Shown here piece after piece: positions 1 to 64,000 of a DNA stretch of 64,000 nucleotides. The notes beneath the pieces are model-generated. The model was not told the origin of the DNA. It did no database searches and saw only the letters and a list, made by a program, of their open reading frames with translations. The DNA is from an uncultured Peptococcaceae bacterium (GTDB taxonomy: Bacteria; Bacillota; Dehalobacteriia; UBA4068), in assembly GCA_964372025.1 (NCBI GenBank), contig CAYJPF010000003.1:3334-67333 (forward strand), written 5' to 3'. Position numbers and translations under genes: made by a program. Numbering within the stretch: position 1 is the first letter of the stretch; every line of letters begins with the position of its first letter.

Positions 1-62
1 CTTTTTTGACTATGTGCACAAACTAATTTCACGGGGCAAAATTCGTTTAAATGGAGGTTAAA

Positions 63-512
63 ATGAATTACAACAAAACAAAATTACCGTTTGAATGGTA
101 CGGTTTTACCGTTCAACCGGGCATGATTTTCGGCGACTACAAACGCAAATTAACGGTTACCAACGGCAAAACATACCATGACGCAACCGGCGCTTATATG
201 TACCGGTATGTCATGACATCGACCATGTTCGGCGATGAATGGAAACGCGAAAAGACCTATGATGAAGTCTATCATAATGCCATAGGCCGTATTATGCGCA
301 AAATGGCGAAAAAGGGAATAACCGAAGTCAAATATGCGAGTGCAATGGCGCTTGAGGAAAGTCGCGGTTATACCTATCATGAAAGCCGTGTACCCTATAA
401 GGCGAGCAACGGCAAAAACAAGAATGTCGGCTGCATTTCCGGCGGAGGTCATGGCCCGGAACACAGCTATATCAAAAAAGGTTTTATGTGGGTCAAAGTG
501 CCTGCACGATGA
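63..512 (+). CDS. hypothetical protein (150 aa)
   Basis: ORF with GGAGG RBS 5 nt upstream of ATG at 63; no recognisable motif. Confidence 0.5.
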   Translation: MNYNKTKLPFEWYGFTVQPGMIFGDYKRKLTVTNGKTYHDATGAYMYRYVMTSTMFGDEWKREKTYDEVYHNAIGRIMRKMAKKGITEVKYASAMALEESRGYTYHESRVPYKASNGKNKNVGCISGGGHGPEHSYIKKGFMWVKVPAR

Positions 513-525
513 AAGGAAAATAATT

Positions 526-693
526 ATGAAGAATAAAATAATAGCTATAATTATAGCTGCAACTCTATGTGTGACCGGGGTTATTGCGGTCACTTTGATT
601 GAAACGGTCAATGAATTAAACCGGCAACAATCACGCAACGCATCACTGAACACACAGCTCGTATTTGAGCAGTTAGGTCTTGATTACGAATAA
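526..693 (+). CDS. small membrane protein (55 aa, one TM helix)
   Basis: In-frame ATG at 526 after GAAAGGAAAA; hydrophobic N-terminus IIAIIIAATLCVTGVIAVTLI. Confidence 0.4.
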   Translation: MKNKIIAIIIAATLCVTGVIAVTLIETVNELNRQQSRNASLNTQLVFEQLGLDYE

Positions 694-769
694 GCCATGA
701 GCAAAATACACACTGACGGAGGGTAATTCCTCCGTTTTTTTACGCCCAAAATTAAGGAGGATTTTTTAT

Positions 770-1228
770 ATGAAGATTTTAAAAATTGAAGAATGGGAAG
801 GCAATTTATCAGGATTGCCGGTACATGTTAAAAAGCCAGATTACATAATTAGACAGTATTACGAAGGGTATCAAATTGTAACCAATGAAGAAATATGGTA
901 TTTTTTGATTAATGGCGAAGGGCAATGTTGCGAGCGTTGGGGATATTTTGATTGTGGCGATGATATTTCTGAAGTTATTGGCAAAGAGTTGAAAGAAATT
1001 TATGTCACTGACACGGCGCTGAAATCTGAAACGCTTTACTCTAAGATGGAAAAACATCAAATTAATAGGAAATACGACAGCCCTTCATTGTGTTTTGTAA
1101 ATGTTGTAACCACTTGCGGGGCATCTGTCCAACTGGCTGTGTACAATGAGCATGAGGGGTATTATGGTCATGATGTATTTGTGCTGAAAGTCCCCTGTGC
1201 TGAAATGATTCACGAAACAGGTGTGTAA
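770..1228 (+). CDS. hypothetical protein (152 aa)
   Basis: AAGGAGG RBS upstream; Cys-containing, no motif recognised. Confidence 0.5.
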   Translation: MKILKIEEWEGNLSGLPVHVKKPDYIIRQYYEGYQIVTNEEIWYFLINGEGQCCERWGYFDCGDDISEVIGKELKEIYVTDTALKSETLYSKMEKHQINRKYDSPSLCFVNVVTTCGASVQLAVYNEHEGYYGHDVFVLKVPCAEMIHETGV

Positions 1229-1238
1229 GGAGGAAATT

Positions 1239-1823
1239 ATGAACAGAGAATTTATGAGAGGCGATTTAATTCGTCTCAGCAACGAAAGCATAACCACATG
1301 GGGCATTTCACCTGACTGTGCGATGTTAAAAGACCGGAAGCTGATTATCCATGGTGTTGCCAAATTTTCGTTTGGAGTTCGATATCTTTTGGCGGACTAC
1401 AGAACCGATTTGGTGTTGCCATGGAGCTTTAAAGAGGAGCATTTAGTATTGCTACAAGAGGTAGGCTCATACCGTCATAAAAAAGACGAAGCTACTTTTG
1501 AAGACTATTGGCCGTTTCTCGAACATAGATTTCTTGATTTAACTTGTACAAATAGGAATGGTGATGAAGTGTTCGTTAAATATGTGGATAGGGCAAGGGT
1601 AATATGTGTCACAACGCTGCCTGCGGACGGTGGAGTGCCTGTGCGAGTTTGCTTTAAAAATTATGATGCCAAAACACAGCGTGAATGGGAAAACTATATG
1701 GAATACATAGACGACTGGCGACAAACCCATAATTCAGTGCAATTTCACGGCATGAGCCCTGCGAGCTTTGACGAATGGCGTGATAATGAAAACGCCGAAG
1801 AGGAAGATGAAGATGAACGCTGA
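1239..1823 (+). CDS. hypothetical protein with acidic C-terminus
   Basis: AAGGAGG RBS then ATG at 1239; C-terminal EEEDEDER tail. Confidence 0.5.
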   Translation: MNREFMRGDLIRLSNESITTWGISPDCAMLKDRKLIIHGVAKFSFGVRYLLADYRTDLVLPWSFKEEHLVLLQEVGSYRHKKDEATFEDYWPFLEHRFLDLTCTNRNGDEVFVKYVDRARVICVTTLPADGGVPVRVCFKNYDAKTQREWENYMEYIDDWRQTHNSVQFHGMSPASFDEWRDNENAEEEDEDER

Positions 1824-2061
1824 AACTATGTTTGCTATTCTTAAATACGAAAAGCGCGAATTTATTTATTGTGGTAGGAAAATTATTGATTATGTTTACG
1901 AACCGGGCCCTTATGAAAGCGTTATCCGTTTCGATGAAAACAAAGTGGAATGTTCATGCGTGGAATACGAACCTTTAGCTCTTAACTGGTTGACAGTCAG
2001 AGCAATTCTTGCGCAAATGGAAGAAATGGGGTGGGGGGAAAATGACGATGCCCAGATTTAA
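1807..2061 (+). CDS. hypothetical small protein
   Basis: ORF overlapping previous stop; GAGGAAG RBS. Confidence 0.4.
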   Translation: MKMNAETMFAILKYEKREFIYCGRKIIDYVYEPGPYESVIRFDENKVECSCVEYEPLALNWLTVRAILAQMEEMGWGENDDAQI

Positions 2062-2254
2062 AGTCGGAGATACCGTTCTAATTATTAACGCAGATTTTGA
2101 GCCGGCATGTCCCGGCATGGAAGTATATGTGAATATGATAGGCACAGTGATTGGCAATTCACATAATTATGAGGTAAGTATTCCGTACAAACCAACATGT
2201 TATTGGAACGAAAAGTCCCTCGCTCCGGTCAACGAATATAGAAAGGAAGATTAA
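2042..2254 (+). CDS. small SH3-like paralog-family protein
   Basis: N-terminal FKVGDTVLI and C-terminal W...LAPVNEY; shares signature with 8 other ORFs. Confidence 0.55.
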   Translation: MTMPRFKVGDTVLIINADFEPACPGMEVYVNMIGTVIGNSHNYEVSIPYKPTCYWNEKSLAPVNEYRKED

Positions 2255-2255
2255 T

Positions 2256-2720
2256 ATGAATAAAAGAAGAGAAACAGCCTTTGGCAAAAAAGTGTACCTA
2301 TTGGGCAAAGACCATGAAGGCATTTTATACTGGCTCGAAGAAAGTCAATGGGAATGCGACTGGTACTGGGGCATGGGGTATGTTGAAACTTACACTAATA
2401 ATAAGTATCCACACCTTTCGAGGGACATAAATAGCCACCAGCACTTTGATGGACTATTCTTTAATGGTAGAGTTGATGGGCACACTGCATGGAACAATTT
2501 CTTTGCCGAAAGTGTTTTATCGAGCAAAGAGTTATGGACGCTCATGGAACTCATGAAGACTGCATATACTTTGCAAGAAACTGCGGCAGTGCTCGGCAGA
2601 GGTGGCTCGCATTACACTGCAAATCCATGCGCTGATGTCAAACGTATCAACGAGGTAGTTTTGCCTGCGATATTTGAACAGGTGTATGAGTTTTTATCAC
2701 CAGAGGGAGGATTGAAATGA
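2256..2720 (+). CDS. hypothetical protein (154 aa)
   Basis: ORF with RBS; Trp-rich, no motif. Confidence 0.5.
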   Translation: MNKRRETAFGKKVYLLGKDHEGILYWLEESQWECDWYWGMGYVETYTNNKYPHLSRDINSHQHFDGLFFNGRVDGHTAWNNFFAESVLSSKELWTLMELMKTAYTLQETAAVLGRGGSHYTANPCADVKRINEVVLPAIFEQVYEFLSPEGGLK

Positions 2721-3091
2721 CGATTACTGAATACATAGCATTACACGAAACCGATATCGGCATCGAGGCCTTTGACCCTATAGTAACGGTAATCACCTCA
2801 CCTTCCGGTAGCTTAGAGCTGACACTTAAACAGATTGAATACTTGTCTCGCAAGTTGGATTTTACAATCGAAAAAATAATACTGCACAATAATGGGCACA
2901 GATTAGAGGCGGAATTCAAGTGCCCAAATATTATGTTTTTTGCCTTAACCAATGCTGCCAATAAGCTCGAAGAAGAAATCGAGCGCATGAGCAAAGAAAT
3001 AGATGAAAAAATGACAAAGCGCAAAAAGTTGACAAAAGAACTTGATGAAGAAATCCAAACACTTCAAAAAATAAAGGACGGTCTGAAATGA
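2717..3091 (+). CDS. hypothetical coiled-coil protein
   Basis: ATGA overlap with upstream gene; C-terminal K/E-rich heptad region. Confidence 0.5.
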   Translation: MTITEYIALHETDIGIEAFDPIVTVITSPSGSLELTLKQIEYLSRKLDFTIEKIILHNNGHRLEAEFKCPNIMFFALTNAANKLEEEIERMSKEIDEKMTKRKKLTKELDEEIQTLQKIKDGLK

Positions 3092-3360
3092 ATGAAATGA
3101 GATACGCACGAGACCTATTTACACCGCAGAACCCCATGAGTAGAGTAAAGGAAGTTTTAGAGAAACTGGGCGCTGTCCACGGATGCAAAAGCATCGACTG
3201 TAGGCAGTGCCCTTTTCATAACCTGCACTTAGGTGACAAAGAGCGTTGCCAAACCCAAATGATAGAACATCTACCGGCATTTATTAAGGTGGCGGAAGAC
3301 TGGCTCGAGAAACATAAATGCAGATGTGCGCATTGCACCTGCGGAAAGGAAAAACTATGA
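3088..3360 (+). CDS. Cys-rich zinc-binding small protein
   Basis: CxxC...C...CxxC motifs (CRQCPFH, CRCAHCTC). Confidence 0.5.
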   Translation: MNEMRYARDLFTPQNPMSRVKEVLEKLGAVHGCKSIDCRQCPFHNLHLGDKERCQTQMIEHLPAFIKVAEDWLEKHKCRCAHCTCGKEKL

Positions 3361-3731
3361 GACAATTTAAATGCAATGACTGCGGAGCAGAAATTAAACT
3401 ACCACCCAAAACAACGATGAATTTTTGCATTGAGTGTGGTTCAAATGATGTGCATGGCCTTTTGGGGCTTAGTACAGCCACCCGTTTGAAACGCTTTGAA
3501 AACTACAAAGCTGAACTCAATCAACTTGCTCCGCAGATGGACGAATTAAACACGCAACTAAACGAACTTGAAGTTCAACGCAAAGTCTTGAAGCAACGCT
3601 TTGACTACTTGCTAATGTATTTTGCAAGGCAAGTCGAAAGAGGTTTAATGTCGAAAGACGAACTTACAAAATTAAGGTCTTTGCCTAAAACACGCAAAGC
3701 GAAAGGAGCTAAGCATGAGAAAGAAAATTAA
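3357..3731 (+). CDS. zinc-ribbon plus coiled-coil protein
   Basis: CNDCG...CIECG zinc ribbon at N-terminus followed by helical region. Confidence 0.5.
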   Translation: MRQFKCNDCGAEIKLPPKTTMNFCIECGSNDVHGLLGLSTATRLKRFENYKAELNQLAPQMDELNTQLNELEVQRKVLKQRFDYLLMYFARQVERGLMSKDELTKLRSLPKTRKAKGAKHEKEN

Positions 3732-3738
3732 AAGAGTA

Positions 3739-3879
3739 ATGCCTATTGTAGCGTTCTTTTCGTTCATGTTACTACTGGGCACTTTCGGTTTAATTGAAAA
3801 TGGCGAGATGACGATTAAAGAGGGAGCTCTTAGGATTATTGGGAGCATCTTTGGTTTAGGAGCTTGGGAGGTGATTTGA
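3739..3879 (+). CDS. possible small TM protein (46 aa), not in ORF track
   Basis: MPIVAFFSFMLLLGTFGLIENGEMTIKEGALRIIGSIFGLGAWEVI read directly; fills intergenic gap; weak RBS. Confidence 0.25.
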   Translation: MPIVAFFSFMLLLGTFGLIENGEMTIKEGALRIIGSIFGLGAWEVI

Positions 3880-4088
3880 TGTTCAAGGTAGGCGATGTAG
3901 TGCGTGTCAAAGTCTATGAGCAACGCCCGTCTCGATGGAATAGCGAAGGTGACATGGACAAGTTTATGGGCACAATTCAAACAATCAGCATAGTAAGCGG
4001 TACTGCAATACATCTTCAGGGAGATATTAATTGGATGTGGCGAACAGAAGATTTAATGCCAGCAAATCAATACGAAAGGAGTGATTAA
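3879..4088 (+). CDS. small SH3-like paralog-family protein
   Basis: MFKVGDVVRV...WMWRTEDLMPANQY; GGGAGGTG RBS. Confidence 0.55.
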   Translation: MFKVGDVVRVKVYEQRPSRWNSEGDMDKFMGTIQTISIVSGTAIHLQGDINWMWRTEDLMPANQYERSD

Positions 4089-4331
4089 ATGCGATGGAAA
4101 ATAGGCGACAAAGTTGTCGTAAAGCCGAGAGACCAACTGCGAGGGCTACACATAGTAACACCTATGTATGCGTTTTGCGGAACTGTACAAACAATATACT
4201 CTGTCCCTGCAGAAACACAAATATATTTATTACGACTTGATAGCGCTGACAACCCCGAATGGCATAACGGGCACTGGATTTGGAAGGAGAACGATTTTGA
4301 ACCGCTAAACGAATACAATGGAGGTAAATGA
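4089..4331 (+). CDS. small SH3-like paralog-family protein
   Basis: MRWKIGDKVVV...WIWKENDFEPLNEY. Confidence 0.55.
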   Translation: MRWKIGDKVVVKPRDQLRGLHIVTPMYAFCGTVQTIYSVPAETQIYLLRLDSADNPEWHNGHWIWKENDFEPLNEYNGGK

Positions 4332-4570
4332 TGAATATACAAATAGGCGGCAAGTATAGATTGCGCTACTCAGGAGAAATTTTTTGGAGCGCTGGCATGA
4401 AACATCGGATAGGCAGTATTGTCACGATTCGATGCTATAACCAAAACAGAAGTCGTGGTTTAGATTGCTACAACATCGAAGAGGACTATGGCGAGTTTAA
4501 CGGAAAGGGCTGGACTTACCACAAACAAGATTTTGTACCGATAAACGAATACGACAAAAATAAAAACTAA
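4328..4570 (+). CDS. small SH3-like paralog-family protein
   Basis: IQIGGKYRL...GSIVTI...WTYHKQDFVPINEY. Confidence 0.55.
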   Translation: MMNIQIGGKYRLRYSGEIFWSAGMKHRIGSIVTIRCYNQNRSRGLDCYNIEEDYGEFNGKGWTYHKQDFVPINEYDKNKN

Positions 4571-4591
4571 TACATTTAAGGAGATTTAATT

Positions 4592-6703
4592 ATGGAAATT
4601 GAAATGAAAACAAACGAAACCTCTACAAAAGCTCGCTTTAAAGAAGGCGACAGAGTAAGAGTAACCCGACCCATGGCGATGACAGTGAACTGGGTTGAGC
4701 CTATGGCAAGACATATGAACGAAGTGTTTACCGTAAAAGAAGTCGTTTCTGACGGATATTTCTTTGTAGAACCGCAACACGGTCACCACGAGCGAATTAA
4801 GATGACCGGCAACTGGTGGTGGGCAGATGATTGCTTAGAACTTGAAAATGCAGTAGTACAAGCACCCGAAGAACCTAAGTTGCCGATAGAGAAACCGACT
4901 GAACCTCATAAGTATGCCACGGAAAACGCACAGTTTCTATCCGATTATCCGACTCGTGTAGACCAAATCAGATACTACACTCAAAAAGCTGTTGAGCACT
5001 TCGACCACAAACGTATCGAAGATGATTACAGCTACTCCGGCGTTGAGACAAATGTCGAAGCGTGGTATGACAGCAAACTGCACCTATTTGAGGCGTTCCG
5101 AAATCACCCGCTCTGGAACGAAGAGGCAAAAGCGGTTATAACGAGCGTAGCTATCGAGTACAAACCGCGTTATGTTGACTTTGATAATTACTTTAGGAGA
5201 CTTGTTGAATATAATGCCCAAAGCTCAAACTCGCCGCTGATGCAAAATACCGCTTATCGAGAAGGTGCGGCTAATTGCCGGTCAATCCTTACTCGTTACG
5301 TTAAATGTGGCGTAACAACAATCACTAAAGACTTTATAGACGGAGATGCAAGCACTCCAATCATGAACGGTATGGGCGTGGAGCTTAAAGCCGGACAGAA
5401 AGTCACGAGAGCAATAAACGCATGGCTTAAAAAGCTCGGAGCACACGGCACTCCGTTTGCAAACTCGGAAAACCATTTTATGAAGTGTCACCACGGCGTT
5501 CCGATGGATTTTCACGGACATACCGTAAAAGCTAATTATGTTTATGGAATATATGACAGATACCCGTTTGTTTCTGGCGACGAAGTAAACCGCATGGGCA
5601 TTGAAAAACGTTTACAAATGTATGTTAAAGTCGGCAGCAGTTGGAGCGCTCGAGAAGTTTCCGAAGAAGTTCGCGAAGGCGTTAGAGCCATTCACTACAA
5701 CAAAGTGTTTGCTCAAATGTGCGATGCTATGGTGGCTAAGACAGTCACGCAACCCTACGTTATATCGTTTAACTTCATGGACTTCCTAACTGTATCTAAC
5801 GGGAACTCGTGGTCTTCTTGTCACGCTCTCGATCGTAGCTATCGTGCAGGCGTTCTCTCGTATGCCAACGACGAAAGTTCTGCGGTAACTTATGTGCTCA
5901 GCAAGGAATACACCGGCAACGAATGGTGGGCTGAGCCGAAGGTTAATCGTCAGATGTACCACTTTGACCAAAACGGCGATTGTTTCCTTCAGAGCAGACT
6001 ATACCCGAACGACAACGCAGATGATATTTACGAACCTCTAAGGCACATTGTACAAAAGGCACAATCCGTTGCCTATGCTCGTGCAAATGCGTGGCAAATC
6101 TCTCGTAAGAGTAGAGAGTGCATTTATACTCACGACGATGCTCTGGGCTACAAAGATTACGAAGAGGGCTATAACTCGGTATTCTCCAGCCGTAAAGGTG
6201 CAGATAGAGCAAAAATGCGCATTACTATCGGTGCTCAAGGCTATTGTATCTACAGTGGCGATGACTTGCAGGATAGCGACTCTCTCAACTGCAACAGCGG
6301 CATGACGAAGTGCTATAATTGCGGTAACCGTATTGACGAAGACGATGCAATATACATTAACGACGAATATTACTGCACCGACTGCCTTAGCTACTGCGAC
6401 CACTGTAATGAGTATGTGTTGCCCGGCGACATCGTAGAAGATAGCAGTATCTGTGAAACATGCTATCGCGATGATTATTTCACTTGCGACCACTGCGGAA
6501 GTATTTGGCATAACGAAGATAGTTGCTTTGTTGACGGTGAGGATACTTATGTATGCCCAGACTGTTTGACGGAGTATTACTTCCAATGCGAAGAGTGTAG
6601 CAGGGTGTACACTAACGATGACAGACACGATAGATTGACACACATGTGCGAAAGCTGTGGTGATGAAGCTACAGAAAACGCTGACGAAGAAGGAGCGGAA
6701 TAA
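4592..6703 (+). CDS. large multidomain protein (703 aa)
   Basis: N-terminal SH3-like paralog domain (FKEGDRVRV...WWWADDCLEL), central unknown domain, C-terminal array of about six CxxC zinc-ribbon repeats. Confidence 0.6.
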   Translation: MEIEMKTNETSTKARFKEGDRVRVTRPMAMTVNWVEPMARHMNEVFTVKEVVSDGYFFVEPQHGHHERIKMTGNWWWADDCLELENAVVQAPEEPKLPIEKPTEPHKYATENAQFLSDYPTRVDQIRYYTQKAVEHFDHKRIEDDYSYSGVETNVEAWYDSKLHLFEAFRNHPLWNEEAKAVITSVAIEYKPRYVDFDNYFRRLVEYNAQSSNSPLMQNTAYREGAANCRSILTRYVKCGVTTITKDFIDGDASTPIMNGMGVELKAGQKVTRAINAWLKKLGAHGTPFANSENHFMKCHHGVPMDFHGHTVKANYVYGIYDRYPFVSGDEVNRMGIEKRLQMYVKVGSSWSAREVSEEVREGVRAIHYNKVFAQMCDAMVAKTVTQPYVISFNFMDFLTVSNGNSWSSCHALDRSYRAGVLSYANDESSAVTYVLSKEYTGNEWWAEPKVNRQMYHFDQNGDCFLQSRLYPNDNADDIYEPLRHIVQKAQSVAYARANAWQISRKSRECIYTHDDALGYKDYEEGYNSVFSSRKGADRAKMRITIGAQGYCIYSGDDLQDSDSLNCNSGMTKCYNCGNRIDEDDAIYINDEYYCTDCLSYCDHCNEYVLPGDIVEDSSICETCYRDDYFTCDHCGSIWHNEDSCFVDGEDTYVCPDCLTEYYFQCEECSRVYTNDDRHDRLTHMCESCGDEATENADEEGAE

Positions 6704-6704
6704 C

Positions 6705-7889
6705 ATGACATTTTTTGATATAGTTAAACTCAAACAACATGAACTCAAGCAACAGCTACACGCTGAACTGCGCAAGCATTACGACCAAAGTGACATCAAG
6801 TTTTGCCGAGGATTTCTATACGCTGAAGGCGATATCCCGGTCATGGTAGTCGCTCACCTCGACACAGTACACCGCAAGCCTGTAGAGACTGTATGTGTTA
6901 GCGACGATGGGCGATACGTGATGTCTCCACAAGGCATAGGCGGCGATGACAGGTGTGGGGTATACATTATACTTCAACTTCTCGAACGCTATGGCATTAA
7001 GCCGTATGTACTCTTTACAGAGGACGAAGAAGTGGGCGGTATAGGTGCAAGGATGTTCACCAAGAGCACATTCATGCCAGACTTGAAATATATTATCGAG
7101 TTCGACAGGCGTGGTGATAATGATGCTGTGTTCTATGACTGCGACAATCCTGCGTTTACCGCTTTCGTTGAGACATTCGGTTTCCGTGAAGAGTACGGTT
7201 CGTTCTCGGACATATCTTATATTGCTCCACATTTGAAAGCAGCAGCAGTCAATTTATCTTCGGGCTATTTCAACGAGCACACATTACATGAGATGGTAGA
7301 TTTGGTTGCGGTAGAGGACATCATTAAGCGTGGTGCAAAACTCGTAATGGCACACGATACGGTATCTGCTTATGAGTACATCGAACATGTCTATGTGCCC
7401 AAGCATTACTCATACCGCAATCAGCATAACTTCACCTCCACTTACGCTAAAGGATATGCTGGCGGAGGACTCTATCCTCATGACGAAGAGGAAGACGACA
7501 AATACGAATTTTATTTTCAAGATGATGCACCGAAAAAAACATTACTCGAAACTGAAGTAAGCTATGAGATGGAACTGCGAATTCTATGCGACGATGAATA
7601 CTATTTAAAAGATAGTGAAGGGCATTTCTACATGCCGGATTACTCACATATGGGTTGCGTAGACTCTCGCGGTAGGTTTTATGTAGCGATGGATGTAGGC
7701 GCTACGGACTTTAGCGAAGAATACCCTGTCTTTATCGGCACAGAGTTTACGGTAGTCAGTGAAAGCTTGGGTACGATTATGGCGGTAGAAGCAAACGAAG
7801 ATAATATCTTTGGCGAAATCTGGAGTGAAGCCGACTATGAATGGGAGTTCGGCATACCTTTGGATATGGCTGTAGAGCTGATTGCGTAG
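6705..7889 (+). CDS. M20/M42-type metallopeptidase-like domain protein with C-terminal extension
   Basis: Motifs VMVVAHLDTVH, GGDDRCGV, FTEDEEVGGIGA match the His-x-Asp / Asp / Glu-Glu metal ligands of MH-clan aminopeptidases. Confidence 0.55.
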   Translation: MTFFDIVKLKQHELKQQLHAELRKHYDQSDIKFCRGFLYAEGDIPVMVVAHLDTVHRKPVETVCVSDDGRYVMSPQGIGGDDRCGVYIILQLLERYGIKPYVLFTEDEEVGGIGARMFTKSTFMPDLKYIIEFDRRGDNDAVFYDCDNPAFTAFVETFGFREEYGSFSDISYIAPHLKAAAVNLSSGYFNEHTLHEMVDLVAVEDIIKRGAKLVMAHDTVSAYEYIEHVYVPKHYSYRNQHNFTSTYAKGYAGGGLYPHDEEEDDKYEFYFQDDAPKKTLLETEVSYEMELRILCDDEYYLKDSEGHFYMPDYSHMGCVDSRGRFYVAMDVGATDFSEEYPVFIGTEFTVVSESLGTIMAVEANEDNIFGEIWSEADYEWEFGIPLDMAVELIA

Positions 7890-7897
7890 GTGGTATT

Positions 7898-8095
7898 ATG
7901 TTTGCAAAGGGAGATGTCGTCAGAATTAACCCGGAATTGAAAGGCATAGGGGTGGTGTCAGCGATGTGTCGTTGGTGCGGCTCAGTGCAAGTTATCATGG
8001 AGGTGTCAGGGCAACACGCAACTTTGGTTAAAACACCGTGCAGATGGGATGTATGCGATTTAAGCCCTATAAACGCTTATAAAGGAGACGATTAA
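7898..8095 (+). CDS. small SH3-like paralog-family protein
   Basis: MFAKGDVVRI...GSVQVI...DLSPINAY. Confidence 0.55.
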   Translation: MFAKGDVVRINPELKGIGVVSAMCRWCGSVQVIMEVSGQHATLVKTPCRWDVCDLSPINAYKGDD

Positions 8096-8353
8096 ATGGA
8101 ACTTAAAGTTGGCGAGAAATATATACTAAAACAAAGTTTCGCTCGTAATTGGAACGATTTGATGAAAGCAAGAGATGGCTCGATTGTTACAATTAGAAAA
8201 ATATATTCATCCGGACATTCGCTAAAACCTGTATCTATAGAAGAAGACCAAAAAGAACGTGGGAGCAGTTTTGACGGCAACGGAGGTTGGTTCTATGCCA
8301 AAGAGGACTTCGCTCCCCTAAACCAGTATGACAGAGGTGACGATGATGTTTAA
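8096..8353 (+). CDS. small SH3-like paralog-family protein
   Basis: LKVGEKYIL...GSIVTI...WFYAKEDFAPLNQY. Confidence 0.55.
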   Translation: MELKVGEKYILKQSFARNWNDLMKARDGSIVTIRKIYSSGHSLKPVSIEEDQKERGSSFDGNGGWFYAKEDFAPLNQYDRGDDDV

Positions 8354-8750
8354 AATAGACGATATGGTATACATTAATCCAACCTTTTTATCCCCCAGCG
8401 CATCTCCGGGAAGCTATGCACGACTACTTCATCAACAACAAGCACAACGCATAACTCATTTTACGGATATGCAAGCCCCAGAACGCATGTTTAGTCTTAG
8501 CGAAAGCTTAGCGAAATGGGAAGCCTCTTGTCTTGTGCCGGCGAATATTTACAAACCGGCATTTCACGACTCTACCGAAGGAAGAGCAACCTTAAGGCAG
8601 GCCATGGGCTTGGACGAAGAATACAGGCAAGCACTTGAGCAGATACGTCAAGCAACGCTTTCTATAAATCCTGCTTGGATTGCGAGAACAAGGCGATGGG
8701 TTGAAGAACAAGAGGCTATAGCTTGGAGATTGGAGGGTGACGATGCTTAA
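8343..8750 (+). CDS. divergent SH3-like paralog-family protein with C-terminal extension
   Basis: MMFKIDDMVYI ... LVPANIY motif then about 60 extra residues. Confidence 0.45.
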   Translation: MMFKIDDMVYINPTFLSPSASPGSYARLLHQQQAQRITHFTDMQAPERMFSLSESLAKWEASCLVPANIYKPAFHDSTEGRATLRQAMGLDEEYRQALEQIRQATLSINPAWIARTRRWVEEQEAIAWRLEGDDA

Positions 8751-8982
8751 AGTTGGAGATAAAGTTATAATCGTAGACGCACCGGGAGGAGTAATTATCT
8801 TCCCCGAAATGAAACAATATGTGGGAAAATTAGCAACTGTAGACCACATTGAACGCACTGGTTTTTGTACTCGTGAAACCGGTTTTTTCATATGGTGCTT
8901 TGAAAATGCGATACCAGCGAATATATATCCTAAAAAGGAGGTAGATTACGACGACGACACATGGGAAATAGTACCATTCTAA
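8743..8982 (+). CDS. small SH3-like paralog-family protein
   Basis: MLKVGDKVIIV...GKLATV...FENAIPANIY. Confidence 0.55.
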   Translation: MLKVGDKVIIVDAPGGVIIFPEMKQYVGKLATVDHIERTGFCTRETGFFIWCFENAIPANIYPKKEVDYDDDTWEIVPF

Positions 8983-8997
8983 TTTTGGAGGAAAAAA

Positions 8998-9228
8998 ATG
9001 AACAAGAACAGACGAAAAATACTTGACCGGATAATTAACACTCTCACGGAAGTGAAAGATGACCTTGAGCTTTGCAAGGATGAAGAGCAAGATTGCTTAG
9101 ACAACATGCCCGAGAACCTGCAAGGGTCAAGCAGATACGAAGACGGTGAACAAGCAGTTGCACACATGGAAGACGCGATATATGAACTGGAAAACGCTTT
9201 GGAACATATCGAGGAAGCAAGGCATTGA
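8998..9228 (+). CDS. small acidic helical protein
   Basis: GGAGG RBS; D/E-rich helical sequence. Confidence 0.45.
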   Translation: MNKNRRKILDRIINTLTEVKDDLELCKDEEQDCLDNMPENLQGSSRYEDGEQAVAHMEDAIYELENALEHIEEARH

Positions 9229-9253
9229 CGGTTATCTGCACCTATGATATAAT
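9225..9253 (+). promoter_or_regulatory. sigma70-like promoter TTGACG-17-TATAAT with extended -10 TG
   Basis: TTGACG at 9225-9230, TGaTATAAT ending 9253, 17-nt spacer; followed by GGAGGTG RBS. Confidence 0.5.
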
Positions 9254-9271
9254 TTTTGCGGAGGTGCTATT

Positions 9272-9331
9272 ATGGCAGAGTTGTACTTAATTGTTATGAT
9301 TGTTGGCATAATAGTAGCCGCCGCATCATGA
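9272..9331 (+). CDS. 19-aa hydrophobic mini-ORF (MAELYLIVMIVGIIVAAAS)
   Basis: Strong GGAGGTG 6 nt upstream of ATG 9272; lies between promoter and integrase start. Confidence 0.3.
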   Translation: MAELYLIVMIVGIIVAAAS

Positions 9332-9344
9332 GAAAGGCACACAA

Positions 9345-10232
9345 ATGGACAATTTAAAATGTATAATTAAACAATTTAGCGAATATCAAAAGCGAAGAAA
9401 TCTAAGTTCAACAACCATTACACAGTACGCCACACTGCTCAACAAGTTTGCAGAAAGCGTAGGCGATGTCAGTGTGAGTGATTTAACCAAGCATGATGCC
9501 AACGACTTCCTTGACGGATTTTCCACACAGTCAGACGCTACGAGAGCGCAAAGGGCATGTATTATGAGAGCCTTCTTTCAGTGGGCACACGATGAAGAAC
9601 TGACAGAGCGAAACCTTGGAGCATCCATTATCATCCCAAAGCAAGAGAAGAAAGAAATCGACGTGATGACGGAAGTAAATGCCATGGAAGTTCTCTCGAA
9701 AGCGTACGATACTTACAAGAAAGGTGGGGTTTATGGTCTAAGAGATTACCTAATAGTCCTGTTGTTCCTAAATACAGGCATAAGACGACAGGAACTCCTA
9801 ACAATCACAGCAGAAGATGTAGACGAACCGGGCTGCAGGGTTCTTATTCATGGCAAGGGTAGCAAGCAACGCTTTGTCTATATCGACGCAAACACGGTTG
9901 AGCTAATACGAACTTATTGCAAATTAAACTCAATCGAAAATGGAGCGATTATATTTAACATATCGGTGCGCTCCGTAAATCGCATAATAAATAAGTACAT
10001 GGAAATGGCTGACTGCAAGAAACATGGACGGTCAGCGCATGGTTTGCGCAAAAGATTTGCCACTTCAGCTTATAAAGAAACTTTGGATATTTATTCAGTT
10101 TCTAAAGCTTTAGGGCATAGCACGATAGTCACCTCTGAGAGATATGTACAAGTAGCTCAGGACGAAATAAGAAAGGCATTTAATGCTGTAAAATTTAAAA
10201 TTGAAAGTGAGAATAATAATGAGAACAATTAG
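9345..10232 (+). CDS. int: tyrosine recombinase / phage integrase
   Basis: C-terminal catalytic signature HGLRKRFATSAY...LGHSTIVTSERYVQV (R..HxxR..Y); N-terminal SAM-like core-binding region. Confidence 0.85.
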   Translation: MDNLKCIIKQFSEYQKRRNLSSTTITQYATLLNKFAESVGDVSVSDLTKHDANDFLDGFSTQSDATRAQRACIMRAFFQWAHDEELTERNLGASIIIPKQEKKEIDVMTEVNAMEVLSKAYDTYKKGGVYGLRDYLIVLLFLNTGIRRQELLTITAEDVDEPGCRVLIHGKGSKQRFVYIDANTVELIRTYCKLNSIENGAIIFNISVRSVNRIINKYMEMADCKKHGRSAHGLRKRFATSAYKETLDIYSVSKALGHSTIVTSERYVQVAQDEIRKAFNAVKFKIESENNNENN

Positions 10233-10590
10233 AAGAGGCGAAGTTTACTGGTGCGATTTTTCGGCACCGATGCAACAAACATATGTACAAAAGTACAGCA
10301 GACCGGTCATCATAATGCAGAACGATTTAGGCAATGCAAATAGTGCGACAACGATTGTAGTTCCGCTAACCACGCAACTAAAAACTAAGCTATACCCTAC
10401 GCAGTTACCCTTCTATATGGGGCGTAAGCTTCAAATAGCACGTACAGAACAGATACAGACGATAGACAAAACAATCCTCGGTGATTACATCGACACGCTC
10501 AGCGAGGACATAATCGAGGAAGTAGAGCGCAAGATACACATAGCTATCGGGGCTGTCGGATACGATGTAGAGGAGGATGACGAGAACTAA
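10219..10590 (+). CDS. mazF: EndoA/MazF (PemK-family) endoribonuclease toxin homolog
   Basis: RGEVYWCDFS...RPVIIMQNDLGNANSATTIVVPLTTQ...EQIQTIDK aligns closely with B. subtilis EndoA/NdoA along its length; acidic C-terminal tail. Confidence 0.85.
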   Translation: MRTIRRGEVYWCDFSAPMQQTYVQKYSRPVIIMQNDLGNANSATTIVVPLTTQLKTKLYPTQLPFYMGRKLQIARTEQIQTIDKTILGDYIDTLSEDIIEEVERKIHIAIGAVGYDVEEDDEN

Positions 10591-10976
10591 TGTCAACTTA
10601 TAAGCTAATGGAAGTTTCAAAGGTCACAGGCATATCTCGCCAGACACTGCTCAATCGTATTCAGAAAGGCGAAATAAAGGCAGAGCTTAATGATGTAGGT
10701 GTGTACTCTATCACCGAGAAAGAACTCAAACGCATACACAAAGAGCATATACAGAGTCAGCAATGTATGCCTATCACAAGGGCTGCAGAAGAGCTTGGGG
10801 TAAGCTACAAAGCTTTAGCGGCGCAGGTGAGCAACGGCAACGTTAAGTCTATAGACGGTGGAAAACGTAGAGTGTACATTCCACTGAGCGAAGTCAAACG
10901 CCTGAAGGACATCATCGCAAAATCACGGAAAACTGTACAGCTCAACAACATACTTAAAAATTGGGAGGAAAATTAA
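10590..10976 (+). CDS. tandem excisionase/MerR-type HTH DNA-binding protein (possible Xis or atypical antitoxin)
   Basis: Two HTH units (VSKVTGISRQTLLNRIQKGEI; AAEELGVSYKALAAQVSNG); start overlaps toxin stop (TAATG). Confidence 0.55.
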   Translation: MSTYKLMEVSKVTGISRQTLLNRIQKGEIKAELNDVGVYSITEKELKRIHKEHIQSQQCMPITRAAEELGVSYKALAAQVSNGNVKSIDGGKRRVYIPLSEVKRLKDIIAKSRKTVQLNNILKNWEEN

Positions 10977-11390
10977 ATGAAAGATAACGCAAGGAAAATA
11001 TTTGACATGCTGGAGTTGAAACCCTTTGAACAATTTTATTTCAATGGGCAAGGGATTTACCATTTTGATTCCGAGTTGCAGCTACACTATACAGACGCAG
11101 ACGCAGACGGATGTACAGGCATCGCATACCGAAAGTTTGTATTGGATGTACTCTTAAATCCGGAGAAGATTGTAAAAAAGCCTTGGACGCCAAAAATAGG
11201 AAAAAACTATTGGTACATTACGACAGATGGAGTGCCAGTGTGGCATCCGTTTAGCGTAAACGTAGGGGCCGATGTCATGCGAGTAAGGCTTGGCAACTGT
11301 TATCCTAACAAAGAGGAAGCTCTTAAACCTGAAGTTCTTGCTAGATGGAAAGAGTTTTATAGTTCTACGGAGAGAATAGCATGGGAATAG
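10977..11390 (+). CDS. hypothetical protein (137 aa)
   Basis: GGGAGG RBS; no motif. Confidence 0.5.
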   Translation: MKDNARKIFDMLELKPFEQFYFNGQGIYHFDSELQLHYTDADADGCTGIAYRKFVLDVLLNPEKIVKKPWTPKIGKNYWYITTDGVPVWHPFSVNVGADVMRVRLGNCYPNKEEALKPEVLARWKEFYSSTERIAWE

Positions 11391-11566
11391 TGAGAAACAT
11401 ATCAAGCATCTTCAAAGACAAACAGCGACAACCTAAATACAATAGCCCGTACGACGTTCCACAAGCTCTGCACTGCGATAACTGTGCGTATAAGGGTAAA
11501 GACGAGTGCAATGGAGTTCGTTGCTTCACGGGCATCTTAAAACAAATACAGGAGGACAGGCAATGA
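11381..11566 (+). CDS. small Cys-containing protein
   Basis: ORF 61 aa with CDNCAYKGKDEC. Confidence 0.35.
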   Translation: MGIVRNISSIFKDKQRQPKYNSPYDVPQALHCDNCAYKGKDECNGVRCFTGILKQIQEDRQ

Positions 11567-11844
11567 TTAGAAGAGAGATACTGCAAGAGGCAGAAAAGTG
11601 CGTATGCACAGATAGGAACGACCAATACGGAAGTCCTGAGAATAACTTTGCACTGATAGCTAAGTATTGGAATTTGTATCTTGGTGAACCTTATAAAGTT
11701 ACAGCTGAAAACGTGGGGATGATGCTTGCACTAATGAAGGTAGCGAGGATACAGACTGGTAAATTTAAAATGGACTCGTGGATAGACGCTTGTGGGTATA
11801 TGGCAATTTCTGGAGAGATATCCCAAGAAGGGGGGCAAAATTAA
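11563..11844 (+). CDS. conserved phage protein resembling the DUF6378-type N-terminal domain of phage dNTP pyrophosphohydrolases
   Basis: RNDQYGSPENNFALIAKYWNLYLG...VTAENVGMMLALMKVARI pattern recalled from phage genomes; assignment by memory only. Confidence 0.4.
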   Translation: MIRREILQEAEKCVCTDRNDQYGSPENNFALIAKYWNLYLGEPYKVTAENVGMMLALMKVARIQTGKFKMDSWIDACGYMAISGEISQEGGQN

Positions 11845-12732
11845 ATGCGCCATTTTATTGAATTAACTGGACAAAAATTTACAAGGTTGCGTGTATTAAG
11901 TGTTACTAACCAAAGAGATAGCCACGGAGCTGTTAAATGGCTGTGCAAGTGCGATTGTGGCAACGAGAAGGTTGTTTCTTCACGGCTTTTAAGAAGTGGA
12001 CAGACTAAATCTTGCGGTTGTTTGAATACTGAATTGCGAATGCAAAGAGGTAGAGATGGCAAAATTCACGGAAAGACTGGCACTAAGCTTTATAACGTAT
12101 GGGCAGGCATAAAAAGACGTTGTTACAACCAAAATCAACAAAAATATAAACTCTATGGGGCGAGAGGCATTATAATGTGCGACGAATGGAAAAATGATTA
12201 TGCAGCATTTGAGAGGTGGGCTGTAAATAATGGATATAAGGAGGATTGTGATTTGAGCATAGACAGAATCGACAATGATGGCAATTACGAACCTGATAAT
12301 TGCAGAATAGTAAACAGATATATTCAAGCGAATAATACTCGTTTGAATAATTTGCTAACGTACAAAGGCGTAACCAAAACTATGGCACAATGGGGTAGAG
12401 AATTAGGCTTTCCAAGTTATTTGTTAGGATTAAGAATTACAAGGTATGGGTGGAGCATTGAAAAAGCCTTTGAAACGCCTTTAATAAGTCGAAATCGCTT
12501 TATAACTTTTAACGGAAAAACACAAACAATCACTGAATGGGCAAGAGAATATGGGTTGAGCTACAGTGTTTTAAAAGGACGACTTGATGTAAGCGGTTTA
12601 CCGATAGAAAAAGCATTAAATGCTCCTAAAGGGAAAAAAACACTTAGGGATTATCTGGTTTGCTCGGGGGAAATTGCAACTAAGGAGGAAGCGGATGAAT
12701 GGATTGACAACGCAATCAACACAGATAGCTGA
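11845..12732 (+). CDS. HNH homing-endonuclease-like protein with C-terminal NUMOD-like DNA-binding repeats
   Basis: KLYNVWAGIKRRCYN...YKLYGARGIIMCDEW...IDRIDNDGNYEPDNCRIV core; repeated G.T.T..EWaRE.G motifs at C-terminus. Confidence 0.65.
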   Translation: MRHFIELTGQKFTRLRVLSVTNQRDSHGAVKWLCKCDCGNEKVVSSRLLRSGQTKSCGCLNTELRMQRGRDGKIHGKTGTKLYNVWAGIKRRCYNQNQQKYKLYGARGIIMCDEWKNDYAAFERWAVNNGYKEDCDLSIDRIDNDGNYEPDNCRIVNRYIQANNTRLNNLLTYKGVTKTMAQWGRELGFPSYLLGLRITRYGWSIEKAFETPLISRNRFITFNGKTQTITEWAREYGLSYSVLKGRLDVSGLPIEKALNAPKGKKTLRDYLVCSGEIATKEEADEWIDNAINTDS

Positions 12733-13519
12733 GTTCGAGAAACGCTTACCGGCAATCATCGAACAAATCAAACAAAAGACTGAACTGGCGACAAGCTTAG
12801 TATGTAGCGAAGAAACGCGAGCAAGCGTTAAGAAAGTCCGGGCAGAACTAAATGCAGACAGTGCGGCCTTACACAAAGAGTTCGTGGATTTCGAGAAGCA
12901 ACTCCTCGCACCATGGCTTGAAGTAAAAGAAAAGTACCATGAGGAAATCCTTCAGCAGTACAGAAGAGCAGACCTCAATCTCAAAGCTAAAATCAATGAG
13001 GTTGAGGATGGGCTAATTCAAGAGAAAACTCTCGAACTCTATGGGTACATCCAACAGTACGCAACAAGCCTATACTTATCATGGGTAGTAGCGGATAAAC
13101 TGGGTATCAAAGTCAACCTCACAGCAAGCATAACATCGCTCAAAAAGAAAGCTCGTGCAAAACTGGATAGGATACGCAAAGATGTGGACATGATAACAAG
13201 CTTGGACAACGCAGATGTGGTTATGTCATTCTATCTTGAACGCTACGATGCCTCATACGCAATCACAGAAGCTCACAGAGCGACGATAAGGACTCAGGAG
13301 GGTAAAGCCACCCTTGAGAGCGTTAGCCCGCTGTGCGACAGCTATGAGCCTCCCACGGCTATGTCTGAAGTGGTAGCAACAGAAGCACCCACTATCCAAG
13401 ACGGCAAAGAAAACCAAGATGAACTCTTCTCAATCACTTTTACCGTTACTACAAGTAGGCAGAAGCTGAAGGAGTTGAAAGAATTTCTGGACGAGGGGGG
13501 GTATATTTTAGAAAGTTAG
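12695..13519 (+). CDS. hypothetical helical protein (274 aa)
   Basis: ATG at 12695 in frame; coiled-coil-rich; no motif. Confidence 0.5.
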   Translation: MNGLTTQSTQIAEFEKRLPAIIEQIKQKTELATSLVCSEETRASVKKVRAELNADSAALHKEFVDFEKQLLAPWLEVKEKYHEEILQQYRRADLNLKAKINEVEDGLIQEKTLELYGYIQQYATSLYLSWVVADKLGIKVNLTASITSLKKKARAKLDRIRKDVDMITSLDNADVVMSFYLERYDASYAITEAHRATIRTQEGKATLESVSPLCDSYEPPTAMSEVVATEAPTIQDGKENQDELFSITFTVTTSRQKLKELKEFLDEGGYILES

Positions 13520-13521
13520 TG

Positions 13522-13550
13522 TTGACAGCATGAGTAAATCGTGCTACAAT
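13522..13550 (+). promoter_or_regulatory. consensus sigma70 promoter TTGACA-17-TACAAT
   Basis: TTGACA 13522-13527, TACAAT 13545-13550, 17-nt spacer ending aTCGTGC. Confidence 0.55.
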
Positions 13551-13680
13551 ATATGTAAAGAAGCACAGACTATTCGTGGTAGTTTGAGGCTGATAATAAA
13601 TTTGTTAAATACCTTTCCCGGGGGTGCCACGAACACTCTTGGGAGAGGCATTTTTTATCTTAGCAAATAAGGAGCATAAA

Positions 13681-14352
13681 ATGAAACTTGAAACTAATAC
13701 TGGAGTGTATTTTTTATTCAACGATGACAAATTGGTGTATGTTGGAATGAGCTCTCATTTATCGAGACGCATTCAGCAATCTGTTGCCGAACGGAAAGCT
13801 GAAGGGCATGACATTACCGATTTCGCATATCACACAGTTAAAACGCGCAAAGAAGCTGAAATCTTAGAGAGAGTGTTGATATCAGAGTTGCGACCACCCG
13901 CTAACCGGATGTTCAACACGGACGATAGTCAAATGCCTACGATACAGCATCGCATCAACGTTTCCGAGCTTTCTAAAACAAGCTTGAATGCAGTAGAAAT
14001 TGTATTGCCACCTCCTATTGATGTTTCAGCTGTTTTTTCTCATTCCATGCTAATAAGTTCTGCATGGATAAGCCTTAGCCCCAAACAACAATCCTTGTAT
14101 TTGCACTGCAAGGTAGAGCAGGTGTACCAGCATCTGGATGAAAAAGAAGAACACCTTGAAGAAAATTGTTTTTATTTTAATAAAAAAATCTGGAATAAAA
14201 AGTATAAGCTGTACTCGGAAACGTCAGATGCACGTTTGGTGAAAGATATGCGTGGTTTAATTCAAAAAGGTTTTGTTGATTGCATACACTCGGGCCAAAA
14301 GACAAGAACGAAAAACGTCTATCGTCTTTCTGAAAGATGGCAGAACATATGA
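13681..14352 (+). CDS. GIY-YIG nuclease domain protein
   Basis: GVYFLFNDDKLVYVGMSSHLSRRIQQ = GIY...YIG...R motif; 130-nt leader from upstream promoter. Confidence 0.65.
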   Translation: MKLETNTGVYFLFNDDKLVYVGMSSHLSRRIQQSVAERKAEGHDITDFAYHTVKTRKEAEILERVLISELRPPANRMFNTDDSQMPTIQHRINVSELSKTSLNAVEIVLPPPIDVSAVFSHSMLISSAWISLSPKQQSLYLHCKVEQVYQHLDEKEEHLEENCFYFNKKIWNKKYKLYSETSDARLVKDMRGLIQKGFVDCIHSGQKTRTKNVYRLSERWQNI

Positions 14353-14379
14353 GCCAAAATACTTTTAAGGAGGAACAAA

Positions 14380-14694
14380 ATGATTAAATGCAAATTTTGC
14401 AACGGAACTAACCTGATTGCGAAGGTAGTTGGAACACACACCGGGCTATACTGTATTGACTGTGGCAATAAGTGGAACAAATGGCTCAGTAAAGGCGAAG
14501 TGTCCGAGCTTGCTAACCAGATAAGAAAAGGTAAAGCCAAGGCTGAGTGTCGAAACATCACACAAGCAAGGCACTCGGATGAATTTCAGTGTAGCGAATG
14601 TGGAATTAACTTGGGATGGTGGGCTTGCAACAATACTTATGAGCAGTTTGAATTCAAGTTTTGCCCTAACTGCGGAAGAAAGGTTACGGTGTGA
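14380..14694 (+). CDS. zinc-ribbon protein
   Basis: CKFCNG...CIDCGN and CSECG...CPNCG pairs; AGGAGG RBS. Confidence 0.5.
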   Translation: MIKCKFCNGTNLIAKVVGTHTGLYCIDCGNKWNKWLSKGEVSELANQIRKGKAKAECRNITQARHSDEFQCSECGINLGWWACNNTYEQFEFKFCPNCGRKVTV

Positions 14695-14697
14695 CAA

Positions 14698-14850
14698 TGA
14701 AGGTGTTGGCCGGAATAGTTGTTACAGTATTCAGTGCCTTGGTAATGCTGTTTATTCTTCAAGAGGGAAGCTTGCTTGCTCACATAATGGCTGTATTGTG
14801 GACAGCGGTATATATTGGAAGTATCGTAGTGCTGATAGTAGTAGATTGAG
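14698..14850 (+). CDS. possible 50-aa two-TM membrane peptide, not in ORF track
   Basis: MKVLAGIVVTVFSALVMLFILQEGSLLAHIMAVLWTAVYIGSIVVLIVVD read directly from sequence. Confidence 0.25.
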
Positions 14851-14855
14851 GAGGA

Positions 14856-15038
14856 ATGAAAATGCAACTAAAAGCTAAATGCCTTGGGCAAGAACTCGAG
14901 GTAAACGCAGAGATACCGATAGATAGGTCGTACTTGGACACTAAGACCGGGCAGGTCGTAGTAATTATTTTAGCAACTACAGTGCCGTTGGTGTTGGGGA
15001 TAACGGCGTATAACTTAACGAAGAAGGTGGCAGTATGA
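14856..15038 (+). CDS. small membrane protein
   Basis: GAGGAGG RBS; TM segment VVVIILATTVPLVLGITAY. Confidence 0.35.
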   Translation: MKMQLKAKCLGQELEVNAEIPIDRSYLDTKTGQVVVIILATTVPLVLGITAYNLTKKVAV

Positions 15039-15220
15039 GAGGACTATACGCAGCAATAGCAGATGATAATTACCGCACCAAGCTTATCGAACGGCTACAC
15101 AAGTACGATTACCATAAGTTATATACAAGGTCGGAGACAAGTCGAATGGATGTAACTCAACTCAAACGAGCAATAGATAGGGTGTTTGAACACAATAACA
15201 ATATGAAAGGCAGGAAATAA
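15035..15220 (+). CDS. hypothetical small protein
   Basis: overlapping start/stop; 61 aa. Confidence 0.35.
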   Translation: MRGLYAAIADDNYRTKLIERLHKYDYHKLYTRSETSRMDVTQLKRAIDRVFEHNNNMKGRK

Positions 15221-15221
15221 T

Positions 15222-16043
15222 ATGTCAACAGCAGTAGCTAAGCAAGTACCTTTTAGCGTAGCCATCTCAGGCGACCAGTACCAAGGAATGATTAAGAGGG
15301 CTTTAACAGACCCGAAAGACCAACAGCGTTTCATAGCGTCCATTACGAGTGCAGTAGCGGCAACACCGGCACTACAGGCTTGTACGCCCCAAACAATACT
15401 ATCCTCGGCTCTCGTGGGGCATAGCCTTAACCTCTCGCCTTCACCTCAGCTTGGGCAGTTTTACTTCTTACCCTTTAGAGACACAAAGAACGGCGTGACG
15501 AACGCAGTGCCGTGTATAGGCTATAAGGGATACATACAGCTTGCGTTAAGAACAGGAGCGTACAAGAAACTAAATGTTATCCCTATAAAGAAAGGCGAGT
15601 TCATAAGCTATAATCCGCTTACAGAGGACATCAACGTTAAGATGATAGAAGACCCAACGGAGCGTGAAATGGCCGAGACGGTCGGATACTACGCCTTCTT
15701 CGAGTACCTTAACGGTTTTACTAAGTCTATGTACTGGACAAAAGAAAAAGTCGAGATACACGGCAAGCGTTACTCTAAAGCATACAGCAAGCCTGACTCG
15801 TTCTGGCAAAGAGATTTCGATGCTATGGGCTGTAAGACACTCATTAGACAGCTTATCTCACACTGGGGCGTTATGTCTATTGAACTTCAATCGGCTATGG
15901 ACAACGATGGTGACTTCAGCGATGCGCTTGAAGCCGAAGAGTACGAAGTCCTTGAGCCTGAAACCGCTCCGGAACCGACACAAGAGCCTGAGAAGAAAGC
16001 CAAAGAGAGTAAGGCTATCGACTCATTCGACGACATTTTGTAA
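15222..16043 (+). CDS. recT: RecT-family single-strand annealing protein
   Basis: TPQTILSSALVGHSLNLSPSPQLGQFYFLPF...IGYKGYIQLALRTGAYKKLNVIPIKKGE matches RecT core pattern. Confidence 0.7.
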   Translation: MSTAVAKQVPFSVAISGDQYQGMIKRALTDPKDQQRFIASITSAVAATPALQACTPQTILSSALVGHSLNLSPSPQLGQFYFLPFRDTKNGVTNAVPCIGYKGYIQLALRTGAYKKLNVIPIKKGEFISYNPLTEDINVKMIEDPTEREMAETVGYYAFFEYLNGFTKSMYWTKEKVEIHGKRYSKAYSKPDSFWQRDFDAMGCKTLIRQLISHWGVMSIELQSAMDNDGDFSDALEAEEYEVLEPETAPEPTQEPEKKAKESKAIDSFDDIL

Positions 16044-16045
16044 CT

Positions 16046-16429
16046 ATGTATAAGTGTGAGAACTGCGGTTATACGACCGATGAATTGACTCTTGAAATTG
16101 AGTACATACCTTACGGCGACGAAATGGCAAGGCATGAAAGTTGCTCATACGATTGTGGCAGATGCGGTGGGGAGCTAATCCCTGCCGTTTCTTGCCATGA
16201 GTGCTCCGAAGATTTCCTTAAAGAAGAAATGGTTGGACAATTGTGCAAGGAGTGCTTTGAAGATTACAAGGCGCTTAAGTACATGAAGCAGTACATCTCA
16301 GAAAGAGGATTAACTCAAGAGTATCTAAGCTACAACAGAGACCCTCTGATTGAGGATGAAGAATTAATACTCCAGTTTGTAATGGAAGAGCCAGAAGACT
16401 TTGCAGACTGGATTTGCGGAAAGGAATAA
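16046..16429 (+). CDS. zinc-ribbon protein
   Basis: CENCG...CGRCG...CHEC...CKEC. Confidence 0.5.
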   Translation: MYKCENCGYTTDELTLEIEYIPYGDEMARHESCSYDCGRCGGELIPAVSCHECSEDFLKEEMVGQLCKECFEDYKALKYMKQYISERGLTQEYLSYNRDPLIEDEELILQFVMEEPEDFADWICGKE

Positions 16430-16431
16430 TT

Positions 16432-16659
16432 ATGTTAGTCAGGCAGGCAAAAGATACAGACGGAAAAGAAAAAATCGAAATCGTAAAGTATTGTGATTGC
16501 GCATCTTGCATGAACAATTTAAGGCAAAAAAAGGGCGTCAACTCTGTAGCCATTTACGCCAACACAGTGACAGATATCCTACTTGCTAAAGAAAAGGCAA
16601 ACAAGTGGATTTGTGGTGGAAGGCCATACAGCCATACGCCAGAGTTTGTTTATATTTAA
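16432..16659 (+). CDS. hypothetical small protein
   Basis: ATG 16432; CDCASC motif. Confidence 0.4.
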   Translation: MLVRQAKDTDGKEKIEIVKYCDCASCMNNLRQKKGVNSVAIYANTVTDILLAKEKANKWICGGRPYSHTPEFVYI

Positions 16660-16671
16660 AAGGAGAAAGCA

Positions 16672-16869
16672 ATGGAAGATAAAAGTAAAATAGTTTTCGA
16701 CATGCACCTATATGCAAAAGCAACACATAGAGAAACGCGCAACATACCTCTGTGGGCACAGAACAGCCACGGCAGAACGGTTGAAGATTTGGAAGCAATG
16801 GGGAGGGTGATTTACCCCGAGTGGACGACCCCAAAGGGACAGGGTGCAAAGGTGTTATCGCATGGGTGA
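16672..16869 (+). CDS. hypothetical small protein
   Basis: AGGAGAAAG RBS. Confidence 0.4.
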   Translation: MEDKSKIVFDMHLYAKATHRETRNIPLWAQNSHGRTVEDLEAMGRVIYPEWTTPKGQGAKVLSHG

Positions 16870-16926
16870 CACATATCAGCATGGTGATGCGTTTGAAATG
16901 AGAAAAAAGATTGGAGCATTTAAGAA

Positions 16927-17682
16927 ATGAGTACAGCATTAACAGTAATTACAGAACAAGAAGTTCTTGGTAAAGATTTTAAAATATACGGTACAGCAGA
17001 AGAACCTCTGTTCCTTGCAAAGGATGTCGCAGAGTGGATTGAACACAGTGATGTGTCTACCATGCTTCGGAATATAGACGACAGCGAAAAGGTGACAAAC
17101 ATTGTTTGTACCCTTGGCGGAGAGCAAACAGCATGGTTCTTAACTGAGGACGGAGTATACGAGGTGCTTATGCTGTCAAGAAAACCTATTGCTAAAGAGT
17201 TCAAGACGCAGGTGAAGGCAATCTTGAAAACTATTAGGAACACAGGAGGCTTTGTGTCCAGCGCTGACTTGATGGTGCAAACTTACTTTGGAGCACTTGA
17301 TGACACTTCTCAGAGTCTCGTGAAACAGTTGCTTGTAAATATACAAGAACAACAAAAACAAATTGCAGTTCTAACACCTAAAGGGGAGTTCTACGATGCC
17401 GTTACCGGTTCGGACACTGTTTGCGATATGGGCACTGTAGCGAAAACTTTGGACATGGGGATAGGTAGAAACAAGTTATTTGCTTTGTTAAAGAAAAAGA
17501 AAATCCTTCAATACAACAACAGACCGTATCAGAAACATGTAGACGTTGGGCGTTTTAGGGTAATCGAAAGCCGCTATTCTAAGCCTAACGGAGACGAGGC
17601 TGTCTACTTCAAAACGACGGTCACCCAAAAAGGAATGGATTTTATACGCAAGGTTTTAGTGGACGCAGGATATTCGGAATAG
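16927..17682 (+). CDS. ant: phage antirepressor (BRO-N domain + KilAC/ANT C-terminal domain)
   Basis: N-terminal FKIYGTAEEPLFLAKDVAEWIEHSDVSTMLRNIDDSEKV (Bro-N); C-terminal LTPKGEFYDAVTGSD...MGTVAKTL (KilAC). Confidence 0.75.
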   Translation: MSTALTVITEQEVLGKDFKIYGTAEEPLFLAKDVAEWIEHSDVSTMLRNIDDSEKVTNIVCTLGGEQTAWFLTEDGVYEVLMLSRKPIAKEFKTQVKAILKTIRNTGGFVSSADLMVQTYFGALDDTSQSLVKQLLVNIQEQQKQIAVLTPKGEFYDAVTGSDTVCDMGTVAKTLDMGIGRNKLFALLKKKKILQYNNRPYQKHVDVGRFRVIESRYSKPNGDEAVYFKTTVTQKGMDFIRKVLVDAGYSE

Positions 17683-17736
17683 CTGATTTTCACAACTTTT
17701 AAACGTACTTTAAATCAATAAAGCAAGGTGATGTAT

Positions 17737-18387
17737 ATGCAGATAAACATAATACAAACAGGGAGTAAAGGCAATGCGGTTTTACTTGATGGAGTTGTTT
17801 TAGTCGATTGCGGTGTGAGCTACTCCGCAGTCAAACAACACGCCAAAGACATTAAGCTTGTTCTATTAACGCACCAGCATTTTGACCATGCTAAGCCGTC
17901 TACTGTAAGAAGATTGGCTTACGAAAACCCAAATATTAGATGGGCATGTTGCGAATGGATGCTACCTATACTTGAAGCTTGCCAAGTGCCACGGCATAAG
18001 GTGGATGTTATTAAGCCGGAAGGTGTAGCTACGTATAGAAGGCTAATAGACACCAAAGTGGACTTGAGCATCTCCCCTGTTTTGCTCAAGCACGATGTGC
18101 CTAATTGCGGGTGGAAGATTAAGACTCCAAACTTCAAAGCTATATACGCTACAGATACTCGTGACTTGAACGATGTTGTAGCGAAAGATTACGACCTGTA
18201 CATGATTGAAGGAAACTACAGCGAGAAAGATATTGTTGACAGGGTGAAGCAGAAGCTCAACGACGGAGATTTCATCTATGAAAACCGAGTAGTAAATACC
18301 CATCTTTCAACAGAACAGGCTGAGCGTTGGATTGCGAATAACGCAGGACAAAAGTCGAAATACATACTTCTGCATGGGCACGAGTAG
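17737..18387 (+). CDS. metallo-beta-lactamase-fold hydrolase
   Basis: LLTHQHFDH (HxHxDH) motif. Confidence 0.7.
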   Translation: MQINIIQTGSKGNAVLLDGVVLVDCGVSYSAVKQHAKDIKLVLLTHQHFDHAKPSTVRRLAYENPNIRWACCEWMLPILEACQVPRHKVDVIKPEGVATYRRLIDTKVDLSISPVLLKHDVPNCGWKIKTPNFKAIYATDTRDLNDVVAKDYDLYMIEGNYSEKDIVDRVKQKLNDGDFIYENRVVNTHLSTEQAERWIANNAGQKSKYILLHGHE

Positions 18388-18394
18388 TCAGCAC

Positions 18395-18423
18395 TTGATT
18401 TTTCTGTATTAGTGTGGTATGGT
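18395..18423 (+). promoter_or_regulatory. candidate promoter TTGATT-17-TGgTATGGT
   Basis: -35 18395-18400, extended -10 18415-18423; precedes GAAAGGAG RBS and TTG start of fibre-like gene. Confidence 0.45.
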
Positions 18424-18461
18424 AAGGATAGAAACACTAATTCAGAAAGGAGTCGTTTGTT

Positions 18462-20312
18462 TTGAAGATAGGTACAACGCCGACTATATTGATTTCTATT
18501 CCCGAAGTGGTGGAATACGAAAGTCTATTCGTGACATTTAAAGGTACAGAGGGTAGTGTTACTTTTGAGAATCCCGAAAAGATTGAGGAGGATTTTCATT
18601 GTAAGTTTACCCAGTCTCAAACTCAAACCCTCGGAGTGGGATACGTAGATATTGAAGCGCAGATAGTTTTCTCAAATAAATCTACAGCTAAGACAGTTCT
18701 TGCGAGGATTTATAACGAGAAATCTATACACACTCACTCAGTAACTGGAGTAGGTGGAGTGCCGGAAACGGAAACTTTTTCACTCGCAGTAGCAGGCGAA
18801 ATTGTGTACTCTGGAGAAGGCGGAGCTGGCACTACAAACCATGCTGCGTTGGAAAATCTGGACTACCTTAACAGTGGGCACACAGGCTTTCAATCAGCTT
18901 TAACACAAGAACAGCTTGACAATATCTCGGATATATCAGGGTTCATCGTAGACAGTACGTACAACCAGACTACAGGCGTACTGACGCTGACAAAGCAAGA
19001 CGGTTCAACAATCACAATAGACCTACCTGTAGAAAATATAATCTCGTCCGGGAGTTTTGACACTACAACAAACGAAATAGTGTTGGAACTTGTATCAGGC
19101 GAAGAGATACGCATACCGGCAAGCTCTTTGGTGGATACGTATACAGGTGGTGAAACCGTAACCGTCAGCGTTGCAGTCAACGAAGGTGTTATTACAGCTA
19201 CAGTTAAAAGCGGTAGCATTACTAACTCACATCTCAGTGCGGAACTAAGTGCTTCCTTAAATGAACTGACCTTAGCGATGCACAGTCACGCAAACAAAGC
19301 TTTGCTGGACAGTCTCACTCAAGCTATGGTTGATAAGATAGCCGAGATAGATGACAAAGCAGACGCAAGTGATATCCCTACCGTTCTACCCAGCCCTGCA
19401 TCTATTAAATTTACAGGCGCATCTACTGCAACATACGATGGTAGTGTTGCGGTGACCGTTAACATCCCCGAAGCGTCAGGGCCTGTTACAACTAACCATG
19501 CAAGCCTACAAAACCTTGATTACGCTAATAGCAACCATACAGGATTTCAAGCTTCTTTAAGTTCAGGACAATTAGCAAACATTGCTGCCGTTCCTGACAA
19601 AGCATCTCAAACAGATTTAGAAGCCGTTAGAACAACAGCAAATAGTGCAATCCAAGAAGAGACAGACCCTACTGTCCCCGCATGGGCTAAGGCGAGTTCT
19701 AAACCGTCATATACTGCTACCGAAGTTGGAGCACTTCCTGCCTCGACAACAATCCCTACTAACACAAATCAACTTACTAACGGCAGTGGGTTTATTAACC
19801 AAACAGACGGAGATGCTCGCTACGAACGCATAATAGCAACCAAAAATACAGCCTTTAACAAAAACTTTGGTAGTAGTGCAGGAACAGTTGTCGAGGGAAA
19901 TCGAGTGCTAACAGATGTCCCAGTTGGTGCTGTATTTACTGATACCGTTTACGATGATACCCCCCTATCACAAGAGATAGCTCGTATTGCGGGTGAGATG
20001 GACGGCAAGGAGGACATCACAACCACAAGGACTATCACTGCTTCTACCGCTGCTACAGGTGTTGCACTTGTAGACAACGAAGACGTGACTATCAGTGCTA
20101 TAACAACGTCAATCAACGTCACCGCAAGTGAAGGCACAGGCACTATATCCCTCGTAGCAGGCGCAACACTAAGCGTAACGCTCCCTAGTGGCCAAGGCTT
20201 TGCCGGTCTCACACCTACAAGCGGCACTACGTACGAGCTCGAAATTACCGAAGGCTTAATTTACAACATGGTATATTTCAAAGGTACATACTATATAGAC
20301 GGGGGTAGGTAG
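18462..20312 (+). CDS. fibre-like protein with internal duplication (616 aa), TTG start
   Basis: S/T-rich; two copies of TNHAxLxNLDYxNSxHTGFQ...L.NI motif around aa 125 and 340; beta-rich composition typical of phage fibres. Confidence 0.55.
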   Translation: MKIGTTPTILISIPEVVEYESLFVTFKGTEGSVTFENPEKIEEDFHCKFTQSQTQTLGVGYVDIEAQIVFSNKSTAKTVLARIYNEKSIHTHSVTGVGGVPETETFSLAVAGEIVYSGEGGAGTTNHAALENLDYLNSGHTGFQSALTQEQLDNISDISGFIVDSTYNQTTGVLTLTKQDGSTITIDLPVENIISSGSFDTTTNEIVLELVSGEEIRIPASSLVDTYTGGETVTVSVAVNEGVITATVKSGSITNSHLSAELSASLNELTLAMHSHANKALLDSLTQAMVDKIAEIDDKADASDIPTVLPSPASIKFTGASTATYDGSVAVTVNIPEASGPVTTNHASLQNLDYANSNHTGFQASLSSGQLANIAAVPDKASQTDLEAVRTTANSAIQEETDPTVPAWAKASSKPSYTATEVGALPASTTIPTNTNQLTNGSGFINQTDGDARYERIIATKNTAFNKNFGSSAGTVVEGNRVLTDVPVGAVFTDTVYDDTPLSQEIARIAGEMDGKEDITTTRTITASTAATGVALVDNEDVTISAITTSINVTASEGTGTISLVAGATLSVTLPSGQGFAGLTPTSGTTYELEITEGLIYNMVYFKGTYYIDGGR

Positions 20313-20313
20313 C

Positions 20314-20892
20314 ATGAGCAGAGCAGCAATGTTGCTTAAACAAGGGATTGTTATGAGTGGCAAGAAAAGCGGAGGCAGTTGTTATATAGAATATGAAACC
20401 GACAATCAGGTACAAACGCGTGTAGAATTTTTAAGCACGATTGAAATGCGCGAATGGTTGGATACATACGGCAGTAGTGTGTTTGGCTCAATAAAAGTAG
20501 CAAATAATCACAATGCAGAAAAACGCACAAACTTTGAATTGATGTTTGCGTACATGCCTAATGTTACAACCATCGACCTTAGCGAGTTTAATTTGGATGG
20601 GGCTATAAGTATAAAAAACATGTTTCGAGAGAACATTAGTCTTACGAGTTTATATGTAGCTATAAACGACACTTCCGAATTACACAACATATCATATATG
20701 TGTTGGAAGTGTTCTTCACTTAAAAATATTGACTTTTCCGGTTCAGACTTGATGCAAGTTGGAGACACTCGATACGCCTTTAATGGGTGTACATCCGTTT
20801 TAACGGCTTACGCTAAAAATAACGCCGATGTCGCTAAACTAAACACCTCGACATCCAAACCAGTTACGTGGAACTTCGTAGTCAAACCTTAA
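20314..20892 (+). CDS. BspA-type leucine-rich-repeat protein
   Basis: Repeats F..M.NVTTIDLS / F.EN.SLTSLYV / CSSLKNIDFS / FNGCTSV characteristic of the LRR_5 (BspA) family. Confidence 0.6.
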   Translation: MSRAAMLLKQGIVMSGKKSGGSCYIEYETDNQVQTRVEFLSTIEMREWLDTYGSSVFGSIKVANNHNAEKRTNFELMFAYMPNVTTIDLSEFNLDGAISIKNMFRENISLTSLYVAINDTSELHNISYMCWKCSSLKNIDFSGSDLMQVGDTRYAFNGCTSVLTAYAKNNADVAKLNTSTSKPVTWNFVVKP

Positions 20893-20904
20893 GGAGGCAA
20901 CCAA

Positions 20905-21612
20905 ATGAAATACGGAAAAATAATAAGCGGTGAACTGGTGCTCGTAGACCCTACCAAGGCAGAACTAACCGAAGAGGGTATCTATACCAGAGTACCTAAG
21001 ACCGCAGAGGAGCTTGACGGAGCTAAACCCGTAGTCTATGGGGAATACCCCTCGGCTACTATATATCAGACAGTGGACAGGGTTTATAATGATGGTGCAG
21101 AAAATATTGCCGTTGACTACACTGTAACTGACAAAACAGCAGAGGAAGTTGCTGAAATAGATAGAAGTATTTGGGCTTCAGACGCAATCCAAATATTTGT
21201 TTCCGCTGAACTTGGTGAAGAAGTGCCCGAAGAGCAGTACGAAGTAGCTGTAGAAGAAATCATTAAGCAACAACGAAATAAGCTTACAAGCCCGCCTGTG
21301 CAGGGTGCAGCGTACAGCGAGACCAAGAACTACATCACCGGTGATACTATGCTCTTTACAGACGGCAATACTTACATGTCGTTGAAACACAATAGGGGCA
21401 TGTCACCTATAGACTATCCCGAAAGATGGCTGAACACTACGGTGCAGGGCAATCCTAATTGGGAAGATGACCCGATAGATTTCTACTACCTTGAGGGAGA
21501 TATTCGTGACTACGAAGGTCTAACTTATACCTGTAAAAATCCGCATAGCAAGAATGAGTTAAACTACCCGACATCTCAGAATGGTAAGCAAAACTGGAGA
21601 GTGCAGGTTTAA
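20905..21612 (+). CDS. protein with C-terminal tandem CBM5/12-like carbohydrate-binding repeats
   Basis: AYSETKNYITGDTMLFTDGNTYM and DFYYLEGDIRDYEGLTYTCKNPHSKNEL; paralogous to C-terminus of minus-strand ORF 34724-35206. Confidence 0.5.
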   Translation: MKYGKIISGELVLVDPTKAELTEEGIYTRVPKTAEELDGAKPVVYGEYPSATIYQTVDRVYNDGAENIAVDYTVTDKTAEEVAEIDRSIWASDAIQIFVSAELGEEVPEEQYEVAVEEIIKQQRNKLTSPPVQGAAYSETKNYITGDTMLFTDGNTYMSLKHNRGMSPIDYPERWLNTTVQGNPNWEDDPIDFYYLEGDIRDYEGLTYTCKNPHSKNELNYPTSQNGKQNWRVQV

Positions 21613-21613
21613 C

Positions 21614-22015
21614 ATGTTAAAAAAGAAAAAGAAACTGCCTATAATAGACAGTTTATTTAAAGAGTATACTGAAGCTGAGCTTAATGACATCCTTAAAGAC
21701 CTAAGCAATGAAGACAAGGCTAAGTTCTTAGGTATGGTTCAGTCAAACGCAATCAGTAATGGTATGCTTAGAGCTTACCCAGAGGTTATCCTTGCAGGAC
21801 AAGAGAGCGCTTTCATTTTACTCTACGAACGTTTTGTCAAACCTATGGTAGACGCAGACGAACGAATTAAGCGTGGCCTGACGGTAGACGAATTAAGCGA
21901 ACAGCTTATAACTCTTATAACCGTTAGAGCAGAAGAAGGCGTAGAGCGCAGAGAAAAGATGAAGGAGTACATCAAGAAACGCTCCGAAGGCAAGACAGTC
22001 GAAGATGTAATATAG
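21614..22015 (+). CDS. hypothetical helical protein
   Basis: ATG at 21614; last plus-strand gene before convergent terminator. Confidence 0.45.
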   Translation: MLKKKKKLPIIDSLFKEYTEAELNDILKDLSNEDKAKFLGMVQSNAISNGMLRAYPEVILAGQESAFILLYERFVKPMVDADERIKRGLTVDELSEQLITLITVRAEEGVERREKMKEYIKKRSEGKTVEDVI

Positions 22016-22019
22016 CAAA

Positions 22020-22046
22020 AGGAGAGGATAAATCCTCTCCTTTTTT
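22020..22046. terminator. bidirectional rho-independent terminator
   Basis: GGAGAGGAT-aa-ATCCTCTCC perfect 9-bp hairpin followed by TTTTTT on plus and preceded by AAAAG. Confidence 0.6.
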
Positions 22047-22667
22047 CTATGGCGTGTCATTCAAGTCAGCTACTATCCAGTTTAAATAACTTGCGTACAC
22101 TGTGCCACCTACAAATACGCTTGGAGAGCGACTTCCCGAACCCGACAAGGCACTTATAGCCGTCCTTGCTTGATTGTACATGGCAGCAGTGAAGTCATTG
22201 CCCGAGTACGCTGTGCTAAAGCTATAGTTGCTAAGCCCTTGGTAAGCTCTAAACTCATTGATACGAGAAGTGAACAAGTTCCATTCGTAAGCCGATAGAT
22301 TAAAATTGTTGCCCGAAACCTTAGCGGTGACCCATGAAAAATCATCAGGTCTTGGCTCGTAAGGTTCTTCGTCAGCCCTAAACTCTTGAGCACCTATCCA
22401 GTCAAACGAAAGTTCGTCATCAGAAGCAGAAGCAACATTTATTGTGTACCATTCATCTGGGTAAGGGAAAGTTATGTTTTGCTCAAACGATAAAGTAGAA
22501 GAAGATACAGTCGTAATACGGTCACGTATAGTTTCGCCTGTGCCATCACTTTCTCTACCTGTTCTTAAGAAAATGCGATACTTGGTAAAATTACTGTCTG
22601 TTGTAACTTCAATCCTAACGCTGTTATGGTCAAAACTTAGTATGTCGAATGAAGCAGTTGTAGCCAT
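22047..22667 (-). CDS. structural protein, FN3/Ig-like (206 aa)
   Basis: last gene of tail operon; AGGTGG RBS; S/T-rich beta composition. Confidence 0.5.
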   Translation of the reverse strand: MATTASFDILSFDHNSVRIEVTTDSNFTKYRIFLRTGRESDGTGETIRDRITTVSSSTLSFEQNITFPYPDEWYTINVASASDDELSFDWIGAQEFRADEEPYEPRPDDFSWVTAKVSGNNFNLSAYEWNLFTSRINEFRAYQGLSNYSFSTAYSGNDFTAAMYNQARTAISALSGSGSRSPSVFVGGTVYASYLNWIVADLNDTP

Positions 22668-22678
22668 TTAAACACCAC

Positions 22679-24622
22679 CTATCCAAACTTAGCAGTAACA
22701 CCGGTAACATTAGCAGAGCTAAAGTCCACGCTACCATAAAATATAGTAGAATGAGTGCTGTGCCCCACATCCCCCGGTCTTCTGCCTACATACAAGTTTC
22801 CGCTTCCCAATGAATGGGCACTAATGTATAAGCTGGAATTAGCGTCGAGACTAATGTTACCCTCGCTGGATAGTCGTATGTCTCCTAATTGGTTCCAGAA
22901 TTTTAAGTCAGCATTTACAGCCGACAGAACAGCTTCGTTATTAGCGTTATCTATTTCAAAATGCATCTTAGAGTCGTTGTCTATACCACCCATCTCGACA
23001 CCGTTATCAGAGACAACAAGATACCCTTGACCGAACATCATATCAGTATAGTCGTTAGCATCGCTTTCAGCAGCGTTAGCATACCCTCTGGCATCACTAC
23101 GTACCGCAGAAGCCGATAGCGTTATCTCTGACCCTAACTCACTGGATACTTGTGTAATGCGGCTCTCTGTGTCTATAAATCCTTGTGCTGTCTCTGCTTG
23201 GTACTGAGTGACTAAAGAGATGGTAGCATAAGTAGCGTCTGCGTATGTGTAGATGTTCGCTATAGAGACAACTGTGTCGGACATGTACTGACTAAGGGTA
23301 ACGTACCCGCCGTCAGTCTTGATATGCACATCATCGCCTTCGTAACTACCGTTCCAATCGAACTTAGGATTATCTACCGTTGAGTTGTCATAGGCAAGCT
23401 TGAACATCTCGACGACGTTAATTAGCTTATCACCTATCAATACTGTAGCTTCAGACATATTCCACACATCGTAAGACCAATCGATAACGCGTAGTTCTTT
23501 TACCTCTAACTCAGAGCCGTCTGTAGAACGAGCGTACACTCTAACGATATCTCCTATCTGGAAAGTCTCGTGAGCATAGTCAGGTTCTTCTCTACGGTCG
23601 TACAGTTGTACACTGTAGTTTTCTTTAGGCTTGCACCTATCTCTTAGTTCTCGCTGTCCCCAATACTTGAGCTGTGTCTGACCGCTGGTAGATGCAGCAC
23701 CTGTGTACTTAATGTTAGGGTTAACGAGATACCCCTCGTACACTTCGTCTGTATAGGAATAGTTCTCGAGGTAAGTCTTGTCGTTGTTTACAGCTTTAAT
23801 GTTTAGGTTTCCGTCTCCTAAGATGTAAGCCTTAGTGACTATGTTGTTGTCTACGGTGATTACAGGCTCAGCAAGCATGTTTTTACCGTACCGTACATCG
23901 TACCCTACCCACGTATTAAAGTCCGTCCCTATCTTGTCTGCGTCTCTTAGAGATACAGTCTTGGCTATACTATCATAAACAAGTACGCCTCCCCATAGAG
24001 TGCGTATATTTTTTATGTTTGTAAGCACATCTTTCATGTCGCTTTCTAAGTTGAAAACACCGTAATCTTCGTCAGGGTCAAATCCATCCACGAGAACATC
24101 ACAAACACCCAAAGACCAACCAAAGCGATTACCTTTAAGCACAGCCCATAGAGCATATCCTGCGCTACCTCTGGGCATAGTAATACCACGACCATCTTTA
24201 ACTTCGCTGTCATTATACTCAACGCCATTGACTGTAAGCTTATTGGTAGTGGGAGATTTAGGCAGTATCTTGACTGTGTGTTCGTCCATAGCCTCTACTT
24301 CTAAGTCCACATTATGCGCTTGAACATAAGTATTGGCAAGCTCATACCACTTTTCTACCAATATAACAGTGATAGTATCACCCTCATAGCGTACGGCTTC
24401 AGTGCTAAGAGCTTTATATATGCGTCCATTAACATGCCATTCATTACGTAAGTCTTTAACGTCTGCCCACTTCTTGCTGTCACGCAATATAGTAAAGGTA
24501 AAGGTGCTCTCACCATCTAACTGCGTATGAACAATAGGATTTATAATACTACCTTGTGCTACTGCTCCATTGGCAGGTTTATTAAAGACAGCTACTCTGT
24601 GCCCGTCTTTATCAAAAACTTG
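22679..24622 (-). CDS. tail-associated (Tal-like) minor structural protein, GTG start
   Basis: N-terminus VAIQVFDKDGHRVAVF...WHVNGRIYKALSTEA resembles the phage minor structural protein N-terminal region; GAAAGGAG RBS before GTG at 24622. Confidence 0.6.
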   Translation of the reverse strand, partial: QVFDKDGHRVAVFNKPANGAVAQGSIINPIVHTQLDGESTFTFTILRDSKKWADVKDLRNEWHVNGRIYKALSTEAVRYEGDTITVILVEKWYELANTYVQAHNVDLEVEAMDEHTVKILPKSPTTNKLTVNGVEYNDSEVKDGRGITMPRGSAGYALWAVLKGNRFGWSLGVCDVLVDGFDPDEDYGVFNLESDMKDVLTNIKNIRTLWGGVLVYDSIAKTVSLRDADKIGTDFNTWVGYDVRYGKNMLAEPVITVDNNIVTKAYILGDGNLNIKAVNNDKTYLENYSYTDEVYEGYLVNPNIKYTGAASTSGQTQLKYWGQRELRDRCKPKENYSVQLYDRREEPDYAHETFQIGDIVRVYARSTDGSELEVKELRVIDWSYDVWNMSEATVLIGDKLINVVEMFKLAYDNSTVDNPKFDWNGSYEGDDVHIKTDGGYVTLSQYMSDTVVSIANIYTYADATYATISLVTQYQAETAQGFIDTESRITQVSSELGSEITLSASAVRSDARGYANAAESDANDYTDMMFGQGYLVVSDNGVEMGGIDNDSKMHFEIDNANNEAVLSAVNADLKFWNQLGDIRLSSEGNISLDANSSLYISAHSLGSGNLYVGRRPGDVGHSTHSTIFYGSVDFSSANVTGVTAKFG

Positions 24623-24644
24623 TATAGCCACTTTAATTCTCCTT

Positions 24645-25439
24645 TCAATACAGCTCGTCTGATTTCCAAAGGAACATCGGATTATACTGCACAAGCATGT
24701 TTGCTTCAGTCTCAGCGTTGAGAGCAGTCACAGCATAACTCTTAGTCTTGGATATCTTAGTAAAGAGATACCCTTTGCTCAGATAACGCATAGCATTAAT
24801 CTGACTGCCATCTATGCCTAATAGGTAACACCTGTCCTCTACAGCGTCTATAACAAGCGAATAGCCTGTGGGTACAGTACTATCCCACTTGAACTCAACA
24901 TCGCCTACAGTGAAATTAGGAGTTACTACGCCTTCTCCTATCGTTGCTGTAAAGCCTATATCAGCATGACCCTTGTTATCTATCATGCCGTTGCCGTGGA
25001 AGGCTACAGGGGCAACCAACGTTCCATATGGTTGTGTCTCAAACGGTATAGACACCTTAATCATGTTGTATTCGTCAAGTATCTCAGCAGACCCGGAATA
25101 TTTCACCTTAAACATAATACCGGCCTTAGTAAACACAAAGTTTTGATACTTGTCTTTAGTACTGTCGAGAGCAAACACTAAGTCGCGTTTAATCTTTTCC
25201 CTTTGCTCGAATGTTCGCCCTGCATACGACACAGCAACTACAGAGAATACCCTGTTCAAGTACTTAGTATCCTTGACTATTTCGCCATCTACACCGGGGA
25301 TATTAACGATAACATTCTCAGCAACTGGGATAGCAGGGAAGTTAGTTTCATCTGTGTTGACAATCAAACCAAAAGGCATAAAGTATATCCTCGGGTCTGT
25401 ATCTCCCACTCTGCCTATAGTAAAGTTAAAATCACTCAT
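24645..25439 (-). CDS. distal tail protein (Dit)-like, siphovirus tail family
   Basis: MSDFNFTIGRVGDTDPRIYFMPFGL...IPGVDGEIV pattern; paralog of adjacent gene. Confidence 0.6.
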   Translation of the reverse strand: MSDFNFTIGRVGDTDPRIYFMPFGLIVNTDETNFPAIPVAENVIVNIPGVDGEIVKDTKYLNRVFSVVAVSYAGRTFEQREKIKRDLVFALDSTKDKYQNFVFTKAGIMFKVKYSGSAEILDEYNMIKVSIPFETQPYGTLVAPVAFHGNGMIDNKGHADIGFTATIGEGVVTPNFTVGDVEFKWDSTVPTGYSLVIDAVEDRCYLLGIDGSQINAMRYLSKGYLFTKISKTKSYAVTALNAETEANMLVQYNPMFLWKSDELY

Positions 25440-26590
25440 TCAGAAAACTCCTTTCCCCACAAATACATTGGGCTATAATCAGTGACTATACTTGCCAAAG
25501 TGCTTGAGTTGAGGCAAGTAAGCTTTGCACTCTCGTTAAGATTAAGCTTAAAGAACTCTCCGCCTTTAGTTAAATCAGTTATAGCGTTAATTCTATTTCC
25601 AAAACCGTCAATCAGATAGCATATGGATTTGTCTGCATCTATGATAAGCTTATAGCCTTCAGGCACAGTGCCTTCCCACAGAAACTCCAGCGTGCCTACA
25701 GTAAAGTTAGGATTAACACATCCAGCGGACAGGGTGAATATAGCGCCTATAGGCTTAGCGCCTGTATTAGTAATAGTGCCATCTCCGTAGAACTGTTCAG
25801 AGAACAATGTCTTGCCGTAGGGTGAAACTTCAAAAGGCACTGTAGCTCTCAACCAGCCATGTCCCTCACGAACCTCAGCACCGCCTGAGTACTTAACATC
25901 AAAGGTCATGTCGTTCTCTTGGATAGACAACTGCTGGCTCTCATTGCGTGTCCTGTCCAGCAACTCAGCGATGTGAGATTTCATTTCATTTAGCTGAGTA
26001 ACGCTTAGTCCTTGCATTGAGTAAGAGACAATATTAAAGAAACGATTAGTGTACAAAGTATCCTTAATCACTGTGCCATCAACGTTTGGAAGGTCGATAT
26101 AAGTACTTTCTGTAGAGGGCATAATCTGTATCTCGCTCTCTACAGGTGAAAGGAAAGTGTCGAAAGGCATGAACCACTTTTTGCGTGGGTCTCTATCCTC
26201 TGCACCACCAATATAAAAGTCGCTCTCAGCTACTCTGGGAATACCATCAGTAATTTCTACGCTATCAGACACAGGGATATGAGCAAAGGTACTCAAAACG
26301 TCACTTATGCCTATATCGTCTAAAATATCAAGAAACGCTGCAACTGAAGTACCATCTTGCATGTTTATTTGGTCGAACACATCTAATCGTGCTTCAGCAA
26401 GGCGTGTAGCATCGTCAACAATGACACTATCGCCGAATAAGTTAAGCACTTCCTGCAAGCCTATAGCGTCAGAAACATTGATAGTGTCGATTATGCTAAC
26501 CAAATAAGTAATAACTGCTCCATTGTAGGTCAACGCTCCTTCATAGCCATGCGCATTATAACGAGCGTTTTTGTTATAAATGTTGCTCAA
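25436..26590 (-). CDS. Dit-like paralog with about 130-aa N-terminal extension, TTG start
   Basis: Core ESDFYIGGAEDRDPRKKWFMPF...LPNVDGTVIKDT...PMYLW collinear with 24645-25439; AGGAGG 7 nt upstream of TTG at 26590. Confidence 0.55.
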   Translation of the reverse strand: MSNIYNKNARYNAHGYEGALTYNGAVITYLVSIIDTINVSDAIGLQEVLNLFGDSVIVDDATRLAEARLDVFDQINMQDGTSVAAFLDILDDIGISDVLSTFAHIPVSDSVEITDGIPRVAESDFYIGGAEDRDPRKKWFMPFDTFLSPVESEIQIMPSTESTYIDLPNVDGTVIKDTLYTNRFFNIVSYSMQGLSVTQLNEMKSHIAELLDRTRNESQQLSIQENDMTFDVKYSGGAEVREGHGWLRATVPFEVSPYGKTLFSEQFYGDGTITNTGAKPIGAIFTLSAGCVNPNFTVGTLEFLWEGTVPEGYKLIIDADKSICYLIDGFGNRINAITDLTKGGEFFKLNLNESAKLTCLNSSTLASIVTDYSPMYLWGKEFSE

Positions 26591-26597
26591 AAAAAGA

Positions 26598-26628
26598 CCT
26601 CCTAAAAAGAAAAGGGGCAAGCGCCCCT
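26598..26628 (-). terminator. rho-independent terminator (minus strand)
   Basis: GGGGCgcttGCCCC hairpin followed by TTTTCTTTTT on minus strand, immediately after stop of 26633 gene. Confidence 0.55.
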
Positions 26629-26632
26629 CGTC

Positions 26633-28039
26633 TTATATTCTTTCGTATAGATAATACCGCGGGCTTCTGTTTGCACAATCAAGTTCCAACGCTTCCCAAG
26701 AAGTATAGAAGTAATCTCCATTGATTTGCACGTATTTAGAACGATACGAAGAGTCGAACTTCCCGTCATACATATAAGCATCAGCACCCATCACAGTGTC
26801 GTTAATCATAGCCGCAAGGAAGATGTAATGCCCTCCGGTAGAAAAGATGCCGGTGTGACCAGACCTATCTCCACCTACATTAGCAATAACAGCTCCACCG
26901 CGCTTCAGAACCAACTCAGCTTCTTGCCAATCGCTTGTAGTCTGATAATCAACATCCCACTCGTCAGCTACTGCTTCAGAAAGCGTCTTCATGTTTGTTC
27001 CACCTGACACTCTTGCACCACACTCTAAAGCCAGCTCAACCATGCCCTCAACATCTACATTAAAACCCAAGCGAGACAGTACCATAGCCATAGAAGTAGG
27101 GCCACAACCACCGGATGCAACAGTTGCACTCTCGTAGCCCGGTGCAGGGTAAGGCATATTAGGGTAATCTCTTTGATTGAATACAGTAATGTCAGGCTTG
27201 AACTTACTTAAGCTTAACACAAAAGCAGCTCTGTAACCACTGGAAGTAGGATAGTAAATCCTTATTAGTCCATTGATAGTGACATCTCCGATAGCACATA
27301 CGTCACCTTCGGAAATATACCTTCCGCTCTCTATCAATCCAGCTTCGGTGTAAACAGACTGTTTCTCCGTTGAAACTAAAGTTACTTCTTGGTAGTACTC
27401 TGTATCTTCGGGCGGATGCGGCTCTGGTTGTTCTTCGGGCTCAGGCTCTACTATTGCAGGCGCATCATCATAAGCAACAACAGCGTTATATAGATAGTCC
27501 CTTGTGCTGGTGTCATGCCATTCACCTTCAAACAATAAGTACCTGCTTCCACCACCATCGTGATTAGACATGCTTACCATACCTGCGGACATAGCCTTAT
27601 TGCTAAATTGTTCTAAAGTGGTACCTTCATCAACCATGATTACATAGCAATCACCGTTAGCATCCATAGCGAAGCCTATACGATTAGGCTGTGAGTTAAA
27701 TGCAGGGTCACTCCAACTGGGAGGAACATACTTGCCATTGACTACGCTGCCTGTGAACCCGGTAAAGTATTCGTTCCAACCTAACCATGGAGTGCCAAAA
27801 CCAAGAGCTCCATCCTTAGTTATCCCCATACCATAACCATTGCCAGAGTCTTTTACTTGCTTGCCATCCTCAATGATTGTGCCAAGCGGAATGTTCCCTG
27901 TTTCTTTAGACCAATGCACAAATGAACCTGAAAACATAATCACAGGTTTTTCTTTTTGAGCGTTGTACCACTCTGTAGGCGTTTTGCCGCCGAGCCTCAC
28001 AACATCCCATCTTAATCCCTTTGGTAGCTTAAACTTTTT
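26633..28039 (-). CDS. two-domain protein: N-terminal phosphodiester-glycosidase-like domain + C-terminal C39-like cysteine peptidase domain (monocistronic moron)
   Basis: C-terminal GGCGPTSMAMVLSRLG ... GHYIFL (Cys/His dyad of Peptidase_C39_2-type); N-terminal assignment tentative; GTG start with AAGGGG RBS. Confidence 0.55.
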   Translation of the reverse strand, partial: KKFKLPKGLRWDVVRLGGKTPTEWYNAQKEKPVIMFSGSFVHWSKETGNIPLGTIIEDGKQVKDSGNGYGMGITKDGALGFGTPWLGWNEYFTGFTGSVVNGKYVPPSWSDPAFNSQPNRIGFAMDANGDCYVIMVDEGTTLEQFSNKAMSAGMVSMSNHDGGGSRYLLFEGEWHDTSTRDYLYNAVVAYDDAPAIVEPEPEEQPEPHPPEDTEYYQEVTLVSTEKQSVYTEAGLIESGRYISEGDVCAIGDVTINGLIRIYYPTSSGYRAAFVLSLSKFKPDITVFNQRDYPNMPYPAPGYESATVASGGCGPTSMAMVLSRLGFNVDVEGMVELALECGARVSGGTNMKTLSEAVADEWDVDYQTTSDWQEAELVLKRGGAVIANVGGDRSGHTGIFSTGGHYIFLAAMINDTVMGADAYMYDGKFDSSYRSKYVQINGDYFYTSWEALELDCANRSPRYYLYERI

Positions 28040-28074
28040 CACGTCAAAACCCCTTTTCAATTTAGTATGACTTT

Positions 28075-28103
28075 AATATACACCTATAAACATAAAATGT
28101 AAA
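28075..28103 (-). promoter_or_regulatory. candidate minus-strand promoter TTTACA-17-TATATT
   Basis: -10 at 28075-28080, -35 at 28098-28103 (reverse complement), about 35 nt upstream of GTG start. Confidence 0.4.
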
Positions 28104-28460
28104 GTTAATTAAGAGAAATTGTTAGATGTTGTATATATGGCCCTTTGGTGGGCTGGTTGAGCAAATAGCTACTCCCCCCCCCGCACGTGTTTAAAGCAAG
28201 AGAAAGGAGTAGCTACACATATGGCCCTTCGGAGCCGCCGCATATCGCTTTTTGCTATCAGCCGAAACTGAAATCGGATTAACCACCAAGGTCTTGTGTC
28301 AAACGTGGCGGGTGGTCATCCCTTTCCGATTCTCCCCTCATTGCTGAACAAGGACGGGGTCACTGCACTCACAGTGAAATCTTAAAAACAACGTGGCTCT
28401 AACCCACTACATACCGGTGACGAACACGGCACAGGGAATAACTCCACACCCCTGAACAAG

Positions 28461-28500
28461 AGTAAAAATATAAAAGCCCTACAGTGTAAGCGCACTGTAG
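28461..28500 (-). terminator. rho-independent terminator (minus strand)
   Basis: CTACAGTG-taagcg-CACTGTAG 8-bp hairpin followed on minus strand by GGCTTTTATATTTTTAC. Confidence 0.5.
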
Positions 28501-28587
28501 AGCCTTTGTATAACTTAGCATATGCTAAGTTATCATGTATGTAGTCGCTTACCTACAAACAAATAATAGCATACTCGAAAGCGTTTG

Positions 28588-29133
28588 TCAAGCCATGTAA
28601 TGAAAATAACAGTAAATACGCTCGTAAGGTTTTTTACCGCTATCTTCGTCAAACAAAAAGTCCTTAGCCAGCTCAACAAAAAAGCGAGCTTCACCGGTCA
28701 TTTCAGCAATCACAGCACTGCGGTAGTGGTCGTGCCACATAGCATTTAGGACAGCCCAGAACTCCATCTCTGTAAGGTCTGTCATGTCTACGCCATACTG
28801 CTTGCCCACGGCAGTAGTTTGTTGCATGTTCCAGTGTGCGCCCATATGCTTAGCACCGTTAGCTGTATGCCACATTCCGGCTACCCAGTCCTCAAGTTCT
28901 TTATCGCTCAAACGCATTTCGTGGTCTTCGCTATGCATTTCTGCGTCAGGGTAGGTAGCACCTAAAACTTCTGTGTGATAAGTTTTCCAAAACTCACGAC
29001 TACGCATAAGCTTACAAAACTCATACTCATGTACTACTTCGGCTTTCATTGCCGTAGTAAGGGGCATACCTGACTTGATGTCCTCTTGAAGCATTTGCAG
29101 TTTTTTCTCTGCATCAACGCAAGATTTATACAT
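28588..29133 (-). CDS. hypothetical His/Trp-rich protein (181 aa)
   Basis: AGGAGG 8 nt before second in-frame ATG (MYKSCVDAEKK...). Confidence 0.5.
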   Translation of the reverse strand: MYKSCVDAEKKLQMLQEDIKSGMPLTTAMKAEVVHEYEFCKLMRSREFWKTYHTEVLGATYPDAEMHSEDHEMRLSDKELEDWVAGMWHTANGAKHMGAHWNMQQTTAVGKQYGVDMTDLTEMEFWAVLNAMWHDHYRSAVIAEMTGEARFFVELAKDFLFDEDSGKKPYERIYCYFHYMA

Positions 29134-29314
29134 TAGTTTTATCCTCCTGTGTTTCATCTTCGCTTAGCACAGCGTTCATGTCTATGCCAAGCTTGTTTTT
29201 AAGCACCTTGTCGCCCATCTTTAATGCCATCTTGCTGGTGCTTTCAACTATCTTCCGCCCTTCAGCCGTTGTGAATAGGCAAGCAAAAGTAGCTCCCATT
29301 ACAAACTGCTTCAT
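29126..29314 (-). CDS. hypothetical small protein
   Basis: 62 aa from internal ATG; weak RBS. Confidence 0.35.
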   Translation of the reverse strand: MKQFVMGATFACLFTTAEGRKIVESTSKMALKMGDKVLKNKLGIDMNAVLSEDETQEDKTNV

Positions 29315-29315
29315 C

Positions 29316-29762
29316 TTAATTAGCACACTTTCTCTTGCCTTTTACGCCTTGAAGAGTTAAAGAGCACGATGCCGGTGCAAACCTCAAGACGAGTATACTT
29401 CTGCATTGAAGCGTAGTCTGCCACAGGTCAGCAACGCAACCACCTGTACGGCAAGGTAATACTTCATAGACAGGGAGCGTAGTAGTGCCGTCTGTAATCT
29501 CTACAAGATTGCACGAGCTGTCAAGCGGGATGCTGGCAAATAGACCAACCTCGACACATTCGCAAGCACAGAGACCTGTTAAAGCTCCATCCGATACAGT
29601 TACGGTGTACTTGCCGCTCTTTAAAGTTACACTGCTGGCTCGCAGTACGCAGTTACAATTACTCATTTTAGTAGTTCTCCTTTTAAGTTTTATTTCGTTA
29701 GTCGCAGTCGCAACTACAATTCCGTTAATGCTAAAAGACGCTGTGTTTATGATACTAAGCAT
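29316..29762 (-). CDS. Cys-rich protein (12 Cys in C-terminal 116 aa); start ambiguous (29762 or 29666)
   Basis: N-terminus MLSIINTASF resembles MSIVNTANF of upstream gene (shared TAAACACAGC DNA); internal AAGGAG RBS before MSNCNCVLRAS. Confidence 0.4.
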   Translation of the reverse strand: MLSIINTASFSINGIVVATATNEIKLKRRTTKMSNCNCVLRASSVTLKSGKYTVTVSDGALTGLCACECVEVGLFASIPLDSSCNLVEITDGTTTLPVYEVLPCRTGGCVADLWQTTLQCRSILVLRFAPASCSLTLQGVKGKRKCAN

Positions 29763-30106
29763 TGATAGAGTATCAAGTGGCTCGAGTTAGGCATCCAGTT
29801 GACTTCTATATGTGAAGGATTGCCTTCTAAGGGTTCGGCATCTACAGTAAGCGTACCTTCTATATAGCTTAATGCTGAAGGCAGGGTGTCACTAAAGACT
29901 TGATTGGTAAGTTGACCGTTGAAGTCGCTTATTTCGATGGTAACAGCATAGGTAATCACGTCTCCACGATAAACTGAACTTGGGTGAGCTTTTTTGCTAA
30001 TAGTCACAATAGGCTCAACAAGTTGCTCTACAGTGGAGCTGGCATTAACTACAAAGTCTTCATCTCGGAAGCGATAATTAAAGTTAGCTGTGTTTACAAT
30101 TGACAT
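29747..30106 (-). CDS. DUF11-like beta-sandwich (conserved repeat domain) protein
   Basis: YRGDVITYAVTIEISDFNGQLTNQVFSDTLPSALSYIEGTLTVD resembles the DUF11/B_ant repeat pattern. Confidence 0.45.
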   Translation of the reverse strand: MSIVNTANFNYRFRDEDFVVNASSTVEQLVEPIVTISKKAHPSSVYRGDVITYAVTIEISDFNGQLTNQVFSDTLPSALSYIEGTLTVDAEPLEGNPSHIEVNWMPNSSHLILYQCLVS

Positions 30107-30192
30107 GATAGCCTCCTAAATTAAAAGAGGACGGTCTCCCGCCCTCTAAGTCACGCCGAAGCGGAAAGTCACAATAATTTCTTATTGGAAAA

Positions 30193-30711
30193 TTAGCAGC
30201 CGAATCCGCCTACAGGACTACCACTGCATACATAAGCCTGACCGTAAAGTCTGGGCTCTTTCAGCATCTCGCAACGGATAGCGTTAAGCTCTGCTTTGAT
30301 AGCAGCAGTCTCAGCTTGCGAAACGAGGTCGCGCTTAAGGGTTGCTACCTCAAGGTTAAGTGCGTTCTTCTCTTGTCCATCAAGGATAGCACGTGATTGT
30401 GCATCAAGCTTGAGGTCAAAGATACGCTCTTGAAGTCCAGCCTCATACTGGCGCGAAGACTGGTCATACAGTCTCTGAGTGTTGGCGTTATTAGCTTCGA
30501 TTGTGCGGTTTGTGGTTTGCTCAATCAGATACTGAGTACGAGCGGTATCTATAATGCCTTGTTTTTCAACTTCGCAGTTAGATACACGGTTGCAACCAGC
30601 TTCATTGTAGCGATTACCAAACAGTCCGCCGCCGAAAATCAGCCAAATGATAACGATGATAAACAGGATACCAATGGTTGAGTTCGAGCTTGTGTCTCTT
30701 GTTTCCCACAT
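30193..30711 (-). CDS. membrane-anchored coiled-coil protein with Cys-rich ends
   Basis: N-terminal TM IGILFIIVIIWLIFGGGLFG, long helical region, C-terminal YVCSGSPVGGFGC. Confidence 0.5.
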   Translation of the reverse strand: MWETRDTSSNSTIGILFIIVIIWLIFGGGLFGNRYNEAGCNRVSNCEVEKQGIIDTARTQYLIEQTTNRTIEANNANTQRLYDQSSRQYEAGLQERIFDLKLDAQSRAILDGQEKNALNLEVATLKRDLVSQAETAAIKAELNAIRCEMLKEPRLYGQAYVCSGSPVGGFGC

Positions 30712-30749
30712 AGTGTTTTGCTCCTTTCAAAAAATATTTATTTCGTCGC

Positions 30750-31115
30750 CTATTTCAGACGAGGAAATTTAGGTTTATTGCTGTTGGAGCTGGATTTATT
30801 TGAGCTTTGTGGCCTGTTTACTCCGCCACTTTTAACTATATTTAATCCTTGTTGTTTTAACTGTTCGGGACTTGTTCCTACAAGGCTTAGCAGAGTCTTA
30901 GCCATTGGATTACTCCCGTATCTATTATACAGTTCGTTTATTCCTTGCTCAGTAATACCAAAGTTACGAGCAATGTCACCTGCTTGGTCGTCAGTTGCTC
31001 CCTGAACTGCTTGGCTTGCTCGTTTTACTGCTTCCTGTATTTCGTTTTGGTTGCCCGGAAACATCTTCATCAACTGTGACAGTATCATTTGTGTGTTGAA
31101 CATTTGCATTACCAC
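30750..31115 (-). CDS. hypothetical protein
   Basis: ORF; overlaps 30991-31416 by about 115 nt in another frame; true start uncertain. Confidence 0.4.
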   Translation of the reverse strand: MVMQMFNTQMILSQLMKMFPGNQNEIQEAVKRASQAVQGATDDQAGDIARNFGITEQGINELYNRYGSNPMAKTLLSLVGTSPEQLKQQGLNIVKSGGVNRPQSSNKSSSNSNKPKFPRLK

Positions 31116-31416
31116 CTTTCAGTTCTTTTAACAACTGTAGTATCTCAAGGTTAGCCGCTTGGCTCTGCCTAAGAGCTTCTTGCGTCTCTTGCAAAATCTC
31201 TTCAGAAGTCTTTTCAGGTACGATGATGCCTACTTCGACAAGCTTGTTGTAATATTCAACTGTAGTCTCTTCTAAGGCGTTGTAGCGGTCGTTAGTATGC
31301 CCTATAGGTTGCTTGCCTGTATGGAAGTCTATGGCGTATATAACACCATCTTCTACTACACAAGGGATACGTGCGTTGCCTGTACTAAACTGGGCGTTGT
31401 AAGAAAAATCACTCAT
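30991..31416 (-). CDS. hypothetical protein (142 aa)
   Basis: AAAGGTG RBS before ATG at 31416 (MSDFSYNAQ...). Confidence 0.45.
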   Translation of the reverse strand: MSDFSYNAQFSTGNARIPCVVEDGVIYAIDFHTGKQPIGHTNDRYNALEETTVEYYNKLVEVGIIVPEKTSEEILQETQEALRQSQAANLEILQLLKELKGGNANVQHTNDTVTVDEDVSGQPKRNTGSSKTSKPSSSGSN

Positions 31417-31582
31417 AATTAACACACCTTTCTTTGTTGCAGCGACTGAGTGGGTGCAGGTGTGATACACCCACGTCTGCCGCCGCTATATACATGGGGG
31501 GAAGGAACGGGAATAAAAAACTCCCTACCTTGATACTACAAGATAGAGAGTATATTCATAAGTACTCTAAAGGTACTAATTA

Positions 31583-32932
31583 TTATTTTTTCTTTTGGTT
31601 TTTCTTTAGCTCTGGGAACACCTTAGCAACCTCACCAAAGTAGTTCTTACACGTTTGTTCAGAATAGCCAATCTCTAAAGAGACCTGCTTCATTGTCATG
31701 TTATCCACACAATACATTAAGGTTATCTTCTCGTGTAAGTTTCTAAAACCAGCTTCATTAAGTTTTAGCTTCAACTCATGTTTAGGTGAAAACAACATCT
31801 TTAGTTTAGCAATGAAGGGTTTGTCTGCTATATAATCAAATGCCTCTCTTATCATATACAGAATAAAGTCAACAATCAGTGCGACGATAACTGTGTTGAA
31901 GATAGAGAAAGCAATTCCGGTTGTATTAAATAACGCTACACACAAAGTGATTGTAGTGATACATACGCAAGCAATCTTGACCAGATTAGCTCTAATGTTA
32001 GGAATATAGTCTGCGTGAAACTGCTTTGGAAATAGCTTTCTTAGTGCTAAGTATGCAACGTAAAGAAAAACTGCCTCAACTACTCTGCCTATAAAGTACG
32101 CATAAAGCAAGTACAATCCATAGACAAATATAAGCGGAGGCAAATTCTTCTTCAAGTCGTGCCGAAACTCAAGCTTCAGGTAATGCTTGAAGTTCTTCGA
32201 GTTCCGTGTGAAGCTTGTGCAAACGCCAGCGAATATACTCTTTTTCGCTTTCGTCTGTCGAACCTTCAAAGCGCTTGACAAGGTTTGCAATGCTTCCTTG
32301 AATACGCTTGCGCTCTTCTTCCATGAAGCCGAGGCCCCATCTAAACACAATAGCCATTTGCGTCCACCTACCTTTATATTTATTAGAGTTATAATCCATA
32401 AAAGATAATAGTCAACAGAATATATCGCAGACATTGCAAAAGACTGTGATTGTTCTATTAAAGATAAATTAAGAACAAACAGCGAACAAAAACTGAAAAT
32501 GCTATCTAAAACAAACAAGCACATCGTAGGCGCAAGGCGCTTCGTAAATAATAACGGAATTGCATAAAAAGAAAAACTTAGAATTGCTACTAACACATTC
32601 CATTCTTCCCCTGCGAATAAAGTGTTGATAACAATTAAATAAGATGTTACAAAAGTATTAACAATTAAGGCTCTACTTTTGTAATTTGGGATAACACAGG
32701 CGTACATTAGGTTAATGCCTATCATGCCCTTGATTACGTTAATTATACCTCTCGCCCAGTCGTTGCTGTCTACAAAATAAATAAAAGCGTTGAGTCGAGA
32801 ATTAGTTATCTCTACACCAAACGCTTCTATGCCGAAAAGCTTCAGTGTAAACGTAGCAAACAAGAACACCCAACACAAGGTTAGCACTCGACTCATTATA
32901 GCCGTGAAATGTGCTCTTGTCATAATAGTCAC
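31583..32932 (-). CDS. polytopic membrane protein with C-terminal sigma70-region4/LuxR-like HTH
   Basis: multiple TM helices at both ends; C-terminal MTMKQVSLEIGYSEQTCKNYFGEVAKV; hydrophilic central linker contains an alternative-frame ORF. Confidence 0.5.
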   Translation of the reverse strand: MTIMTRAHFTAIMSRVLTLCWVFLFATFTLKLFGIEAFGVEITNSRLNAFIYFVDSNDWARGIINVIKGMIGINLMYACVIPNYKSRALIVNTFVTSYLIVINTLFAGEEWNVLVAILSFSFYAIPLLFTKRLAPTMCLFVLDSIFSFCSLFVLNLSLIEQSQSFAMSAIYSVDYYLLWIITLINIKVGGRKWLLCLDGASASWKKSASVFKEALQTLSSALKVRQTKAKKSIFAGVCTSFTRNSKNFKHYLKLEFRHDLKKNLPPLIFVYGLYLLYAYFIGRVVEAVFLYVAYLALRKLFPKQFHADYIPNIRANLVKIACVCITTITLCVALFNTTGIAFSIFNTVIVALIVDFILYMIREAFDYIADKPFIAKLKMLFSPKHELKLKLNEAGFRNLHEKITLMYCVDNMTMKQVSLEIGYSEQTCKNYFGEVAKVFPELKKNQKKK

Positions 32933-33015
32933 ACCTGCTTTATAATTGAGGGAGGCCGCCGCCCGGCGAGAAACGACGACCTCGGAGGTTTTAAATGGAA
33001 TCCAACTGTACCTTT

Positions 33016-33044
33016 ATAGTAGCACGATACCCACTATTTGTCAA
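33016..33044 (-). promoter_or_regulatory. minus-strand promoter TTGACA-17-TACTAT
   Basis: -35 at 33039-33044, -10 at 33016-33021 (reverse complement); spacer ends aTCGTGC as in promoter at 13522. Confidence 0.5.
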
Positions 33045-33095
33045 CACACTTCTAAAGAAATAGTGTTTAAAAATATATTAACAAAAGATTAAGTT

Positions 33096-33572
33096 TCACT
33101 TAGCTCTTTTTTCAAGCTTATTAAAGCTTTCAATCCATGTAGGCATCGTTCCATTGCCATTGCTCTTTTCATAAGCATTGTAAAGTTTAATTACCGTCTC
33201 TACTTCGTCATAGGTGCTGTACCCACGTTCTAAAGCTCGTGTAATCAAATAATGCAGTCGTTCGTGAAGCACGGCAATGTTTGCTTCCTGCAATGCCGGA
33301 AGATTGTCTGCAACAGCGTTTAAACTTTCAATCGCTGTGGTTAGCTTGACAATCTGTCCGCTACAGTCTTTCCGGCATTGCAGCCCTGTTTCTAACTTTT
33401 CTCCCATCACTCTTACCTTTTCTTCAAGAGTTGCAATTTTGTTGTTTTGCAATCGTTTGTCTTGAATACGCCTTGCAATTTTCTTGCAAAGAGGGACAAT
33501 AATTTTTGCCAAAGTTAAATACGCACCTCCAATAATGCCAATTAACCCTGCAGCCTCTACAACTTCAAACAC
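33096..33572 (-). CDS. TM + coiled-coil protein, paralog A (holin-associated)
   Basis: N-terminal TM, C-terminal ERGYSTYDE...NGNGTMPTWIE..NKLEKRAK; paralog of 33594-34085. Confidence 0.5.
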   Translation of the reverse strand: MFEVVEAAGLIGIIGGAYLTLAKIIVPLCKKIARRIQDKRLQNNKIATLEEKVRVMGEKLETGLQCRKDCSGQIVKLTTAIESLNAVADNLPALQEANIAVLHERLHYLITRALERGYSTYDEVETVIKLYNAYEKSNGNGTMPTWIESFNKLEKRAK

Positions 33573-33593
33573 ACCTTGCCCCCCTTAGCAAAA

Positions 33594-34085
33594 CTAACTG
33601 GCTCTTTTTTCAAGCCCTCCGTATACTTCCATCCACTTTGCCATAACGCCGTTACCATCGTTTTCTAAATACGCTCGGTGCAGATTGTGGATAACATCAA
33701 ACTCGTCAAAAGTCGTATACCCACGCTCTACAGCCTTTGTAATTAAATGATGAAGCTTGTCGTACATCATAGCAAGATTTGCCGCTTGAAGAGCTCTTAA
33801 CGCAGGTCTGAACCCTTCTGCTTCTTTAATTAACTCCTTTAAGGCGATGCTGTCTTCTTCGTACTTTTCGTCTAATTCAGCACCGGCTTTTACTGCCTCT
33901 TTCAACTCCCTCAAAACCTCCTCCAACTTGGCTATGCGTTCGCCTTGCATTTTTGTTGCCTGTCTTGCATCCCACCATCTACGAATGGGAGGCATGATTA
34001 GTTTTTGAACGGCTATAATGGCTCCGGCTACAATTGAAATTCCACCAAACCAGCCAAGTATTACGTCCATTTGCAAGCTAATCAT
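33594..34085 (-). CDS. TM + coiled-coil protein, paralog B
   Basis: C-terminal ERGYTTFDE...NDGNGVMAKWME..GGLEKRAS collinear with paralog A. Confidence 0.5.
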   Translation of the reverse strand: MISLQMDVILGWFGGISIVAGAIIAVQKLIMPPIRRWWDARQATKMQGERIAKLEEVLRELKEAVKAGAELDEKYEEDSIALKELIKEAEGFRPALRALQAANLAMMYDKLHHLITKAVERGYTTFDEFDVIHNLHRAYLENDGNGVMAKWMEVYGGLEKRAS

Positions 34086-34106
34086 CCTTTCGTTGGGAAG
34101 AATGTT

Positions 34107-34289
34107 TTACAGATGTCCGCTGTCTGTAGGATTGTTTACAATACCAAACGCTACAAGTACCGGCAACAGCACATTTAGGAGTCCGTCAACGGTTGCTGAA
34201 ATGTCAATACCGGCAAACTCTTTTACACAAAAAGTTACCAGTGCTGCGATAGACACCCAAAGTGCCCAACTCTTAAATCTGTTTTGCAT
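34107..34289 (-). CDS. holin, phiLC3/Phage_holin_1-like (60 aa, two TM)
   Basis: NRFKSWALWVSIAALVTFCV...GIDISA...LLPVLVAFGIVNNPTDSG matches phiLC3-family pattern. Confidence 0.6.
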   Translation of the reverse strand: MQNRFKSWALWVSIAALVTFCVKEFAGIDISATVDGLLNVLLPVLVAFGIVNNPTDSGHL

Positions 34290-34291
34290 AG

Positions 34292-34702
34292 TTATACCTC
34301 GTTTTCTTTCTGAGCTTCTTGCTCCTTAATGTTCAACTTAGCGTACTCGTCGGCAAGGGTAGAAATGAGTTCCATATCCCAGTGGTCGTGAGTCTCGTAC
34401 CACTTTTCAACGGCTTTGAACATTGCAAACGACCATTTGTATTCAGGATTTGCACCCATAAAATACATTTGGTTGTTCTCTGCAAATTCGTTACGCCATG
34501 CGTTAATCTGCTCAGCTGTTGCCACCTCAAACTCTGCAATAACTACAGGGTCATAAGCAGGGGCTACGGCAATGCCAAGTTTCAAAGCTTTCATGTCTGC
34601 TGCAAACATGTCTACATGCTGGTCAATGGTGTGAATACTGTCAGGGGTAGACTTATCGACTACCTCAACTTGCGTGATGTGCTTCAAGATTAGATTGTTC
34701 AT
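34292..34702 (-). CDS. hypothetical protein (136 aa)
   Basis: ORF; no motif. Confidence 0.5.
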   Translation of the reverse strand: MNNLILKHITQVEVVDKSTPDSIHTIDQHVDMFAADMKALKLGIAVAPAYDPVVIAEFEVATAEQINAWRNEFAENNQMYFMGANPEYKWSFAMFKAVEKWYETHDHWDMELISTLADEYAKLNIKEQEAQKENEV

Positions 34703-34723
34703 TTTGTTTGCCTCCTTTTTATT

Positions 34724-35206
34724 TTAAATGCTTATCCAATACTTTTTGCCTGTAATAGTATCAGGAGCATTTAATTCGTTTCTGCTGTGACTCTGCTTAC
34801 ATTCGTAATTAGCACCATTCCACGACACCCTGTCGGTGCCGTCCAAAAAGTAATAATCAATAGCATAGCTATCCCAAGAGGGATAACCAGCCTCAAGCCT
34901 TAGCCAGAATGCCTTTTCGTCGCTATAAGTAGCGGTCACAGGGTCAATACCTTTAACAGGCTTCTCTGCCATGTATTCTGCTCCGTCAGAGCCTGTAACA
35001 ATATCGCCCCTGATGTACCGTTGCTCAGGGTTATACGCGTCACCTGCTTTAGGTATACCGCTTAATTGTCCGTCTACAATAGTGAGAGCTGACAGCCTTG
35101 TTGTAGTTTCGCTAAGTGCAATTTCCATCTCGAGTATCTCATTAGCCTTTGCTTCTGCAAGCACAAGGTCTACTGTAAATCTGCTATCTGCTTTAGGCAT
35201 TTTCAA
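34724..35206 (-). CDS. protein with tandem CBM5/12-like carbohydrate-binding repeats
   Basis: AYNPEQRYIRGDIVTGSDGAEYMAEKPVKGIDP and YYFLDGTDRVSWNGANYECKQSHSRNEL. Confidence 0.5.
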   Translation of the reverse strand: MKMPKADSRFTVDLVLAEAKANEILEMEIALSETTTRLSALTIVDGQLSGIPKAGDAYNPEQRYIRGDIVTGSDGAEYMAEKPVKGIDPVTATYSDEKAFWLRLEAGYPSWDSYAIDYYFLDGTDRVSWNGANYECKQSHSRNELNAPDTITGKKYWISI

Positions 35207-35606
35207 TTACCTCCGTTCCGGGTAAAGTCGGCCACACTACAGCATCGGGAAATCCCTCTTGCTCTGTGACATCTCGCAAAGCTTGTTTGTATATCTGCCA
35301 CTCAACCTTCTCTTCGGGAGATTTAAGCTCCCAGTTAGATGCGTTGCAATAGGTTAAGTCACATTCAAGCAGTAGTGCGTTACGCTGGTCGCGGATTACT
35401 TGTTCTTTCTGTGGGTCGAGTTCGGAGTGCTCAACTTTATCCCACCAGAGTTCTTCGGTCTCCACGTTAACCTTAAGGATGTAATCAAAAGGTACTGAAC
35501 CCGGCGGAGGCGGAATAGTGTCCGTAAGGAAATATGGACGGTCTGTCGGTGGTTTAGTTGAATATGACGCTAAGTCCCCACCGAACGTAAAAACATAATA
35601 AATCAT
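35193..35606 (-). CDS. tail fibre assembly protein (Caudo_TAP/Tfa-like)
   Basis: C-terminal KVEWQIYKQALRDVTEQEGFPDAVVWPTLP matches Tfa W..YR..L...WP..P signature. Confidence 0.55.
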   Translation of the reverse strand: MIYYVFTFGGDLASYSTKPPTDRPYFLTDTIPPPPGSVPFDYILKVNVETEELWWDKVEHSELDPQKEQVIRDQRNALLLECDLTYCNASNWELKSPEEKVEWQIYKQALRDVTEQEGFPDAVVWPTLPGTEVIENA

Positions 35607-35618
35607 TTTACTTCTCCT

Positions 35619-36878
35619 TTATAGTGGTAAAACTATAGCACCGCAAAAACTACCAGACCCCATCGATATGGCCGCTGAGTTACTGCTGATAGCAATGACT
35701 AAAGACGTCTTCGGGGAATGACCATACTCTTGGTCGTAGATAGAGATGGTGTTTTTGTTGGTAGACTGAACAATAATTAGGTCTGTTCCAGCGTTTTCGC
35801 TGGAGTATATCATAAAATAATCAAATGGGTTATCGTTGCTCAAATAGGTTGTATAATTACTTTTATTAATTCTAAAGTTGTGTGCCGATGCGCCGACTCC
35901 TATGTACACGGCCATCCCGGAGCTATTGTCCACATATTGTTTATTAACCGCGTCTCCGTCGTCAGTAGGAGTTGCAAGATTGAGTATCTTATTTGTCGCC
36001 ATGTTAATGGCACCTGACATATTCCCACCACTTGTTGTTAAATAACTTAGTAACCTTTCAAGCAAAAAGCTTTGAGGAACAGCGTCATTGGCCTCAGCAG
36101 GAGAGGAGACATTCTGGATAGGGTTCCCACCCATGTTTAAGGTGCCACTCATTGTTCCTCCAATTTTGGGCAAAGCGTCTATAGGTGTAGCCCATTGCTC
36201 ACCGGTAGCTGTCTTGGTTAGAACTTGCCCAGCTTCTCCGGCTACAGTAGGCTTGGCTATAACGTCCTCTTTTAAAGCATAAGGTGTTAAGTCTATTTTA
36301 GCAGCAGAAGGCACCCAATCGCCTGTCACGCTGTCCCAGATATAGAACATATTCTCCGTGCCCAACACAAGAGCATAGTCACCACTAAGGCTTGTAGGTA
36401 AAGCTGTACGCAAAGCTTCTACAGAGGCATAATCACCCTTGTAGTTATCTATATGCTCCTCTATGGCTGCCAGCGATGCATTTATAGCCGATATAACGGC
36501 ACTTACATCGTTGACACATACAGCACTAACAGTAATCGTATCGTCCGCTGTGGGATACGTAGAAGGCTGCCCGACGAACTCTATACTACCACCTATATAA
36601 CTTACAGCAAATTGCGCAGACTCAGGAGTGATTATGACTCCATTCTTCTTAACAATAGGAGCAGGGCTTTCAAGCCAACCCTTCTTATCGTTAGGCACTT
36701 GGAATATACGATAGCGGTCGTCTGCGTCTATATAGACCTCAGTCATAGCCAAATCAGTTATTTCAGTAGTGCCAAGATTAAGCGCAGTAGCTAATTTAGT
36801 TATAGCTCCAGAGAGACCGGCAATGTCCGCACTCTTAGCAGCAGTTGAGCCGGGGTCAAATGATACAAATGTAGCCAT
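35619..36878 (-). CDS. tail fibre protein
   Basis: two copies of the fibre repeat GGTMSGTLNMGGNPIQNVSSPAEANDAVPQSFL / GGNMSGAINMATNKILNLATPTDDGDAVNKQYVD. Confidence 0.65.
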   Translation of the reverse strand: MATFVSFDPGSTAAKSADIAGLSGAITKLATALNLGTTEITDLAMTEVYIDADDRYRIFQVPNDKKGWLESPAPIVKKNGVIITPESAQFAVSYIGGSIEFVGQPSTYPTADDTITVSAVCVNDVSAVISAINASLAAIEEHIDNYKGDYASVEALRTALPTSLSGDYALVLGTENMFYIWDSVTGDWVPSAAKIDLTPYALKEDVIAKPTVAGEAGQVLTKTATGEQWATPIDALPKIGGTMSGTLNMGGNPIQNVSSPAEANDAVPQSFLLERLLSYLTTSGGNMSGAINMATNKILNLATPTDDGDAVNKQYVDNSSGMAVYIGVGASAHNFRINKSNYTTYLSNDNPFDYFMIYSSENAGTDLIIVQSTNKNTISIYDQEYGHSPKTSLVIAISSNSAAISMGSGSFCGAIVLPL

Positions 36879-36898
36879 AATTTCCCTCCTTTCTTAGA

Positions 36899-37489
36899 TT
36901 AAGCAGACAGAATGGTTATAGTGCCCTGAAGCGTCCAAGTAGAGCCAAGAGCCTTAGTACCCATATTCTGCACAGTCCTATTAAGGGCAACAGCTTCGCC
37001 TGTGTTCCCGTTAAGGATACAAACCTCACGCCAGTTGCCATTAGCTGCATCGTCATCGAATACAGCTCTAAATATGACAGAGCGCCCACTAACTTGAGGA
37101 TAGCCCGATTGCACTTTAGCTGTACCCAAGGAAGCAAGAACACCTACTTGGTCTGCGGCAGAGGGAGTTTCGCTTGAACCGACAGCCATATATGCGTTAG
37201 CCTCAGAATACGGAGTAGCAGACGCGCCTACAAGGGCTTTAAGCAGCTCAGCAGCGCCGCCGTTAAGGATTATATTCCCACCGTCTTCGTACACTTCATA
37301 AGGGACAGCTCCTTCAGCAAGAGCTAAATAGTCCTCAGTATGGTACTTGTTAATCAGAGTATGAAAGCACCATCTAACATGCTCAGATACGCCAAGCTTC
37401 TTACCAACCTGCCGGAGCAGGTCAGTAAGTTGGTCGGTATTTAAATCCTTGAGATTGTCGAGTATAAAGTTAAAATTCTTGTCTTGCAT
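36899..37489 (-). CDS. hypothetical structural protein (196 aa)
   Basis: GAAAGG RBS before ATG (MQDKNF...); directly downstream of tape measure. Confidence 0.5.
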   Translation of the reverse strand: MQDKNFNFILDNLKDLNTDQLTDLLRQVGKKLGVSEHVRWCFHTLINKYHTEDYLALAEGAVPYEVYEDGGNIILNGGAAELLKALVGASATPYSEANAYMAVGSSETPSAADQVGVLASLGTAKVQSGYPQVSGRSVIFRAVFDDDAANGNWREVCILNGNTGEAVALNRTVQNMGTKALGSTWTLQGTITILSA

Positions 37490-37551
37490 AATAAAGCCGC
37501 CTTTCTTCGATTGCTTCTCTGTTTTCATCATACACCCATTTGTTCGAAAAA

Positions 37552-40500
37552 TCAATAGGGCAGTAGCCTAAAGTCTAAGCTACTATATCCCGACTGTCTT
37601 TTCGTAGGTGTAAGATTTACTACTGTATTGTTCGTTGTGCGGGTGTTGTTGTAGTTGTTTTGAGAACCGGTATAACCTGAGCTTCCGCCGGGACTTGTAG
37701 GCATAGAAGGTGTCATCTTCTTCTGTTCTTCTTGGAATTGCCTTAGAACCGCAGCAAAATCTTCCGAGATAGGCTGTATCCAGCCATCACGCCATGCTTC
37801 ATACAAGATTTGAGCACTGCTCTCTCCAACTGATACCATGCCGTGGATAAAGATATCGTCTATCTCTAACCTTGCAGGGTCTGCCCATTCCTCTCCAAAG
37901 ACTTTAGATAGGTCTACAGCAGCAAGTTTGTTGTCTTTCTCCATCTGTTCAAGAACATCAGCCCACATCTTCTCGGCTAAATCGGTAGCCGGTATCATGT
38001 AATCTGTTTTATAGCTCTCCAGCAAGGCTTGATTGTCGTAGGATAGGTTATCCGCATCCAGCTCATTAACTTCATCTACGAGGGCAGATAAAGCGTCAAT
38101 AAGCCTATCAATGACTTCAAGCTCAGCATCTCTTAACGACTCAAGTTGCTCAATCTGGTCATCAATACGCCAGTCCTCAAGTTGCTCATTCCAATCCTTG
38201 TTGATATCAGAAATCTCTTCCATGATATCAGCTTCTTGTTCACGGTACTCTACACCGCTTCGAGCAGAAGCTTCAGCCAAAGACTTACTTGCTTCATCAA
38301 GACGCTCATAGTACTCTTCCTTAGCACGTATACGGTCGTTCTCTTGTTCGACATCCCTAAGCGCATCAATCTGAGCCTGATACCTGTCCTCAATAGCTTC
38401 TTTTTCGCGCTCTAAAGCTTCGATATTAAGCTCAAAGTTCTTTGTTATCTCTTCTTGGGTTTCTGCAAAATTAGACTGTATCTCTACAATTTCATTCTGC
38501 AAGTCCCACCAAGCGGTACTGTTAGCAAGGATGTCTGTAGCATACTCGTTAGGGTCAATAGCACGATATAAATTATTGACCTCGTGTAGTTTCTGCTGTA
38601 TAATCTGAAGCAATGCTACTTGCTCTTCGTCAGATGCGCCTCTTGCTCTTGAAAACTCCAACTCTGCTTCAGCTAAAGCCAAAGCCTCTTCTGCAGCTGT
38701 GATGCGTGGGTCTTCCGTGTCGCTACCGCCATAGCTATCATAGCTGTACGTATCGCCGGAAACATCTGGTAGCTGTACCCCAGCTTCAAGGTTGGCAAGC
38801 TCTTCTTGTATCTGACCTACCATGTCTAAAGCTGAAAGATATTCTTGCTCAGCAGCGATAAAGTCTGCGGTAGCTTCCTCTGCCAAAGAAGAAAACCCTT
38901 TGCGAATGTTAGCTATTTGGATATCTTTTTCGGCTTGTTCTGCAACATTAAGCCACTTCTCCAGCTCTGAGGTAAGCCCTTCAACATTAGTAGAAACAAC
39001 AAGGTTATTGACATTCATACCTTGTGCAAACAAAGCCGAAACCATTTGTGCCTGAGTAAGCAAGCCCTCGGTAGCTTCTTTCATTTGCTCGATACGAGTA
39101 ATAGCGTCTACTATTTCGTTTCCGACATCAACCCAAGCATTAGCGTAGTCCTCTAAGACTCCATTAACGATATCTTGAAGTAACTCTCCAGCCTCTCCAT
39201 TCTCTCGTATATACGCCTGCACATAGCTTTGAATAGCATCCCATGCTTCGCCTTCGCCCTTTACTCTTGCAGCGTTATAAGCATCAAAGTATCCGGACAT
39301 AGCATCTATTGCGTCTTCTACTTCAGCACCGTATAGCTCTTCTACTTCAAGTGCGGCTATCTGGGCTTTTCTTAGGATGTCATCGTTGATTGTATCCCAA
39401 TGCTCCTGATAGTCAGCTTCATATTCACTCATACGAGCTTCAATCGCAGTATATACTTCCTGAACTTCCGAAGGCCATTCGCTGAAGTCCATAGTGTATT
39501 GCTGATTTAACAGTTCCTGCAAACGCTCTAAGTTTTTGTAGATATCAAGAGCGCTGTCTCCAGAAATCTCAAAGGTTCTAAAAAGCTCCTCACCCTTAGA
39601 GTTGATTGTATCTATAGAGCCACCTACCTGTTCAATAAGGTGCTCTATTTCGGTAAGCTCTGGTACAGACTCTCCAAAAGTAAATCCTGTACTTTCAGAT
39701 GACTCCATAAGAAGCCCGCCTTGTTCGTTAATACGATTGGCGTTTGCAACTGCAACTTGATTTTCTATTTCTAAAGCTTTAAGTCGCTCTATAGACTCTT
39801 GCGCTATAAGAGCTATACCAGATTGACGACCATCGTTAAGCTTCTCAATCTGTTCTGCCTCAAGTGCATAAGCTTCAGTGACATCTTTTACCCAACCGCC
39901 AAGAACCTGCCTCTGAGATGCTTCTTCAGTCTGTAATAGCACTGTAGACTTGTACTGGTCTGACAGTTTTTGCATAGCAGAAAGCTCGTCAAACACCTCT
40001 TGTGCTCTATCATTAGCAGCAACAGACATCTCGCGTTGTTTTTCGTTATAATCTTCGATGGCACTAACTATTGCGTTTACAGCAAGAGTGCCGATAGCAA
40101 AGGCGGTAGTCCAACCAGTTATACTTTGGCTAAGAGTTTTGCTGACTTTAGCTGCTGCTTCTACGTTTGGATTGAACTTATTTGCTATGTTTTTTCCAGC
40201 ATTAACAAACGCAGTCCCAACACCACCAATAAACTTAGCAATGTTCTCTTGTTTGATAAGCAAGAAGGCTATCCACACTGCATTGAGCAGAGAAGGTATA
40301 CCACCGATTACGCCTACAAACTTTACAAGTTCGGTAAGCGCAGAAGTTAATCCTTTGAAGAAACTTAGTCCGCTCTCTTCACTAAAAGCTACTGCCAGCA
40401 ATTCAGCTTCATTACGCAGTACTTGGAAACGTACAGCAAGTGTGTTCATAACCTTGACGTTTTCTTCAACTGAATAATTAGAAGCAGTAAGCATACCCTC

Positions 40501-41757
40501 AAGAGCCTTCTCATAGGTGTCCGTACTACCCAACAAACCTATAAAGTAATTCTGCCTAAGAGTACCTGCTGTAGTATAAACGTCCGTAATTGTAGAGGTA
40601 ATATCAGTAGCTTCGGCTTCTAATTGGTCGGCAAACTCACCATACGCCTCAGATGCAAATAATTCATTGAGTACAGCCTGACGCTCTACGTCTAAATTAT
40701 TTATCTCTACAGATAGTGCCTGCCATACTTCAGCTATAGATGCTGCGCCCATTCGGTATCGTTCTACCGTGTCAGCAACGCTACCGCCCAACTGGGCAAA
40801 TACGTCTAAAGAAGATGCACGTGAAGAAAAGTTAATCAAAGAGTTAAGCGCCGTACCAATATTAGCACCGCTACGACCAAGCTCTTCAGACATACCTGTA
40901 ATCAAAGCTATAGTAGATTGCAAAGACAGTCCTGCGTTATCAGCCGCACCACCGGCACGTTGCAAAGCATCGACTATTTTTTCTGAAGTAACAGGAAAGT
41001 TATCAGCAGTTTTGTTTATCTGGTCGATAATGCTTTCCATATCGGAAGCTTCAAGGTTAAACTGAGAGATAACAGCGATAAGCCCTGTTGTAGCATCCTC
41101 AACTTCAAGCTCAGCAGTGTTAACTGCAAGCATGGTAGCACGAGTAAGGTCAAGCACTTCAGCCCACTCAGCACCTGTCTGAGCAAACTTAACAGCCGTA
41201 TCAGATACTTCTTCAAAAGTACGACCGAACTCAATAGCCATATCATAAAGTTCGCCCTGAATAGCTACATCGCCGACATCTTCGTTCAAAACCCTCTGGA
41301 GCTCAACAACAGCCGTTTCGGTTTCAGTGATAACCCTTAGTGTCTCGGTAAAGGCTTCTTTAATTTGGGTGACTAAATAGAACGCCGCCAACCATCTGGC
41401 TTTGTCTGTGATTGTTTTTAAAAACTGAAAAGATGCTCCTTCAGCCTTGGTCGTTGCATCGCTAATGTCAACCATAGACTGTTTGTGTTTAGCTGTTTCA
41501 GGAGCCTGACCCTTATAAGCATCAGTGGCACTTTTAGTAGCCGTAGCAAGTCTCTCTGTGCTTTTGGCAGCTTTATCTACAGCATCACTACTGCCGCTCT
41601 CAACGCCTAATGCCTTATTGAGGTTAATCTGATACTGCGGGTCTGAAGCCATATCTGAGGCAGCTTTCTGAAGGGCAGCCTTTGCCTCGAGAATATCTTG
41701 GTTAAATTGGGTTAAGTCTAAGCCTACCGACGTAAGCCTTGTTAATCCGTCGCTCAC
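37552..41757 (-). CDS. tail tape measure protein (1401 aa)
   Basis: length, extreme helical A/E/L composition, TP901-type core (FQFLKTITDKARWLAAFYL...LISQFNLEASD...LSLQSTIALITGMSEELG). Confidence 0.85.
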   Translation of the reverse strand: MSDGLTRLTSVGLDLTQFNQDILEAKAALQKAASDMASDPQYQINLNKALGVESGSSDAVDKAAKSTERLATATKSATDAYKGQAPETAKHKQSMVDISDATTKAEGASFQFLKTITDKARWLAAFYLVTQIKEAFTETLRVITETETAVVELQRVLNEDVGDVAIQGELYDMAIEFGRTFEEVSDTAVKFAQTGAEWAEVLDLTRATMLAVNTAELEVEDATTGLIAVISQFNLEASDMESIIDQINKTADNFPVTSEKIVDALQRAGGAADNAGLSLQSTIALITGMSEELGRSGANIGTALNSLINFSSRASSLDVFAQLGGSVADTVERYRMGAASIAEVWQALSVEINNLDVERQAVLNELFASEAYGEFADQLEAEATDITSTITDVYTTAGTLRQNYFIGLLGSTDTYEKALEGMLTASNYSVEENVKVMNTLAVRFQVLRNEAELLAVAFSEESGLSFFKGLTSALTELVKFVGVIGGIPSLLNAVWIAFLLIKQENIAKFIGGVGTAFVNAGKNIANKFNPNVEAAAKVSKTLSQSITGWTTAFAIGTLAVNAIVSAIEDYNEKQREMSVAANDRAQEVFDELSAMQKLSDQYKSTVLLQTEEASQRQVLGGWVKDVTEAYALEAEQIEKLNDGRQSGIALIAQESIERLKALEIENQVAVANANRINEQGGLLMESSESTGFTFGESVPELTEIEHLIEQVGGSIDTINSKGEELFRTFEISGDSALDIYKNLERLQELLNQQYTMDFSEWPSEVQEVYTAIEARMSEYEADYQEHWDTINDDILRKAQIAALEVEELYGAEVEDAIDAMSGYFDAYNAARVKGEGEAWDAIQSYVQAYIRENGEAGELLQDIVNGVLEDYANAWVDVGNEIVDAITRIEQMKEATEGLLTQAQMVSALFAQGMNVNNLVVSTNVEGLTSELEKWLNVAEQAEKDIQIANIRKGFSSLAEEATADFIAAEQEYLSALDMVGQIQEELANLEAGVQLPDVSGDTYSYDSYGGSDTEDPRITAAEEALALAEAELEFSRARGASDEEQVALLQIIQQKLHEVNNLYRAIDPNEYATDILANSTAWWDLQNEIVEIQSNFAETQEEITKNFELNIEALEREKEAIEDRYQAQIDALRDVEQENDRIRAKEEYYERLDEASKSLAEASARSGVEYREQEADIMEEISDINKDWNEQLEDWRIDDQIEQLESLRDAELEVIDRLIDALSALVDEVNELDADNLSYDNQALLESYKTDYMIPATDLAEKMWADVLEQMEKDNKLAAVDLSKVFGEEWADPARLEIDDIFIHGMVSVGESSAQILYEAWRDGWIQPISEDFAAVLRQFQEEQKKMTPSMPTSPGGSSGYTGSQNNYNNTRTTNNTVVNLTPTKRQSGYSSLDFRLLPY

Positions 41758-42011
41758 TTCTGCACCTCCTGCAAAGATTGTATCTGCTGATACGCTTTAT
41801 AGCCGTCCGGGTCTGCACTCTTGAACTCTTCTGTACCCCAAGTTGGGTACTCACTGTCCGGCAAAACCATAGGGACTGTATCGTCTTTTTTCTTTCCACT
41901 TACGCCTAAGTTCTCACATGCACGTTTAGGATATTCCGAGTACATACTTAAAAGATAGGGGTAAGAATGTTTGGAAATCTCTTCATCAGTAAATCCGTAG
42001 TAGTAACGCAT
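41754..42011 (-). CDS. tail assembly chaperone-like small protein
   Basis: position between major tail and tape measure; acidic. Confidence 0.4.
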   Translation of the reverse strand: MRYYYGFTDEEISKHSYPYLLSMYSEYPKRACENLGVSGKKKDDTVPMVLPDSEYPTWGTEEFKSADPDGYKAYQQIQSLQEVQK

Positions 42012-42097
42012 TACTGAGTGAAAATGTTCCCAAGTAAACTCGTTTTCAGCGTCCGCATCATCTGCGTTATCTGCATCGTCCTTGGACGCAGACGCTT

Positions 42098-42574
42098 TTA
42101 AAAACCCGAAAGCTTATGTAACTCCACAAGCATTAGTTCAATTTCGCTCTTGCTAAGTTCAAACTTCCGCTCTAAGTCGTAGAAACAGACAGACTTGCCT
42201 TTATAAAAGACTTTCTTTTGTATCCACTTAACGTTGCTGTGAGCAGGGCTATCTACATAATAATGTTTTTTAAAGCCCAGTTTCTTTAGCAGTAAGCACC
42301 ATACACGCCTGAAGCTCTTTAAATCTTTCTCAGAGTTGCGTCTTGAACCGGCAGAGAACAAAGCTATAATGTGTTGTTTAAGCTGCTTATCGGTAAAATC
42401 TTCGTCTTGCCCATCTTCTTTAATAGGCACAGGCGTAACAGCTAAATCGTTAAGATACTCTTCCTCTTCCCCAAGGAACACAGGTATAATTTTAAACTCA
42501 AATCCGTTTAATGTAATATGCCCTCTCTCAAGCATCTTATCTTTTGCTTCACGAGAAACATCTATATCTGCCAT
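42098..42574 (-). CDS. tail assembly chaperone-like protein
   Basis: position upstream of tape measure. Confidence 0.4.
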   Translation of the reverse strand: MADIDVSREAKDKMLERGHITLNGFEFKIIPVFLGEEEEYLNDLAVTPVPIKEDGQDEDFTDKQLKQHIIALFSAGSRRNSEKDLKSFRRVWCLLLKKLGFKKHYYVDSPAHSNVKWIQKKVFYKGKSVCFYDLERKFELSKSEIELMLVELHKLSGF

Positions 42575-42665
42575 GCTAATCCTCCTTTACAAAAAACCCG
42601 CCGCCCACATGGTTGTCAGATGTGGAACGACGGGTCTTTGCCTTAATTGTTAAGTGTAAATGCGG

Positions 42666-43493
42666 TTACGGTGTGACTGCCGAAGGTTCATAGACAGGCA
42701 AGAACTGCTCTGTAAATGCACGCTTTCCAACAGGCGGTGTCTGCGATACGAAGGTGTACGAAACGGTAGAAACAGGTGATTTCTGGCTGGCCATCGAAGT
42801 AAGGTCGCCCGAAACAGCAGCTCTTTGAACTACCCAGTATCTACGGTGTTTGGTCTTACCGGCAACAGACTGAACAACACCGAAGAACTCGAGTTTAAAC
42901 TCGGTAGCACTAAGGATTTCGGCACTCTCAATAGTAGTAACATCGTCTACCATAGAGAAATACATAATCTCAAAGTTCTTTACGCCATAGCTTGATGCTA
43001 CCGAAAGAGTCTTGGTGTCTACGTCGTACTTGTACTGACCTTCAGCAAGTGCTTCCGAGCTATCGCCCATGTCCACAAACATTGTACCCTCGTCATCGGT
43101 AAGGTAAATGTAAATGTGTCCTTCGGCGTTAGCTGTGGGGAAGTTCTCAGTGCCAAAAGTATAAGTGCCAGCTGCGATGGGCTGGATGCTACCCATAACA
43201 GGTGCATAAGCCTGACCTTGTACAACCTGACGACCGGCAATTTTGCCATGGAATATCGGGTCAAACGTACTGAACTCAACAGCAATACTCTCTTGCTCCG
43301 ACTGGGGAAGAGTGTAGTCCGGGCCATCACCCGAAGGTACTGTTTCATCTGTACGGGATGTAGTGGGGGTTGACGCTGTTAGAAAGTTCTTGAACGTTTT
43401 GAGGTGCTCAAGTTCTACTCCGCCCTCACCAATCGGAGTCATTACCATTGTGCCGCCATTAAAGGGGGCGAGGTCTCTGGGTATCATGCTCAT
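42666..43493 (-). CDS. major tail protein
   Basis: 275 aa beta-rich protein immediately upstream of chaperone/tape-measure genes. Confidence 0.55.
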   Translation of the reverse strand: MSMIPRDLAPFNGGTMVMTPIGEGGVELEHLKTFKNFLTASTPTTSRTDETVPSGDGPDYTLPQSEQESIAVEFSTFDPIFHGKIAGRQVVQGQAYAPVMGSIQPIAAGTYTFGTENFPTANAEGHIYIYLTDDEGTMFVDMGDSSEALAEGQYKYDVDTKTLSVASSYGVKNFEIMYFSMVDDVTTIESAEILSATEFKLEFFGVVQSVAGKTKHRRYWVVQRAAVSGDLTSMASQKSPVSTVSYTFVSQTPPVGKRAFTEQFLPVYEPSAVTP

Positions 43494-43516
43494 AATGTGT
43501 GTCTCCCTTCAGTTTG

Positions 43517-43942
43517 TTAGTTTACTTTTCTTATCGGATTAAATAAAGTAGCCTCGCAGTAGAACTGCATTGAATATAATAACGTGCCAGCAGGAGAGGT
43601 TAGCTTCTTAGGGGCTCGTTTAAGGTTGAGCACGTGTAAGTTGCCAATATCTCTGTTCTGCAACAACGCTAATATCTGGTCACAAGCGTTAGAAACGGTA
43701 CCAATTTTCTTTGTATTAGCTGCTACCAAGATTTCGTACACAACACGTGTGCTAATCTCAGAGGCATCAAAATCAGTATCAGCCTTAATGAAGATAGCTT
43801 GAGTGGTAAGCGTAATCTCTTCATCAATCATATCATAAAGATAAATCTCTTCGGGAATAAAACCTACAGCAAGCAAGTACTCGTCTGTCTCAAGAATGGT
43901 CTTGATTTCTCGCATGTCTTCAAATGTTGTTAAAGCCATCAA
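43517..43942 (-). CDS. tail terminator / head-tail joining protein
   Basis: synteny in head-tail connector cluster. Confidence 0.4.
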   Translation of the reverse strand: MMALTTFEDMREIKTILETDEYLLAVGFIPEEIYLYDMIDEEITLTTQAIFIKADTDFDASEISTRVVYEILVAANTKKIGTVSNACDQILALLQNRDIGNLHVLNLKRAPKKLTSPAGTLLYSMQFYCEATLFNPIRKVN

Positions 43943-44523
43943 GCATTCCCCCAGTACTTAGTTGCATTTTTTGAGAGCCACTCTGTAAACTCTTTAGAAA
44001 TGTAATCAGCAAGCTCACCGTCGTCAAAGTAAATCTTCTCTACGTCCTGTATACGCATCGTAGGTGTAATGCCCGGACTCCCTATAGGCACACCAGCATG
44101 AGTTCCGCTTGAAACTGCACTTCCAAAGATGCTCTTATATGTGCCACCTTCTCTGCCTACTATTGTATTGCCGGAACGCAATTTATTGAAATACTCAGAC
44201 TCTTTATAGTCTCCCCATTGCTTGTTGCTCTTGTCACGTCTATCACCAGTACCAAAGCTATCCATAATAGCCAAAGCACCAGCTTCTATATACGCAACCG
44301 CTCTTTTTTCAAAGGCTTGCACCTCAGCAGGTATTATTTGAAAATCATCTGCAGCTTTATTCTTGTCGTAAATGCCGATATCAAATATCCTACCGGCAGG
44401 GTTGTGTTGCATCTCAGACATAATGGTCATAGCAATAACGTCGAGTTTCTTAGACATATACTCAAGCAAGTCCATCATCATCTTATCAATATCAACTGTG
44501 ATAGTCAAAAGCTTGTTAGACAT
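43939..44523 (-). CDS. head-tail joining protein
   Basis: synteny; overlapping stop/start. Confidence 0.4.
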   Translation of the reverse strand: MSNKLLTITVDIDKMMMDLLEYMSKKLDVIAMTIMSEMQHNPAGRIFDIGIYDKNKAADDFQIIPAEVQAFEKRAVAYIEAGALAIMDSFGTGDRRDKSNKQWGDYKESEYFNKLRSGNTIVGREGGTYKSIFGSAVSSGTHAGVPIGSPGITPTMRIQDVEKIYFDDGELADYISKEFTEWLSKNATKYWGNA

Positions 44524-44530
44524 GCTCCAC

Positions 44531-45229
44531 CTATATATCTTTCGTCAGCTCTATCTTAAGCACTCCAAATACAGCACTCTCGTCAAAGCTGTCTACAAAG
44601 GTCTGGTCTATACTCTCTACTTTATAAGATTGATTGCCCCATATCGTAGTGTGGTCTGTTTTGCTAACAGGGACAAACTCTTTTCTTAAAACAAAGTTAG
44701 ATGCGTTTACGGGGTACGCAACAGGAATAATTACATTGATAACATTCCTTGGATATCCACCCATTTGTGTAGATTGCTGAGCGGTCATCGTTGTATTTGA
44801 GTAAACCAAAACACCTTCGTGTATATTAACAAACACATCTTTAAGGTCGCCCGTAAGAGGGTCTTCCTCTTTATCTTTATAAGCAACGTCAACCTTTTCG
44901 TTACACTCAGCTATATAAATCTCAGTAAGCCTATCTGTGTACGGAGTTTCGGTAGTAGACATTAAGATATAAGTTTTGCCCGGAACCTCTTCACGCGTAA
45001 AGTAATGCCCTCTAAGTTTATCTGCAATAATGCCTTCGGGACAAAGCATAGTGCCTACAAACTCGTATTCTTTAGCACCGGAGATGTGGCTCTTTGCCAT
45101 CGTAGTTTCCATTGCAATATAACACTCAATCGAAGCTGAGCCATCATACTGCTGTATATAAATCTTCTCGCCAAGCTCTTGAACAGTTTCAATAAGCGAT
45201 AACGCTATTTCATTCTTATCTATTTCCAT
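44531..45229 (-). CDS. hypothetical structural protein (232 aa)
   Basis: synteny. Confidence 0.4.
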   Translation of the reverse strand: MEIDKNEIALSLIETVQELGEKIYIQQYDGSASIECYIAMETTMAKSHISGAKEYEFVGTMLCPEGIIADKLRGHYFTREEVPGKTYILMSTTETPYTDRLTEIYIAECNEKVDVAYKDKEEDPLTGDLKDVFVNIHEGVLVYSNTTMTAQQSTQMGGYPRNVINVIIPVAYPVNASNFVLRKEFVPVSKTDHTTIWGNQSYKVESIDQTFVDSFDESAVFGVLKIELTKDI

Positions 45230-45645
45230 TAGGTCACCCTAATTCCAAAGAAGGTAGTGCTACCCTCGATTAACTGAGACAGCAGACTATCAAGCATATC
45301 ACTTAGGCTCATAGACGCTTGACTAAACAAGTTGTAATCAGTTGCGTGATATTCTACGTTTACATCTGCAACTTGCCTGCGCTTAACCTTAGCACTACGA
45401 GCATAGCCTTCAAACATGATTGCTGTCTTATAAACGATACACGATTGGAATATTTCAAACTTATCTTTATCTTCAAGTTGAAAAGTTTCCCAATTAGTAA
45501 CGATAGCCTTAATGTCTCGCTCTGCCATAGGAGCTTTCTCAGGCATATCTATAAGCATATTAGAAATAGACGCTTCGGATATATTATCCAACAACGCTCT
45601 AACACGAGAATGAAAGTTAGTTATCCGCAAATAGTTCCAGCTCAC
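45229..45645 (-). CDS. head-tail connector/adaptor protein
   Basis: synteny downstream of capsid gene. Confidence 0.4.
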   Translation of the reverse strand: MSWNYLRITNFHSRVRALLDNISEASISNMLIDMPEKAPMAERDIKAIVTNWETFQLEDKDKFEIFQSCIVYKTAIMFEGYARSAKVKRRQVADVNVEYHATDYNLFSQASMSLSDMLDSLLSQLIEGSTTFFGIRVT

Positions 45646-45672
45646 GTACTATTCCACCTTTCAGCTTATTAC

Positions 45673-45858
45673 CTACATAGTAGCACGATAGTCCATGTTT
45701 GTCAAGAGCGGTTCAAGGAAGGTGATGTCGTGTATGCCATACGCTTCGCATCTTCCGTTTTCAAACTCCACTATTCCCATAACACAACTGTCTACTACTA
45801 ACCACTGAATAAAAGTAGCAATCTCGTTAGAGCCGTCTATAACGCACTGTCTATACAT
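45673..45858 (-). CDS. hypothetical small protein
   Basis: 61-aa ORF. Confidence 0.3.
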   Translation of the reverse strand: MYRQCVIDGSNEIATFIQWLVVDSCVMGIVEFENGRCEAYGIHDITFLEPLLTNMDYRATM

Positions 45859-45859
45859 A

Positions 45860-46060
45860 CTAACCTCTCCTGACTTTCAATGAGTTATCTCCACTAAATA
45901 CTCGTGAAGGCTTATCTGTGGTATAGCCATATCTGACACCGTTAATTATTACTTGACCTGAAGTCTGCCTTGCTATAGAATATACTCCTCTTGAACTTTT
46001 ACTACGCATAGCATCGCGCTCGTAGTCCTTATAAGTATGTTTGGGCGTTACCCTTGCCAT
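45860..46060 (-). CDS. hypothetical small protein
   Basis: 66-aa ORF. Confidence 0.3.
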   Translation of the reverse strand: MARVTPKHTYKDYERDAMRSKSSRGVYSIARQTSGQVIINGVRYGYTTDKPSRVFSGDNSLKVRRG

Positions 46061-46157
46061 TCACATCACCCTTTCTAAGTTGAACATAGCACAAAAAACC
46101 ACAAAAGTCAATTTAAAAAGCCTCCCGGAATTACCCGAGAGGCCTTGAAAAGGAGGA

Positions 46158-47237
46158 TTACTTCGAGACAAGCTCAGCGACTGAGTACTTATCCAGCTTC
46201 TGGAACACAGCGTTCTCAGACATGGTGTAGTAAACAGTTTGGTTAGTGCTCTCAGTCTTGCTTTCCGAGATAAGCGAACCGCCCTCGACCATTTTGCGAA
46301 TACCGTTTGCCTTATTAAGCATAAGGATACGGTCTTTCGAACCGGTGGCCAACGGAAGGTTTCTTACATAGAAGACTCTTGCACCGTTGAGTATCTCTTG
46401 CGGGAATGTGAACGCAGCGCCCGGAGCAAATCCGTTAAACTTATCATTGTCTGTAAGCAGTTGCAGAAGAGCACTAAAAGCACCCTTTGTGCAGAGATAA
46501 GTGTCAGCATTGAGACCTTCAGAAACATCATTGAAGTTGATGCTTGCAGTGATAAGGTCATTTGCAGTCCAAGTGCCTGCAGTAGTTGTGGTGAACTTAA
46601 GGTCAGACGGAATAGCGTTATCGTTGCCATCACCGTTAATCATCGTGTAGATGACTTCATCAAGGTTCTGCGAACCAAAGCGACGAGCAAGTCTGTTCAG
46701 GTGTTCTTGAGCGATGTCTATAGTAATGCGGCGCATAGCTTCGTAGGTTTGCTTAACACCGATTGCATTTTTATAGACTTTCAGGCTCTTTTCACCTGTT
46801 TTGACTTGTACGAACGGAATGTCTGCACCCTCTGCTACGCCCTGCCACATCATCGCTTTCTTATTGCCATCAGTACCAAAGTCCATATAAGTTCCCTTAT
46901 AGGAGTCGGAAGGAATGGTGGTCTCTCCTGCGATAAGCGAAGGATAGATTATATCCTGCGGATTAGCAGTTCTGATTTCCTGAAGCACTGTGTCGATGTA
47001 TGCAGGGAACAGGATATCGTTGTTCATTGTGGACTGCGAGTAGTTGAAGATGTCATACATGTTGCTGTAGCTATCAAAGCCAGCGTTCTCCATGGCAATC
47101 TCAACGAGTCTGCGGTCGTCACCGGAAGCACGAATTTCGTCAACTTCCTTTTTGTGTACGCTTGCAACAGCGTCATCAAGCTTCATGCCCTTCGTTGCGG
47201 AAAGGTCATAAACTTCTTGTGTAAACTTAAAAGCCAT
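46158..47237 (-). CDS. major capsid protein (HK97-fold)
   Basis: 359 aa; position after protease/scaffold; strong RBS. Confidence 0.7.
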   Translation of the reverse strand: MAFKFTQEVYDLSATKGMKLDDAVASVHKKEVDEIRASGDDRRLVEIAMENAGFDSYSNMYDIFNYSQSTMNNDILFPAYIDTVLQEIRTANPQDIIYPSLIAGETTIPSDSYKGTYMDFGTDGNKKAMMWQGVAEGADIPFVQVKTGEKSLKVYKNAIGVKQTYEAMRRITIDIAQEHLNRLARRFGSQNLDEVIYTMINGDGNDNAIPSDLKFTTTTAGTWTANDLITASINFNDVSEGLNADTYLCTKGAFSALLQLLTDNDKFNGFAPGAAFTFPQEILNGARVFYVRNLPLATGSKDRILMLNKANGIRKMVEGGSLISESKTESTNQTVYYTMSENAVFQKLDKYSVAELVSK

Positions 47238-47259
47238 AATTCTATCTCCTTTCCGTCAA

Positions 47260-47670
47260 TTAGACAATTTGTACGTCAACAAACAGGTCACTTGCAGTAG
47301 ATGCTTTAGTGACAAAAGCTTTGCTGAACGGAGTGGTTTCGCCACCAGCAGCTACTTGACCGTCATTAGTGACGACAAGATTAGATATGCCCTTAGCAAG
47401 AGCAACTTTAGCCGGAAGGTTTACTGCGAAGTTGTTGTACTGAACACCGACGGTGTTTGCGCCCTCGTAGCTACGGATAACTCCGAAGAAAGCGTCAGTA
47501 GCTGCACCAGCAGCAGTTGTGCCAAAACCGACAGTGTTGTTGCCGGTCAGTGTGACAGCCAGCCCATTCTCGGGGATAGTGGTCATAGCGTCAAGTAGAG
47601 CTTTAGTGGTTGTGTCTACATACATCGTTACGATATTGTATGCAACATTCATGCTAATTGTTTGAGTCAT
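47260..47670 (-). CDS. head protein (possible decoration/scaffold-associated), 136 aa
   Basis: G/A/T-rich beta protein between protease and capsid genes. Confidence 0.45.
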   Translation of the reverse strand: MTQTISMNVAYNIVTMYVDTTTKALLDAMTTIPENGLAVTLTGNNTVGFGTTAAGAATDAFFGVIRSYEGANTVGVQYNNFAVNLPAKVALAKGISNLVVTNDGQVAAGGETTPFSKAFVTKASTASDLFVDVQIV

Positions 47671-47673
47671 GGA

Positions 47674-48987
47674 TTAGTCCTCCTTCTTAGTATTGATAAA
47701 TCGTTTTCTTTCAGCGGTCTTAGTCTCTGCGGTAGGAACACTGGCTCTGCCACCTGCATTAAGAGTAGCCTTAGCGTGAGCTTCATAGGTGTTATGCATA
47801 GCACACACGTGGTCGTAGTCTTGCAGGGTGTCAAAGGTTTTCTTAAGGGGCTTTTCGTCAAACGACTCAGCTCCATAAGCTCTTACGCCCATCTCGATAG
47901 TTTCTTTGACCTTAGCGTCATAAATCTTATCGAATTGTGCTGCTTTGCTTGCGTTAAGCTCGTTAAGAGCCTTAGCTTGTGCGTCCTCAATTACCTCGAC
48001 AGGTGCGTTCTTTCCGGCAACAGCGAAAGCGAGAAGCTGCTCTGCGGTTATTTCCTCAGTTTCAAGAGCTTCATTGACAGTCTCTGTCTCCAAAATCAAA
48101 CTACCTTCGGGGAGCGATTGAGGTTCCGGCTCGGGAGTGGGCTCAGGCTCTGCGACTGCTGTAGCCTCAGTAATCTTAGCAACAAACTCTTCTGCCGTCA
48201 TGCTTGCAAACTCTTCTTCGGTAATACCGAACTTTTCCTCAAAGATTGCATCATACTTCATTTCATCGTCCACCTCGCTTTCACTTTTAATTTCGTTGAA
48301 CATTTCTTTATATTTATCAACAGCACCGGAGTGACTGAAAATAACATCTTGTATCTTTAGACGGTCGCCTGTAAGTGCTGCTGCATACATCTCGTCTTCG
48401 ATAATCTCGTCAGCAAAGCCCCATTCAAGCACTTCTTTAGGAGTCATCCAAGTTTCTTCGTCCATCATATCGCGAAGGTCTTCTTCAGAACCCTTAAAGC
48501 GTTTCATGTACAGCGCAACCATGTTTTCCTTAATCATATCTAAGCGGTCTGCAGCCTTGCGCATATCTTCAGACTCACCCATTGCACCGCCCCATGGGTT
48601 GTGTATCATGAACATAGCGTTAGAATAAATCCTAATAGTGTCACTCGCTAAAGGGATAACAGTGCCCATGCTTGCCGCATAAGATATATCTGAAGTTATC
48701 TTGGCACCGGTTCTTTCTTTATAACGCTCAAGTACGTGAAGCAGTGCAATCCCCGCTTTGCAGGAGCCACCAAAAGTATTGATGAACAAATTCAATTTTT
48801 GAACGCTACCAAACGAGTCAAGGGCTTCCAACACGCTCACGGGAGATACGTCTTCGTCAAACCATCTTTCATCCACAATATCGCCATTGATGTGCAACTC
48901 AGCTTCGCCATAGGCGTATTGCTTAGCCATCATATACTCGTTAATCTTAACACTCTTAGGTGTTTTGAGTTTCCTCGGCATCTGCAT
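47674..48987 (-). CDS. ClpP-family prohead protease fused to scaffold-like C-terminal domain
   Basis: ISYAASMGTVIPLA...MFMIHNPWGGAMG (Ser/His ClpP motifs); acidic helical C-terminus. Confidence 0.75.
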   Translation of the reverse strand: MQMPRKLKTPKSVKINEYMMAKQYAYGEAELHINGDIVDERWFDEDVSPVSVLEALDSFGSVQKLNLFINTFGGSCKAGIALLHVLERYKERTGAKITSDISYAASMGTVIPLASDTIRIYSNAMFMIHNPWGGAMGESEDMRKAADRLDMIKENMVALYMKRFKGSEEDLRDMMDEETWMTPKEVLEWGFADEIIEDEMYAAALTGDRLKIQDVIFSHSGAVDKYKEMFNEIKSESEVDDEMKYDAIFEEKFGITEEEFASMTAEEFVAKITEATAVAEPEPTPEPEPQSLPEGSLILETETVNEALETEEITAEQLLAFAVAGKNAPVEVIEDAQAKALNELNASKAAQFDKIYDAKVKETIEMGVRAYGAESFDEKPLKKTFDTLQDYDHVCAMHNTYEAHAKATLNAGGRASVPTAETKTAERKRFINTKKED

Positions 48988-50407
48988 TTTCCTCCGTTTC
49001 TACAATTTCAGTTGTTTGGGTCGCAGTTGTATTAGTTGCTGTAGCTTCCGCAGCCGCCAGAGTAGAAAGCGATACTTTCAGGTACTCGTAAATGCCTTCG
49101 TCGTTAGTATTGTCGGCCTTATCCGCACCATGCAACACGTTAGCTGCTTCGTCTTTGGAGATATATCCATACTCTTCACTGCGCCTGTAATACTCTTGCT
49201 TCTTAAGCTCTGCGTCCCATTTGTCGATTAGCTTATCCCACTCTAAAGGAGTAGCCTCGAACTTTGCTACTGCGTTAAAGCCGTGAACTCTACACCACAT
49301 GTTTGCGATGTACTCATTAGCTCTCTTTAAGTCCTTAGCTGTAGCTTCTACGCCATCAACAAAAGCTTTAAAGGTCGCAGTACCTAATGCATACGAGCCT
49401 GTAGTCTGCCTACCCATTAGGATAGGCTGCAAGCTAAAGCTGTTGCATATAAGTGGTTCATCTACTTCAAGCCAACCTCGAATATCTATACCGCTACCAG
49501 CAAGACCACCCAACGTATCCACTTTCATGTGGTTGAATGTTAGCAAGTCACTGTCTCGCCCAATTAAAGCGAGTTGCTCTTGAGCTGAGTCGAACGCATT
49601 TTCAAGAAGCTCTTGTCTCGAAGCAAAGTCTTTTTTCTCTTCGTAAGTAGCAGTTTCAAGAATTGCGTTAGCGTCAAGCTCAATATGGTAACGAGGATAA
49701 CCAATACGGTTAAGTACCGTAGTAGCGTCCAGTATGTGCTGGTAATAAGTTGTCATTGCCTGTATCGCAGGTTCAAACTTCAACGTACCTACAGGACTGC
49801 CGACAGCAGGCTGATAGGGGAAGTAAACAAAGTTTCCATCATATAGGTCAACTCTGCTTCCATCTGTTCGTCTTTGGTAGATAGCATACCGTTGCTCTGC
49901 TTCAAGCCATACAAACGTGTCAAAAGTAGCGGGGTCTACTACAGCAATGTCCGATATCTCTTTCGCATCGTCGCTTACGATTACCTCAAAGGCAAAACCA
50001 CCTCGAGTGTAAGCACTACGCGCAAGCACGTCCATTATACCGTCTAATCCGCTACCATTGTTAAAGCCTATCTTCTCACACCAACTTCTAAACGCCGTTT
50101 CAGGTCTCTTAGTGCGTCTGCCAGTGCTCGGGTTATAAAATGTAAAGTTGCCACCACGATTGGTAAAGGTCACATAAACGTTCAAAGCGGTCTTACCGTC
50201 AGGCGTTTGTGTAACAATAGTGTCGATAGCGTCAAACTTGTTATTAGTAGAAGTGATTTGGGTTAACACATCACTTATCACTTGAGTAGATTGCCTTATA
50301 TCTCTTCTGTCAGACGGTATTTGAGAAACACGACCGGACACAAGCTCTACATTCCCATCAGCATCCACTTGTTTTGTTGCACCAAATATAGTGTCGAAAA
50401 CTCCCAA
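48956..50407 (-). CDS. portal protein
   Basis: 483 aa, position between terminase and protease, acidic C-terminal tail. Confidence 0.75.
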   Translation of the reverse strand: MGVFDTIFGATKQVDADGNVELVSGRVSQIPSDRRDIRQSTQVISDVLTQITSTNNKFDAIDTIVTQTPDGKTALNVYVTFTNRGGNFTFYNPSTGRRTKRPETAFRSWCEKIGFNNGSGLDGIMDVLARSAYTRGGFAFEVIVSDDAKEISDIAVVDPATFDTFVWLEAEQRYAIYQRRTDGSRVDLYDGNFVYFPYQPAVGSPVGTLKFEPAIQAMTTYYQHILDATTVLNRIGYPRYHIELDANAILETATYEEKKDFASRQELLENAFDSAQEQLALIGRDSDLLTFNHMKVDTLGGLAGSGIDIRGWLEVDEPLICNSFSLQPILMGRQTTGSYALGTATFKAFVDGVEATAKDLKRANEYIANMWCRVHGFNAVAKFEATPLEWDKLIDKWDAELKKQEYYRRSEEYGYISKDEAANVLHGADKADNTNDEGIYEYLKVSLSTLAAAEATATNTTATQTTEIVETEENADAEETQNT

Positions 50408-50472
50408 AAAACATCACCGCCTTTTCTTAATCCAGTTGTTCATCTCAACTTTAGCACGATTTACACTTCTTG

Positions 50473-51777
50473 TCAAGCCTTGCGCCTCGCTTTGCTGTTG
50501 ACACCGGCAACCATCCCTGTATAGTGCGCTTTAAACTCAGGAACAGAGCTGTAATCATAGTAAGTAGCATACAACGCTGAAACATAGTCATCATTTGCTT
50601 CGTTAGAGTTTGAAAACTTACCGGTCTTCTCTGACTCTGTATAGTCTTCCATCTGAAAGATAAGAGATTGTATTTCCGTACTACCATCATCGATAACCAT
50701 AATATCCTCGTTCTGAACTGCCCTTTGTAGGCTTTGAACAAGCATACGCTTTTGAGTGCCCTGCTCGCCTATTGGAGTAACATTGCAGCCACGTTTTCGC
50801 AACTGCCCCTCAACAAGCATATTACCAAGAGTAAGAACGCAAATCTCGGCATTGTTATAAGACTTAGCCCAGAACGCAACCTCGTCAAGCTGGTCATCGT
50901 CAATCTTGCCGTACATGTCTATAGCACGAACTATGTTATCAGTAGACATCTCTCGTATAACAAGCACGGGCATATCTCCACTACTACCGGATGCAGGGTC
51001 ATAACCAACGCGATACATAGTAGCTACTTTAGGTTTCTGCAAATCCTGTATTTCCTTACGAAGCTCTTCTTTAGTCTTGCCAAGGTTGGCCTCATACACA
51101 TCGTGTACGCACCGCTCCTTGAAATTAGAGAACACAGTGCCACCGCTCTCTAAAAACTCAGCTCCGAAGTCCTGTCGAGCCTCTTTTCCGTATCTGCGGT
51201 ACAAGCTTTCCTTGTAGCTAATAACCTCTCCGGTTTTAGTCTTAACAGGTTGCTTAAACTCTTTGTCTATCTCGGGGTTCTCCCAACTGGGAAGCTGATA
51301 GCTAATCCAGTTACTATCGAAGTTAGGGTGGCTTCTCTGTCCCCAAGTCCAGATATTATAAAAGAAGTTCTTGCCCAGTGGCGAACTGTTAACAACAAGT
51401 CTGCCACCTTTGCCACCGATGCCTCTGCCCGGAGATTTTAGACGTGCTTCTATGTTTCTCATAACCGTCTTTAAATCTTTAACACGAGCAGCCTCAGTGA
51501 TTGAACAGAAATCAACGCCGACACCGACAAGGCTTTGAGTATCGTATGCAGACCTGCACTCAATTACACAACCGCCGATAAGCTCCATCGTTTTAGTACC
51601 GTTGGAAATATCTACAATCCACTCTTTGGGGATAAACGCTTTGAGTTCTCTCCAGTTCTGGTTTATAATACGGTCAATAGGCGCAAGTATCCAACACAGA
51701 ATACTCGGCACGAGGGTAGGCTGTTCGATATGTCTGTTCTCGTTAAGCAACTGCATAATATCGAAAATCATCTGCAT
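50473..51777 (-). CDS. terL: terminase large subunit, 3' exon (ATPase remainder + RNaseH-like nuclease)
   Basis: IGGCVIECRSA, VDFCSITEAA (Walker B-like), nuclease motif YRVGYDPASGSSGDMPVLVI; frame open upstream only to TGA at 51803-51805, so exon 2 begins no further upstream than 51802 (likely 51790-51802). Confidence 0.8.
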   Translation of the reverse strand: MQMIFDIMQLLNENRHIEQPTLVPSILCWILAPIDRIINQNWRELKAFIPKEWIVDISNGTKTMELIGGCVIECRSAYDTQSLVGVGVDFCSITEAARVKDLKTVMRNIEARLKSPGRGIGGKGGRLVVNSSPLGKNFFYNIWTWGQRSHPNFDSNWISYQLPSWENPEIDKEFKQPVKTKTGEVISYKESLYRRYGKEARQDFGAEFLESGGTVFSNFKERCVHDVYEANLGKTKEELRKEIQDLQKPKVATMYRVGYDPASGSSGDMPVLVIREMSTDNIVRAIDMYGKIDDDQLDEVAFWAKSYNNAEICVLTLGNMLVEGQLRKRGCNVTPIGEQGTQKRMLVQSLQRAVQNEDIMVIDDGSTEIQSLIFQMEDYTESEKTGKFSNSNEANDDYVSALYATYYDYSSVPEFKAHYTGMVAGVNSKARRKA

Positions 51778-52172
51778 GTTGGTAGCACGGTCTTTCCTTT
51801 GTCATTCGCTTCAGCTCGCAACACTGAAACCGCCTTTCGGCTGCTCACTCTTTCAAGTGAGAGTGGATTATATGTCACCCCGTAAGGGTAAGGATTTTTC
51901 TTCCCGCATTAGCTTCGGGCTTTACTCTCCCGTAAGGAGATAATCTCTGAACGTCTCCCATATCTTTCGACTTAGGGCTTTCGCTGCTGAACTTCCATTG
52001 TTACTGCACTTAGCACCTTTCGGCTTTTATTTCAGCTTATGCAATCCCTACGTTTTTTCCGCTTTCGCACTTCGCACTTGCCGTTTCCAGCTTTGCTTTA
52101 GTGTAGGGCTTTAGGATTTACCAGCAATTAACTCTTAAATACGCACAAATTGCTCTGTACGCAGGGCGACTT
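51778..52172 (-). ncRNA. ORF-less structured intervening sequence in terL (candidate group I-type self-splicing intron)
   Basis: about 395 nt with stops in all frames splitting terL immediately after the P-loop-encoding region; contains GNRA hairpins (GCGAAAGC x2, GCCGAAAGGC, CUCACUU-GAAA-GAGUGAG) and the 11-nt tetraloop-receptor module CCUAAG-ucGAAAga-UAUGG. Confidence 0.6.
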
Positions 52173-52958
52173 TTACCCCGCACGTGCTCCTGCTGCTATA
52201 CATGCAAATCTTTTCTTCTGCATATCTTTGTGGAACTTCTTCTGCCACGGATAAGGCTTGTAGCTGAGAGAAGAAACTACATAGGCAACCTCTTCACCTT
52301 TTTTCTTAGCACCTTCATGTGCTTTCTTGTTGCGACACGAATGACAAGTTTTAAAATCTGAGTAACGATTAACATAAGGCTTGTAGTCTTGCTCAAATAC
52401 TGTTCCACACTCAGCACACTTTGTAAATTGTTCTCCATTTGCAAACTGCTTGTCAAGTGGGTCTACATGCCTAATGTACTTAGGAACCTCCGGTGGTTTT
52501 CCAGCCGCAGCGTCTTGATTTGCCTTAATCCTCTGCTGACGTATCGACTTGCGCAATGCAAGCATATCAGGGTGCGTTGACCCTAATGTCTCCTCAAGGC
52601 TACGCATCATCTCGTCAACGTCTTCATCAGACAGCTCTTCCTTCTCTACAACACTATCATTGTCAAACAAGTCAACCATAGAACGGTCAACATCTTCTTC
52701 ACTCATAGGCGGCGGTGCAGGCTTACGACCAATATTGCCTTCAGGTTTTGGAAGATTGCGAAGAAGGTCAGGGTTCTTATTGATAGCCATTTGTTCTTCC
52801 CGTGTACGAAGAGGGATTTTATACTTCTTCAACACATCACGCACACTCGGTCTGGAATAACCCATTCGTTCTGCAACATGAGTTATAGACATTCCATTGG
52901 AATACAGGTCGCAAATCTCTTTCTGCTCGACGTGAGTTATTTTATACGCATATCCCAT
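52173..52958 (-). CDS. terL: terminase large subunit 5' exon with N-terminal HTH + zinc-ribbon DNA-binding extension
   Basis: ends YKPYPWQKKFHKDMQKKRFACIAAGARAG-stop (TerL N-terminus/P-loop start); N-terminal ITHVAERMGYSRPSVRDVLKKY HTH; CAECG...CHSC. Confidence 0.7.
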   Translation of the reverse strand: MGYAYKITHVEQKEICDLYSNGMSITHVAERMGYSRPSVRDVLKKYKIPLRTREEQMAINKNPDLLRNLPKPEGNIGRKPAPPPMSEEDVDRSMVDLFDNDSVVEKEELSDEDVDEMMRSLEETLGSTHPDMLALRKSIRQQRIKANQDAAAGKPPEVPKYIRHVDPLDKQFANGEQFTKCAECGTVFEQDYKPYVNRYSDFKTCHSCRNKKAHEGAKKKGEEVAYVVSSLSYKPYPWQKKFHKDMQKKRFACIAAGARAG

Positions 52959-52966
52959 AAATCCCC

Positions 52967-53428
52967 CTAATCGATTTCAATGCCAAACGAACCGCCTATT
53001 GTTCGCCCATCACCTATATCCAACGCTACAGCTATTCTTGCGGCAGTACTGCCTGTGCCAACGCTGTCCATACGCATAAGGTTCTGGAGCATCTTCAAAC
53101 GCTTCTCTGCGGCTTCCATAAACAACTTGTCGTCAAACGGAGTAGCAATGTTGTCAGCTACCCTCTTGTTTTTCTCAGGGTCTATCATAACCGAAATATC
53201 GTGCCAAAGTGCATCAATCAAGTGGTTGGCCATCGCAAGCTTCTGCCCATCAAAACGAAGAGCTGCAGCTTTACGCATACTCGTTAGAGTGTCACGAGCG
53301 GCAGTTTCGTCTGCAAGAGATATGCCACTGGCATCGCTACCTACGACTAAACTGCTACCTGCTAATTTGGCTAAGCTGAGATTGTCGTCTGATACTTCAG
53401 CAAGTGCGCTGTTCTTCAAATCAACCAT
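52967..53428 (-). CDS. hypothetical protein (153 aa)
   Basis: ORF upstream of terminase; no HTH. Confidence 0.45.
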   Translation of the reverse strand: MVDLKNSALAEVSDDNLSLAKLAGSSLVVGSDASGISLADETAARDTLTSMRKAAALRFDGQKLAMANHLIDALWHDISVMIDPEKNKRVADNIATPFDDKLFMEAAEKRLKMLQNLMRMDSVGTGSTAARIAVALDIGDGRTIGGSFGIEID

Positions 53429-54473
53429 TTTGACGCTCCTCTCTTTCTGCCGCTAATGCAGCTCGTACTTCTTCGTCTTTTATCTGTCTATACAACTTAG
53501 GGTTACTGTACTTGAGGTTTATTGTAGTATTGAGTAAAGCAATCGCATCTTTGATATAAGAAGACATAGACCACAACGGCTTGCCTTTATTCTCGTATGC
53601 GTTGTTGTAATTCTTGATTATCCGTTCCATTGTAAGCGCCATCTCATACCCAATGCCAACTGTCACGTTTACGTCTCTTGTAGCTGGGCGAGGCACGTCT
53701 GCGTATGCTTCAAGAACGCTCTCTTCGTTTTCGTAAAACTCAGGCGGATGCATCCCCTCGAACTCGTTGTTCTCAAAGAAATCCTGCAATATCCTCACCA
53801 TAGCTTGACTGTACGTCAATTTGTTCAGCAAAGCCCAATGCTTAAACATTCGATTGCAGACAATGCGCTGCAAAAACACACGAGCGTCTTTTATAGATGC
53901 GTTTGCCGGAGACGCAGATGCATGGACAACTTCCTTGTAAAAATCAGTCTTCATTATAGGGGCAGGATACCTGACTGCTTTGGGTGGTGGAACAAACTCA
54001 ACGCCTGTTGCTTCAGCTTCTTGCTTAGCATCAAAATAGCTCTTAATAACATGTTTGTTCAAGCCAAAAGAAATGTGAGTGGTAAGTCCAGTTTTTTTCC
54101 GATTTGGAAGTTTTCGTTCAAAACACTCGATATACTGACACAATCCCTCAAGAGGTTCATACTGGTGAAATTCTACCATACCTGAAGCTACTATCTCAAA
54201 GGCATAGTAGTTCCAAAAGTTCGCAAAGTTATCCGCTTTCACACGTTTAAATTCAGCAAGCACATTTTTGTACATAGCCTTGCGCCTCAGCTCACCAGTG
54301 TCTACAGAAAACAGGTCTCGACTTTGCTCCGGCTCAATGAAAAGTGCGTAAAGAGGAATGTGCGATGCGGGCACAAATTCGTCACGGTCGGTAAGGAGTA
54401 AATACTTAAGGTCTGTATAACGAAGTTCATCGCCAGCGTTCTTGATTGGCTTTGAGGGCCTACGTTTAGCCAA
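53421..54473 (-). CDS. hypothetical protein (350 aa)
   Basis: ORF; no motif recognised. Confidence 0.5.
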   Translation of the reverse strand: MAKRRPSKPIKNAGDELRYTDLKYLLLTDRDEFVPASHIPLYALFIEPEQSRDLFSVDTGELRRKAMYKNVLAEFKRVKADNFANFWNYYAFEIVASGMVEFHQYEPLEGLCQYIECFERKLPNRKKTGLTTHISFGLNKHVIKSYFDAKQEAEATGVEFVPPPKAVRYPAPIMKTDFYKEVVHASASPANASIKDARVFLQRIVCNRMFKHWALLNKLTYSQAMVRILQDFFENNEFEGMHPPEFYENEESVLEAYADVPRPATRDVNVTVGIGYEMALTMERIIKNYNNAYENKGKPLWSMSSYIKDAIALLNTTINLKYSNPKLYRQIKDEEVRAALAAEREERQNG

Positions 54474-54813
54474 TCAAATCAGCCCCAGTCTCCCTTGCTT
54501 TAAGATAGTTCTCTTGCAGTTTTGCCTTGTACGCTTTAAGGCAAGTTGGGCATATTTTACGCTCAGACAAGCTGGTCTCGACACCGCAAAGGTAGCACTT
54601 ACCTTTTCCGGTACTCTTAACAGCAAACACTTGATACGGGTCTCCGAGATAAGTTACCAGTGTTTCCAGATACTCTATTTTGCTAATGGTAGGCATCCTT
54701 ACTTCGGCACTTGCTTCTTCGATAGCAGCTTCTACAACTTTCGGTTCACTCTTCTCAACTACAAAAGCCTCAGCCATAGTAGTCTCAACCGCAAAATTCT
54801 CATTTTTTTTCAA
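54466..54813 (-). CDS. zinc-ribbon protein
   Basis: CYLCG...CPTC. Confidence 0.45.
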   Translation of the reverse strand: MKKNENFAVETTMAEAFVVEKSEPKVVEAAIEEASAEVRMPTISKIEYLETLVTYLGDPYQVFAVKSTGKGKCYLCGVETSLSERKICPTCLKAYKAKLQENYLKARETGADLIG

Positions 54814-55349
54814 AATAAAAACCCTCTTTCAAATAATTTATTCTTAACAAAGGCATCAATACCCTTGCCAAACGACATTGTCGGATAACGCTGACTCATT
54901 TCAAACTTAGCCGGCTCATATCCATTCTCTAAGCTTATAAAACCGTTATACACGGCGTATAAGAAAGCAACAGACACGCTACGGCTCATACCTTGGTCGC
55001 AACAGATAAGCACATCTCTACCCATTCTACGTTGCTCGCAGACGAACTCAACAGCCGTATCCATACCCAACTTGGATATATAATCCATACTGGGTGCATC
55101 AATCAAGTTTATGGCTATCATCTTTCGTTCGGGTCTAAAAGCTACGATGTACTCTTCACTATCCTTTGGCATATTACCGTGGTAACCCTCTACAGCGTTA
55201 CCGTCAAGCTTTGCGATTTGCTTGTGTAGAGTTTTCGCCACAAAACACATCGCCTGCCCCTCTTTAGGGCTTTCCATAGCATCTATAGCATCAGAGAAAT
55301 CTCCAATATAAATGCCATCAAACACCTTCACTGCCATTTTCGTCCTCAC
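54810..55349 (-). CDS. protein-tyrosine/dual-specificity phosphatase-like protein
   Basis: VLICCDQGMSRSVSVAFLY = CX5R(S) catalytic loop. Confidence 0.6.
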   Translation of the reverse strand: MRTKMAVKVFDGIYIGDFSDAIDAMESPKEGQAMCFVAKTLHKQIAKLDGNAVEGYHGNMPKDSEEYIVAFRPERKMIAINLIDAPSMDYISKLGMDTAVEFVCEQRRMGRDVLICCDQGMSRSVSVAFLYAVYNGFISLENGYEPAKFEMSQRYPTMSFGKGIDAFVKNKLFERGFLF

Positions 55350-55992
55350 TTTCCTTCACTGTAGCACTTTTTTGTGCTTGTGTCAACTCCGCTTTGGGGT
55401 CTCTAGGCTTGTGTATGCCCCAAACCAGCTCTGCAAATCGTTTCTCTTCTCGTTTTTCTGCGTTAGTTTCTTTTACATCTTTCGTCCACCGTTCGTCAAG
55501 CACATTCATCCGTACCTCGAAGTTATCCGTTGACCCTTTGAAGGTGCTGGTTATACACGCCTCAGCGCCAAGAATCAATAAGCGGTTTACAGTTTCAGTT
55601 ATCGGAACTTTAAAAGAGTACGACATATTTTTTACTATAGCTTTTAGGCGAGGGTGAATGTCAGCGTGTAACCTATGGTCGCCCTTAAGCTCAAAGAAAG
55701 GCTGGACGCGATGCTTTGGCACTCTCTTTGACTTTTCTCTTGGAGGAGGCGGTGGTGGTCTTCGTGCTATCGCTTCCATTCGAGCTTCAGTTCTTTTAGC
55801 AATAACTTTCATTTTTTCCTCAACTTCGGCATTTCTTTGAGAGCGAAGCTTTGCACGTTCACGTAAATACTTTTCGTGAGCCTTCTTAGCTTTTAACGCC
55901 GCTTCCTGTTTCCTTTTAGCTTCGGCTTCAGCCTTTCGTTGCTCTTGCGTTTTCTTCGGTTTGACGTTTGGGATAGGTGGCAAAAAACTCAT
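55318..55992 (-). CDS. lysine-rich hypothetical protein
   Basis: GAAAGGAAAA RBS before ATG (MSFLPP...); KAEAEAKRKQEA low-complexity N-terminus. Confidence 0.5.
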   Translation of the reverse strand: MSFLPPIPNVKPKKTQEQRKAEAEAKRKQEAALKAKKAHEKYLRERAKLRSQRNAEVEEKMKVIAKRTEARMEAIARRPPPPPPREKSKRVPKHRVQPFFELKGDHRLHADIHPRLKAIVKNMSYSFKVPITETVNRLLILGAEACITSTFKGSTDNFEVRMNVLDERWTKDVKETNAEKREEKRFAELVWGIHKPRDPKAELTQAQKSATVKESEDENGSEGV

Positions 55993-56330
55993 AAAATTTT
56001 CCTTTCTACAGTTATTCCAAGCCGAGCAAACCAAACTCTCAAATCTGAAGACTTAACCTTTTCTCGCTTGGATATTTCATAAATCGACATGCCTGCATTA
56101 TACATCTCCAACCTACGTTTCCTGCGTTCTTCGTGAGTAGTTGGTGCTTTGCCTTTTGGCTCGACAGGAGAAAAATGACACTTCTTTCCTGCAGGGCATG
56201 GTCGTTCCGTTCCCATCAAGTTGCGGTAATCACAGCCTTCACTAATAGGCGAATAATACTCGCAACTTTCAATACTGCACTCGTATCTGTCTTTGTCGTT
56301 ATAAAAGCTTTCCCATCTGGGCACAAGCAT
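55989..56330 (-). CDS. Cys-rich protein with C-terminal HTH
   Basis: CSIESC...C...CPAGKKCH then MSIYEISKREKVKSSDLRVWFARLGI. Confidence 0.5.
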   Translation of the reverse strand: MLVPRWESFYNDKDRYECSIESCEYYSPISEGCDYRNLMGTERPCPAGKKCHFSPVEPKGKAPTTHEERRKRRLEMYNAGMSIYEISKREKVKSSDLRVWFARLGITVERKIL

Positions 56331-56344
56331 CCCCCTCTCTCTGC

Positions 56345-58354
56345 TTAGAACGGTAACGTTGGGTCTTCGTCGATATATCCAGCCACTTCCACTAACGAGC
56401 GTTTATCCCAACCAAAAACAATATTTTCTGCGTTAAAGTTCAAAAATCGCTTACTTTCTACTTCAAAAAACAAAGGGACGCAAACGTCCTGAATACCAAT
56501 ATCTCTATTCTTCATTATTTCAATAAAGTTAGAGCACTTCTTCAAATGCTCGTGTTCAATAGTGCCAAAAACAGTAGCCCCTAAATTTTCAAAATCACGA
56601 TTGACGCGATGCACCATTAAAACATTGTCTGCAGCATTGGTAATATCTGAAGTTCCGCTGATATCTTCTTTGCGAGGAACGCCCTGAGATTTTTTAGGGT
56701 GACAAATGAAATGAATGTGTATGTTGTATTTCTTAGCCATTTCTGAAAGTTTCAAAACAATAGCAGTTTGGTTTTCATACTTGTCTCTTCCAATATCACT
56801 CGTATCGAAACTCATTAAATTGTCCACAATCATCACGTCACATGGGTGTTTTGCAAAATCCTGTTCAAAACGCTTCAGCACTTCCCCCACCTTCAAACCA
56901 TAAGAATTGAGATAAACTCTTAATCTGTCTCCAATCCAGTCGTCAATTTTAAGCGAAGCAACGTCGCTTGCCTTGTACCTCACCCCGCTTGCGTCTAATG
57001 CAACGTTGTGCTTTCCAGCTGCCTGCAAATGCAGCCATTCTTTCACTCTGAAATCCCGAAGCTCTCCACTAAACATGGCAACAGAAAAACCCTTATCTAT
57101 GCAATTAAGAGCTAAATGAGATAAAACACTTGATTTCCCCGAACCGTTTATACCCGACCAAACCGAAAATTCACCCTTGTTGAAACCTAACATAGCCTTA
57201 TCTAATGCAATAAAACCAGAAGGCATAGACACAAGCTTGCTCCTATCAGGAGCCGTTATCTCGTGCAGACTCCTAAACGCTTCTTCAGGCAAGTCGTCTT
57301 CTTTCATAATCTTATCAAGAGAATGTGTTGCAGTTCGAGGTGATAAAGAATATCGGTCTTCGAAAGTCCGCTCATATGCTGTCGGCTCAAACAACCGGCG
57401 AACATCCTTCCATGATTTATCAGCGCAGCTGTCGTGAAAACAATGATAACACAACACTCCGTCGTTGCGCACTAATATTGCACTATCTGGAGATTTGTGA
57501 CTGGGGTCAAACACACATTCGTCTAAAACAAATTTAGTTCCGTATGCAAAATTGCCTTCGCTTTTTACGGAAATTCCATGCTTCGCAATAAAATCTCTAA
57601 CGTCAAACTCTTTTCCGCTATATTTGCGTTGGTATTCAGATTGAGGCTTAGGGTCGGGATACTTATTTGCTAACTTACTAAGTATACCTGTAGGTGTCGC
57701 AACAATAGAATGAGGGATGTGCAAAAGAGCACTCTCTCTATGAGGCCTCTCCTTGGTGTTTGCACCTTTGCAAGCCGTTGTTCCATAAAGTTTAGTAATT
57801 CGACTGGGATTGAAAACAGAAGTGTCTACCTTTACATCCTCTGTGCTAAAAAACATATCTAAAGTCTTCAGCACTTTCTTTGCAAGCTCGTCGTTTTCTT
57901 TTTCTAAACCCATAAAAACGCTATACAGTAAATGAAAGCCATTGCCACTGTCTGCTATAACTGGAGGAGTAAAACCTAAGTTATGAAGATAGTTGTACAT
58001 TTTCTGAGTAACTTCTTTAGCCTTAAGTTTTTCTTCGTCAGTAGCCGAAACGCCAGTTGCTCTAACCGGGTCAGCGTCTATCAACAGCCATCTACGAGAA
58101 ACAATGTCCTTGTCAGTAGTAGCGGTTTTAACAGGAATAAGTTTTTCTTGCTGTTCTCTAGAATAACAAGCGTCGTTTATTTTATTGAAAACAAAATACC
58201 ACGTTTTATCTTGATGTTTTTCTAAGCAACGAAATAAATTGTCTTTATTCCTAAAATACCCACTCAGCGGAGTTCTGCCAAAACATCTTACTTCTATAAG
58301 CGAGTCTTCGGGTTTGAAAAGGTCTATCGTTCTTGCAATCATTTCAAAATTCAC
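56345..58354 (-). CDS. bifunctional AEP-type primase / DnaB-like (SF4) helicase
   Basis: LLIDADP and SGNGFHLLY (AEP motifs), CYHCFHDSC zinc finger, Walker A GINGSGKSS and IHFICHPKK in C-terminal RecA-like domain. Confidence 0.8.
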   Translation of the reverse strand: MNFEMIARTIDLFKPEDSLIEVRCFGRTPLSGYFRNKDNLFRCLEKHQDKTWYFVFNKINDACYSREQQEKLIPVKTATTDKDIVSRRWLLIDADPVRATGVSATDEEKLKAKEVTQKMYNYLHNLGFTPPVIADSGNGFHLLYSVFMGLEKENDELAKKVLKTLDMFFSTEDVKVDTSVFNPSRITKLYGTTACKGANTKERPHRESALLHIPHSIVATPTGILSKLANKYPDPKPQSEYQRKYSGKEFDVRDFIAKHGISVKSEGNFAYGTKFVLDECVFDPSHKSPDSAILVRNDGVLCYHCFHDSCADKSWKDVRRLFEPTAYERTFEDRYSLSPRTATHSLDKIMKEDDLPEEAFRSLHEITAPDRSKLVSMPSGFIALDKAMLGFNKGEFSVWSGINGSGKSSVLSHLALNCIDKGFSVAMFSGELRDFRVKEWLHLQAAGKHNVALDASGVRYKASDVASLKIDDWIGDRLRVYLNSYGLKVGEVLKRFEQDFAKHPCDVMIVDNLMSFDTSDIGRDKYENQTAIVLKLSEMAKKYNIHIHFICHPKKSQGVPRKEDISGTSDITNAADNVLMVHRVNRDFENLGATVFGTIEHEHLKKCSNFIEIMKNRDIGIQDVCVPLFFEVESKRFLNFNAENIVFGWDKRSLVEVAGYIDEDPTLPF

Positions 58355-59382
58355 AGAGTGTCACCATCCTTTAAAGTTTGAGAAAAATCAGTTACGTAAA
58401 CTTGCTTGGATTGCTGTGAAGCAACAGGAACAAGCTGCTCTAAAATTCTTGTGGCATTTTTAGGGTTAACTATCCAGTCGAAATCTGCCTTCCAAGAACT
58501 GTTATTGCCACCAGTATGCCAAGAGCTGGCATTTACAGCCTTGCAAATACTTCTAAAGTCTTCAAGATTGAAATGCTTTTCAAAAGCTTTTATCAATTTC
58601 TTTCGACTTTGATTGATTACCAAGCACTTTGGGAGTAACGGGCAAAGCTCTGAATAAACTATCTTGAAAGACTCGAAGTCAGGCTCACTCTTCTCTTTTT
58701 TGTTTTTGTATTCTGAAGCGGTATCACCGTGCCTTGATGAATGAGGGGGGTAGGGGGGAGCAGTGTTGTTTCCAGCTGGGGATGCTTCGCAATACGGCTC
58801 TTCGTAAGTAACCTCGCCTAATCCTCGTATTGCGTCCTCGTCCATATCCTCGTCGAGAGGATGGTATCCGTCCCCTGCATAGGGGACCATACTAACTATA
58901 TTATCTTTACCTATACTTACCTTACCTAACCTATCCTTACCTATGCCGTCCATTGGTTGTCCATGGGACGTCCCGTGTGTGTCCCAAGCTTCTTTGGTAG
59001 TCGTATCATTTCTGTCTGCTCTTGGTTTTTTCTCCAAAAGCACTGCATCTGGAACGATTTGCAGTAAAAGGTTCTTGTAGATGCTATCGACTTTTCTGTC
59101 AGCTCTCAACTTGTTGTTTTCGTTCCAATCTGTAATAAACGATACTAAATCTTCGTTGAGTACCACAATGAATTGCTTCGCAGAGAGTATCTTAATATCA
59201 TCCTCGGTTGCCCCAATGCTTCGCATTACGCTGTATGCTTCAACGACACCATCATCATCTGCGTTTAAGCTAAGATGAAAATAAAGATTCTGTGTAGTTT
59301 GTGGCATTTTCAAAAACCTTGCGCTGGAACAAATACGTTTAGAAAACATTCTTCGCTCAGCCATCCTCAAAACTCCTTCCAT
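58351..59382 (-). CDS. replication initiator (phage replisome organiser N-terminal domain + DnaD-like C-terminus)
   Basis: RRMFSKRICSSARFLKMPQTTQNLYFHLSLNADDDGVVEA. Confidence 0.6.
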   Translation of the reverse strand: MEGVLRMAERRMFSKRICSSARFLKMPQTTQNLYFHLSLNADDDGVVEAYSVMRSIGATEDDIKILSAKQFIVVLNEDLVSFITDWNENNKLRADRKVDSIYKNLLLQIVPDAVLLEKKPRADRNDTTTKEAWDTHGTSHGQPMDGIGKDRLGKVSIGKDNIVSMVPYAGDGYHPLDEDMDEDAIRGLGEVTYEEPYCEASPAGNNTAPPYPPHSSRHGDTASEYKNKKEKSEPDFESFKIVYSELCPLLPKCLVINQSRKKLIKAFEKHFNLEDFRSICKAVNASSWHTGGNNSSWKADFDWIVNPKNATRILEQLVPVASQQSKQVYVTDFSQTLKDGDTL

Positions 59383-59624
59383 TCGGCTTTGCTTAGTTCT
59401 GGTTCCAAACTTGAAACTAAGCCCGAAATAGACGGAAACACTGTACTATAGTAAATATGACTCTTAAGTCTTTCCTCTACGTCAATAAAACTATAGTCAA
59501 CAAGCACAAGACCCCAAGCTGCTCCCAGCATCTCGTCAATGTTTCCGTTTTGGTCTATAGGGAGCGGTTTTCCGTAGGCCAAATAGGCACAAGTAGCAAT
59601 AGTTTTCGCTTCATTAATTGTCAT
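59367..59624 (-). CDS. hypothetical small protein
   Basis: 85-aa ORF. Confidence 0.4.
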   Translation of the reverse strand: MTINEAKTIATCAYLAYGKPLPIDQNGNIDEMLGAAWGLVLVDYSFIDVEERLKSHIYYSTVFPSISGLVSSLEPELSKAEWKEF

Positions 59625-59783
59625 AATAATCTTCCTTTCAAGATAAAAGAACGCTCCTACGGTAGTACAAGTACCGCAAGAGCGTCGTATATCATTGTCG
59701 CAACAATAGATATTAAGTTCAAGTAATCTTGTACATTACTCTCTTATTATACCCTATGCGGGCTTGTAAGTCAAGAACTTTTT

Positions 59784-60662
59784 TTACTTTTCAAGCCACC
59801 AGTCCATGACTTCTTGTGCAGTTTTCCAATCTCTTGGCTGACCTTTATCTTGCCATACTCTAAGCATCTTTTCAAAGGCATTGAGATAGTAACGTTCAAA
59901 GTTAAACACCTTCATTTCGTGTTTCCTTTGAGAGTTATTTGGACACCCAACGCAGCCTAATCGGCTATAACCTTGGTCGTATAGCTCGCAGTATGGCACA
60001 CTGTTTGACTTTATAAAATCCCACAGCAAATCATCAGTCCAAGCAATCATAGGATTTATAGCGCGTATTCCTTTGATGGTGCAGCTTTCAAATTGTTTTC
60101 GCTTCTCACTGTTTTCGTCAAACAGCATTACCTCACCCTTGATTGTTTCTTCCGAGAAAACCAATTGCGCTTCTTGTTCGCTCATATCGAGGTCAAACCT
60201 TCGTCCTAAGTGCATACGTCGATTATGAACTACTTCCAGAGCTTCTCTTGAGTTTCTTGTGGCACTTTCTGATTTTCTAACGCCAAAAGAATGAAAACAA
60301 TCTCGATTTTCCGGTATGCGTCTCTCCTTAAACTCCTTGCAGCAATAGCGTATTAGTCTCGTTGGTGGCATTCCTTTGTGTACGATAAGGTCAAACATGG
60401 ATATTCTGGGTTTTACTACAAATACTCCTATACCCATATTCTCTAATCGTTCTATTTCTTGTCTCGCAAAATATACAAGGGGAGGAGGGTCAATTCCGGT
60501 TATATTATGCTGAACAAAAAACTTCACCCCAGCTTGGATAAACAGCTCAACCAAAGCTACAGAGTCCTTGCCAAAGCTACTGCACACACAGTAGCCTCGG
60601 CTGTCCATCCTTAAAGCCATAGGTTCCATTTCTTGTATCAAAGCAATGCTTTTACTTACCAT
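59784..60662 (-). CDS. PAPS reductase-family (PP-loop ATP pyrophosphatase) protein
   Basis: SFGKDSVAL PP-loop and C-terminal CVGCP. Confidence 0.7.
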   Translation of the reverse strand: MVSKSIALIQEMEPMALRMDSRGYCVCSSFGKDSVALVELFIQAGVKFFVQHNITGIDPPPLVYFARQEIERLENMGIGVFVVKPRISMFDLIVHKGMPPTRLIRYCCKEFKERRIPENRDCFHSFGVRKSESATRNSREALEVVHNRRMHLGRRFDLDMSEQEAQLVFSEETIKGEVMLFDENSEKRKQFESCTIKGIRAINPMIAWTDDLLWDFIKSNSVPYCELYDQGYSRLGCVGCPNNSQRKHEMKVFNFERYYLNAFEKMLRVWQDKGQPRDWKTAQEVMDWWLEK

Positions 60663-60665
60663 ACT

Positions 60666-61061
60666 TTAAAAAGGCAAAGAAAAATCAGTGGCTACCTCTG
60701 CGCTTACGTGAGGGATGTCTTGAGCAGGAGCTTGTTGTCTGGGCCTATTAAGACCAAAATCCAGCTCGTCTATTTGGATAGACCAAGAGATGCGTTTGTT
60801 GCCATCTTTATCTTCCCATTTGTTGCTTTCCATGCGCCCCATTATCATGACTTCAGAGCCTTTGTCTAAATGCTTATTGCAAACTTCGGCTAATCTAGCC
60901 CAAGCCGTACAGTCAAAATAATCCGTAACTTTGTCTTGTCCTTTTGGAGCAAAAGTTCTTTGCACCGCTACAGTGAAATTGGTAAAAGAAGTGCCGGTTT
61001 TAGTTTGTCTTAGTTCAGGCTGGCGAACCACTGCCCCGTGAATGATTGTTTTATTTAACAT
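60666..61061 (-). CDS. ssb: single-stranded DNA-binding protein
   Basis: OB-fold pattern GAVVRQPELRQTKTGTSFTNFTVAV...WARLAEVCNKHLDKGSEVMIMGRMESNKWEDKDGNKR; C-terminal DFSLPF tail. Confidence 0.75.
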   Translation of the reverse strand: MLNKTIIHGAVVRQPELRQTKTGTSFTNFTVAVQRTFAPKGQDKVTDYFDCTAWARLAEVCNKHLDKGSEVMIMGRMESNKWEDKDGNKRISWSIQIDELDFGLNRPRQQAPAQDIPHVSAEVATDFSLPF

Positions 61062-61063
61062 GA

Positions 61064-61654
61064 TTATTTCTCCTCTTCTTTCTTTTCGTCTAAGTAAGTT
61101 GCTACCAAGTCAGCACAATGCAACAGCATACCGAGCGGGTACTTTTCCCAAGCTCCGCTGAGTGCATAAGAACCGCCTTTAACCCTGTCATCAAAGCCAC
61201 CCATATGCCAGTTGATAGCAAGAGCCTCTTCACGAGTTAGCCTGATAAAGCTGGAAATTATATAGACGCTTCCTTCGCCGTGACCGTAGCAGAGCGAGTC
61301 TTCTACCGTGTAGTACGGGACTTGAACCCACTCGCCGTTTTGCTTTACATTTCGGGTATCTTGCTTATAGAAGTTGACTTTGCAGAGGTCGTGTAGAAGT
61401 GACACAACTGCTATTGTTTCCCCACCCAATTGCAGGTCTAAAAGCTTGTTTAGATGCAATAGTCGGTGGTAAACATTGATACTGTGCTGGGCTAAACCAC
61501 CTTCATAAGAACCGTGGTATTTGGTGCTTGCCGGAGCGGTAAAAAAGTCGCTACTGTCCAGCCAAGCTAACAGCTTATCCGCTCCCTCTCTCTTGATATT
61601 TGCCGTAAAAATAGCAGCAAATTCTTTTCTCAAATCGCCGGTTGGACTACTCAT
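61064..61654 (-). CDS. HD-domain phosphohydrolase
   Basis: H..NV...L...LLHDLCK (HD motif). Confidence 0.65.
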   Translation of the reverse strand: MSSPTGDLRKEFAAIFTANIKREGADKLLAWLDSSDFFTAPASTKYHGSYEGGLAQHSINVYHRLLHLNKLLDLQLGGETIAVVSLLHDLCKVNFYKQDTRNVKQNGEWVQVPYYTVEDSLCYGHGEGSVYIISSFIRLTREEALAINWHMGGFDDRVKGGSYALSGAWEKYPLGMLLHCADLVATYLDEKKEEEK

Positions 61655-62138
61655 TTACTAATTTCCCCTTTACAAATTTTAGTTTAGAAATAATGTGGTC
61701 GTATTTGTCTATTATGCTCAAAAGTTCTTCTTCTCTTTGTGCAAATTCATCAAGCAAAGCTTCGGGAGTAATAAATCCTTCGTAGCCTCTTTTGACAAAT
61801 GCTTGTAGTAGTTGCCTAAAGTTTCCGTAATAGCCTGTAATGCGTACATCTTTCATGTTGTGAGACTTTCGTCTTGCGTTATAAACCATCTTACGCTGCG
61901 TGATATACATGTTCATAGACGTAATAACAAGCGTAAAGCCGTGCCCTAAGCTTATATAGTAACCGCCTTTAAAGCCCTCGGGTTTTACATCAAGGAAGCC
62001 CCTGTCTCTATCGCTAAGTTCCTCGCCTTCCTCGACAATTTCTTCTTCATCAAGCCCGTCGTAGAACTCGTCTTCATCATCAAAGTCCTCAATGTCTTCG
62101 TCAAAATCTTCTTCCAAATAAAACTCTCTGTCTGACAC
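61647..62138 (-). CDS. hypothetical protein with highly acidic N-terminus
   Basis: EEDFDEDIEDFDDEDEFYDGLDEEE. Confidence 0.45.
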   Translation of the reverse strand: MSDREFYLEEDFDEDIEDFDDEDEFYDGLDEEEIVEEGEELSDRDRGFLDVKPEGFKGGYYISLGHGFTLVITSMNMYITQRKMVYNARRKSHNMKDVRITGYYGNFRQLLQAFVKRGYEGFITPEALLDEFAQREEELLSIIDKYDHIISKLKFVKGKLVNE

Positions 62139-62140
62139 TT

Positions 62141-62371
62141 TTATTTCCTCCCTTTCTTAATGAATTCGTCAATATCCGCCTTGGGTATTCTGTGCATACG
62201 CCCCAGCCTAATAGATGTCAAATCCCCTGTCGAGATTGCCTGTCTAATCCAGCTATTGGACACCGCAAGTAGGGCGGCAGCCTCCGAAACTGAGTAATAT
62301 TCACGCAACTCTTCGTGCTTCTTAGGCTTCTTTTCAACTTTCTCTTTCTTTTCTACCTTTTTATTTGCCAC
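62141..62371 (-). CDS. excisionase-family HTH DNA-binding protein
   Basis: YSVSEAAALLAVSNSWIRQAISTGDLTSIRLGRMHRIPKADIDEF. Confidence 0.55.
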   Translation of the reverse strand: MANKKVEKKEKVEKKPKKHEELREYYSVSEAAALLAVSNSWIRQAISTGDLTSIRLGRMHRIPKADIDEFIKKGRK

Positions 62372-62582
62372 TTTTTCTTCTTCCTTCCTTAATTTTGCCG
62401 TCTATTAGGTCTGAGAGCAGTCTCAAAACAACAGACACTCCCCACGTTAGCACTGTAACGTGTAACGAAAACTCCAGATTTCCTGCCATGCAAATCAACA
62501 AGACTAATGCAGTTGTAATTGCCCAGTCTATAACAAGCGTGAATAGGAAATACAGTGTCAATAAAACCTTAACTTTCTTCAC
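62361..62582 (-). CDS. small membrane protein (two TM)
   Basis: hydrophobic 73-aa ORF. Confidence 0.4.
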   Translation of the reverse strand: MKKVKVLLTLYFLFTLVIDWAITTALVLLICMAGNLEFSLHVTVLTWGVSVVLRLLSDLIDGKIKEGRRKSGK

Positions 62583-62585
62583 TTC

Positions 62586-63275
62586 TTAATCTCCTTGTTC
62601 AGGGAAAGTATAATACTCTCCGTTATCAACGTAATTTATCCTAAACAGGTTCTCAGTTCCAGCTCCGTGAAAGTAAACATACTCTTTTGGAAGCACTCTT
62701 CCGGCATCGTTACCGTACTTTTGTTCAAAAGAATACAACTCCAACACGCTTTCAGCCATATCATAGAACTCTTGTTCGACGGGATTGGTTATATTATAAC
62801 CAGTAAAGGCTCCGTTTTGCAGGATAACTGTAACAATACTATCTGGGAACTCAGGGCTGTCAACTCGATTTAGCACACACCATGCAACTGCGGCTTGCTC
62901 GTCATACGATTGAACACCTCTTGCTTCGCCCCAAATCAACATAGCCAGCATTTTTACTTCAGCATCCGTATACTCAAAGTTATCGCTAATCGGTTCGGCT
63001 TCCACAACGCTTTGGATGCTTTGAATATTAAGCTCGAGTCTTTCGTTTTTTTGCTTTAACACGCTAACCTGTTCCTCTAAGTTCTCAATCTCGTCATCTT
63101 TGTTTTCAACTTGGTCATTTAACTCAAAAATGACTGAATTAGCAACCTCTGCATTTTCTCTCCACAGTTGTATTTCTGACTGCAAAAGCCATACAACTAA
63201 ACCGATGGTTGATATCAAACAAATACTGATTGCGATGGACATAAGCATGAAAAGGTTACTCTTGGTTTTCCACAT
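62586..63275 (-). CDS. membrane-anchored SleB-like cell wall hydrolase (Hydrolase_2 family)
   Basis: N-terminal TM, coiled coil, C-terminal AEVKMLAMLIWGEARGVQSYDEQAAVAWCVLNRVDSPEFPDSIVTVILQNGAFTGY. Confidence 0.65.
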   Translation of the reverse strand: MWKTKSNLFMLMSIAISICLISTIGLVVWLLQSEIQLWRENAEVANSVIFELNDQVENKDDEIENLEEQVSVLKQKNERLELNIQSIQSVVEAEPISDNFEYTDAEVKMLAMLIWGEARGVQSYDEQAAVAWCVLNRVDSPEFPDSIVTVILQNGAFTGYNITNPVEQEFYDMAESVLELYSFEQKYGNDAGRVLPKEYVYFHGAGTENLFRINYVDNGEYYTFPEQGD

Positions 63276-63285
63276 TCTGCACCTC

Positions 63286-63747
63286 CTAAGTTTCTAAAAT
63301 CTTGATGCCGAGGACAGACATCATCATTTTTTTCTTTGTACGATAAGTCTGAGTTTGCCTGCCCTTAACATCTTCTACAATGCGCTCACCAGTCTTGCAT
63401 ACGGTATAGGTGAAATCAGCTTGGTAGCTTATAGCCCTAATGCGTTCGCCTTCCGGTGTGGTATACGGTCTCTGCAATACAAAGGTTTCTTGAAGCCGTA
63501 AGTCGGATATCTCGCCAAGGCTTAACATAGCCATAAGTTCACGATATCGTATAGCTTCCTTCTTGCTATCAAAGGTAATCGCTCCAACATCTGTCTTGAC
63601 ATTTCGCCATTTCGAAGTCTTGTCTTTCTTGACTTGCTCTATAGCAGAGTCGATTTGTTTGTTTAGCTTTCGCTCTTCTTGCTCTTTGATTTTAGCAAGG
63701 GCTTGCTTTAAAACTTTATCAGACAAATCCTTTAACTCGATAGCCAT
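63286..63747 (-). CDS. DUF1064-family protein
   Basis: GAITFDSKKEAIRYRELMAMLSLGEISDLRLQETF...YQADFTY pattern. Confidence 0.5.
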   Translation of the reverse strand: MAIELKDLSDKVLKQALAKIKEQEERKLNKQIDSAIEQVKKDKTSKWRNVKTDVGAITFDSKKEAIRYRELMAMLSLGEISDLRLQETFVLQRPYTTPEGERIRAISYQADFTYTVCKTGERIVEDVKGRQTQTYRTKKKMMMSVLGIKILET

Positions 63748-63977
63748 TACTTTCCTGCCTTGGCTCTACGCTCTGCTTCGACCTGACCTATCATTAAGAA
63801 GTTGATAAAATCTTCTCCATCGTGCGGATACTCACCAAGATAACGCTGGGGTCTATCACCTACAAACTTAACAAACGGGCCGTGTTCGGATTTAAGCCAG
63901 TAACACATAGTCGTGCAAGTATCGCCTCTCCAACGAACTATCTCGATAATTTTGTTTTCATCCGAACGTAACTCCAT
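63747..63977 (-). CDS. hypothetical small protein
   Basis: 76-aa ORF near window end. Confidence 0.4.
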   Translation of the reverse strand: MELRSDENKIIEIVRWRGDTCTTMCYWLKSEHGPFVKFVGDRPQRYLGEYPHDGEDFINFLMIGQVEAERRAKAGK

Positions 63978-64000
63978 ATTATTGCAACGGATGTTTATAA

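Follow-up and report, generated by a model that had tools for sequence, protein, structure and literature searches.

The tail modules of siphoviruses infecting Gram-positive bacteria have a canonical gene order. In the lactococcal phages p2 and TP901-1, the genes for the tape measure protein (TMP), the distal tail protein (Dit), the tail-associated or tip protein (Tal) and the RBP follow one another, with the holin and lysin genes behind them, and fibre or RBP genes of canonical phages come after Tal, not after TMP. At the late-operon ends of PBSX/SPbeta-type elements, genes for the XkdV fibre, XkdW, XkdX, XhlA, holin and endolysin are found after the baseplate genes. The order TMP-Dit-Tal is likewise that of SPP1 (gp18-gp19.1-gp21) and of the cultured Weizmannia phage Youna2, and a survey of 57 siphoviruses of the B. 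cereus group located Dit directly downstream of tmp wherever Dit was found (PMC9128512). The "organization C" of the same survey (for example PBC1 and Anath) has its RBP gene out of the tail module, either before the major tail protein gene or directly behind the holin (PMC9128512). With Haloferax tailed virus 1 (HFTV1), the TMP (gp40) is followed by a connector (gp41), a fibre (gp42), gp43 and the hub (gp44), to which the fibres attach (PDB 9h4p; PMC12494034).

The locus described here lies in a 64,000-nucleotide stretch of DNA, all of which was analysed and which is referred to as the window. Its source is a siphovirus with a genome of approximately 70 kb that belongs to an uncultured, gut-associated family, and the window covers most of that genome; a search for Tal homologs identified a protein 100% identical to the window Tal on an NCBI contig of 70,377 bp, and many further homologs on contigs of 67-77 kb. 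The late genes, all on the minus strand, are ordered TMP, 196-aa protein, fibre, Tfa-type chaperone, CBM5/12-like protein, holin, cargo, endolysin candidate, Dit-A, Dit-B, Tal and 206-aa protein, with 10.9 kb between the TMP stop (37552) and the Dit-A start (26590). The original prediction had placed two Dit genes and Tal apart from TMP, behind fibre, lysis and accessory genes; this holds, and every gene it named was found on the minus strand with profile support. The features are as follows, with the putative functions of all named proteins assigned by homology:

37552..41757, minus strand, tape measure protein TMP, 1401 aa (ten PHROG tape-measure families, best E 7.7e-34)
36899..37489, minus strand, 196-aa fibre-tip-like (adhesin-like) protein (phrog_23653, E 1.6e-34)
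35619..36878, minus strand, tail fibre (tail-fibre PHROGs)
35193..35606, minus strand, Tfa-type tail fibre assembly chaperone (PF16778, E 2.6e-17; several tail-fibre-assembly PHROGs)
34724..35206, minus strand, CBM5/12-like protein, 160 aa (PF02839, E 1.1e-5, 25.8 bits, just below the 26.2 cut-off)
34292..34702, minus strand, 136-aa protein without a TM segment, directly upstream of the holin
34107..34289, minus strand, holin, 60 aa, two TM-like segments by TM scan (PF04531, 22.1 bits, cut-off 22; phrog_297, E 1.9e-8)
33096..34085, minus strand, two tandem paralogs of 163 and 158 aa, each with an N-terminal TM segment and a helical region (phrog_4257)
31583..32932, minus strand, 449-aa polytopic membrane protein with 8 TM-like segments, presumed accessory cargo
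31520..31551, minus strand, terminator-like hairpin of 13 pairs with a T-run, 3' of the membrane-protein gene
30193..31470, minus strand, three small accessory ORFs of 159, 121 and 172 aa, the last with one TM segment
30126..30147, minus strand, terminator-like hairpin of 9 pairs, 6 of them GC (terminator scan)
28588..30106, minus strand, accessory unit encoding a DUF11-repeat protein of 119 aa, a Cys-rich protein of 148 aa with 11 Cys, a 66-aa ORF and a DUF7841 protein of 189 aa
28061..28587, minus strand, non-coding gap of 527 bp, in which a strong terminator-like hairpin lies at 28507-28472 and, before the endolysin candidate, a promoter-like site at 28103-28075
26633..28060, minus strand, endolysin candidate, 475 aa, NAGPA and Peptidase_C39_2 domains, directly upstream of Dit
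26612..26629, minus strand, GC-rich hairpin with a T-run, located after the endolysin stop and before the ribosome-binding site of Dit, the fourth terminator-like hairpin
25436..26590, minus strand, Dit-A, distal tail protein extended by about 120 aa at its N-terminus (phrog_33, E 2.7e-13, for the ORF 25436-26620)
24645..25439, minus strand, Dit-B, divergent extra paralog, 264 aa (phrog_33, E 2.8e-14)
22679..24622, minus strand, Tal, 647 aa (PF06605, E 2.1e-15, 57.5 bits, cut-off 31.3, residues 210-419)
22047..22667, minus strand, 206-aa protein, last gene of the operon (phrog_37329 on its C-terminus, E 6.6e-22)
22017..22046, no strand, bidirectional terminator-like hairpin where the late and early units converge, read from the sequence as AAAAAA-GGAGAGGA-ttta-TCCTCTCC-TTTT

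The components of the canonical module (SPP1; p2/TP901-1) are thus shared, namely TMP, Dit (phrog_33, PF05709/PF22768), Tal (PF06605), fibre/RBP, holin and endolysin, and Dit is immediately upstream of Tal in both arrangements. Unlike SPP1 and Youna2, the window family has its fibre module and lysis cassette between TMP and Dit, and Dit-Tal end the operon. An adsorption gene displaced from the tail module in an atypical arrangement is also a feature of organization C; there, however, it is the RBP that is displaced and no Dit was identified (PMC9128512), whereas the window family displaces Dit and Tal and retains the fibre beside TMP. HFTV1 likewise has a fibre gene placed between genes close to TMP and those of the hub, but in that archaeal virus a Dit-like connector directly follows TMP and lysis genes are not interleaved. 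In content, the variable block resembles the PBSX/SPbeta ends, given that relatives of the window phage carry fibre, small XkdX-type or YomQ_N proteins, holin and endolysin in one run; this host recognition and lysis run ends the operon in the PBSX/SPbeta elements, whereas it precedes Dit-Tal in the window family.

The distal genes at 25436-26590 and 24645-25439 are assigned as Dit on profile support. PF05709 matched the Dits of the family at E<=0.1 in 11/11 cases (best 3.9e-7) and PF22768 in 3/11 (best 2.7e-8), with Dit-B alone reaching 16.3 bits against PF05709, under the cut-off of 24.2. An alignment of the family Dits was collinear with SPP1 gp19.1 by hhalign over 183 columns (residues 43-235 of 253; E 6.9e-4), at a probability of only 27%, and hmmsearch of the family Dit against the PDB returned no match. 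The start of Dit-A, initially set at 26620, is most likely the TTG at 26590, which is preceded by an AGGAGG ribosome-binding site. Dit-A clusters with the single-copy Dits of approximately 430 aa found in relatives (identity up to 48%), while Dit-B is 32-40% identical to all other family Dits, and a second copy was found only in the window phage and one relative, L005. Dit-B (end 24645) adjoins the start of Tal (24622), an adjacency kept in all relatives. Tal itself matches four tail PHROGs; its N-terminal ~430 aa are conserved in the family and its C-terminus varies. Its homologs number 144, and the 120 listed are 582-1069 aa long, nearly all with PF06605; the nearest from cultured phages are annotated as "minor tail protein" and occupy canonical positions. 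Comparison of Tal with SPP1 gp21 by hhalign was weak (E 0.035, probability 1.4%), and its sequence found no match in the PDB. The other large ORFs that were scanned with Pfam and PHROGs provided no further candidates for Dit or Tal.

The arrangement was followed in 18 related contigs, most of 55-77 kb, with Tal 36-57% identical to that of the window. A first set comprised 12 (L003, L005-L012, L014, L018 and L019) and a second set six metagenome contigs (L023, L024, L026, L027, L030 and L032), for which boundaries are tblastn spans and not gene calls. TMP and Dit-Tal are apart in 18/18, with a variable block between them (contig L012 begins inside this interval), although some of the contigs may be near-duplicates of one population, and independent observations may therefore number fewer than 18. 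Neither in the window nor in these relatives is Dit immediately downstream of TMP. The interval from TMP to Dit measures 1.9-7.9 kb in relatives, 1.9-6.7 kb in the 11 first-set contigs that reach TMP and approximately 3.7-7.9 kb in the second set. A homolog of the 196-aa protein (about 200 aa, 34-50% identity) and the conserved N-terminus of the fibre follow TMP in 17/18 relatives, including 10/11 of the TMP-reaching first-set contigs, L005 being the exception; the second set has the identical order by tblastn, and TMP homologs of relatives bear PF10145. Dit-Tal form the last late unit in 12/12 first-set contigs, with convergent early genes next wherever downstream gene calls exist. In three more remote homologs, L038, L036 and L035, whose Tal is 27-35% identical, Dit starts 8-18 bp past the TMP stop. 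This canonical order, together with that of Youna2, indicates that the split is derived and characteristic of the family, and places the rearrangement in the family ancestor.

It is considered probable that one ancestral rearrangement parted TMP from the tail-tip genes. The split is a conserved, if unusual, order in the window phage and all 18 relatives, and this supports the "non-canonical baseplate gene order" raised initially. The family order comprises TMP, an approximately 200-aa fibre-tip-like protein, a fibre whose conserved N-terminus is the presumed anchor, a hypervariable block, and Dit then Tal as last late genes; the hypervariable block takes in the C-terminal part of the fibre, chaperones, CBM proteins, the lysis genes for holin and endolysin, and cargo. 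Tail assembly would be independent of gene order, and the tail tip is expected to be conventional, with TMP, a ring of Dit and a trimer of Tal that the fibre and small adhesin-like protein would decorate. The N-terminal ~200 aa of the fibre, presumed to be the anchor, are conserved across the family and its C-terminal part varies; tblastn matches in relatives are limited to the first ~130-240 aa, and similarity to a 369-aa protein of L021 amounts to 40% identity across 199 aa. The fibre also has two copies of a GG(T/N)MSG...DAV motif.

DNA similarity among family members was observed in TMP, the 196-aa/fibre-N region and Dit-Tal, and never in the block from the fibre N-terminus to Dit. The content of the block differs among relatives: L008 has XkdX (PF09693), L009 a YomQ_N/DUF4376 protein, and L011 reads TMP, 208 aa, 400 aa, Dit and Tal, without lysis genes between. 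In 9/10 first-set contigs with Pfam-annotated gene calls, an endolysin is found just upstream of Dit, again with the exception of L011, and its catalytic type varies (GH25, Amidase_3, CHAP, M23 or NAGPA+Amidase_3). The protein in this slot of the window (26633-28060) has cell-wall hydrolase domains (PF09992, 44.4 bits, cut-off 25; PF13529, 35.8 bits, cut-off 24) and is a candidate endolysin, or it may act as a virion-associated lysin; endolysins of gut phages that combine NAGPA with a cysteine peptidase (CHAP) are reported (PMC13284279). In the window a holin was recognised only at 34107-34289, some 6 kb upstream, and no small TM ORF was found adjoining the candidate. The initial remark that the holin has no recognisable endolysin beside it gives way to this candidate, which had been overlooked and does not adjoin the holin. 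Relatives L005 (Phage_holin_6_1) and L007 (Phage_holin_1) have a holin beside the positionally equivalent endolysin.

The direction of the ancestral event is a separate question, and it is possible, albeit somewhat unlikely, that nothing was inserted and that the Dit-Tal pair was instead relocated behind the fibre, lysis genes and terminator that formerly closed the late operon. A terminator-like hairpin after the lysis genes and just before Dit, as at classical late-operon ends, is present in the window and in 7/11 relatives examined. The runs of fibre, XkdX, holin and endolysin in relatives resemble the ends of PBSX-type operons, and the last gene ahead of the convergent early region is always Tal or one small gene behind it. 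Yet such a translocation would still require that TMP already had the 200-aa and fibre genes beside it, since canonical fibre/RBP genes follow Tal, and the order of L011 suits a stepwise insertion at least equally. Translocation and insertion yield an identical order, and present data do not separate the two models.

A further proposal, offered as doubtful speculation, is that the TMP-to-Dit block constitutes a self-contained and exchangeable "host-range plus lysis" transcription unit, with a promoter of its own behind TMP and a terminator of its own ahead of Dit. Recombination between conserved flanks, TMP/200 aa/fibre N-terminus on one side and Dit/Tal on the other, would swap fibre specificity and a cell-wall-specific endolysin together. 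Dit and Tal, which with TMP initiate tail assembly, would then be expressed only by read-through of the terminator. If so, both would appear last and in the smallest amounts among the late products, and the supply of tail tips would be tied to expression of the lysis genes. A matching layout, with a small adhesin and a fibre following TMP and a holin interleaved, is found in an unrelated group of ~58 kb phages and hints at a wider design in phages of gut Firmicutes.

For the rearrangement in the family ancestor to be replaced by a recent, private insertion of a block of about 10 kb of fibre, lysis and accessory genes into a canonical TMP-Dit-Tal operon of the window phage is very unlikely. In its favor, among the 18 measurable genomes, window included, none exceeds the 10.9 kb interval of the window, and a stretch of approximately 5.5 kb from holin to endolysin (28588-33572), which three terminator-like hairpins divide into units, is without homolog in the 12 relatives tested gene by gene. 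Against it, all 18 relatives are already split, 17 of them keep the two conserved genes after TMP, and per-gene GC and GC3 lack a foreign-DNA signature, except in the hydrophobic membrane-protein gene. The "large insertion" first suggested consequently survives as a rearrangement in the family ancestor, distant homologs being canonical, and as the 5.5 kb of cargo, and not as a private event. At most the extra cargo, not the split, can be lineage-specific.

What distinguishes the window phage is the length of its TMP-to-Dit interval and its extra, divergent Dit paralog. The extra length is terminator-bounded, lineage-specific cargo between holin and endolysin, accessory genes accounting for approximately 5.5 kb, and it is this cargo that makes the interval the longest seen; the two lysis genes are kept apart by three accessory units with terminators at their bounds and by a non-coding leader of 0.5 kb, all specific to the window phage. 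Searched gene by gene with tblastn, the window genes of 28588-35606 gave zero matches in 12 relatives. The tandem paralogs (36% identical to each other, E 5e-36) are both downstream of the holin and do not flank it as had been reported. No match was found for the 136-aa protein (34292..34702) or the 449-aa membrane protein in Pfam, PHROGs, NCBIfam and PADLOC, nor for the three small ORFs (30193..31470) in Pfam and PHROGs; the accessory unit at 28588..30106 matched TIGR01451 (E 2.7e-9) and PF25223 (E 6.9e-13). Promoter-like sites occur near the start of the membrane-protein gene (33044-33016 and 32923-32895). Two terminator/promoter boundaries were originally described, but the block has three long intergenic terminator-like hairpins (31551-31520, 30147-30126 and 28507-28472). 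In L003 and L007, the best promoter-like match in the region scanned is in the gap between TMP and the 200-aa gene. As terminator and promoter scans overall did not exceed shuffled expectation, only the positions of these sites are suggestive. The non-coding gap also holds a minus-strand match to EGFOA RNA (RF02955; 28271-28381) that spans the full model (1-108; E 0.008-0.019) at 25.7 bits, under the gathering score of 37.7 bits, and no Rfam match was obtained at gathering thresholds.

It is less plausible still, and indeed highly improbable, that the 196-aa protein and the fibre are the real equivalents of Dit and Tal, with the distal Dit-Dit-Tal representing another device, a relic or genes derived from a satellite. 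The two do fill the slots expected for Dit and Tal, and the pair also follows TMP in the unrelated group of ~58 kb phages, in which neither Dit nor Tal was detected within 7 kb. Moreover, the AF2 model of the 196-aa protein (pLDDT 90.9) matched part of the 954-aa gp44 hub of HFTV1 by Foldseek (9h4p_BD; E 1.1e-5, prob 1.00, TM-score 0.48), the sole PDB match at E<=0.001, although sequence similarity to HFTV1 was absent (hhalign prob 0.3%). However, Dit structures were absent from the 50 best PDB matches listed, and hhalign returned probabilities of 0.3% against the family Dit profile and 0.1% against SPP1 Dit. With a confident model lacking Dit matches and null profile comparisons, the 196-aa protein was rejected as Dit, and the alternative that 36899-37489 encodes the true Dit was not borne out. 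Its BFVD matches were tail fibre or tail-collar fibre proteins and small uncharacterised proteins. Both freestanding small proteins and the tip domains of fibres were matched, from myo-, podo- and siphoviruses as well as filamentous archaeal viruses. Homologs also occur outside tail-tip contexts, between primase and lysin in REQ1 and after the baseplate genes in PhiF1. Neither PF06605 nor a Tal PHROG matched the fibre in Pfam and PHROGs searches, whereas the distal genes match specific Dit/Tal profiles, are intact and conserved, and always occur as a pair.

A chimeric contig fusing two phages within the tail module is next to inconceivable: the window derives from a metagenome-type assembly, and no positive support for fusion was found, but 18 contigs, assembled by different assemblers from many different samples (ENA, Logan, NCBI, JGI), share the order, and composition and strand bias are uniform over the region.

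Behind Tal, the operon closes with the 206-aa protein, the N-terminal half of which is predicted to form a seven-strand beta region, with an AF2 single-sequence model of pLDDT only 49; the FN3-like label first given to this protein was not confirmed. Its C-terminal half is common to terminal tail-module proteins of Bacillus phages; tblastn matched Basilisk gp52 and the C-termini of proteins of Thrax, Sophrita and PBC2 named "fibronectin-like" by their depositors.

Siphovirus tails are commonly annotated, and receptor-binding proteins located, by the rule that the genes for the tape measure protein (TMP), Dit and Tal are adjacent. In the window, all the elements of the tail-gene order listed in the original prediction were recovered by profile, motif or transmembrane (TM) evidence, and the TMP stop codon was separated from the start of the first Dit-like gene by 10.9 kb. 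The features are as follows:

770-22015, plus strand: unit including a tyrosine recombinase, RecT, an ANT/Bro antirepressor and a metallo-beta-lactamase-fold protein
64000 down to 22047, minus strand: unit including a DnaD-like helicase loader, DnaB-like helicase, large terminase subunit, portal, ClpP-type protease, major capsid protein and tape measure
~22017-22046: bidirectional hairpin, the meeting point of the two transcription directions
37552-41757, minus strand: TMP
36899-37489, minus strand: 196-aa protein directly after TMP (phrog_23653, E 1.6e-34)
35619-36878, minus strand: fibre (fibre PHROGs and a repeated GG(T/N)MSG...DAV motif)
Between fibre and Dit: Tfa-type chaperone (PF16778, E 2.6e-17)
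Between fibre and Dit: CBM5/12-like protein (25.8 bits, slightly below the cut-off)
Between fibre and Dit: holin (PF04531 at 22.1 bits; phrog_297, E 1.9e-8)
Between fibre and Dit: two TM/helical paralogs, 36% identical to each other
Between fibre and Dit: 449-aa protein with ~8 TM segments
Between fibre and Dit: Cys-rich protein (148 aa, 11 Cys)
25436-26590 (Dit-A) and 24645-25439 (Dit-B), minus strand: two Dit-like genes (phrog_33, E 2.7e-13 and 2.8e-14)
22679-24622, minus strand: Tal (PF06605, E 2.1e-15, exceeding the cut-off)
22047-22667, minus strand: final gene of the late unit, 206 aa

Two details of the earlier description required correction: the paralogs said to flank the holin both lie downstream of it, and in place of two terminator boundaries the block between fibre and Dit holds three strong intergenic terminator-like hairpins, with one more between the endolysin candidate and Dit. 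Judged from the sequence, Dit-A probably starts at a TTG codon at 26590, preceded by an AGGAGG site. An assembly chimera as the source of the gene order was rejected, as was another set of tail-tip genes in the rest of the window, profile scans of other large window ORFs having given none.

The order was found to be a property of a whole family. Metagenome assemblies yielded 144 Tal homologs; the contexts of 12 of these (Tal 36-57% identical; contigs L003, L005-L012, L014, L018 and L019) were fetched, and a JGI/ENA scan gave six additional contigs, for 18 in all. Dit-Tal stood at the end of the late unit in 18 of 18, followed by convergent early genes (SSB, beta-lactamase-fold, RecT, integrase) wherever downstream gene calls exist, and was apart from TMP in each of the 17 contigs long enough to include it. 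Searches by tblastn with the window proteins showed TMP, Dit and the first ~430 residues of Tal to be conserved in the relatives, and a homolog of the 196-aa protein (34-50% identical) to be next after TMP in 17 of 18, L005 being without one; conservation of the fibre was limited to its N-terminal ~130-240 aa, and from there to Dit no match was obtained. The TMP-to-Dit interval ranged from 1.9 to ~7.9 kb in the relatives, making the window the extreme case, and in L011 only 208-aa and 400-aa genes, with no lysis genes, separate the two. At the DNA level, blastn similarity among family members never covered the block from fibre N-terminus to Dit, and there was no closely related pair to display recent cassette exchange. 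The conventional tail-tip components are all present and conserved; their order alone differs. The suggestion of a non-canonical baseplate gene order was thus borne out by the synteny of the 18 related contigs, across which the order is conserved. The accompanying suggestion of a large insertion fails as an event private to the window, since the relatives keep the same order, and survives as an ancestral event plus lineage-specific expansion of cargo genes.

The polarity of the split was apparent from more distant homologs returned by the same Tal profile, all three of which have Dit right after TMP: in L038 (27% identical) TMP occupies 1588-5958, Dit 5976-6728 and Tal 6749-8344, and in L036 and L035 the TMP stop and the Dit start are 8 and 16 bp apart, respectively. 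Unlike the window family, both SPP1 and Weizmannia phage Youna2, which is among the nearest cultured Tal homologs, have the order TMP-Dit-Tal. In a survey of 57 B. cereus-group siphoviruses, Dit, where found, was directly downstream of tmp, and the sole displaced adsorption gene noted was an RBP, in "organization C" (PMC9128512). Given that Dit adjoins TMP in the distant homologs, Youna2, SPP1 and those surveyed phages in which a Dit was found, the split is derived and characteristic of this uncultured family. The ancestral event may have been the gain of a block between TMP and Dit, or Dit-Tal may have shifted behind the lysis terminator.

The original prediction had also allowed that 36899-37489 is itself the true Dit. 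An AlphaFold2 model of the 196-aa protein, built on an alignment of 55 homologs, was confident (pLDDT 90.9), and no Dit structure was among the best 50 PDB matches listed by Foldseek; profile comparisons with the family Dit and with SPP1 Dit were null. Identity as Dit was therefore rejected on both structural and profile grounds. The single significant PDB match was a 953-aa chain of the HFTV1 tail (9h4p_BD, E 1.1e-5), whose length identifies it as the baseplate hub gp44. When the 196-aa profile was compared with gp44 by hhalign, the region of the match was not located. The BFVD matches comprised uncharacterised small proteins from phages of haloarchaea, Campylobacter and Bacillus, along with lipothrixvirus proteins and proteins named "tail fibre" or "tail collar fibre". 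Profile searches gave >1,000 homologs of ~160 aa; these span widely differing environments and phyla, and no Pfam family covers them. Homologs are also known at a distance from TMP: the one in PhiF1 follows the baseplate genes, and the one in REQ1 is placed between primase and lysin. The protein is most plausibly a small adhesin resembling fibre tips, or an accessory protein of the fibre. Its family is a candidate new domain family, with a confidently predicted fold that the HFTV1 baseplate hub, phage fibre tips and lipothrixvirus proteins share.

Of the Dit pair, Dit-A clusters with the single-copy family Dits of ~430 aa (identity up to 48%) and, like them, is extended at the N-terminus, while the identity of Dit-B to every family Dit is 32-40%. 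Two copies occur elsewhere only in L005, the contig with the most similar Tal (57%), and the two proteins might possibly form stacked or mixed rings. Family Dits matched PF05709 at E<=0.1 in 11 of the 11 aligned, with PF22768 matched in three, and hhalign of the family Dit with SPP1 gp19.1 gave a collinear alignment of low confidence (E 6.9e-4, prob 27%). In the 206-aa protein, the C-terminal half resembles both the C-terminal end of Basilisk gp52, whose gene closes the tail module before the lysis genes of that phage, and "fibronectin-like" proteins of large Bacillus siphoviruses. The AlphaFold2 model of the 206-aa protein, made without an alignment, had a pLDDT of 49, too low for a fold search, and the FN3-like fold named in the original prediction stays putative.

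The holin had been described as lacking a recognisable endolysin beside it. Overlooked was 26633-28060, a gene that adjoins Dit-A on its upstream side rather than the holin and that encodes NAGPA (44.4 bits) and Peptidase_C39_2 (35.8 bits) domains, both exceeding Pfam cut-offs. In the relatives, the gene directly upstream of Dit is a conventional endolysin of varying catalytic type: GH25 in L003, L009 and L019, Amidase_3 in L006, CHAP in L005 and L010, M23 in L008 and L018, and NAGPA with Amidase_3 in L007. The pairing of NAGPA with a cysteine peptidase has been reported as an architecture of gut-phage endolysins (PMC13284279). With this gene at the endolysin position of the relatives and its architecture already reported, the lysis cassette of the window would be complete, its holin and endolysin candidate being ~6 kb apart; the holin adjoins the endolysin directly upstream in L005 and directly downstream in L007.

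Tail assembly would be conventional, and the block from fibre C-terminus to endolysin would serve as a variable slot for host recognition and lysis with conserved genes on either side. Transcription of the slot may be semi-autonomous. A GC-rich hairpin with a T-run shortly before Dit (26629-26612 in the window) was present in the window and 7 of 11 relatives, and in L003 and L007 the top sigma-70-like match within the scanned stretch fell in the TMP/200-aa gap; as consensus matches whose total counts are no higher than in shuffles, these sites are leads to such transcription, not functional evidence.

A related arrangement was seen in a separate group of ~58 kb phages, L021 and L022 (ENA k119_16113; NCBI CAOUDU010000185.1), with a protein cluster on >120 contigs. 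In this group, unrelated to the window family (L021 1698-14386), TMP is followed by a 234-aa protein homologous to the 196-aa one, then by a holin of the Phage_holin_1 type, a protein of 369 aa and a repeat protein of 1729 aa; the TMP stop and the start of the 196-aa homolog overlap, the N-terminus of the 369-aa protein is 40% identical to that of the window fibre over 199 aa, and no Dit or Tal profile match was found in the 7 kb following TMP.

The consistent violation of the TMP-Dit-Tal rule by the window family calls for caution in synteny-based annotation: assignment by position would give the name "Dit" to the 196-aa adhesin-like protein and "Tal" to the fibre, and would overlook the true tip genes at a distance of 2-11 kb. 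The genes for proteins that initiate tail assembly need neither adjoin the tape measure nor precede the lysis genes, and a natural variable slot for fibres, diverse endolysins and cargo between conserved structural genes could help host-range engineering. No new machinery or mechanism was demonstrated, and the significance is moderate.

The cargo genes of the window, between the holin-proximal paralogs and the endolysin, are arranged as follows:

After the holin-proximal paralogs: polytopic membrane protein gene with promoter-like sites upstream
31551-31520: hairpin between cargo units
Between hairpins 31551-31520 and 30147-30126: three small ORFs
30147-30126: hairpin between cargo units
Between hairpins 30147-30126 and 28507-28472: DUF11-repeat protein, Cys-rich protein, 66-aa ORF and DUF7841 protein
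28507-28472: hairpin of 15 pairs
Ahead of the endolysin: ~400 nt non-coding stretch with a promoter-like site at 28103-28075

These genes look like moron-type cargo. None had a homolog in the 12 relatives checked gene by gene, PADLOC found no defence-system match among ten cargo proteins, the DUF11 repeat was the only NCBIfam match, and per-gene GC and GC3 were unremarkable, with no mark of foreign origin. Two adjacent small genes at 29316-30106 (minus strand) both start with M(S/L)I(V/I)NTA(N/S)F, one carrying a DUF11/isopeptide-type repeat (TIGR01451, E 2.7e-9) and the other encoding 148 residues, of which 11 are cysteine. The two share a unit bounded by terminators with the DUF7841 protein and look like surface-protein-like cargo. 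Rfam at gathering thresholds and a tRNA scan found nothing in the whole window. A full-length sub-threshold match to the EGFOA RNA (28271-28381, minus strand; 25.7 bits against a gathering score of 37.7, E 0.008-0.019) lies inside the 527-bp non-coding gap 28061-28587, between the strong hairpin 28507-28472 and the endolysin gene, and may mark a small RNA or a leader with secondary structure; the folding z-score of the leader (28110-28470) was only -1.5, not exceptional.

Because an identical (100%) Tal was found on a 70,377-bp NCBI contig and many homologs on contigs of 67-77 kb, the window represents most of a ~70 kb siphovirus genome. Megablast of a 20 kb region and tblastn of both Dits against phage records (50,697 for the former) gave no matches, and no phage record exceeded 27% identity to the portal, so the family is without a cultured relative in the collection searched. 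IMG/VR scans gave no match with single proteins and one incomplete locus with the Dit alignment, and PDB sequence searches with the 196-aa, Dit and Tal families, the fibre and the endolysin gave nothing significant. Two family contigs, L013 and L014 (67 and 76.6 kb), were binned into MAGs labelled Oscillospiraceae and Muribaculaceae, a weak hint of host, the contigs being phage-genome-sized; a Muribaculaceae host is argued against by the Gram-positive type of the endolysins (CHAP, Amidase_3, GH25, faint SLH).

Several minor features were also observed. A major tail protein paralog is directly upstream of Dit in L009 (8018-8959; 23% identical to window 42666-43493, E 2e-18), and likewise in L026 (7991-8770) and L027 (8036-8857). 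Right behind Tal in L008, at 12168-15097 on the opposite strand, are genes for a collagen-repeat protein (424 aa) and a CBM5/12 protein (223 aa); convergent to Tal, these place fibre-like genes outside the late operon. The window encodes a PAPS-reductase-domain protein near the replication genes (59784-60662, minus strand; PF01507, E 1.3e-20), as HFTV1 likewise does, and a GIY-YIG endonuclease between a DUF1351-like gene and RecT (13624-14352, plus strand); these may have a role in DNA modification or homing. The early region of the family is also highly mosaic, with an IS605 OrfB/TnpB (Cas12f-like) gene in L018 (16231-17349), RtcB in L009, and an RNA ligase and an HNH/NUMOD endonuclease in L003.

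Follow-up and report, generated by a model that had tools for sequence, protein, structure and literature searches.

A probable modular phage endolysin in the slot before Dit-Tal, and an adjoining, predicted divergent EGFOA-class RNA

The modular bicatalytic endolysins, of which LysK and PlyC are examples, provide the natural comparison for the gene analyzed here. Another is provided by the morons, accessory genes of the lambdoid type that carry a promoter and a terminator of their own. A survey of gut phages catalogues both NAGPA and C39_2 as catalytic domains of endolysins, in architectures that include CHAP-NAGPA-SH3_3 and others containing Peptidase_C39_2 (PMC13284279). Our searches found no lysin in which the bond specificity of either domain has been defined biochemically. 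The DGGGS sequence of NAGPA is reported to be invariant and to be the recognition element for GlcNAc-1-P, forming a loop that includes the catalytic aspartate and binds GlcNAc-1-phosphate (PMC13474241). The EGFOA motif (RF02955) has been observed as oligomers by cryo-EM (bioRxiv 10.64898/2026.07.01.735769); this is a class with a solved oligomeric structure and without known function or host.

The locus studied here lies within a stretch of 64,000 nucleotides (the window), and was originally predicted to be an autonomous, monocistronic moron of a late phage region, adjoining a GC-rich island. Our analysis indicates that the gene is most likely a phage endolysin, a modular enzyme with two catalytic domains, rather than a moron. 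Taken as a whole, the locus probably comprises an endolysin gene placed in the lysis slot of its lineage, adjoined by an island with a divergent EGFOA RNA. The features are collected in Table 1.

Table 1. Positions of the features of the lysin locus in window coordinates
Feature	Position	Strand	Description
Candidate holin	34107..34289	-	60 aa, 2 TM; 6 kb upstream of lysin gene
P1, best promoter-like site of region	28563..28591	-	TTGACA-17-TGnTATTAT; 11/12, extended -10 TG
Perfect palindrome, 24 bp	28510..28533	.	ATAACTTAGCATATGCTAAGTTAT; between P1 and T1
T1, intrinsic terminator	28462..28507	-	Stem 28507..28472, 15 pairs, core CTACAGTG/CACTGTAG, U-run to 28462
Predicted divergent EGFOA-class structured RNA	28271..28385	-	Rfam RF02955 sub-gathering match, motifs and helices
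Direct repeat, copy 1	28219..28232	-	CCGAAGGGCCATAT; flanks G9 hairpin
20-bp hairpin with G9 run	28165..28216	-	G9 (C9 on plus strand) at 28174-28182
Direct repeat, copy 2	28135..28148	-	CCAAAGGGCCATAT; flanks G9 hairpin
Promoter-like site	28075..28103	-	TTTACA-17-TATATT; 10/12 match; promoter of the original prediction
Shine-Dalgarno sequence	28050..28057	-	AAAAGGGG; 7 nt 5' of lysin GTG, read from sequence
Predicted endolysin gene	26633..28042	-	GTG start 28042-28040, stop TAA 26635-26633, 469 aa
NAGPA-like phosphodiester-glycosidase domain	27464..28039	-	About aa 1-192; DGGGS aa 162-166 (469-aa numbering)
Disordered Pro/Glu linker	27389-27463	-	aa 193-217; pLDDT <50 in model
SH3-like beta domain	27194..27388	-	About aa 218-282; all-beta in model
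C39-like papain-fold cysteine peptidase domain	26636..27193	-	About aa 283-468; Cys313, His405, Asp421 (469-aa numbering)
T2, terminator-like hairpin	26603..26629	-	Stem 26629..26612 GAGGGGC/GCCCCTT + TTCTTTTT; between lysin gene and Dit1
Dit paralogue 1 (Dit1)	25436..26590	-	TTG start with AGGAGG, 384 aa; PHROG 33
Dit paralogue 2 (Dit2)	24645-25439	-	3' of Dit1
Tal	22679-24694	-	3' of Dit paralogues; Prophage_tail match

Domain structure of the probable lysin

The gene had been described as encoding 468 amino acids between 26633 and 28039 from a GTG. The GTG start stands, but both its position and the length are altered; the codon is located at 28042-28040 with the Shine-Dalgarno sequence 7 nt upstream, and thus the product has 469 amino acids. 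Pfam, AlphaFold and Foldseek are concordant in dividing it into three domains, a phosphodiester glycosidase of the NAGPA type, an SH3-like domain and a C39-like peptidase, all three being seen in an AF2 model with a pLDDT of 86.6. The glycosidase and peptidase halves are fused in frame.

The N-terminal domain had been likened, tentatively, to the phosphodiester glycosidases. This is borne out, with a match to Pfam NAGPA (PF09992) over residues 34-174 that exceeds the gathering cut-off (44.4 bits against 25; E 2.6e-11). In Foldseek searches the fold matches 6u11, 6pku, 6pki and 3ohg with a probability of 1.0 and E values of 7e-10 to 4e-8; 6u11 and 6pku (E 7e-10 to 6e-9) are vertebrate NAGPA structures, and 3ohg belongs to DUF2233. 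The DGGGS sequence is intact in the lysin, and is conserved across all the aligned NAGPA homologues. The central domain matches SH3 folds with probabilities of 0.98-0.99 (Foldseek). Alignment places an equivalent SH3-like domain after NAGPA in the proteins P0005 and P0113, and in P0187, which has the same NAGPA-SH3_3-C39_2 architecture as the lysin, Pfam calls the central domain SH3_3. It is likely that this domain is a cell-wall-binding module.

At the C-terminus the claimed Cys/His signature of a C39-like peptidase, GGCGPTSMAMVL together with GHYIFL, is present, and Peptidase_C39_2 (PF13529) is matched above gathering over residues 286-410 (35.9 bits against a cut-off of 24; E 1.4e-8). The motifs SGGCGP, GGHY and D-x-x-Y-x-GKF align with those of about 25 homologues, in which the glycines flanking the cysteine and the histidine are nearly invariant. 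Foldseek matches the domain to the peptidase domain of ComA (3k8u), a C39-like protein of B. anthracis (3erv), 5xe9 and chains of PCAT1, with a probability of 1.0 but modest E values (4e-3 to 5e-2). Neither PF03412, the bacteriocin-processing C39 family, nor an ABC transporter domain is found in the protein by Pfam or in the model; the domain is instead fused to NAGPA and SH3-like modules, unlike a peptidase of the bacteriocin-processing kind. Thus both enzymatic domains behind the suggestion of a lysin are confirmed by Pfam and by fold searches.

A scan of the protein for a transmembrane segment or a signal-like stretch finds neither. Predicted catalytic domains directed at the wall, a wall-binding domain and the absence of a secretion signal are hallmarks of an endolysin. 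Lacking a signal peptide or TM segment, the enzyme would be expected to accumulate in the cytoplasm and to depend upon a holin to reach the wall late in infection, the candidate for which is listed in Table 1. The SH3-like domain would then anchor it to the wall. By its type, the NAGPA domain would be expected to cleave, by hydrolysis, either a GlcNAc-1-phosphodiester or a glycosidic bond akin to it. Teichoic acids or secondary wall polymers are attached to MurNAc through a GlcNAc-1-P link, and this link may be the most plausible target, judging from the chemistry of the vertebrate enzyme and what is generally known of wall structure. The C39-like Cys-His-Asp domain probably cuts the peptides of peptidoglycan, by analogy with lysin domains of the CHAP/NlpC type; peptidoglycan is the likely substrate because the domain is fused to wall-targeting modules.

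The fused NAGPA-SH3-C39_2 enzyme adds to the repertoire of modular endolysins. Elsewhere NAGPA occurs in fusions with Amidase_3, GH25 or PG_binding_1, and its repeated partnership with C39_2, amidase or GH25 points to an uncharacterised lysin activity on wall polymers linked through GlcNAc-1-phosphate. Cutting of such polymers would be of interest for the design of enzybiotics.

The lysis slot and the predicted late operon

The closest homologues of the lysin are found in lysis cassettes with holins in all three (3/3) contexts, and the homologue genes of L004, L005 and L165 adjoin genes for holin-like proteins. In L004 a NAGPA-SH3 gene (P0005) is followed by a C39 ORF, both just 5' of a Phage_holin_1 gene, while the gene order in L165 is NAGPA, holin, C39_2-SLH. 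The gene for a further NAGPA-SH3 protein, P0001, overlaps the stop of a Phage_holin_5_2 gene.

In these closest homologues the two enzyme halves are either separate genes, or separate ORFs with an apparent -1 frameshift at their junction, where a slippery heptamer and a stem-loop are found. From their sequences they appear to join the halves by a programmed -1 frameshift. If real, this would be an example of programmed frameshifting outside the classical case of the tail chaperones.

A different comparison is offered by phages related through Dit and Tal (L129 and L131-133), with identities of 34-52%. The public protein P0121, of 384 amino acids, is 100% identical to Dit1. Directly 5' of Dit, L129 has a GH25 lysin and a 2-TM holin-like protein, and L131-133 have a TM holin-like protein and a Peptidase_M23 lysin. 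We have shown that the lysin gene occupies the normal lysis slot of the lineage, just 5' of Dit-Tal, and that relatives carry other types of lysin there.

Might the protein act from the virion instead? As a virion-associated (tail) peptidoglycan hydrolase it would belong to the baseplate or tail tip and would pierce the wall at infection. The gene adjoins baseplate genes, lying directly 5' of Dit-Dit-Tal, and Foldseek searches of BFVD find NAGPA-like folds in virion proteins, namely tape measure and phi29 gp13-like morphogenesis proteins; the same searches match viral proteins named as phosphodiester glycosidase, PlyB-like endolysin, cell wall hydrolase and peptidase. Two further points count against an endolysin. 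The candidate holin, which is the sole holin-family match in the window, lies at a distance of 6 kb, and its Pfam score is barely at the cut-off (Phage_holin_1, 22.1 bits against 22). Moreover a second wall hydrolase, a Hydrolase_2 protein encoded at 62361-63275 with an N-terminal TM segment, adjoins a small 3-TM protein, and these could be the real lysis pair. Against a role in the virion, the architecture is catalytic-binding-catalytic, Pfam and fold searches match no structural or attachment domain in the protein, the closest homologues lie in holin-bearing lysis cassettes without exception, and the corresponding slot of the Dit/Tal relatives encodes a holin-like protein with a small single-domain lysin. 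We consider a tail hydrolase unlikely.

The endolysin assignment is also consistent with the organization of transcription. The Dit genes noted in the original prediction are indeed downstream, as two paralogues followed by Tal (PHROG 33 and Prophage_tail), and the GGGGC/GCCCC terminator with U-run claimed to precede them is found as T2 (fold energy -15.7 kcal/mol, z -2.3), the start of Dit1 lying 13 nt past its T-run. No promoter-like site is found between 28075 and 26590, and transcription of Dit and Tal must therefore cross both the lysin gene and T2. Since they have no promoter of their own, T2 would have to be leaky or overridden, letting Dit-Tal be transcribed. From the sequence we infer that lysin, Dit1, Dit2 and Tal form a co-transcribed terminal late unit, of which the lysin gene is the first.

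An autonomous moron, in the sense of an accessory or lysogenic-conversion gene acquired recently and controlled by its own promoter and terminator, fits this organization poorly. There is a promoter-like site 5' and a terminator 3' of the gene, no close full-length relative of the lysin is found in the databases searched or among GenBank phages, and the adjoining 6 kb (28.6-34.1 kb) does have the look of several small autonomous units, with their terminators. The promoter TTTACA-17-TATATT had been correctly read as sequence, but its quality as a promoter is at chance level, with 21 sites of the 10/12 level found in the region where 23.5 are expected. The composition of the gene is typical, its GC (0.446) and GC3 (0.395) both falling within 1 SD of the values for genes of the genome (means 0.429 +/- 0.026 and 0.423 +/- 0.039). 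Relatives hold a lysin in the same slot, and a hairpin with T-run lies between lysin and Dit in L131 (clear, at 1451-1469) and before Dit in L129 (weaker, at 9962-9978). With Dit-Tal dependent upon transcription from upstream, we regard the moron, and with it the monocistronic autonomous unit, as very improbable. Lysogenic conversion and modification of the host wall, which had also been suggested, find no support.

The ORF-free island and its EGFOA-like RNA

What lies upstream of the endolysin gene? No ORF of >40 aa is found within 28040-28600, so the island is ORF-free as described. That it is unusually GC-rich was an overstatement; its GC is 0.49 against 0.429 for the window, although it is the GC-richest intergenic region of at least 80 nt in the window (others 0.36-0.48). 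An inverted-repeat search confirms the 10-bp repeat at 28166-28175 / 28206-28215. The C9 run at 28174-28182, the sole homopolymer of at least 9 in the window, had been placed in the loop, but on the minus strand the G9 pairs with a CU-rich tract inside the stem, lengthening it to 20 bp (-28.6 kcal/mol, z -5.4). Judged by position alone, phase variation through this tract is unlikely, because the run falls outside both ORFs and promoter spacers; it is part of a hairpin in non-coding DNA and is separated by 70 nt from the closest promoter-like hexamer. The direct repeat flanking the hairpin is weak evidence alone, since there are just two copies 84 nt apart and 12/100 shuffles give at least 2 matches. 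A packaging or recombination site has nothing to commend it, there being no repeats or matches elsewhere. The searches found no close relatives of the island.

The strong minus-strand terminator claimed at 28461-28500 is clearly present as T1, with a stem of 15 pairs and a U-run (-21.8 kcal/mol, z -7.75; 0/200 shuffles as good). Just 5' of T1 is the promoter-like site P1, absent from the original prediction, which overlaps the DUF7841 gene at its stop codon. The palindrome between them could be an operator, or equally a hairpin; in the ~95-nt RNA from P1 to T1 (-40.5 kcal/mol, z -7.8) it folds as a 10-bp hairpin.

A small RNA had been among the products suggested for the island, and this idea has fared well. 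Just 3' of T1, the element at 28271-28385 has the order 5' pseudoknot strand UUAAG, P0 hairpin, CCCCGUCCUUGU motif, P1-P4, and a loop with CAAGACCUUG. The Rfam check of the island did give an EGFOA match, yet at 25.7 bits it is below the gathering score of 37.7 (E 0.014 for the island only and 0.097 for 4 kb), and there is no RF02955 match at gathering in the whole window. The motifs CCGUCcUnGU and CnAGACCUnG occur at the family spacing once in the window and in 0/100 shuffles, and analytically about 2e-5 chance occurrences of the combination are estimated per window, before requiring helices. All the consensus helices are present: the hairpin after the first motif, the outer helix, the middle hairpin and the 5-bp helix closing the motif loop. 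In a core alignment with four Rfam-validated EGFOAs (L127, L149, L154 and L164), which was made by hand and so leans towards structure, 26/26 pairs form; the 16/16 nested pairs are standard in the window element, many of them covarying with respect to the four. From the five sequences we infer two long-range pairings, GUCcUnG with CnAGAC and CCcAG with CUgGG, of which we found no description in the accessible part of the EGFOA literature. Both carry compensatory changes in the window element. At the variable pseudoknot pair L127 has A-U, L149, L154 and L164 have G-C, and the window element has U-A; in the second pairing a C-G becomes A-U. Conversely, a covariance model derived solely from the window element (filters off, 39 kb searched) gives as top hits L154 (E 0.01), L149 (0.015) and L164 (0.046), while the L127-type EGFOA is not found. 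Our assignment from these comparisons is that the island holds a predicted, divergent EGFOA-class RNA on the coding strand of the lysin, at a sub-gathering Rfam score. This divergence shows that the Rfam model of EGFOA misses variants.

Could the likeness be fortuitous? The island would then be junction DNA without a function, a remnant of modules having been exchanged between accessory block and lysin gene. The low Rfam score, the hand-fitted alignment and the failure of the window-derived model to find L127 count against EGFOA membership; in addition the same Rfam search returned a similarly weak match to RsaA that is surely spurious, the fold of the whole island has a z-score of just -1.7, and the searches gave no relatives of the island. 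Yet a chance origin has to account for motifs at the right spacing together with a complementary variable base, for the formation of every helix, for compensation of both pseudoknot changes, and for a reciprocal model search that ranks true EGFOAs first. We think a chance resemblance rather improbable.

No promoter was found for the EGFOA-like RNA, and this, like its location just 3' of the strong T1, counts against our reading; the RNA would probably be produced by read-through or processing of late transcripts. Upstream of the endolysin gene the order would then be a promoter-palindrome-terminator unit, the EGFOA-like RNA and the 20-bp G9 hairpin, so that the island would be more than a spacer. 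An alternative is that the island is a cis-acting leader, whereby P1 transcripts stop at T1 unless it is overridden, and the structured 400-nt leader, of which the EGFOA-like fold is a part, tunes expression of lysin and Dit-Tal. A strong promoter-like site followed by a strong terminator within about 95 nt, the intervening palindrome and the lack of a separate promoter for the element all favor this, as does its sharing a strand with the genes downstream, paralleled in L127 by a true EGFOA co-oriented with and 5' of a terminase gene. However, in L149 and L154 the EGFOA is in a convergent gap after the last gene of the unit, unlike a 5' leader; no antiterminator was found on scanning the plus-strand genes at 14.7-22.0 kb and the far minus-strand end; and Rfam classes EGFOA as a small RNA. 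A leader function is possible, if on the unlikely side. More specifically, EGFOA RNAs may be RNAs of late regions that phages encode, and here promoter, operator-like palindrome, terminator and oligomer-forming EGFOA fold might together gate the transcription or translation of the endolysin and Dit-Tal, an arrangement we hold to be decidedly improbable. If true, this would be the first biological role for the class, timing lysis and tail completion. The EGFOA elements found in the present analysis are on viral contigs, and a divergent copy in a defined phage genome, beside lysis and baseplate genes, would place the class in phage biology.

Comparison with known systems

The gene resembles the morons in its late-region setting, with a promoter-like site on one side of it and a hairpin terminator on the other. 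It differs from them in that its slot is conserved for a lysin in relatives, its composition is not atypical, and essential genes 3' of it depend upon read-through.

Each catalytic domain can be related to a known family. Like the NAGPA uncovering enzyme and DUF2233 (PF09992; 6pku, 6u11, 3ohg), the first has the fold (E about 1e-9) and DGGGS. Unlike the uncovering enzyme it has <20% identity and is without an EGF or stalk region; its substrate cannot be mannose-6-phosphate glycans, and a wall-polymer linkage would take their place. The second shares with C39/C39_2 (ComA, PCAT1, 3erv) a papain-like fold with Cys, His and Asp at the family positions. In contrast to the C39 domains of ComA and PCAT1, there is no ABC transporter and no double-glycine leader substrate nearby, and the match is to PF13529 only.

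As a whole the protein is like the modular bicatalytic endolysins of Gram-positive phages, with two catalytic domains, a wall-binding domain and a flexible linker, no secretion signal, a gene in the late region and homologues beside holins. Unlike them, its binding domain lies between the catalytic domains, the holin is not adjacent, and the lysis slot of this phage falls between tail-fibre genes and Dit-Tal.

Set against the true EGFOAs, the window element has a short middle hairpin (3 bp) with the loop GUUUGACA in place of GUAAAG, and a variable pseudoknot pair of U-A where those examined have A-U or G-C. It is also distinguished by its position 5' of a lysin gene and by its score below gathering. 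Yet the CCGUCCUnGU and CnAGACCUnG motifs, P1-P4 in order and the two long-range pairings are those of RF02955. Like the EGFOAs of L154, L149 and L164 it has a 5' hairpin, and its location, a gap on a phage genome that is ORF-free and unusually large, is a further feature in common.

An EGFOA-like RNA in the island

The most interesting element of the locus is an EGFOA-like RNA in the island, the non-coding DNA upstream of the lysin gene. The original prediction suggested that a small RNA might be encoded here and proposed an Rfam check, and this gives one relevant sub-threshold match, to the structured RNA class EGFOA (RF02955), on the minus strand at 28271-28381, scoring 25.7 bits against a gathering threshold of 37.7 (E = 0.014, for the intergenic region only). 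The element begins 77 nt past T1, the hairpin terminator that precedes the island. Comparison EGFOAs, validated by Rfam, were fetched from IMG/VR by motif (Table); each occupies a gap of 0.8-1.4 kb without ORFs on a viral contig. That of L127 is found just upstream of the genes for a large terminase and an SU10-type portal, with which it is co-oriented. No match to a strict EGFOA pattern turned up among 185,579 representative genomes of bacteria and archaea; taken with the viral contigs, EGFOA therefore looks phage-borne.

Comparing the fetched EGFOAs with the window element brings out features that lie outside the scoring of the Rfam model. The window element, like those of L149, L154 and L164, has a hairpin directly 5′ of (A)CCCCGUCCUnGU. 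GUCcUnG pairs with CnAGAC; at the variable pair the window has U-A, L127 has A-U, and L149, L154 and L164 have G-C. A second pairing joins CCcAG to CUgGG; its window form, UUAAG with CUUG(G), replaces C-G by A-U. Within a core alignment of 64 columns all 26 pairs are standard in each of the five sequences, with two-sided changes in 18 of them, and neither shuffles nor slid registers approach this; the core was fitted by hand, so these figures lean towards structure. Checks of a more objective kind agree. The window has a single occurrence of the two EGFOA motifs at the spacing of the family, against none in 100 shuffles, and about 2e-5 chance occurrences are expected with the variable bases complementary. 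A covariance model made from the window element alone and run with filters off had the L154, L149 and L164 EGFOAs as its three best matches (E 0.01-0.05) and missed that of L127; with default filters it found nothing. Thus 28271-28385 is likely a divergent EGFOA-class RNA, and a likeness arising by chance is quite unlikely. MAFFT alignments of the elements were structurally wrong in the middle, and the hand-trimmed core was used instead. The model built from this core (R2) scored true members poorly, and its failure to find the window element is therefore uninformative. Loose motif scans gave mostly chance matches in protein-coding sequence.

The 3′ part of the island holds a G9 hairpin between two CCRAAGGGCCATAT repeats. 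The 10-bp inverted repeat noticed earlier is present, as is the C9 run, yet the latter is not a plain loop; on the transcribed strand the G9 pairs with a CU-rich tract, so that the hairpin extends to 20 bp (-28.6 kcal/mol, z = -5.4 for the fold energy against shuffles). There is indeed no ORF of more than 40 aa in 28040-28600, and the GC content (0.49, against 0.429 for the window) is the highest of the intergenic regions, but not extreme. A reading of the island as a cis-acting leader or attenuator is unlikely. Six-frame translation and short-word BLAST compared the island with every fetched locus and with the remainder of the window, and revealed neither a gene remnant nor a repeat. An exact 23-mer from the island has no match in genome contigs, and scans of genomes and metagenomes found no relatives, giving nothing or chance matches in coding sequence. 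A tRNA/tmRNA scan was empty, and no Rfam family reaches gathering in the whole window. Simple gene calls leave gaps at 11845-12619 (775 nt) and 51778-52172 (395 nt, upstream of the terminase gene), both without Rfam matches at gathering; the first reflects which ORFs were selected, as one of 295 aa (11845-12732) overlaps it.

Table. Positions of features in the window and in the comparison loci
Feature	Position	Strand	Remarks
Promoter-like site, TTGACA-17-TGnTATTAT, extended -10	28591..28563	minus	11/12, sigma-70-like, stronger than the site first proposed
Perfect palindrome, 24 bp	28510-28533		between the 28591..28563 site and T1
449-aa protein, ~10 TM segments	31583-32932	minus	in 6-kb block
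DUF11-repeat protein	29747-30106	minus	in 6-kb block
DUF7841	28588-29157	minus	in 6-kb block
EGFOA, L127 / L128	L127 659-783		Rfam 68.9 bits
EGFOA, L154	2746-2868		Rfam 49.8 bits
EGFOA, L149	5339-5474		Rfam 44.7 bits
EGFOA, L164	328-446		Rfam 54.6 bits
Lysin ORF junction, split homologue, L004	10843-10890		
Lysin ORF junction, split homologue, L005	6119-6160		

Signals and a putative accessory block upstream of the lysin gene

Both of the terminators proposed around the island and the lysin gene are real. T1, a strong one, has a stem of 15 pairs (28507..28472) followed by UUUUAUAUUUUU (-21.8 kcal/mol, z = -7.75), while T2, after the lysin gene, comprises 26629..26612 plus TTCTTTTT (-15.7 kcal/mol, z = -2.3). 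The promoter originally assigned to the lysin gene exists as a site with a 10/12 match, but such matches occur at chance frequency in this region. The promoter-like site in the Table overlaps the stop codon of the upstream DUF7841 gene. From there to T1 runs a unit of ~95 nt (28462-28591, minus strand) that folds at -40.5 kcal/mol (z = -7.8); possible readings of it are a small RNA, an attenuator under operator control or a device resembling lambda PR′-tR′. Weak matches of RsaA, sRNA71 and other Rfam families over this unit were set aside as generic hairpin-plus-terminator matches.

The island sits where the lysin gene meets a block of ~6 kb (28588-34106, minus strand), bounded on its other side by a holin-family gene (34107-34289). 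The block has no counterpart at the same position in the related loci L129 and L131, and a DUF7841 relative, L001, lacks a comparable locus. It contains ten mostly unannotated ORFs, including two phrog_4257 paralogues each with an N-terminal TM segment, and several terminators, among them those at 31551 and 30147; searches of NCBIfam, PHROGs and Pfam gave almost no family matches. It is this block, rather than the lysin gene, that looks like the accessory ('moron-like') region.

The slot before Dit and Tal

The tail genes of the window are in an unusual order, running on the minus strand from 37552-41757 to 22679 as tape measure, fibre and other genes, lysis cassette, and then Dit and Tal. Two Dit paralogues and Tal thus follow the tape measure gene (37552-41757) by ~10 kb, where the usual order is TMP-Dit-Tal. 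A search with Dit1 found a public protein of 100% identity, encoded on an NCBI contig of 70 kb, plus two relatives, and the tape measure-to-Dit order is common to the window and the relatives' contigs, including L129. The Dit paralogues (24645-26590, minus strand; 384 and 264 aa) are in tandem, and both align to a single 430-aa Dit-like protein of L129-L133.

In L129 the order is TMP, two conserved genes, further genes, a GH25 lysin, a 95-aa protein with two TM segments, Dit and Tal; in L131-133, Dit and Tal come after, in order, a CBM_5_12 protein, a TM protein of 76 aa and Peptidase_M23. This makes the slot before Dit the lysis cassette of the lineage, with a catalytic module that phages exchange. 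In L131 the lysin gene and Dit have precisely between them a GC hairpin with a T7 run, and L129 has a weaker counterpart. Within the window, Dit1 starts with TTG at 26590, preceded by AGGAGG, 13 nt past the T-run of T2, and a promoter scan between 28075 and 26590 found no promoter-like sites. The GC and GC3 of the lysin gene are typical. The original prediction saw in this gene a monocistronic moron with its own promoter and terminator; the lysin slot of the relatives, their hairpins, the lack of a promoter-like site before Dit1 and the composition speak against that view, and a true moron is very improbable. The same evidence points to a terminal late unit in which the lysin gene is followed by Dit1, Dit2 and Tal, and whose hairpin is leaky or overridden.

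A probable modular endolysin

The lysin gene begins with a GTG codon, as proposed, but this lies at 28042-28040, 7 nt past AAAAGGGG, and the protein therefore has 469 rather than 468 aa. It has no hydrophobic N-terminus. Earlier guesses of an N-terminal phosphodiester glycosidase and a C-terminal C39-like peptidase are borne out by Pfam matches above gathering to NAGPA (residues 34-174, 44.4 bits) and Peptidase_C39_2 (residues 286-410, 35.9 bits). An AlphaFold2 model (41 sequences, mean pLDDT 86.6) has three folded parts with a disordered Pro/Glu linker in between. In Foldseek comparisons with the PDB, the N-terminal part resembles structures of vertebrate NAGPA and bacterial DUF2233 (E 7e-10 to 4e-8), the middle part resembles SH3 domains, and the C-terminal part the C39 peptidase domains of ComA, PCAT1 and B. 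anthracis 3erv. For one Foldseek match, 'P210 CD lyase', a literature search found no description. The peptidase Cys (SGGCGP), His (GGHY) and Asp are aligned across ~25 homologues. The NAGPA domain contains a DGGGS loop, described as an invariant GlcNAc-1-phosphate recognition element in a 2026 structural paper (PMC13474241).

A word-indexed search gave halves with 40-47% identity and no homologue over the full length. An exhaustive search, together with Pfam, revealed many fusions of NAGPA to Amidase_3, GH25 or Rv2525c-like plus PG_binding_1, and one representative (P0187, 504 aa, 31% identity) with the same NAGPA-SH3_3-C39_2 order. Neither the locus DNA nor the lysin protein matches GenBank phages, to which the window terminase has <28% identity. 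Exact look-ups found no record of the window proteins, in part because they used the start coordinate first proposed. The half-length homologues lie in lysis cassettes. The NAGPA-SH3 gene of P0001 overlaps the end of a Phage_holin_5_2 gene; in L004 that of P0005 is followed by a C39 ORF, with a Phage_holin_1 gene just downstream; L165 has NAGPA-SH3, holin and C39_2-SLH in that order; and P0002 (C39_2) is the last gene of a tail module.

L004 and L005 carry the closest homologues of the lysin, each split into two ORFs, and their NAGPA-SH3 ORF stops 12 nt past a G_GGT_TTT heptamer. No ATG, GTG or TTG comes before the catalytic Cys of the C39 part, which continues in the -1 frame, and 5 nt past the heptamer there is a stem-loop of 12 bp (L004) or 10 bp (L005), at ~-23 kcal/mol (z = -4.2 and -5.1). 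From sequence this looks like a programmed -1 frameshift within an endolysin gene, which would give a short and a long lysin; the literature searched contained no such case. The in-frame junction of the window has neither heptamer nor stem-loop.

The gene product is probably an endolysin with two enzymatic parts, a NAGPA-type hydrolase and a papain-fold peptidase, and an SH3-like anchor. A virion-associated lysin would suit the gene neighbourhood and some of the matches in BFVD, which include a tape measure and phi29 gp13-like proteins beside viral proteins annotated as phosphodiester glycosidase, PlyB-like endolysin, cell wall hydrolase and peptidase; the holin contexts of the homologues and the lack of a match to any structural domain make it unlikely. 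Gram-positive wall polymers have a GlcNAc-1-P linkage unit, and by analogy with the chemistry of the vertebrate enzyme this may be the target of the NAGPA domain; the C39-like peptidase would have a target like those of other cysteine-peptidase lysin domains. A second wall hydrolase gene (62586-63275, within 62361-63275, minus strand) codes for 229 aa, combining an N-terminal TM segment with a Hydrolase_2 (SleB-like) domain; its neighbour encodes a protein of 73 aa and about three TM segments, and the surroundings are replication genes (SSB, DnaB-like). NAGPA and C39_2 domains are already among the endolysin catalytic domains of a gut-phage survey (PMC13284279). As a probable endolysin, the gene is of an ordinary kind, with uncommon modules, in the usual slot of its lineage.

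Follow-up and report, generated by a model that had tools for sequence, protein, structure and literature searches.

A candidate split DUF11/CLIPPER isopeptide domain encoded by two overlapping small genes in a phage tail region

Why should two small, overlapping genes in the tail region of a phage begin with almost the same peptide? The question is raised by a stretch of 64,000 nucleotides from an uncultured Peptococcaceae bacterium, referred to here as the window. A first-pass annotation had described two overlapping open reading frames, 29747-30106 and 29316-29762, that start almost identically inside a tail operon, and both the frames, which lie on the minus strand, and their setting were found as described. 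The first protein (W119) starts with MSIVNTANF and the second (W148) with MLSIINTASF, the common motif being M(x)SI(V/I)NTA(N/S)F, and the window carries a tape-measure gene (37552-41757) and two Dit-like genes (25436-26620 and 24645-25439).

Spontaneous isopeptide domains are known as the intramolecular staples of bacterial adhesins, and their laboratory splits have become major protein-engineering tools. We propose, with a probability of roughly 55%, that W119 and W148 form a naturally split isopeptide domain system of the CLIPPER (DUF11, CnaA-like) type, in which the N-terminal hairpins would be donated in trans. The features on which the proposal is built are as follows.

29747..30106, minus strand: W119, a putative split or permuted DUF11 (CLIPPER) Ig-like protein of 119 aa (open reading frame, Shine-Dalgarno sequence, profile matches)
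30020..30103, minus strand: candidate donor hairpin of W119, residues 2-29, SIVNTANFNYRF-RDED-FVVNASSTVEQL (DUF11 profile completion)
29993..29995, minus strand: codon of Lys38, the predicted isopeptide lysine, on the first strand (..VTISKK..), invariant in 5/5 homologues
29888..29890, minus strand: codon of Asp73 (..FSDTLP..), predicted to act as the catalytic acid, invariant in 5/5 homologues
29316..29762, minus strand: W148, 148 aa, the Cys-rich protein in its long form (open reading frame, AF2, conservation in frame)
29685..29759, minus strand: candidate donor hairpin of W148, LSIINTASFSI-NG-IVVATATNEIKL (DUF11 profile completion, global alignment)
29316..29666, minus strand: the 116-aa short form of this protein (MSNCNC...), which has the knob but no hairpin (internal ATG 29664-29666, AAGGAG 29677-29682)

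The body of W119 and its missing hairpin

W119, whose ATG is preceded at 5 nt by a strong GGAGG Shine-Dalgarno sequence, is by family model a DUF11/CLIPPER-type Ig domain. The DUF11-like character that had been assigned to it stands against NCBIfam TIGR01451 (DUF11 type repeat; 36.9 bits, E 2.7e-9, cutoff 24), and TIGR04226, the isopeptide-forming fimbrial domain, gives 25.4 bits; against Pfam DUF11 (PF01345), in contrast, the native protein reaches 15.8 bits where the cutoff is 24.6, with a match that extends over positions 3-54 of the 114 in the profile. In the native W119-type proteins this match ends at position 54/67 of 114, and thus takes in the first half of the profile only. The top PDB match of the family profile is the CLIPPER crystal structure 9IFR_A (E 5e-6), and in this alignment K38 of W119 falls on Lys715 (VVK), while D73 falls on the Asp of ..LNDTLG.., which is Asp748 according to PMC12617251 and residue 749 by our own count along the chain. 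The C-terminus of W119 (...LILYQCLV) aligns with strand b7 of 9IFR (...LTYKVLV), so that W119 ends where b7 ends. The layout of the protein is that of an N-terminal b8-b9-like hairpin followed by b1-b7 with the isopeptide Lys and the catalytic Asp, and then the stop codon. A single-sequence AF2 prediction of W119 had a pLDDT of 45 and was unusable as a model.

In CLIPPER, an isopeptide bond is formed between Lys715 on the first strand and Asn806 on the penultimate strand, presumably catalysed by Asp748, and some DUF11 domains are without the bond (PMC12617251). W119 resembles 9IFR in its DUF11 model match, its aligned Lys and Asp, the alignment of the shared motif with the strand of Asn806 and the same predicted triad chemistry. 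It differs in that 9IFR has nine strands in one chain and an intramolecular bond, whereas here the fold is cut after b7 and the hairpin is carried by two small phage proteins that have no signal peptides. A complete 7-9-strand CnaA-like sandwich is therefore not contained in one continuous segment of W119, the remainder being found at the N-termini of W119 and W148 only, and the Lys/Asp/Asn triad is present in split form only. The setting differs as well, since DUF11 domains are usually repeated in tandem within long fibrillar adhesins that are secreted and bear signal and sorting signals (PMC12617251), whereas W119 is a single protein in a phage late-gene region. The conserved K, D and N are residues typical of the DUF11 family, and their conservation alone is no proof of a bond.

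The peptide that the two proteins share had also been noticed at the level of DNA. The 10-mer TAAACACAGC does occur exactly twice in the window (29740-29749 and 30087-30096; 0.28 copies expected), but at least two copies were obtained in 7/100 shuffles, and the word alone is weak evidence. In a six-frame translation of the window the strict peptide motif was found at these two N-termini only, a check that is circular because the motif was derived from the same two peptides. Independent evidence comes from conservation: homologues that share the motif are found in four other loci (L050, L044, L049 and L053), where the gene pair and its overlap recur as well. The absence of such homologues, which the first-pass annotation had named as a ground for refutation, is thus not the case. 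Throughout the nine N-terminal peptides the Asn is invariant (9/9) and is, besides Met, the only invariant residue. Its codon lies at 30092-30094 (minus strand) in W119, as Asn5, and at 29745-29747 in W148, as Asn6, where the TAA stop codon of W119 (29747-29749) overlaps the codons of Ile5 and Asn6. A DNA or RNA motif was considered as an explanation and rejected, as the W119 homologues differ in their codons, AAC as well as AAT being used for the Asn.

The relation of the peptide to the DUF11 fold was assessed by appending the N-terminal peptides to the C-terminus of W119 and rescoring the products against Pfam DUF11, with shuffled peptides as controls. The window protein rose from 15.8 bits to 19.7 bits with the W148 peptide (coverage 3-97 of 114) and to 21.5 bits with its own peptide (coverage 3-104 of 114), which is still under the gathering score of 24.6; shuffled peptides gave 16.1 bits. 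In L044 the native 24.4 bits became 27.4 with the downstream peptide and 29.9 with the own peptide (shuffled, 24.1), and in L050 the native 21.0 bits became 27.5 and 32.4, respectively (22.2-25.8 over 11 shuffles). In the latter locus the own peptide is to be compared with 22.3-25.7 bits for 5 shuffles and the downstream peptide with a maximum of 25.8 among 6, a small margin. Over these three loci the appended peptides pushed the coverage of the 114-position profile to 96-109. When the sequences were aligned globally, the appended Asn of the W148 hairpin fell on Asn806 of 9IFR. The shared peptide thus appears to be the Asn-bearing penultimate strand and the last strand of the DUF11/CLIPPER fold, which are absent from the C-terminus of W119, and not a disulfide-related or targeting tag.

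The Cys-rich W148 and the recurrence of the pair

In W148, residues 2-26 are the candidate donor hairpin and 27-38 a basic linker, after which residues 39-141 form a Cys-rich beta-sandwich, here called the knob. Its gene overlaps that of W119 by 16 nt, and its ATG lies inside the Tyr-Gln-Cys codons of W119 (caATGc). An AF2 model built on an alignment of 20 sequences had a pLDDT of 86.8, and above 90 in the domain; the extension was folded as a beta-hairpin with strands 2-12 and 15-26 (pLDDT about 80-90) and was followed by a low-confidence linker before the knob. The extension is kept in frame in L050, L044, L049 and L053, and in the comparison of codons 7-31 between the window and L050 there were 9 synonymous and 11 nonsynonymous substitutions, against 1/18 and 0/18 in the other frames. 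By this pattern of substitutions, the N-terminal extension of W148 is coding.

The internal AAGGAG-ATG start that had been pointed out in the first-pass annotation is present, and the 116-aa product that begins there is also the NCBI gene call (P0150, on a 70,377-bp contig); for the closest homologue (P0121, 59% identity) the internal start was likewise chosen by the gene caller. An internal Shine-Dalgarno sequence and start codon were found in 5/5 long open reading frames, the internal start of L044 being GTG only and not ATG. The upstream ATG of W148 has no Shine-Dalgarno sequence, in contrast to the good one of the internal start. Initiation at this ATG is something that we can only infer, because the embedded ATG and the conservation of Tyr-Gln-Cys constrain each other.

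The 116-aa module has 11 Cys and not the 12 that had been counted before. Over the knob family (alignment A2) the conserved motifs are an N-terminal CxC/CC Cys cluster, ..ITDGTTT.. and ..W/YRP..L.CRS.., and a common fold is predicted with confidence. A profile search with the family returned 15 matches, and an exhaustive HMMER search 22, of which 19 are small members; the remaining three, P0129 (6660 aa), P0135 (1425 aa) and P0136 (WD40), were rejected as repeat-sum or low-complexity artefacts. By hhalign, A2 is related to a family of 2778 members (A1) with a probability of 90.7% and an E of 1.2e-6. The knob resembles small gut-phage proteins and tail-fibre tip domains, and neither a Pfam entry nor a PDB relative was found for it; it had no Pfam match to BclA_C (PF18573), and when A2 was compared by hhalign with the L006 protein that resembles BclA_C, the probability was 0.4%. 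The string 'IISNTINF' in a protein of L001 was considered as a further hairpin and rejected, as it is the first strand of the knob.

Five independent pairs of the two genes are known to us (window, L050, L044, L049 and L053), all of them metagenomic and with identities of 28-43%, so that the gene order, the overlap and the motif are conserved in four distant phage loci besides the window. In all five the W148-type ATG is found 13-19 nt upstream of the W119 stop codon, and the frame-A C-terminus of W119 (..YQC..) is conserved. Cys-rich homologues that have no DUF11-like neighbour either lack the extension (L046, L047/48) or have it in a degenerate state (L052). No new pairs were obtained from the viral contig collection (queries W116, A3 and A10) or the metagenome contig collection (queries A5 and A10), the genome contig collection returned the L050 contig only, and the GenBank phage collection had no match by tblastn or blastn. 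A word-index homologue search with a fused query also gave no match, although the collection contains the window's own proteins.

How the hairpins may be used

In the arrangement that we favour, W119 would supply b1-b7 with K38 and D73, and the b8-b9 hairpin with Asn on b8 would come from the N-termini of both W119 and W148. By sequence-based strand assignment the hairpin of W119 is connected to b1 by about 3-5 residues only, and the Asn-to-Lys spacing is 31-36 residues, which is about the inter-domain spacing of tandem DUF11 arrays; because of this short link and this spacing, the hairpin would probably be unable to reach the groove of its own chain. Each hairpin would instead enter the open groove of another W119, giving a stalk that resembles tandem DUF11 domains and is built from separate subunits, each junction probably being locked by a spontaneous Lys38-Asn isopeptide bond. 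W148 would cap the acceptor end of such a stalk and put the Cys-rich knob at its tip, because it has a donor hairpin and no acceptor groove. The two proteins thus probably plug into each other, possibly covalently, in a short fibre that might be located on the virion or elsewhere. Translational coupling is proposed as the origin of the long W148, because its ATG lies so shortly before the W119 stop codon, and the short form without a hairpin would be made from the internal Shine-Dalgarno sequence and start. We advance only tentatively the wider proposal that the phage encodes a covalent fibre in which two small cytoplasmic proteins self-assemble through a naturally split isopeptide (Tag/Catcher) domain, W119 joining head-to-tail and the long isoform of the knob protein serving as the cap. 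In this proposal the ratio of cap to stalk subunits would set the length of the fibre, and the short isoform would fill the rest of a knob oligomer. A search of the window with local HMMs revealed no second acceptor domain, no knob paralogue and nothing that could accept the hairpin left free on the first W119.

An alternative that we consider unlikely is that the hairpin of W119 works in cis, as in a circular permutation, by folding into its own groove; W119 would then be a monomeric permuted CLIPPER, possibly with an intramolecular bond, there would be no fibre, and the hairpin of W148 would be explained as a relic, as a competitor or as a small, unrelated hairpin packed against the knob. 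In the completion scores the own peptide does better than the downstream one (L050, 32.4 and 27.5 bits; window, 21.5 and 19.7 bits), the W148 hairpin is predicted with confidence by AF2 in the absence of any partner, and intramolecular bonds are the rule for DUF11 (PMC12617251). The link of about 3-5 residues between b9 and b1 argues against this reading, as does the array-like spacing of 31-36 residues, in which the hairpin would belong to the preceding domain. It also leaves unexplained why the W148 hairpin has an invariant Asn, is under coding constraint and is present only beside a DUF11-like gene.

Programmed frameshifting is known in phages as a route by which structural proteins receive Ig-like domains, and a conserved recoding event might likewise be envisaged here, in which a -1 shift in the 13-19-nt overlap would join b1-b7 to the hairpin and the knob beside the unshifted 119-aa product. 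The joined protein, of about 260 aa, would have a complete CLIPPER domain of the canonical kind, fused to the Cys-rich tip domain. The geometry is suitable: frame B is the -1 frame and is open from just before the W119 stop codon into the knob, and the junction falls exactly between b7 and b8, an arrangement found in 5/5 loci. Against it, neither an X XXY YYZ slippery heptamer nor another conserved shift site is present in any of the five overlaps, an ATG stands at the start of frame B in 5/5, a simulated fusion by an earlier shift (frame-B residues replacing b7) did not raise the DUF11 score, and the N-terminal hairpin of W119 itself would be left with no role. We regard recoding as improbable. 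A fusion through a sequencing error or frameshift at the end of W119 was also considered, and was rejected since the DUF11 score was not improved and ..YQC.. is conserved in the five loci.

Returning to the split-domain reading, the predicted covalent chemistry is a Lys-Asn isopeptide bond and not disulfides, because the shared peptide matches the Asn strand of DUF11/CLIPPER and not a disulfide tag. This bears on the earlier proposal of disulfide-cross-linked fibre or appendage subunits, with secreted effectors as the other option and the peptide as a tag unrelated to the DUF11 fold. The idea of cross-linked fibre subunits comes close to the reading that is best supported here, whereas its disulfide basis fared less well and is, in our estimate, quite improbable. 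The 11 Cys of the knob with its conserved N-terminal cluster, the conserved Cys at both ends of the neighbouring TM protein, and a BclA_C-like protein (below the Pfam threshold) at the same place in cassettes of the L006 type would all suit a disulfide model. W119, however, has one Cys only (residue 116), which leaves no disulfide polymerisation through a Cys-rich connector, and in the profile scores the supposed tag behaves as the portion of DUF11 that W119 lacks. The Ena1A/B endospore appendages of Bacillus are said to be held together by disulfides from a Cys-rich N-terminal connector and to belong to DUF3992/DUF4183. They are like the proposed fibre in having small beta-sandwich subunits whose N-terminal connector cross-links neighbours covalently, and unlike it in that each subunit has a Cys-containing connector, whereas the N-terminal peptide shared here has no Cys; neither W119 nor W148 had a Pfam or NCBIfam match at E<=1 to the Ena families (DUF3992, DUF4183), nor to any spore family. 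Secretion as effectors is not borne out, as neither protein has a signal peptide (for W119 there is no hydrophobic N-terminus, maximum KD19 1.04) and the motif stands at the extreme N-terminus.

That the 148-aa frame is only a spurious upstream extension of the 116-aa gene, with a coincidental motif, is highly improbable: gene callers do prefer the internal start, the upstream ATG has no Shine-Dalgarno sequence and the 10-mer is not significant alone, but five lineages share the extension, the position of its ATG and its Asn, with coding-type substitutions, and the extension is missing from loci that have no DUF11-like gene.

Known systems and the surrounding cassette

SpyTag/SpyCatcher and isopeptag/pilin-C are laboratory splits of CnaB- or CnaA-type domains, in which a beta-sandwich that lacks a strand and carries a Lys and an acid docks a peptide with the partner residue, upon which an amide bond forms spontaneously. 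A predicted Catcher with Lys and acid and a Tag with the reactive residue can likewise be recognised in W119 and W148. What sets the pair apart from SpyTag/SpyCatcher is that the split would be natural, with conservation in five lineages, that the tag would consist of a hairpin of two strands, and that W119 bears both tag and catcher, which would allow polymerisation. In chaperone-usher pili (FimA/PapA; PMC11821415) the subunits have an Ig-like fold without its last strand, which is supplied by the N-terminal extension of a neighbour. The proposed fibre shares with these pili the incomplete Ig-like fold, the N-terminal donor and specialised subunits at the fibre ends, but the pili are held together non-covalently, depend on an usher and a chaperone in the periplasm, donate one strand and have no sequence relationship to the proteins described here.

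Closer parallels are offered by BsaA (TasA family) of Clostridium perfringens (PMC11580942) and by the thread filaments of Sulfolobus (PMC9715654), for both of which experiments support donor-strand exchange and, after it, an intermolecular Asn-Lys isopeptide bond that acts as a lock. There, as in our model, an N-terminal segment completes the sheet of the next subunit, the Asn-Lys lock is acid-catalysed and the fibres are covalent. The elements of such an exchange and lock, namely an incomplete sheet, an N-terminal Asn donor and a Lys/acid acceptor, can all be read from W119 and W148 at the level of sequence. The folds differ (TasA-like or thread subunit), these proteins are secreted to the cell surface or matrix, and neither system has a separate cap protein in which an unrelated tip domain is joined to the donor element of the other subunits; W119 and W148 gave no Pfam or NCBIfam match at E<=1 to TasA/BsaA or thread subunits.

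If the wider proposal of a covalent fibre is true, W119 and W148 would be the first isopeptide domain of the CnaA type known to be split in nature, and the fibre would be built in a way that is new for a virus. A natural split of the widespread DUF11/CLIPPER domain would mean that evolution reached the Tag/Catcher principle independently in a CnaA-type fold; our search for literature on split DUF11 domains in phages found none. It would also add a third fold to the fibres that use donor-strand exchange and lock, offer a new orthogonal pair for ligation in which the tag has two strands, and hint at a way for phages of gut anaerobes to make or decorate fibres with the products of very small genes. 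The same reading would offer a first clue to the function of an unannotated superfamily of Cys-rich beta-sandwich proteins, which has thousands of members in gut phages, as well as to that of the conserved, uncharacterised six-to-eight-gene cassette in which the pair is found. The other features of this cassette in the window are listed below.

30193..30711, minus strand: upstream neighbour, a TM-anchored protein of 172 aa (one strong hydrophobic segment, residues 13-31, KD 2.79)
30126..30147, minus strand: terminator-like GC-rich hairpin with a T-run, between the TM-protein gene and W119 (consensus scan)
29126..29326, minus strand: downstream YtxH-like protein of 66 aa (Pfam YtxH E 0.017, a weak match)
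28588..29157, minus strand: DUF7841 protein of 189 aa, the last gene of the cassette (Pfam DUF7841 49.3 bits, cutoff 25.2)

The 30193-30711 protein has the TM segment that had been claimed for it and indeed ends in YVCSGSPVGGFGC; besides a helical region it has a conserved GCNRVSNCEVEKQ box, and its C-terminus contains Cys. With 42 viral-contig relatives at about 42% identity and homologues in L044, L050, L053 and L052, its gene is part of the conserved cassette. The hairpin at 30126..30147, as judged from the consensus scan, may set off the W119, W148, YtxH-like and DUF7841 genes as a sub-operon. The YtxH-like gene, with positional homologues in L006, L044, L050 and L052, is a conserved member of the cassette. 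No anti-phage defence system was matched by PADLOC, and no literature on DUF7841 was found. In cassettes of the L006 type, the BclA_C-like protein that occupies the same position scores 26.7 bits (Pfam E 5.6e-6), below the cutoff of 38. The DUF7841 gene is found at the same position in L049, L050, L052 and L053, and in the window it is followed by another terminator-like hairpin at 28472-28507 (consensus scan).

The gene pair and its surroundings

The window is a segment of a tailed-phage genome, and the pair discussed here, a DUF11-like protein (W119) and a Cys-rich protein (W148, the long form), is encoded in a stretch flanked by the tape-measure side and by the Dit-like genes. The features of this region are as follows.

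50473-51777, minus strand: large terminase
46158-47237, minus strand: major head protein
37552-41757, minus strand: tape measure
30193-30711, minus strand: TM/Cys protein, 172 aa, single N-terminal TM segment, Cys at both ends
30126-30147, minus strand: terminator-like hairpin
29747-30106, minus strand: W119, 119 aa
29316-29762, minus strand: W148, 148 aa, 16-nt overlap with W119
29126-29326, minus strand: YtxH-like protein, 66 aa
28588-29157, minus strand: DUF7841 protein
28472-28507, minus strand: strong terminator-like hairpin
26633-28060: NAGPA and Peptidase_C39_2 protein, 475 aa
25436-26620 and 24645-25439, minus strand: Dit-like proteins

The layout of the tail module is unusual, as two Dit-like genes and a tail protein (22679-28060, minus strand) do not directly follow the tape-measure gene but come about 11 kb downstream, beyond some 15 genes that include the cassette described below. 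Three terminator-like GC-rich hairpins with T-runs (30126-30147, 28472-28507 and 31520-31551, minus strand) split the region into three units, namely a 449-aa membrane protein, two small genes with the TM protein, and the W119, W148, YtxH-like and DUF7841 genes; since the hairpin total is not above that of shuffled sequence, these positions are suggestive only. The roughly 530 nt between the DUF7841 gene and the 475-aa protein gene (28061-28587) have no convincing ORF; two promoter-like sites on the minus strand lie there, as does the strongest of the terminator-like hairpins. The polytopic 449-aa membrane protein (31583-32932, minus strand) has no Pfam match, shows a weak C-terminal likeness to a transcription-regulator HTH (phrog_36, E 0.012), and is kept upstream of the cassette in the closest relative (locus L050, 715-2025). 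Between it and a collagen-like or fibre-like protein (35619-36878) sit two paralogous neighbours (33096-33572 and 33594-34085, minus strand), both matching phrog_4257, of unknown function.

A partial DUF11/CLIPPER domain and its candidate hairpin

In 2025 DUF11 was renamed CLIPPER and its structure solved (PDB 9IFR); an intramolecular isopeptide bond was shown between Lys715 and Asn806, with Asp748 as presumed catalyst, and in this CnaA-like fold the first strand bears the Lys and the penultimate strand the Asn (PMC12617251). W119 scored 36.9 bits against NCBIfam TIGR01451 (DUF11 type repeat, cutoff 24) and 25.4 bits against TIGR04226 (isopeptide-forming fimbrial domain), under its cutoff of 30, but just 15.8 bits against Pfam DUF11, covering profile positions 3-54 of 114. 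The best PDB sequence for the W119-family profile was 9IFR_A (E 5e-6), with K38 placed on the isopeptide Lys and D73 on the Asp of ..LND... For numbering, the 9IFR chain was mostly rebuilt from two HMMER alignments with an offset of 705 (Lys715 = K10, Asn806 = N101, Cys818/Cys821 = C113/C116); the Asp aligned with D73 counts as 749 in this rebuilt chain, which differs by one from the published 748. Aligned with 9IFR, the end of W119 (...HLILYQCLVS, then stop) coincides exactly with the end of strand b7 (...LTYKVLV), one loop short of the Asn-bearing strand. Judged by its sequence, W119 is a DUF11/CLIPPER-type domain, and part of one only: it belongs to the superfamily but lacks its defining feature, a complete domain in one chain.

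The missing strands are probably represented by the N-terminal peptide that W119 (MSIVNTANF) and W148 (MLSIINTASF) were said to share in the first-pass annotation, an observation that we confirmed. The 10-mer common to both N-termini, TAAACACAGC, has no other site in the window; alone it is not significant (expected count 0.28; at least two copies in 7 of 100 shuffles). The strict peptide pattern had no further match in the six-frame translation of the window, and as the two peptides themselves supplied the pattern, it is conservation at other loci that puts it to the test.

To the C-terminal end of each DUF11-like protein we attached, by way of a 4-residue loop, about 23-25 N-terminal residues of either that protein or its downstream neighbour, and the products were rescored against Pfam DUF11.

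Table. Pfam DUF11 bits (profile coverage) of native and completed DUF11-like proteins.
Window: native 15.8 (3-54); plus downstream 19.7 (3-97); plus own 21.5 (3-104); shuffled 16.1
L050: native 21.0 (3-67); plus downstream 27.5 (3-96); plus own 32.4 (3-104); shuffled 22.2-25.8 (11 shuffles)
L044: native 24.4 (2-62); plus downstream 27.4 (2-96); plus own 29.9 (2-109); shuffled 24.1

The profile was clearly completed by the own peptide, and by a smaller margin by the downstream one (in L050, 1.7 bits over the highest-scoring of six shuffles). Global alignment with 9IFR placed the Asn of ..SIINTAS.. in the appended peptide on Asn806. In an AF2 model of W148 (20-sequence alignment, pLDDT 86.8) residues 2-12 and 15-26 form a beta-hairpin, which as modelled fits b8-b9, followed by a basic linker (27-38, low confidence) and a very confident beta-sandwich (39-141), the knob. 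Irrespective of how it is used, we consider it quite likely that this N-terminal motif represents the hairpin lacking from the CLIPPER domain of W119.

Conservation of the pair, proposed trans donation and its alternatives

An exhaustive HMMER search with W148 gave 22 matches, 19 of which form a family of small Cys-rich proteins; the others (P0129, P0135 and P0136) were rejected as repeat or low-complexity artefacts. The contigs of the family members led to four further metagenomic phage loci with the same pair (L050, L053, L044 and, partially, L049). Between L050 and the window the knob is 59% and W119 43% identical. At all five loci the ATG of the second ORF lies within the Tyr-Gln-Cys codons of the first (caATGy), the TAA of the first shares nucleotides with the motif's (Ile/Val)-Asn codons, and the W148 frame is open through to the knob. 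K38, G48, I57, D73 and Y114-Q115-C116 are invariant in the five DUF11-like bodies, as are Met1 and the Asn, and no other residue, in nine N-terminal peptides; this residue conservation points at the Lys/Asp/Asn triad. In the W119 set the Asn codon is AAC or AAT and the codons around it differ, so that conservation is at the protein level and not the DNA level.

Outside the overlap, the synonymous/nonsynonymous codon changes in the W148 extension between the window and L050 number 9/11 in its own frame, compared with 1/18 and 0/18 when read in the others, and the ratio is similar in the knob domain (23/28); by codon pattern the extension behaves as coding sequence. An internal start in W148 had also been proposed, and its AAGGAG (29677-29682) and ATG (29664-29666) are present and yield a 116-aa product, exactly the one that NCBI annotates on the 70,377-bp source contig, though with 11 Cys rather than the 12 claimed. 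L044 has no internal ATG, its sole candidate being a GTG after GAGGAG; with an internal SD-like element and start codon in 5/5 loci, long and short isoforms both look possible everywhere. The extension tracks the presence of the DUF11-like gene, as it is absent from knob homologues without such a neighbour (L046, L047/48 and all short forms). In L052 (3477-3992, P0123), with no adjoining DUF11-like gene, a longer, degenerate N-terminal extension has the motif Asn replaced by Asp (..TATDIVKYMLNG..); a relic is one possibility, a Lys-Asp variant whose partner is encoded elsewhere another.

The reading that we favor, at a probability of roughly 55%, is a split CLIPPER with donation in trans. Strands b1-b7 of W119, with Lys and Asp, would be the acceptor, and the W119 and W148 hairpins, each with its Asn, the donors. 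W119 homologues have 31-36 residues from Asn to Lys, and in a tandem array the distance from the Asn of one repeat to the next Lys is estimated at about 29-30 (from 9IFR domain boundaries 708-828); the b9-to-b1 connection comprises few residues by sequence-based strand assignment. An odd-stranded Ig-like stalk domain has its termini at opposite poles. Taken together, the hairpin would be unable to reach its own groove and would be donated in trans, rebuilding a tandem-DUF11 stalk from separate subunits. Given the invariant triad, a Lys-Asn isopeptide bond probably forms spontaneously at each junction and seals it. W148, a donor without an acceptor, would close the stalk at its acceptor end, with its knob on display. 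As signal peptides are absent from both proteins, assembly would be cytoplasmic, as for virion parts. In this scheme we infer the donation in trans, the bonds, and the length and location of the polymer.

The same geometry tells against a circular permutant acting only in cis, which we regard as unlikely. Conserved -1 recoding joining b7 to the hairpin and knob is quite improbable, as there is no slippery site and the ATG is conserved. The first-pass proposal is right in part: covalently cross-linked fibre subunits are plausible, with a different chemistry and with the tag identified as a fold element. A disulfide or Ena-like tag, or a role as secreted effectors, is highly improbable, with one Cys in W119, no family matches and no signal peptides. 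That the motif is an artefact is hardly credible.

The predicted mechanism would be similar to engineered SpyTag/SpyCatcher or isopeptag systems, and would work like the natural donor-strand-exchange-and-lock fibres of BsaA (PMC11580942) and archaeal threads (PMC9715654), which have unrelated folds. Neither protein belongs to TasA, Ena or BclA_C. In the searchable literature we met with neither a natural split DUF11/CnaA-type domain nor the cassette holding the pair, and no copy turned up in 50,697 GenBank phage records.

The wider cassette and the Cys-rich knob

The pair sits in a conserved cassette (28588-31470, minus strand; L006 7241-9482, L044 972-3641, L050 2088-4899, L047 3433-6024) of two small overlapping genes (30991-31470 and 30750-31115), the TM/Cys protein, a variable beta-protein slot, the YtxH-like protein, and DUF7841 or a short, rubrerythrin-like helical protein. 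More than 45 further loci of metagenomic phages, with widely differing GC content (about 35-59%), carry it too; there it mostly follows the holin and endolysin genes directly or has early genes next to it, but in the window it lies among tail genes. No known defence system was matched by PADLOC, nor any Pfam or PHROG function. In the abundant lineage L002-L042 the cassette lies between endolysin and integrase, a typical lysogenic-conversion position, and the slot (e.g. L006 8614-9015) holds a 133-aa BclA_C-like (C1q/TNF-like knob) protein, matching Pfam BclA_C in L006 with E 5.6e-6 over its full length, under the gathering score.

In four lineages (window 30991-31115, minus strand; L006 7593-7696; L050 2404-2468; L044 1282-1343) an overlap of 62-125 nt links the two small genes that lie upstream of the TM protein. 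In the window the second of them is in the +1 frame relative to the first, which could reflect a later true start or a recoding event. The L050/L051 contig (CAYJGO010000054.1), on which the pair's closest relative is encoded, was binned into a MAG that bears the label 'uncultured Treponemataceae bacterium', and other relatives are labelled Clostridia or Oscillospiraceae, making the host assignment of this phage group uncertain.

The knob had no structural neighbour (Foldseek, best E 0.14) and no sequence relative in PDB. In BFVD it matched small uncharacterised gut-phage proteins (E 1e-5 to 3e-4, TM about 0.5-0.68) and next the distal domains of annotated tail-fibre proteins, which fits a fibre tip. 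The variable slot of L001 (7024-7458) holds a member of a 2778-protein family (among them P0001-P0120) of Cys-rich phage proteins of about 140 aa, without a Pfam domain and always annotated as 'hypothetical'. By hhalign (probability 90.7%, E 1.2e-6) this family and the N-terminal half of the knob are homologues, a sign that a large superfamily has gone unannotated. A further structural match, a 294-aa gut-phage 'DUF7841 domain-containing protein' (BFVD A0A8S5LXP6, about 104 columns, TM 0.41), suggests that a knob-like beta-sandwich and DUF7841 may be fused in some phages, which hints that the neighbouring gene products interact.
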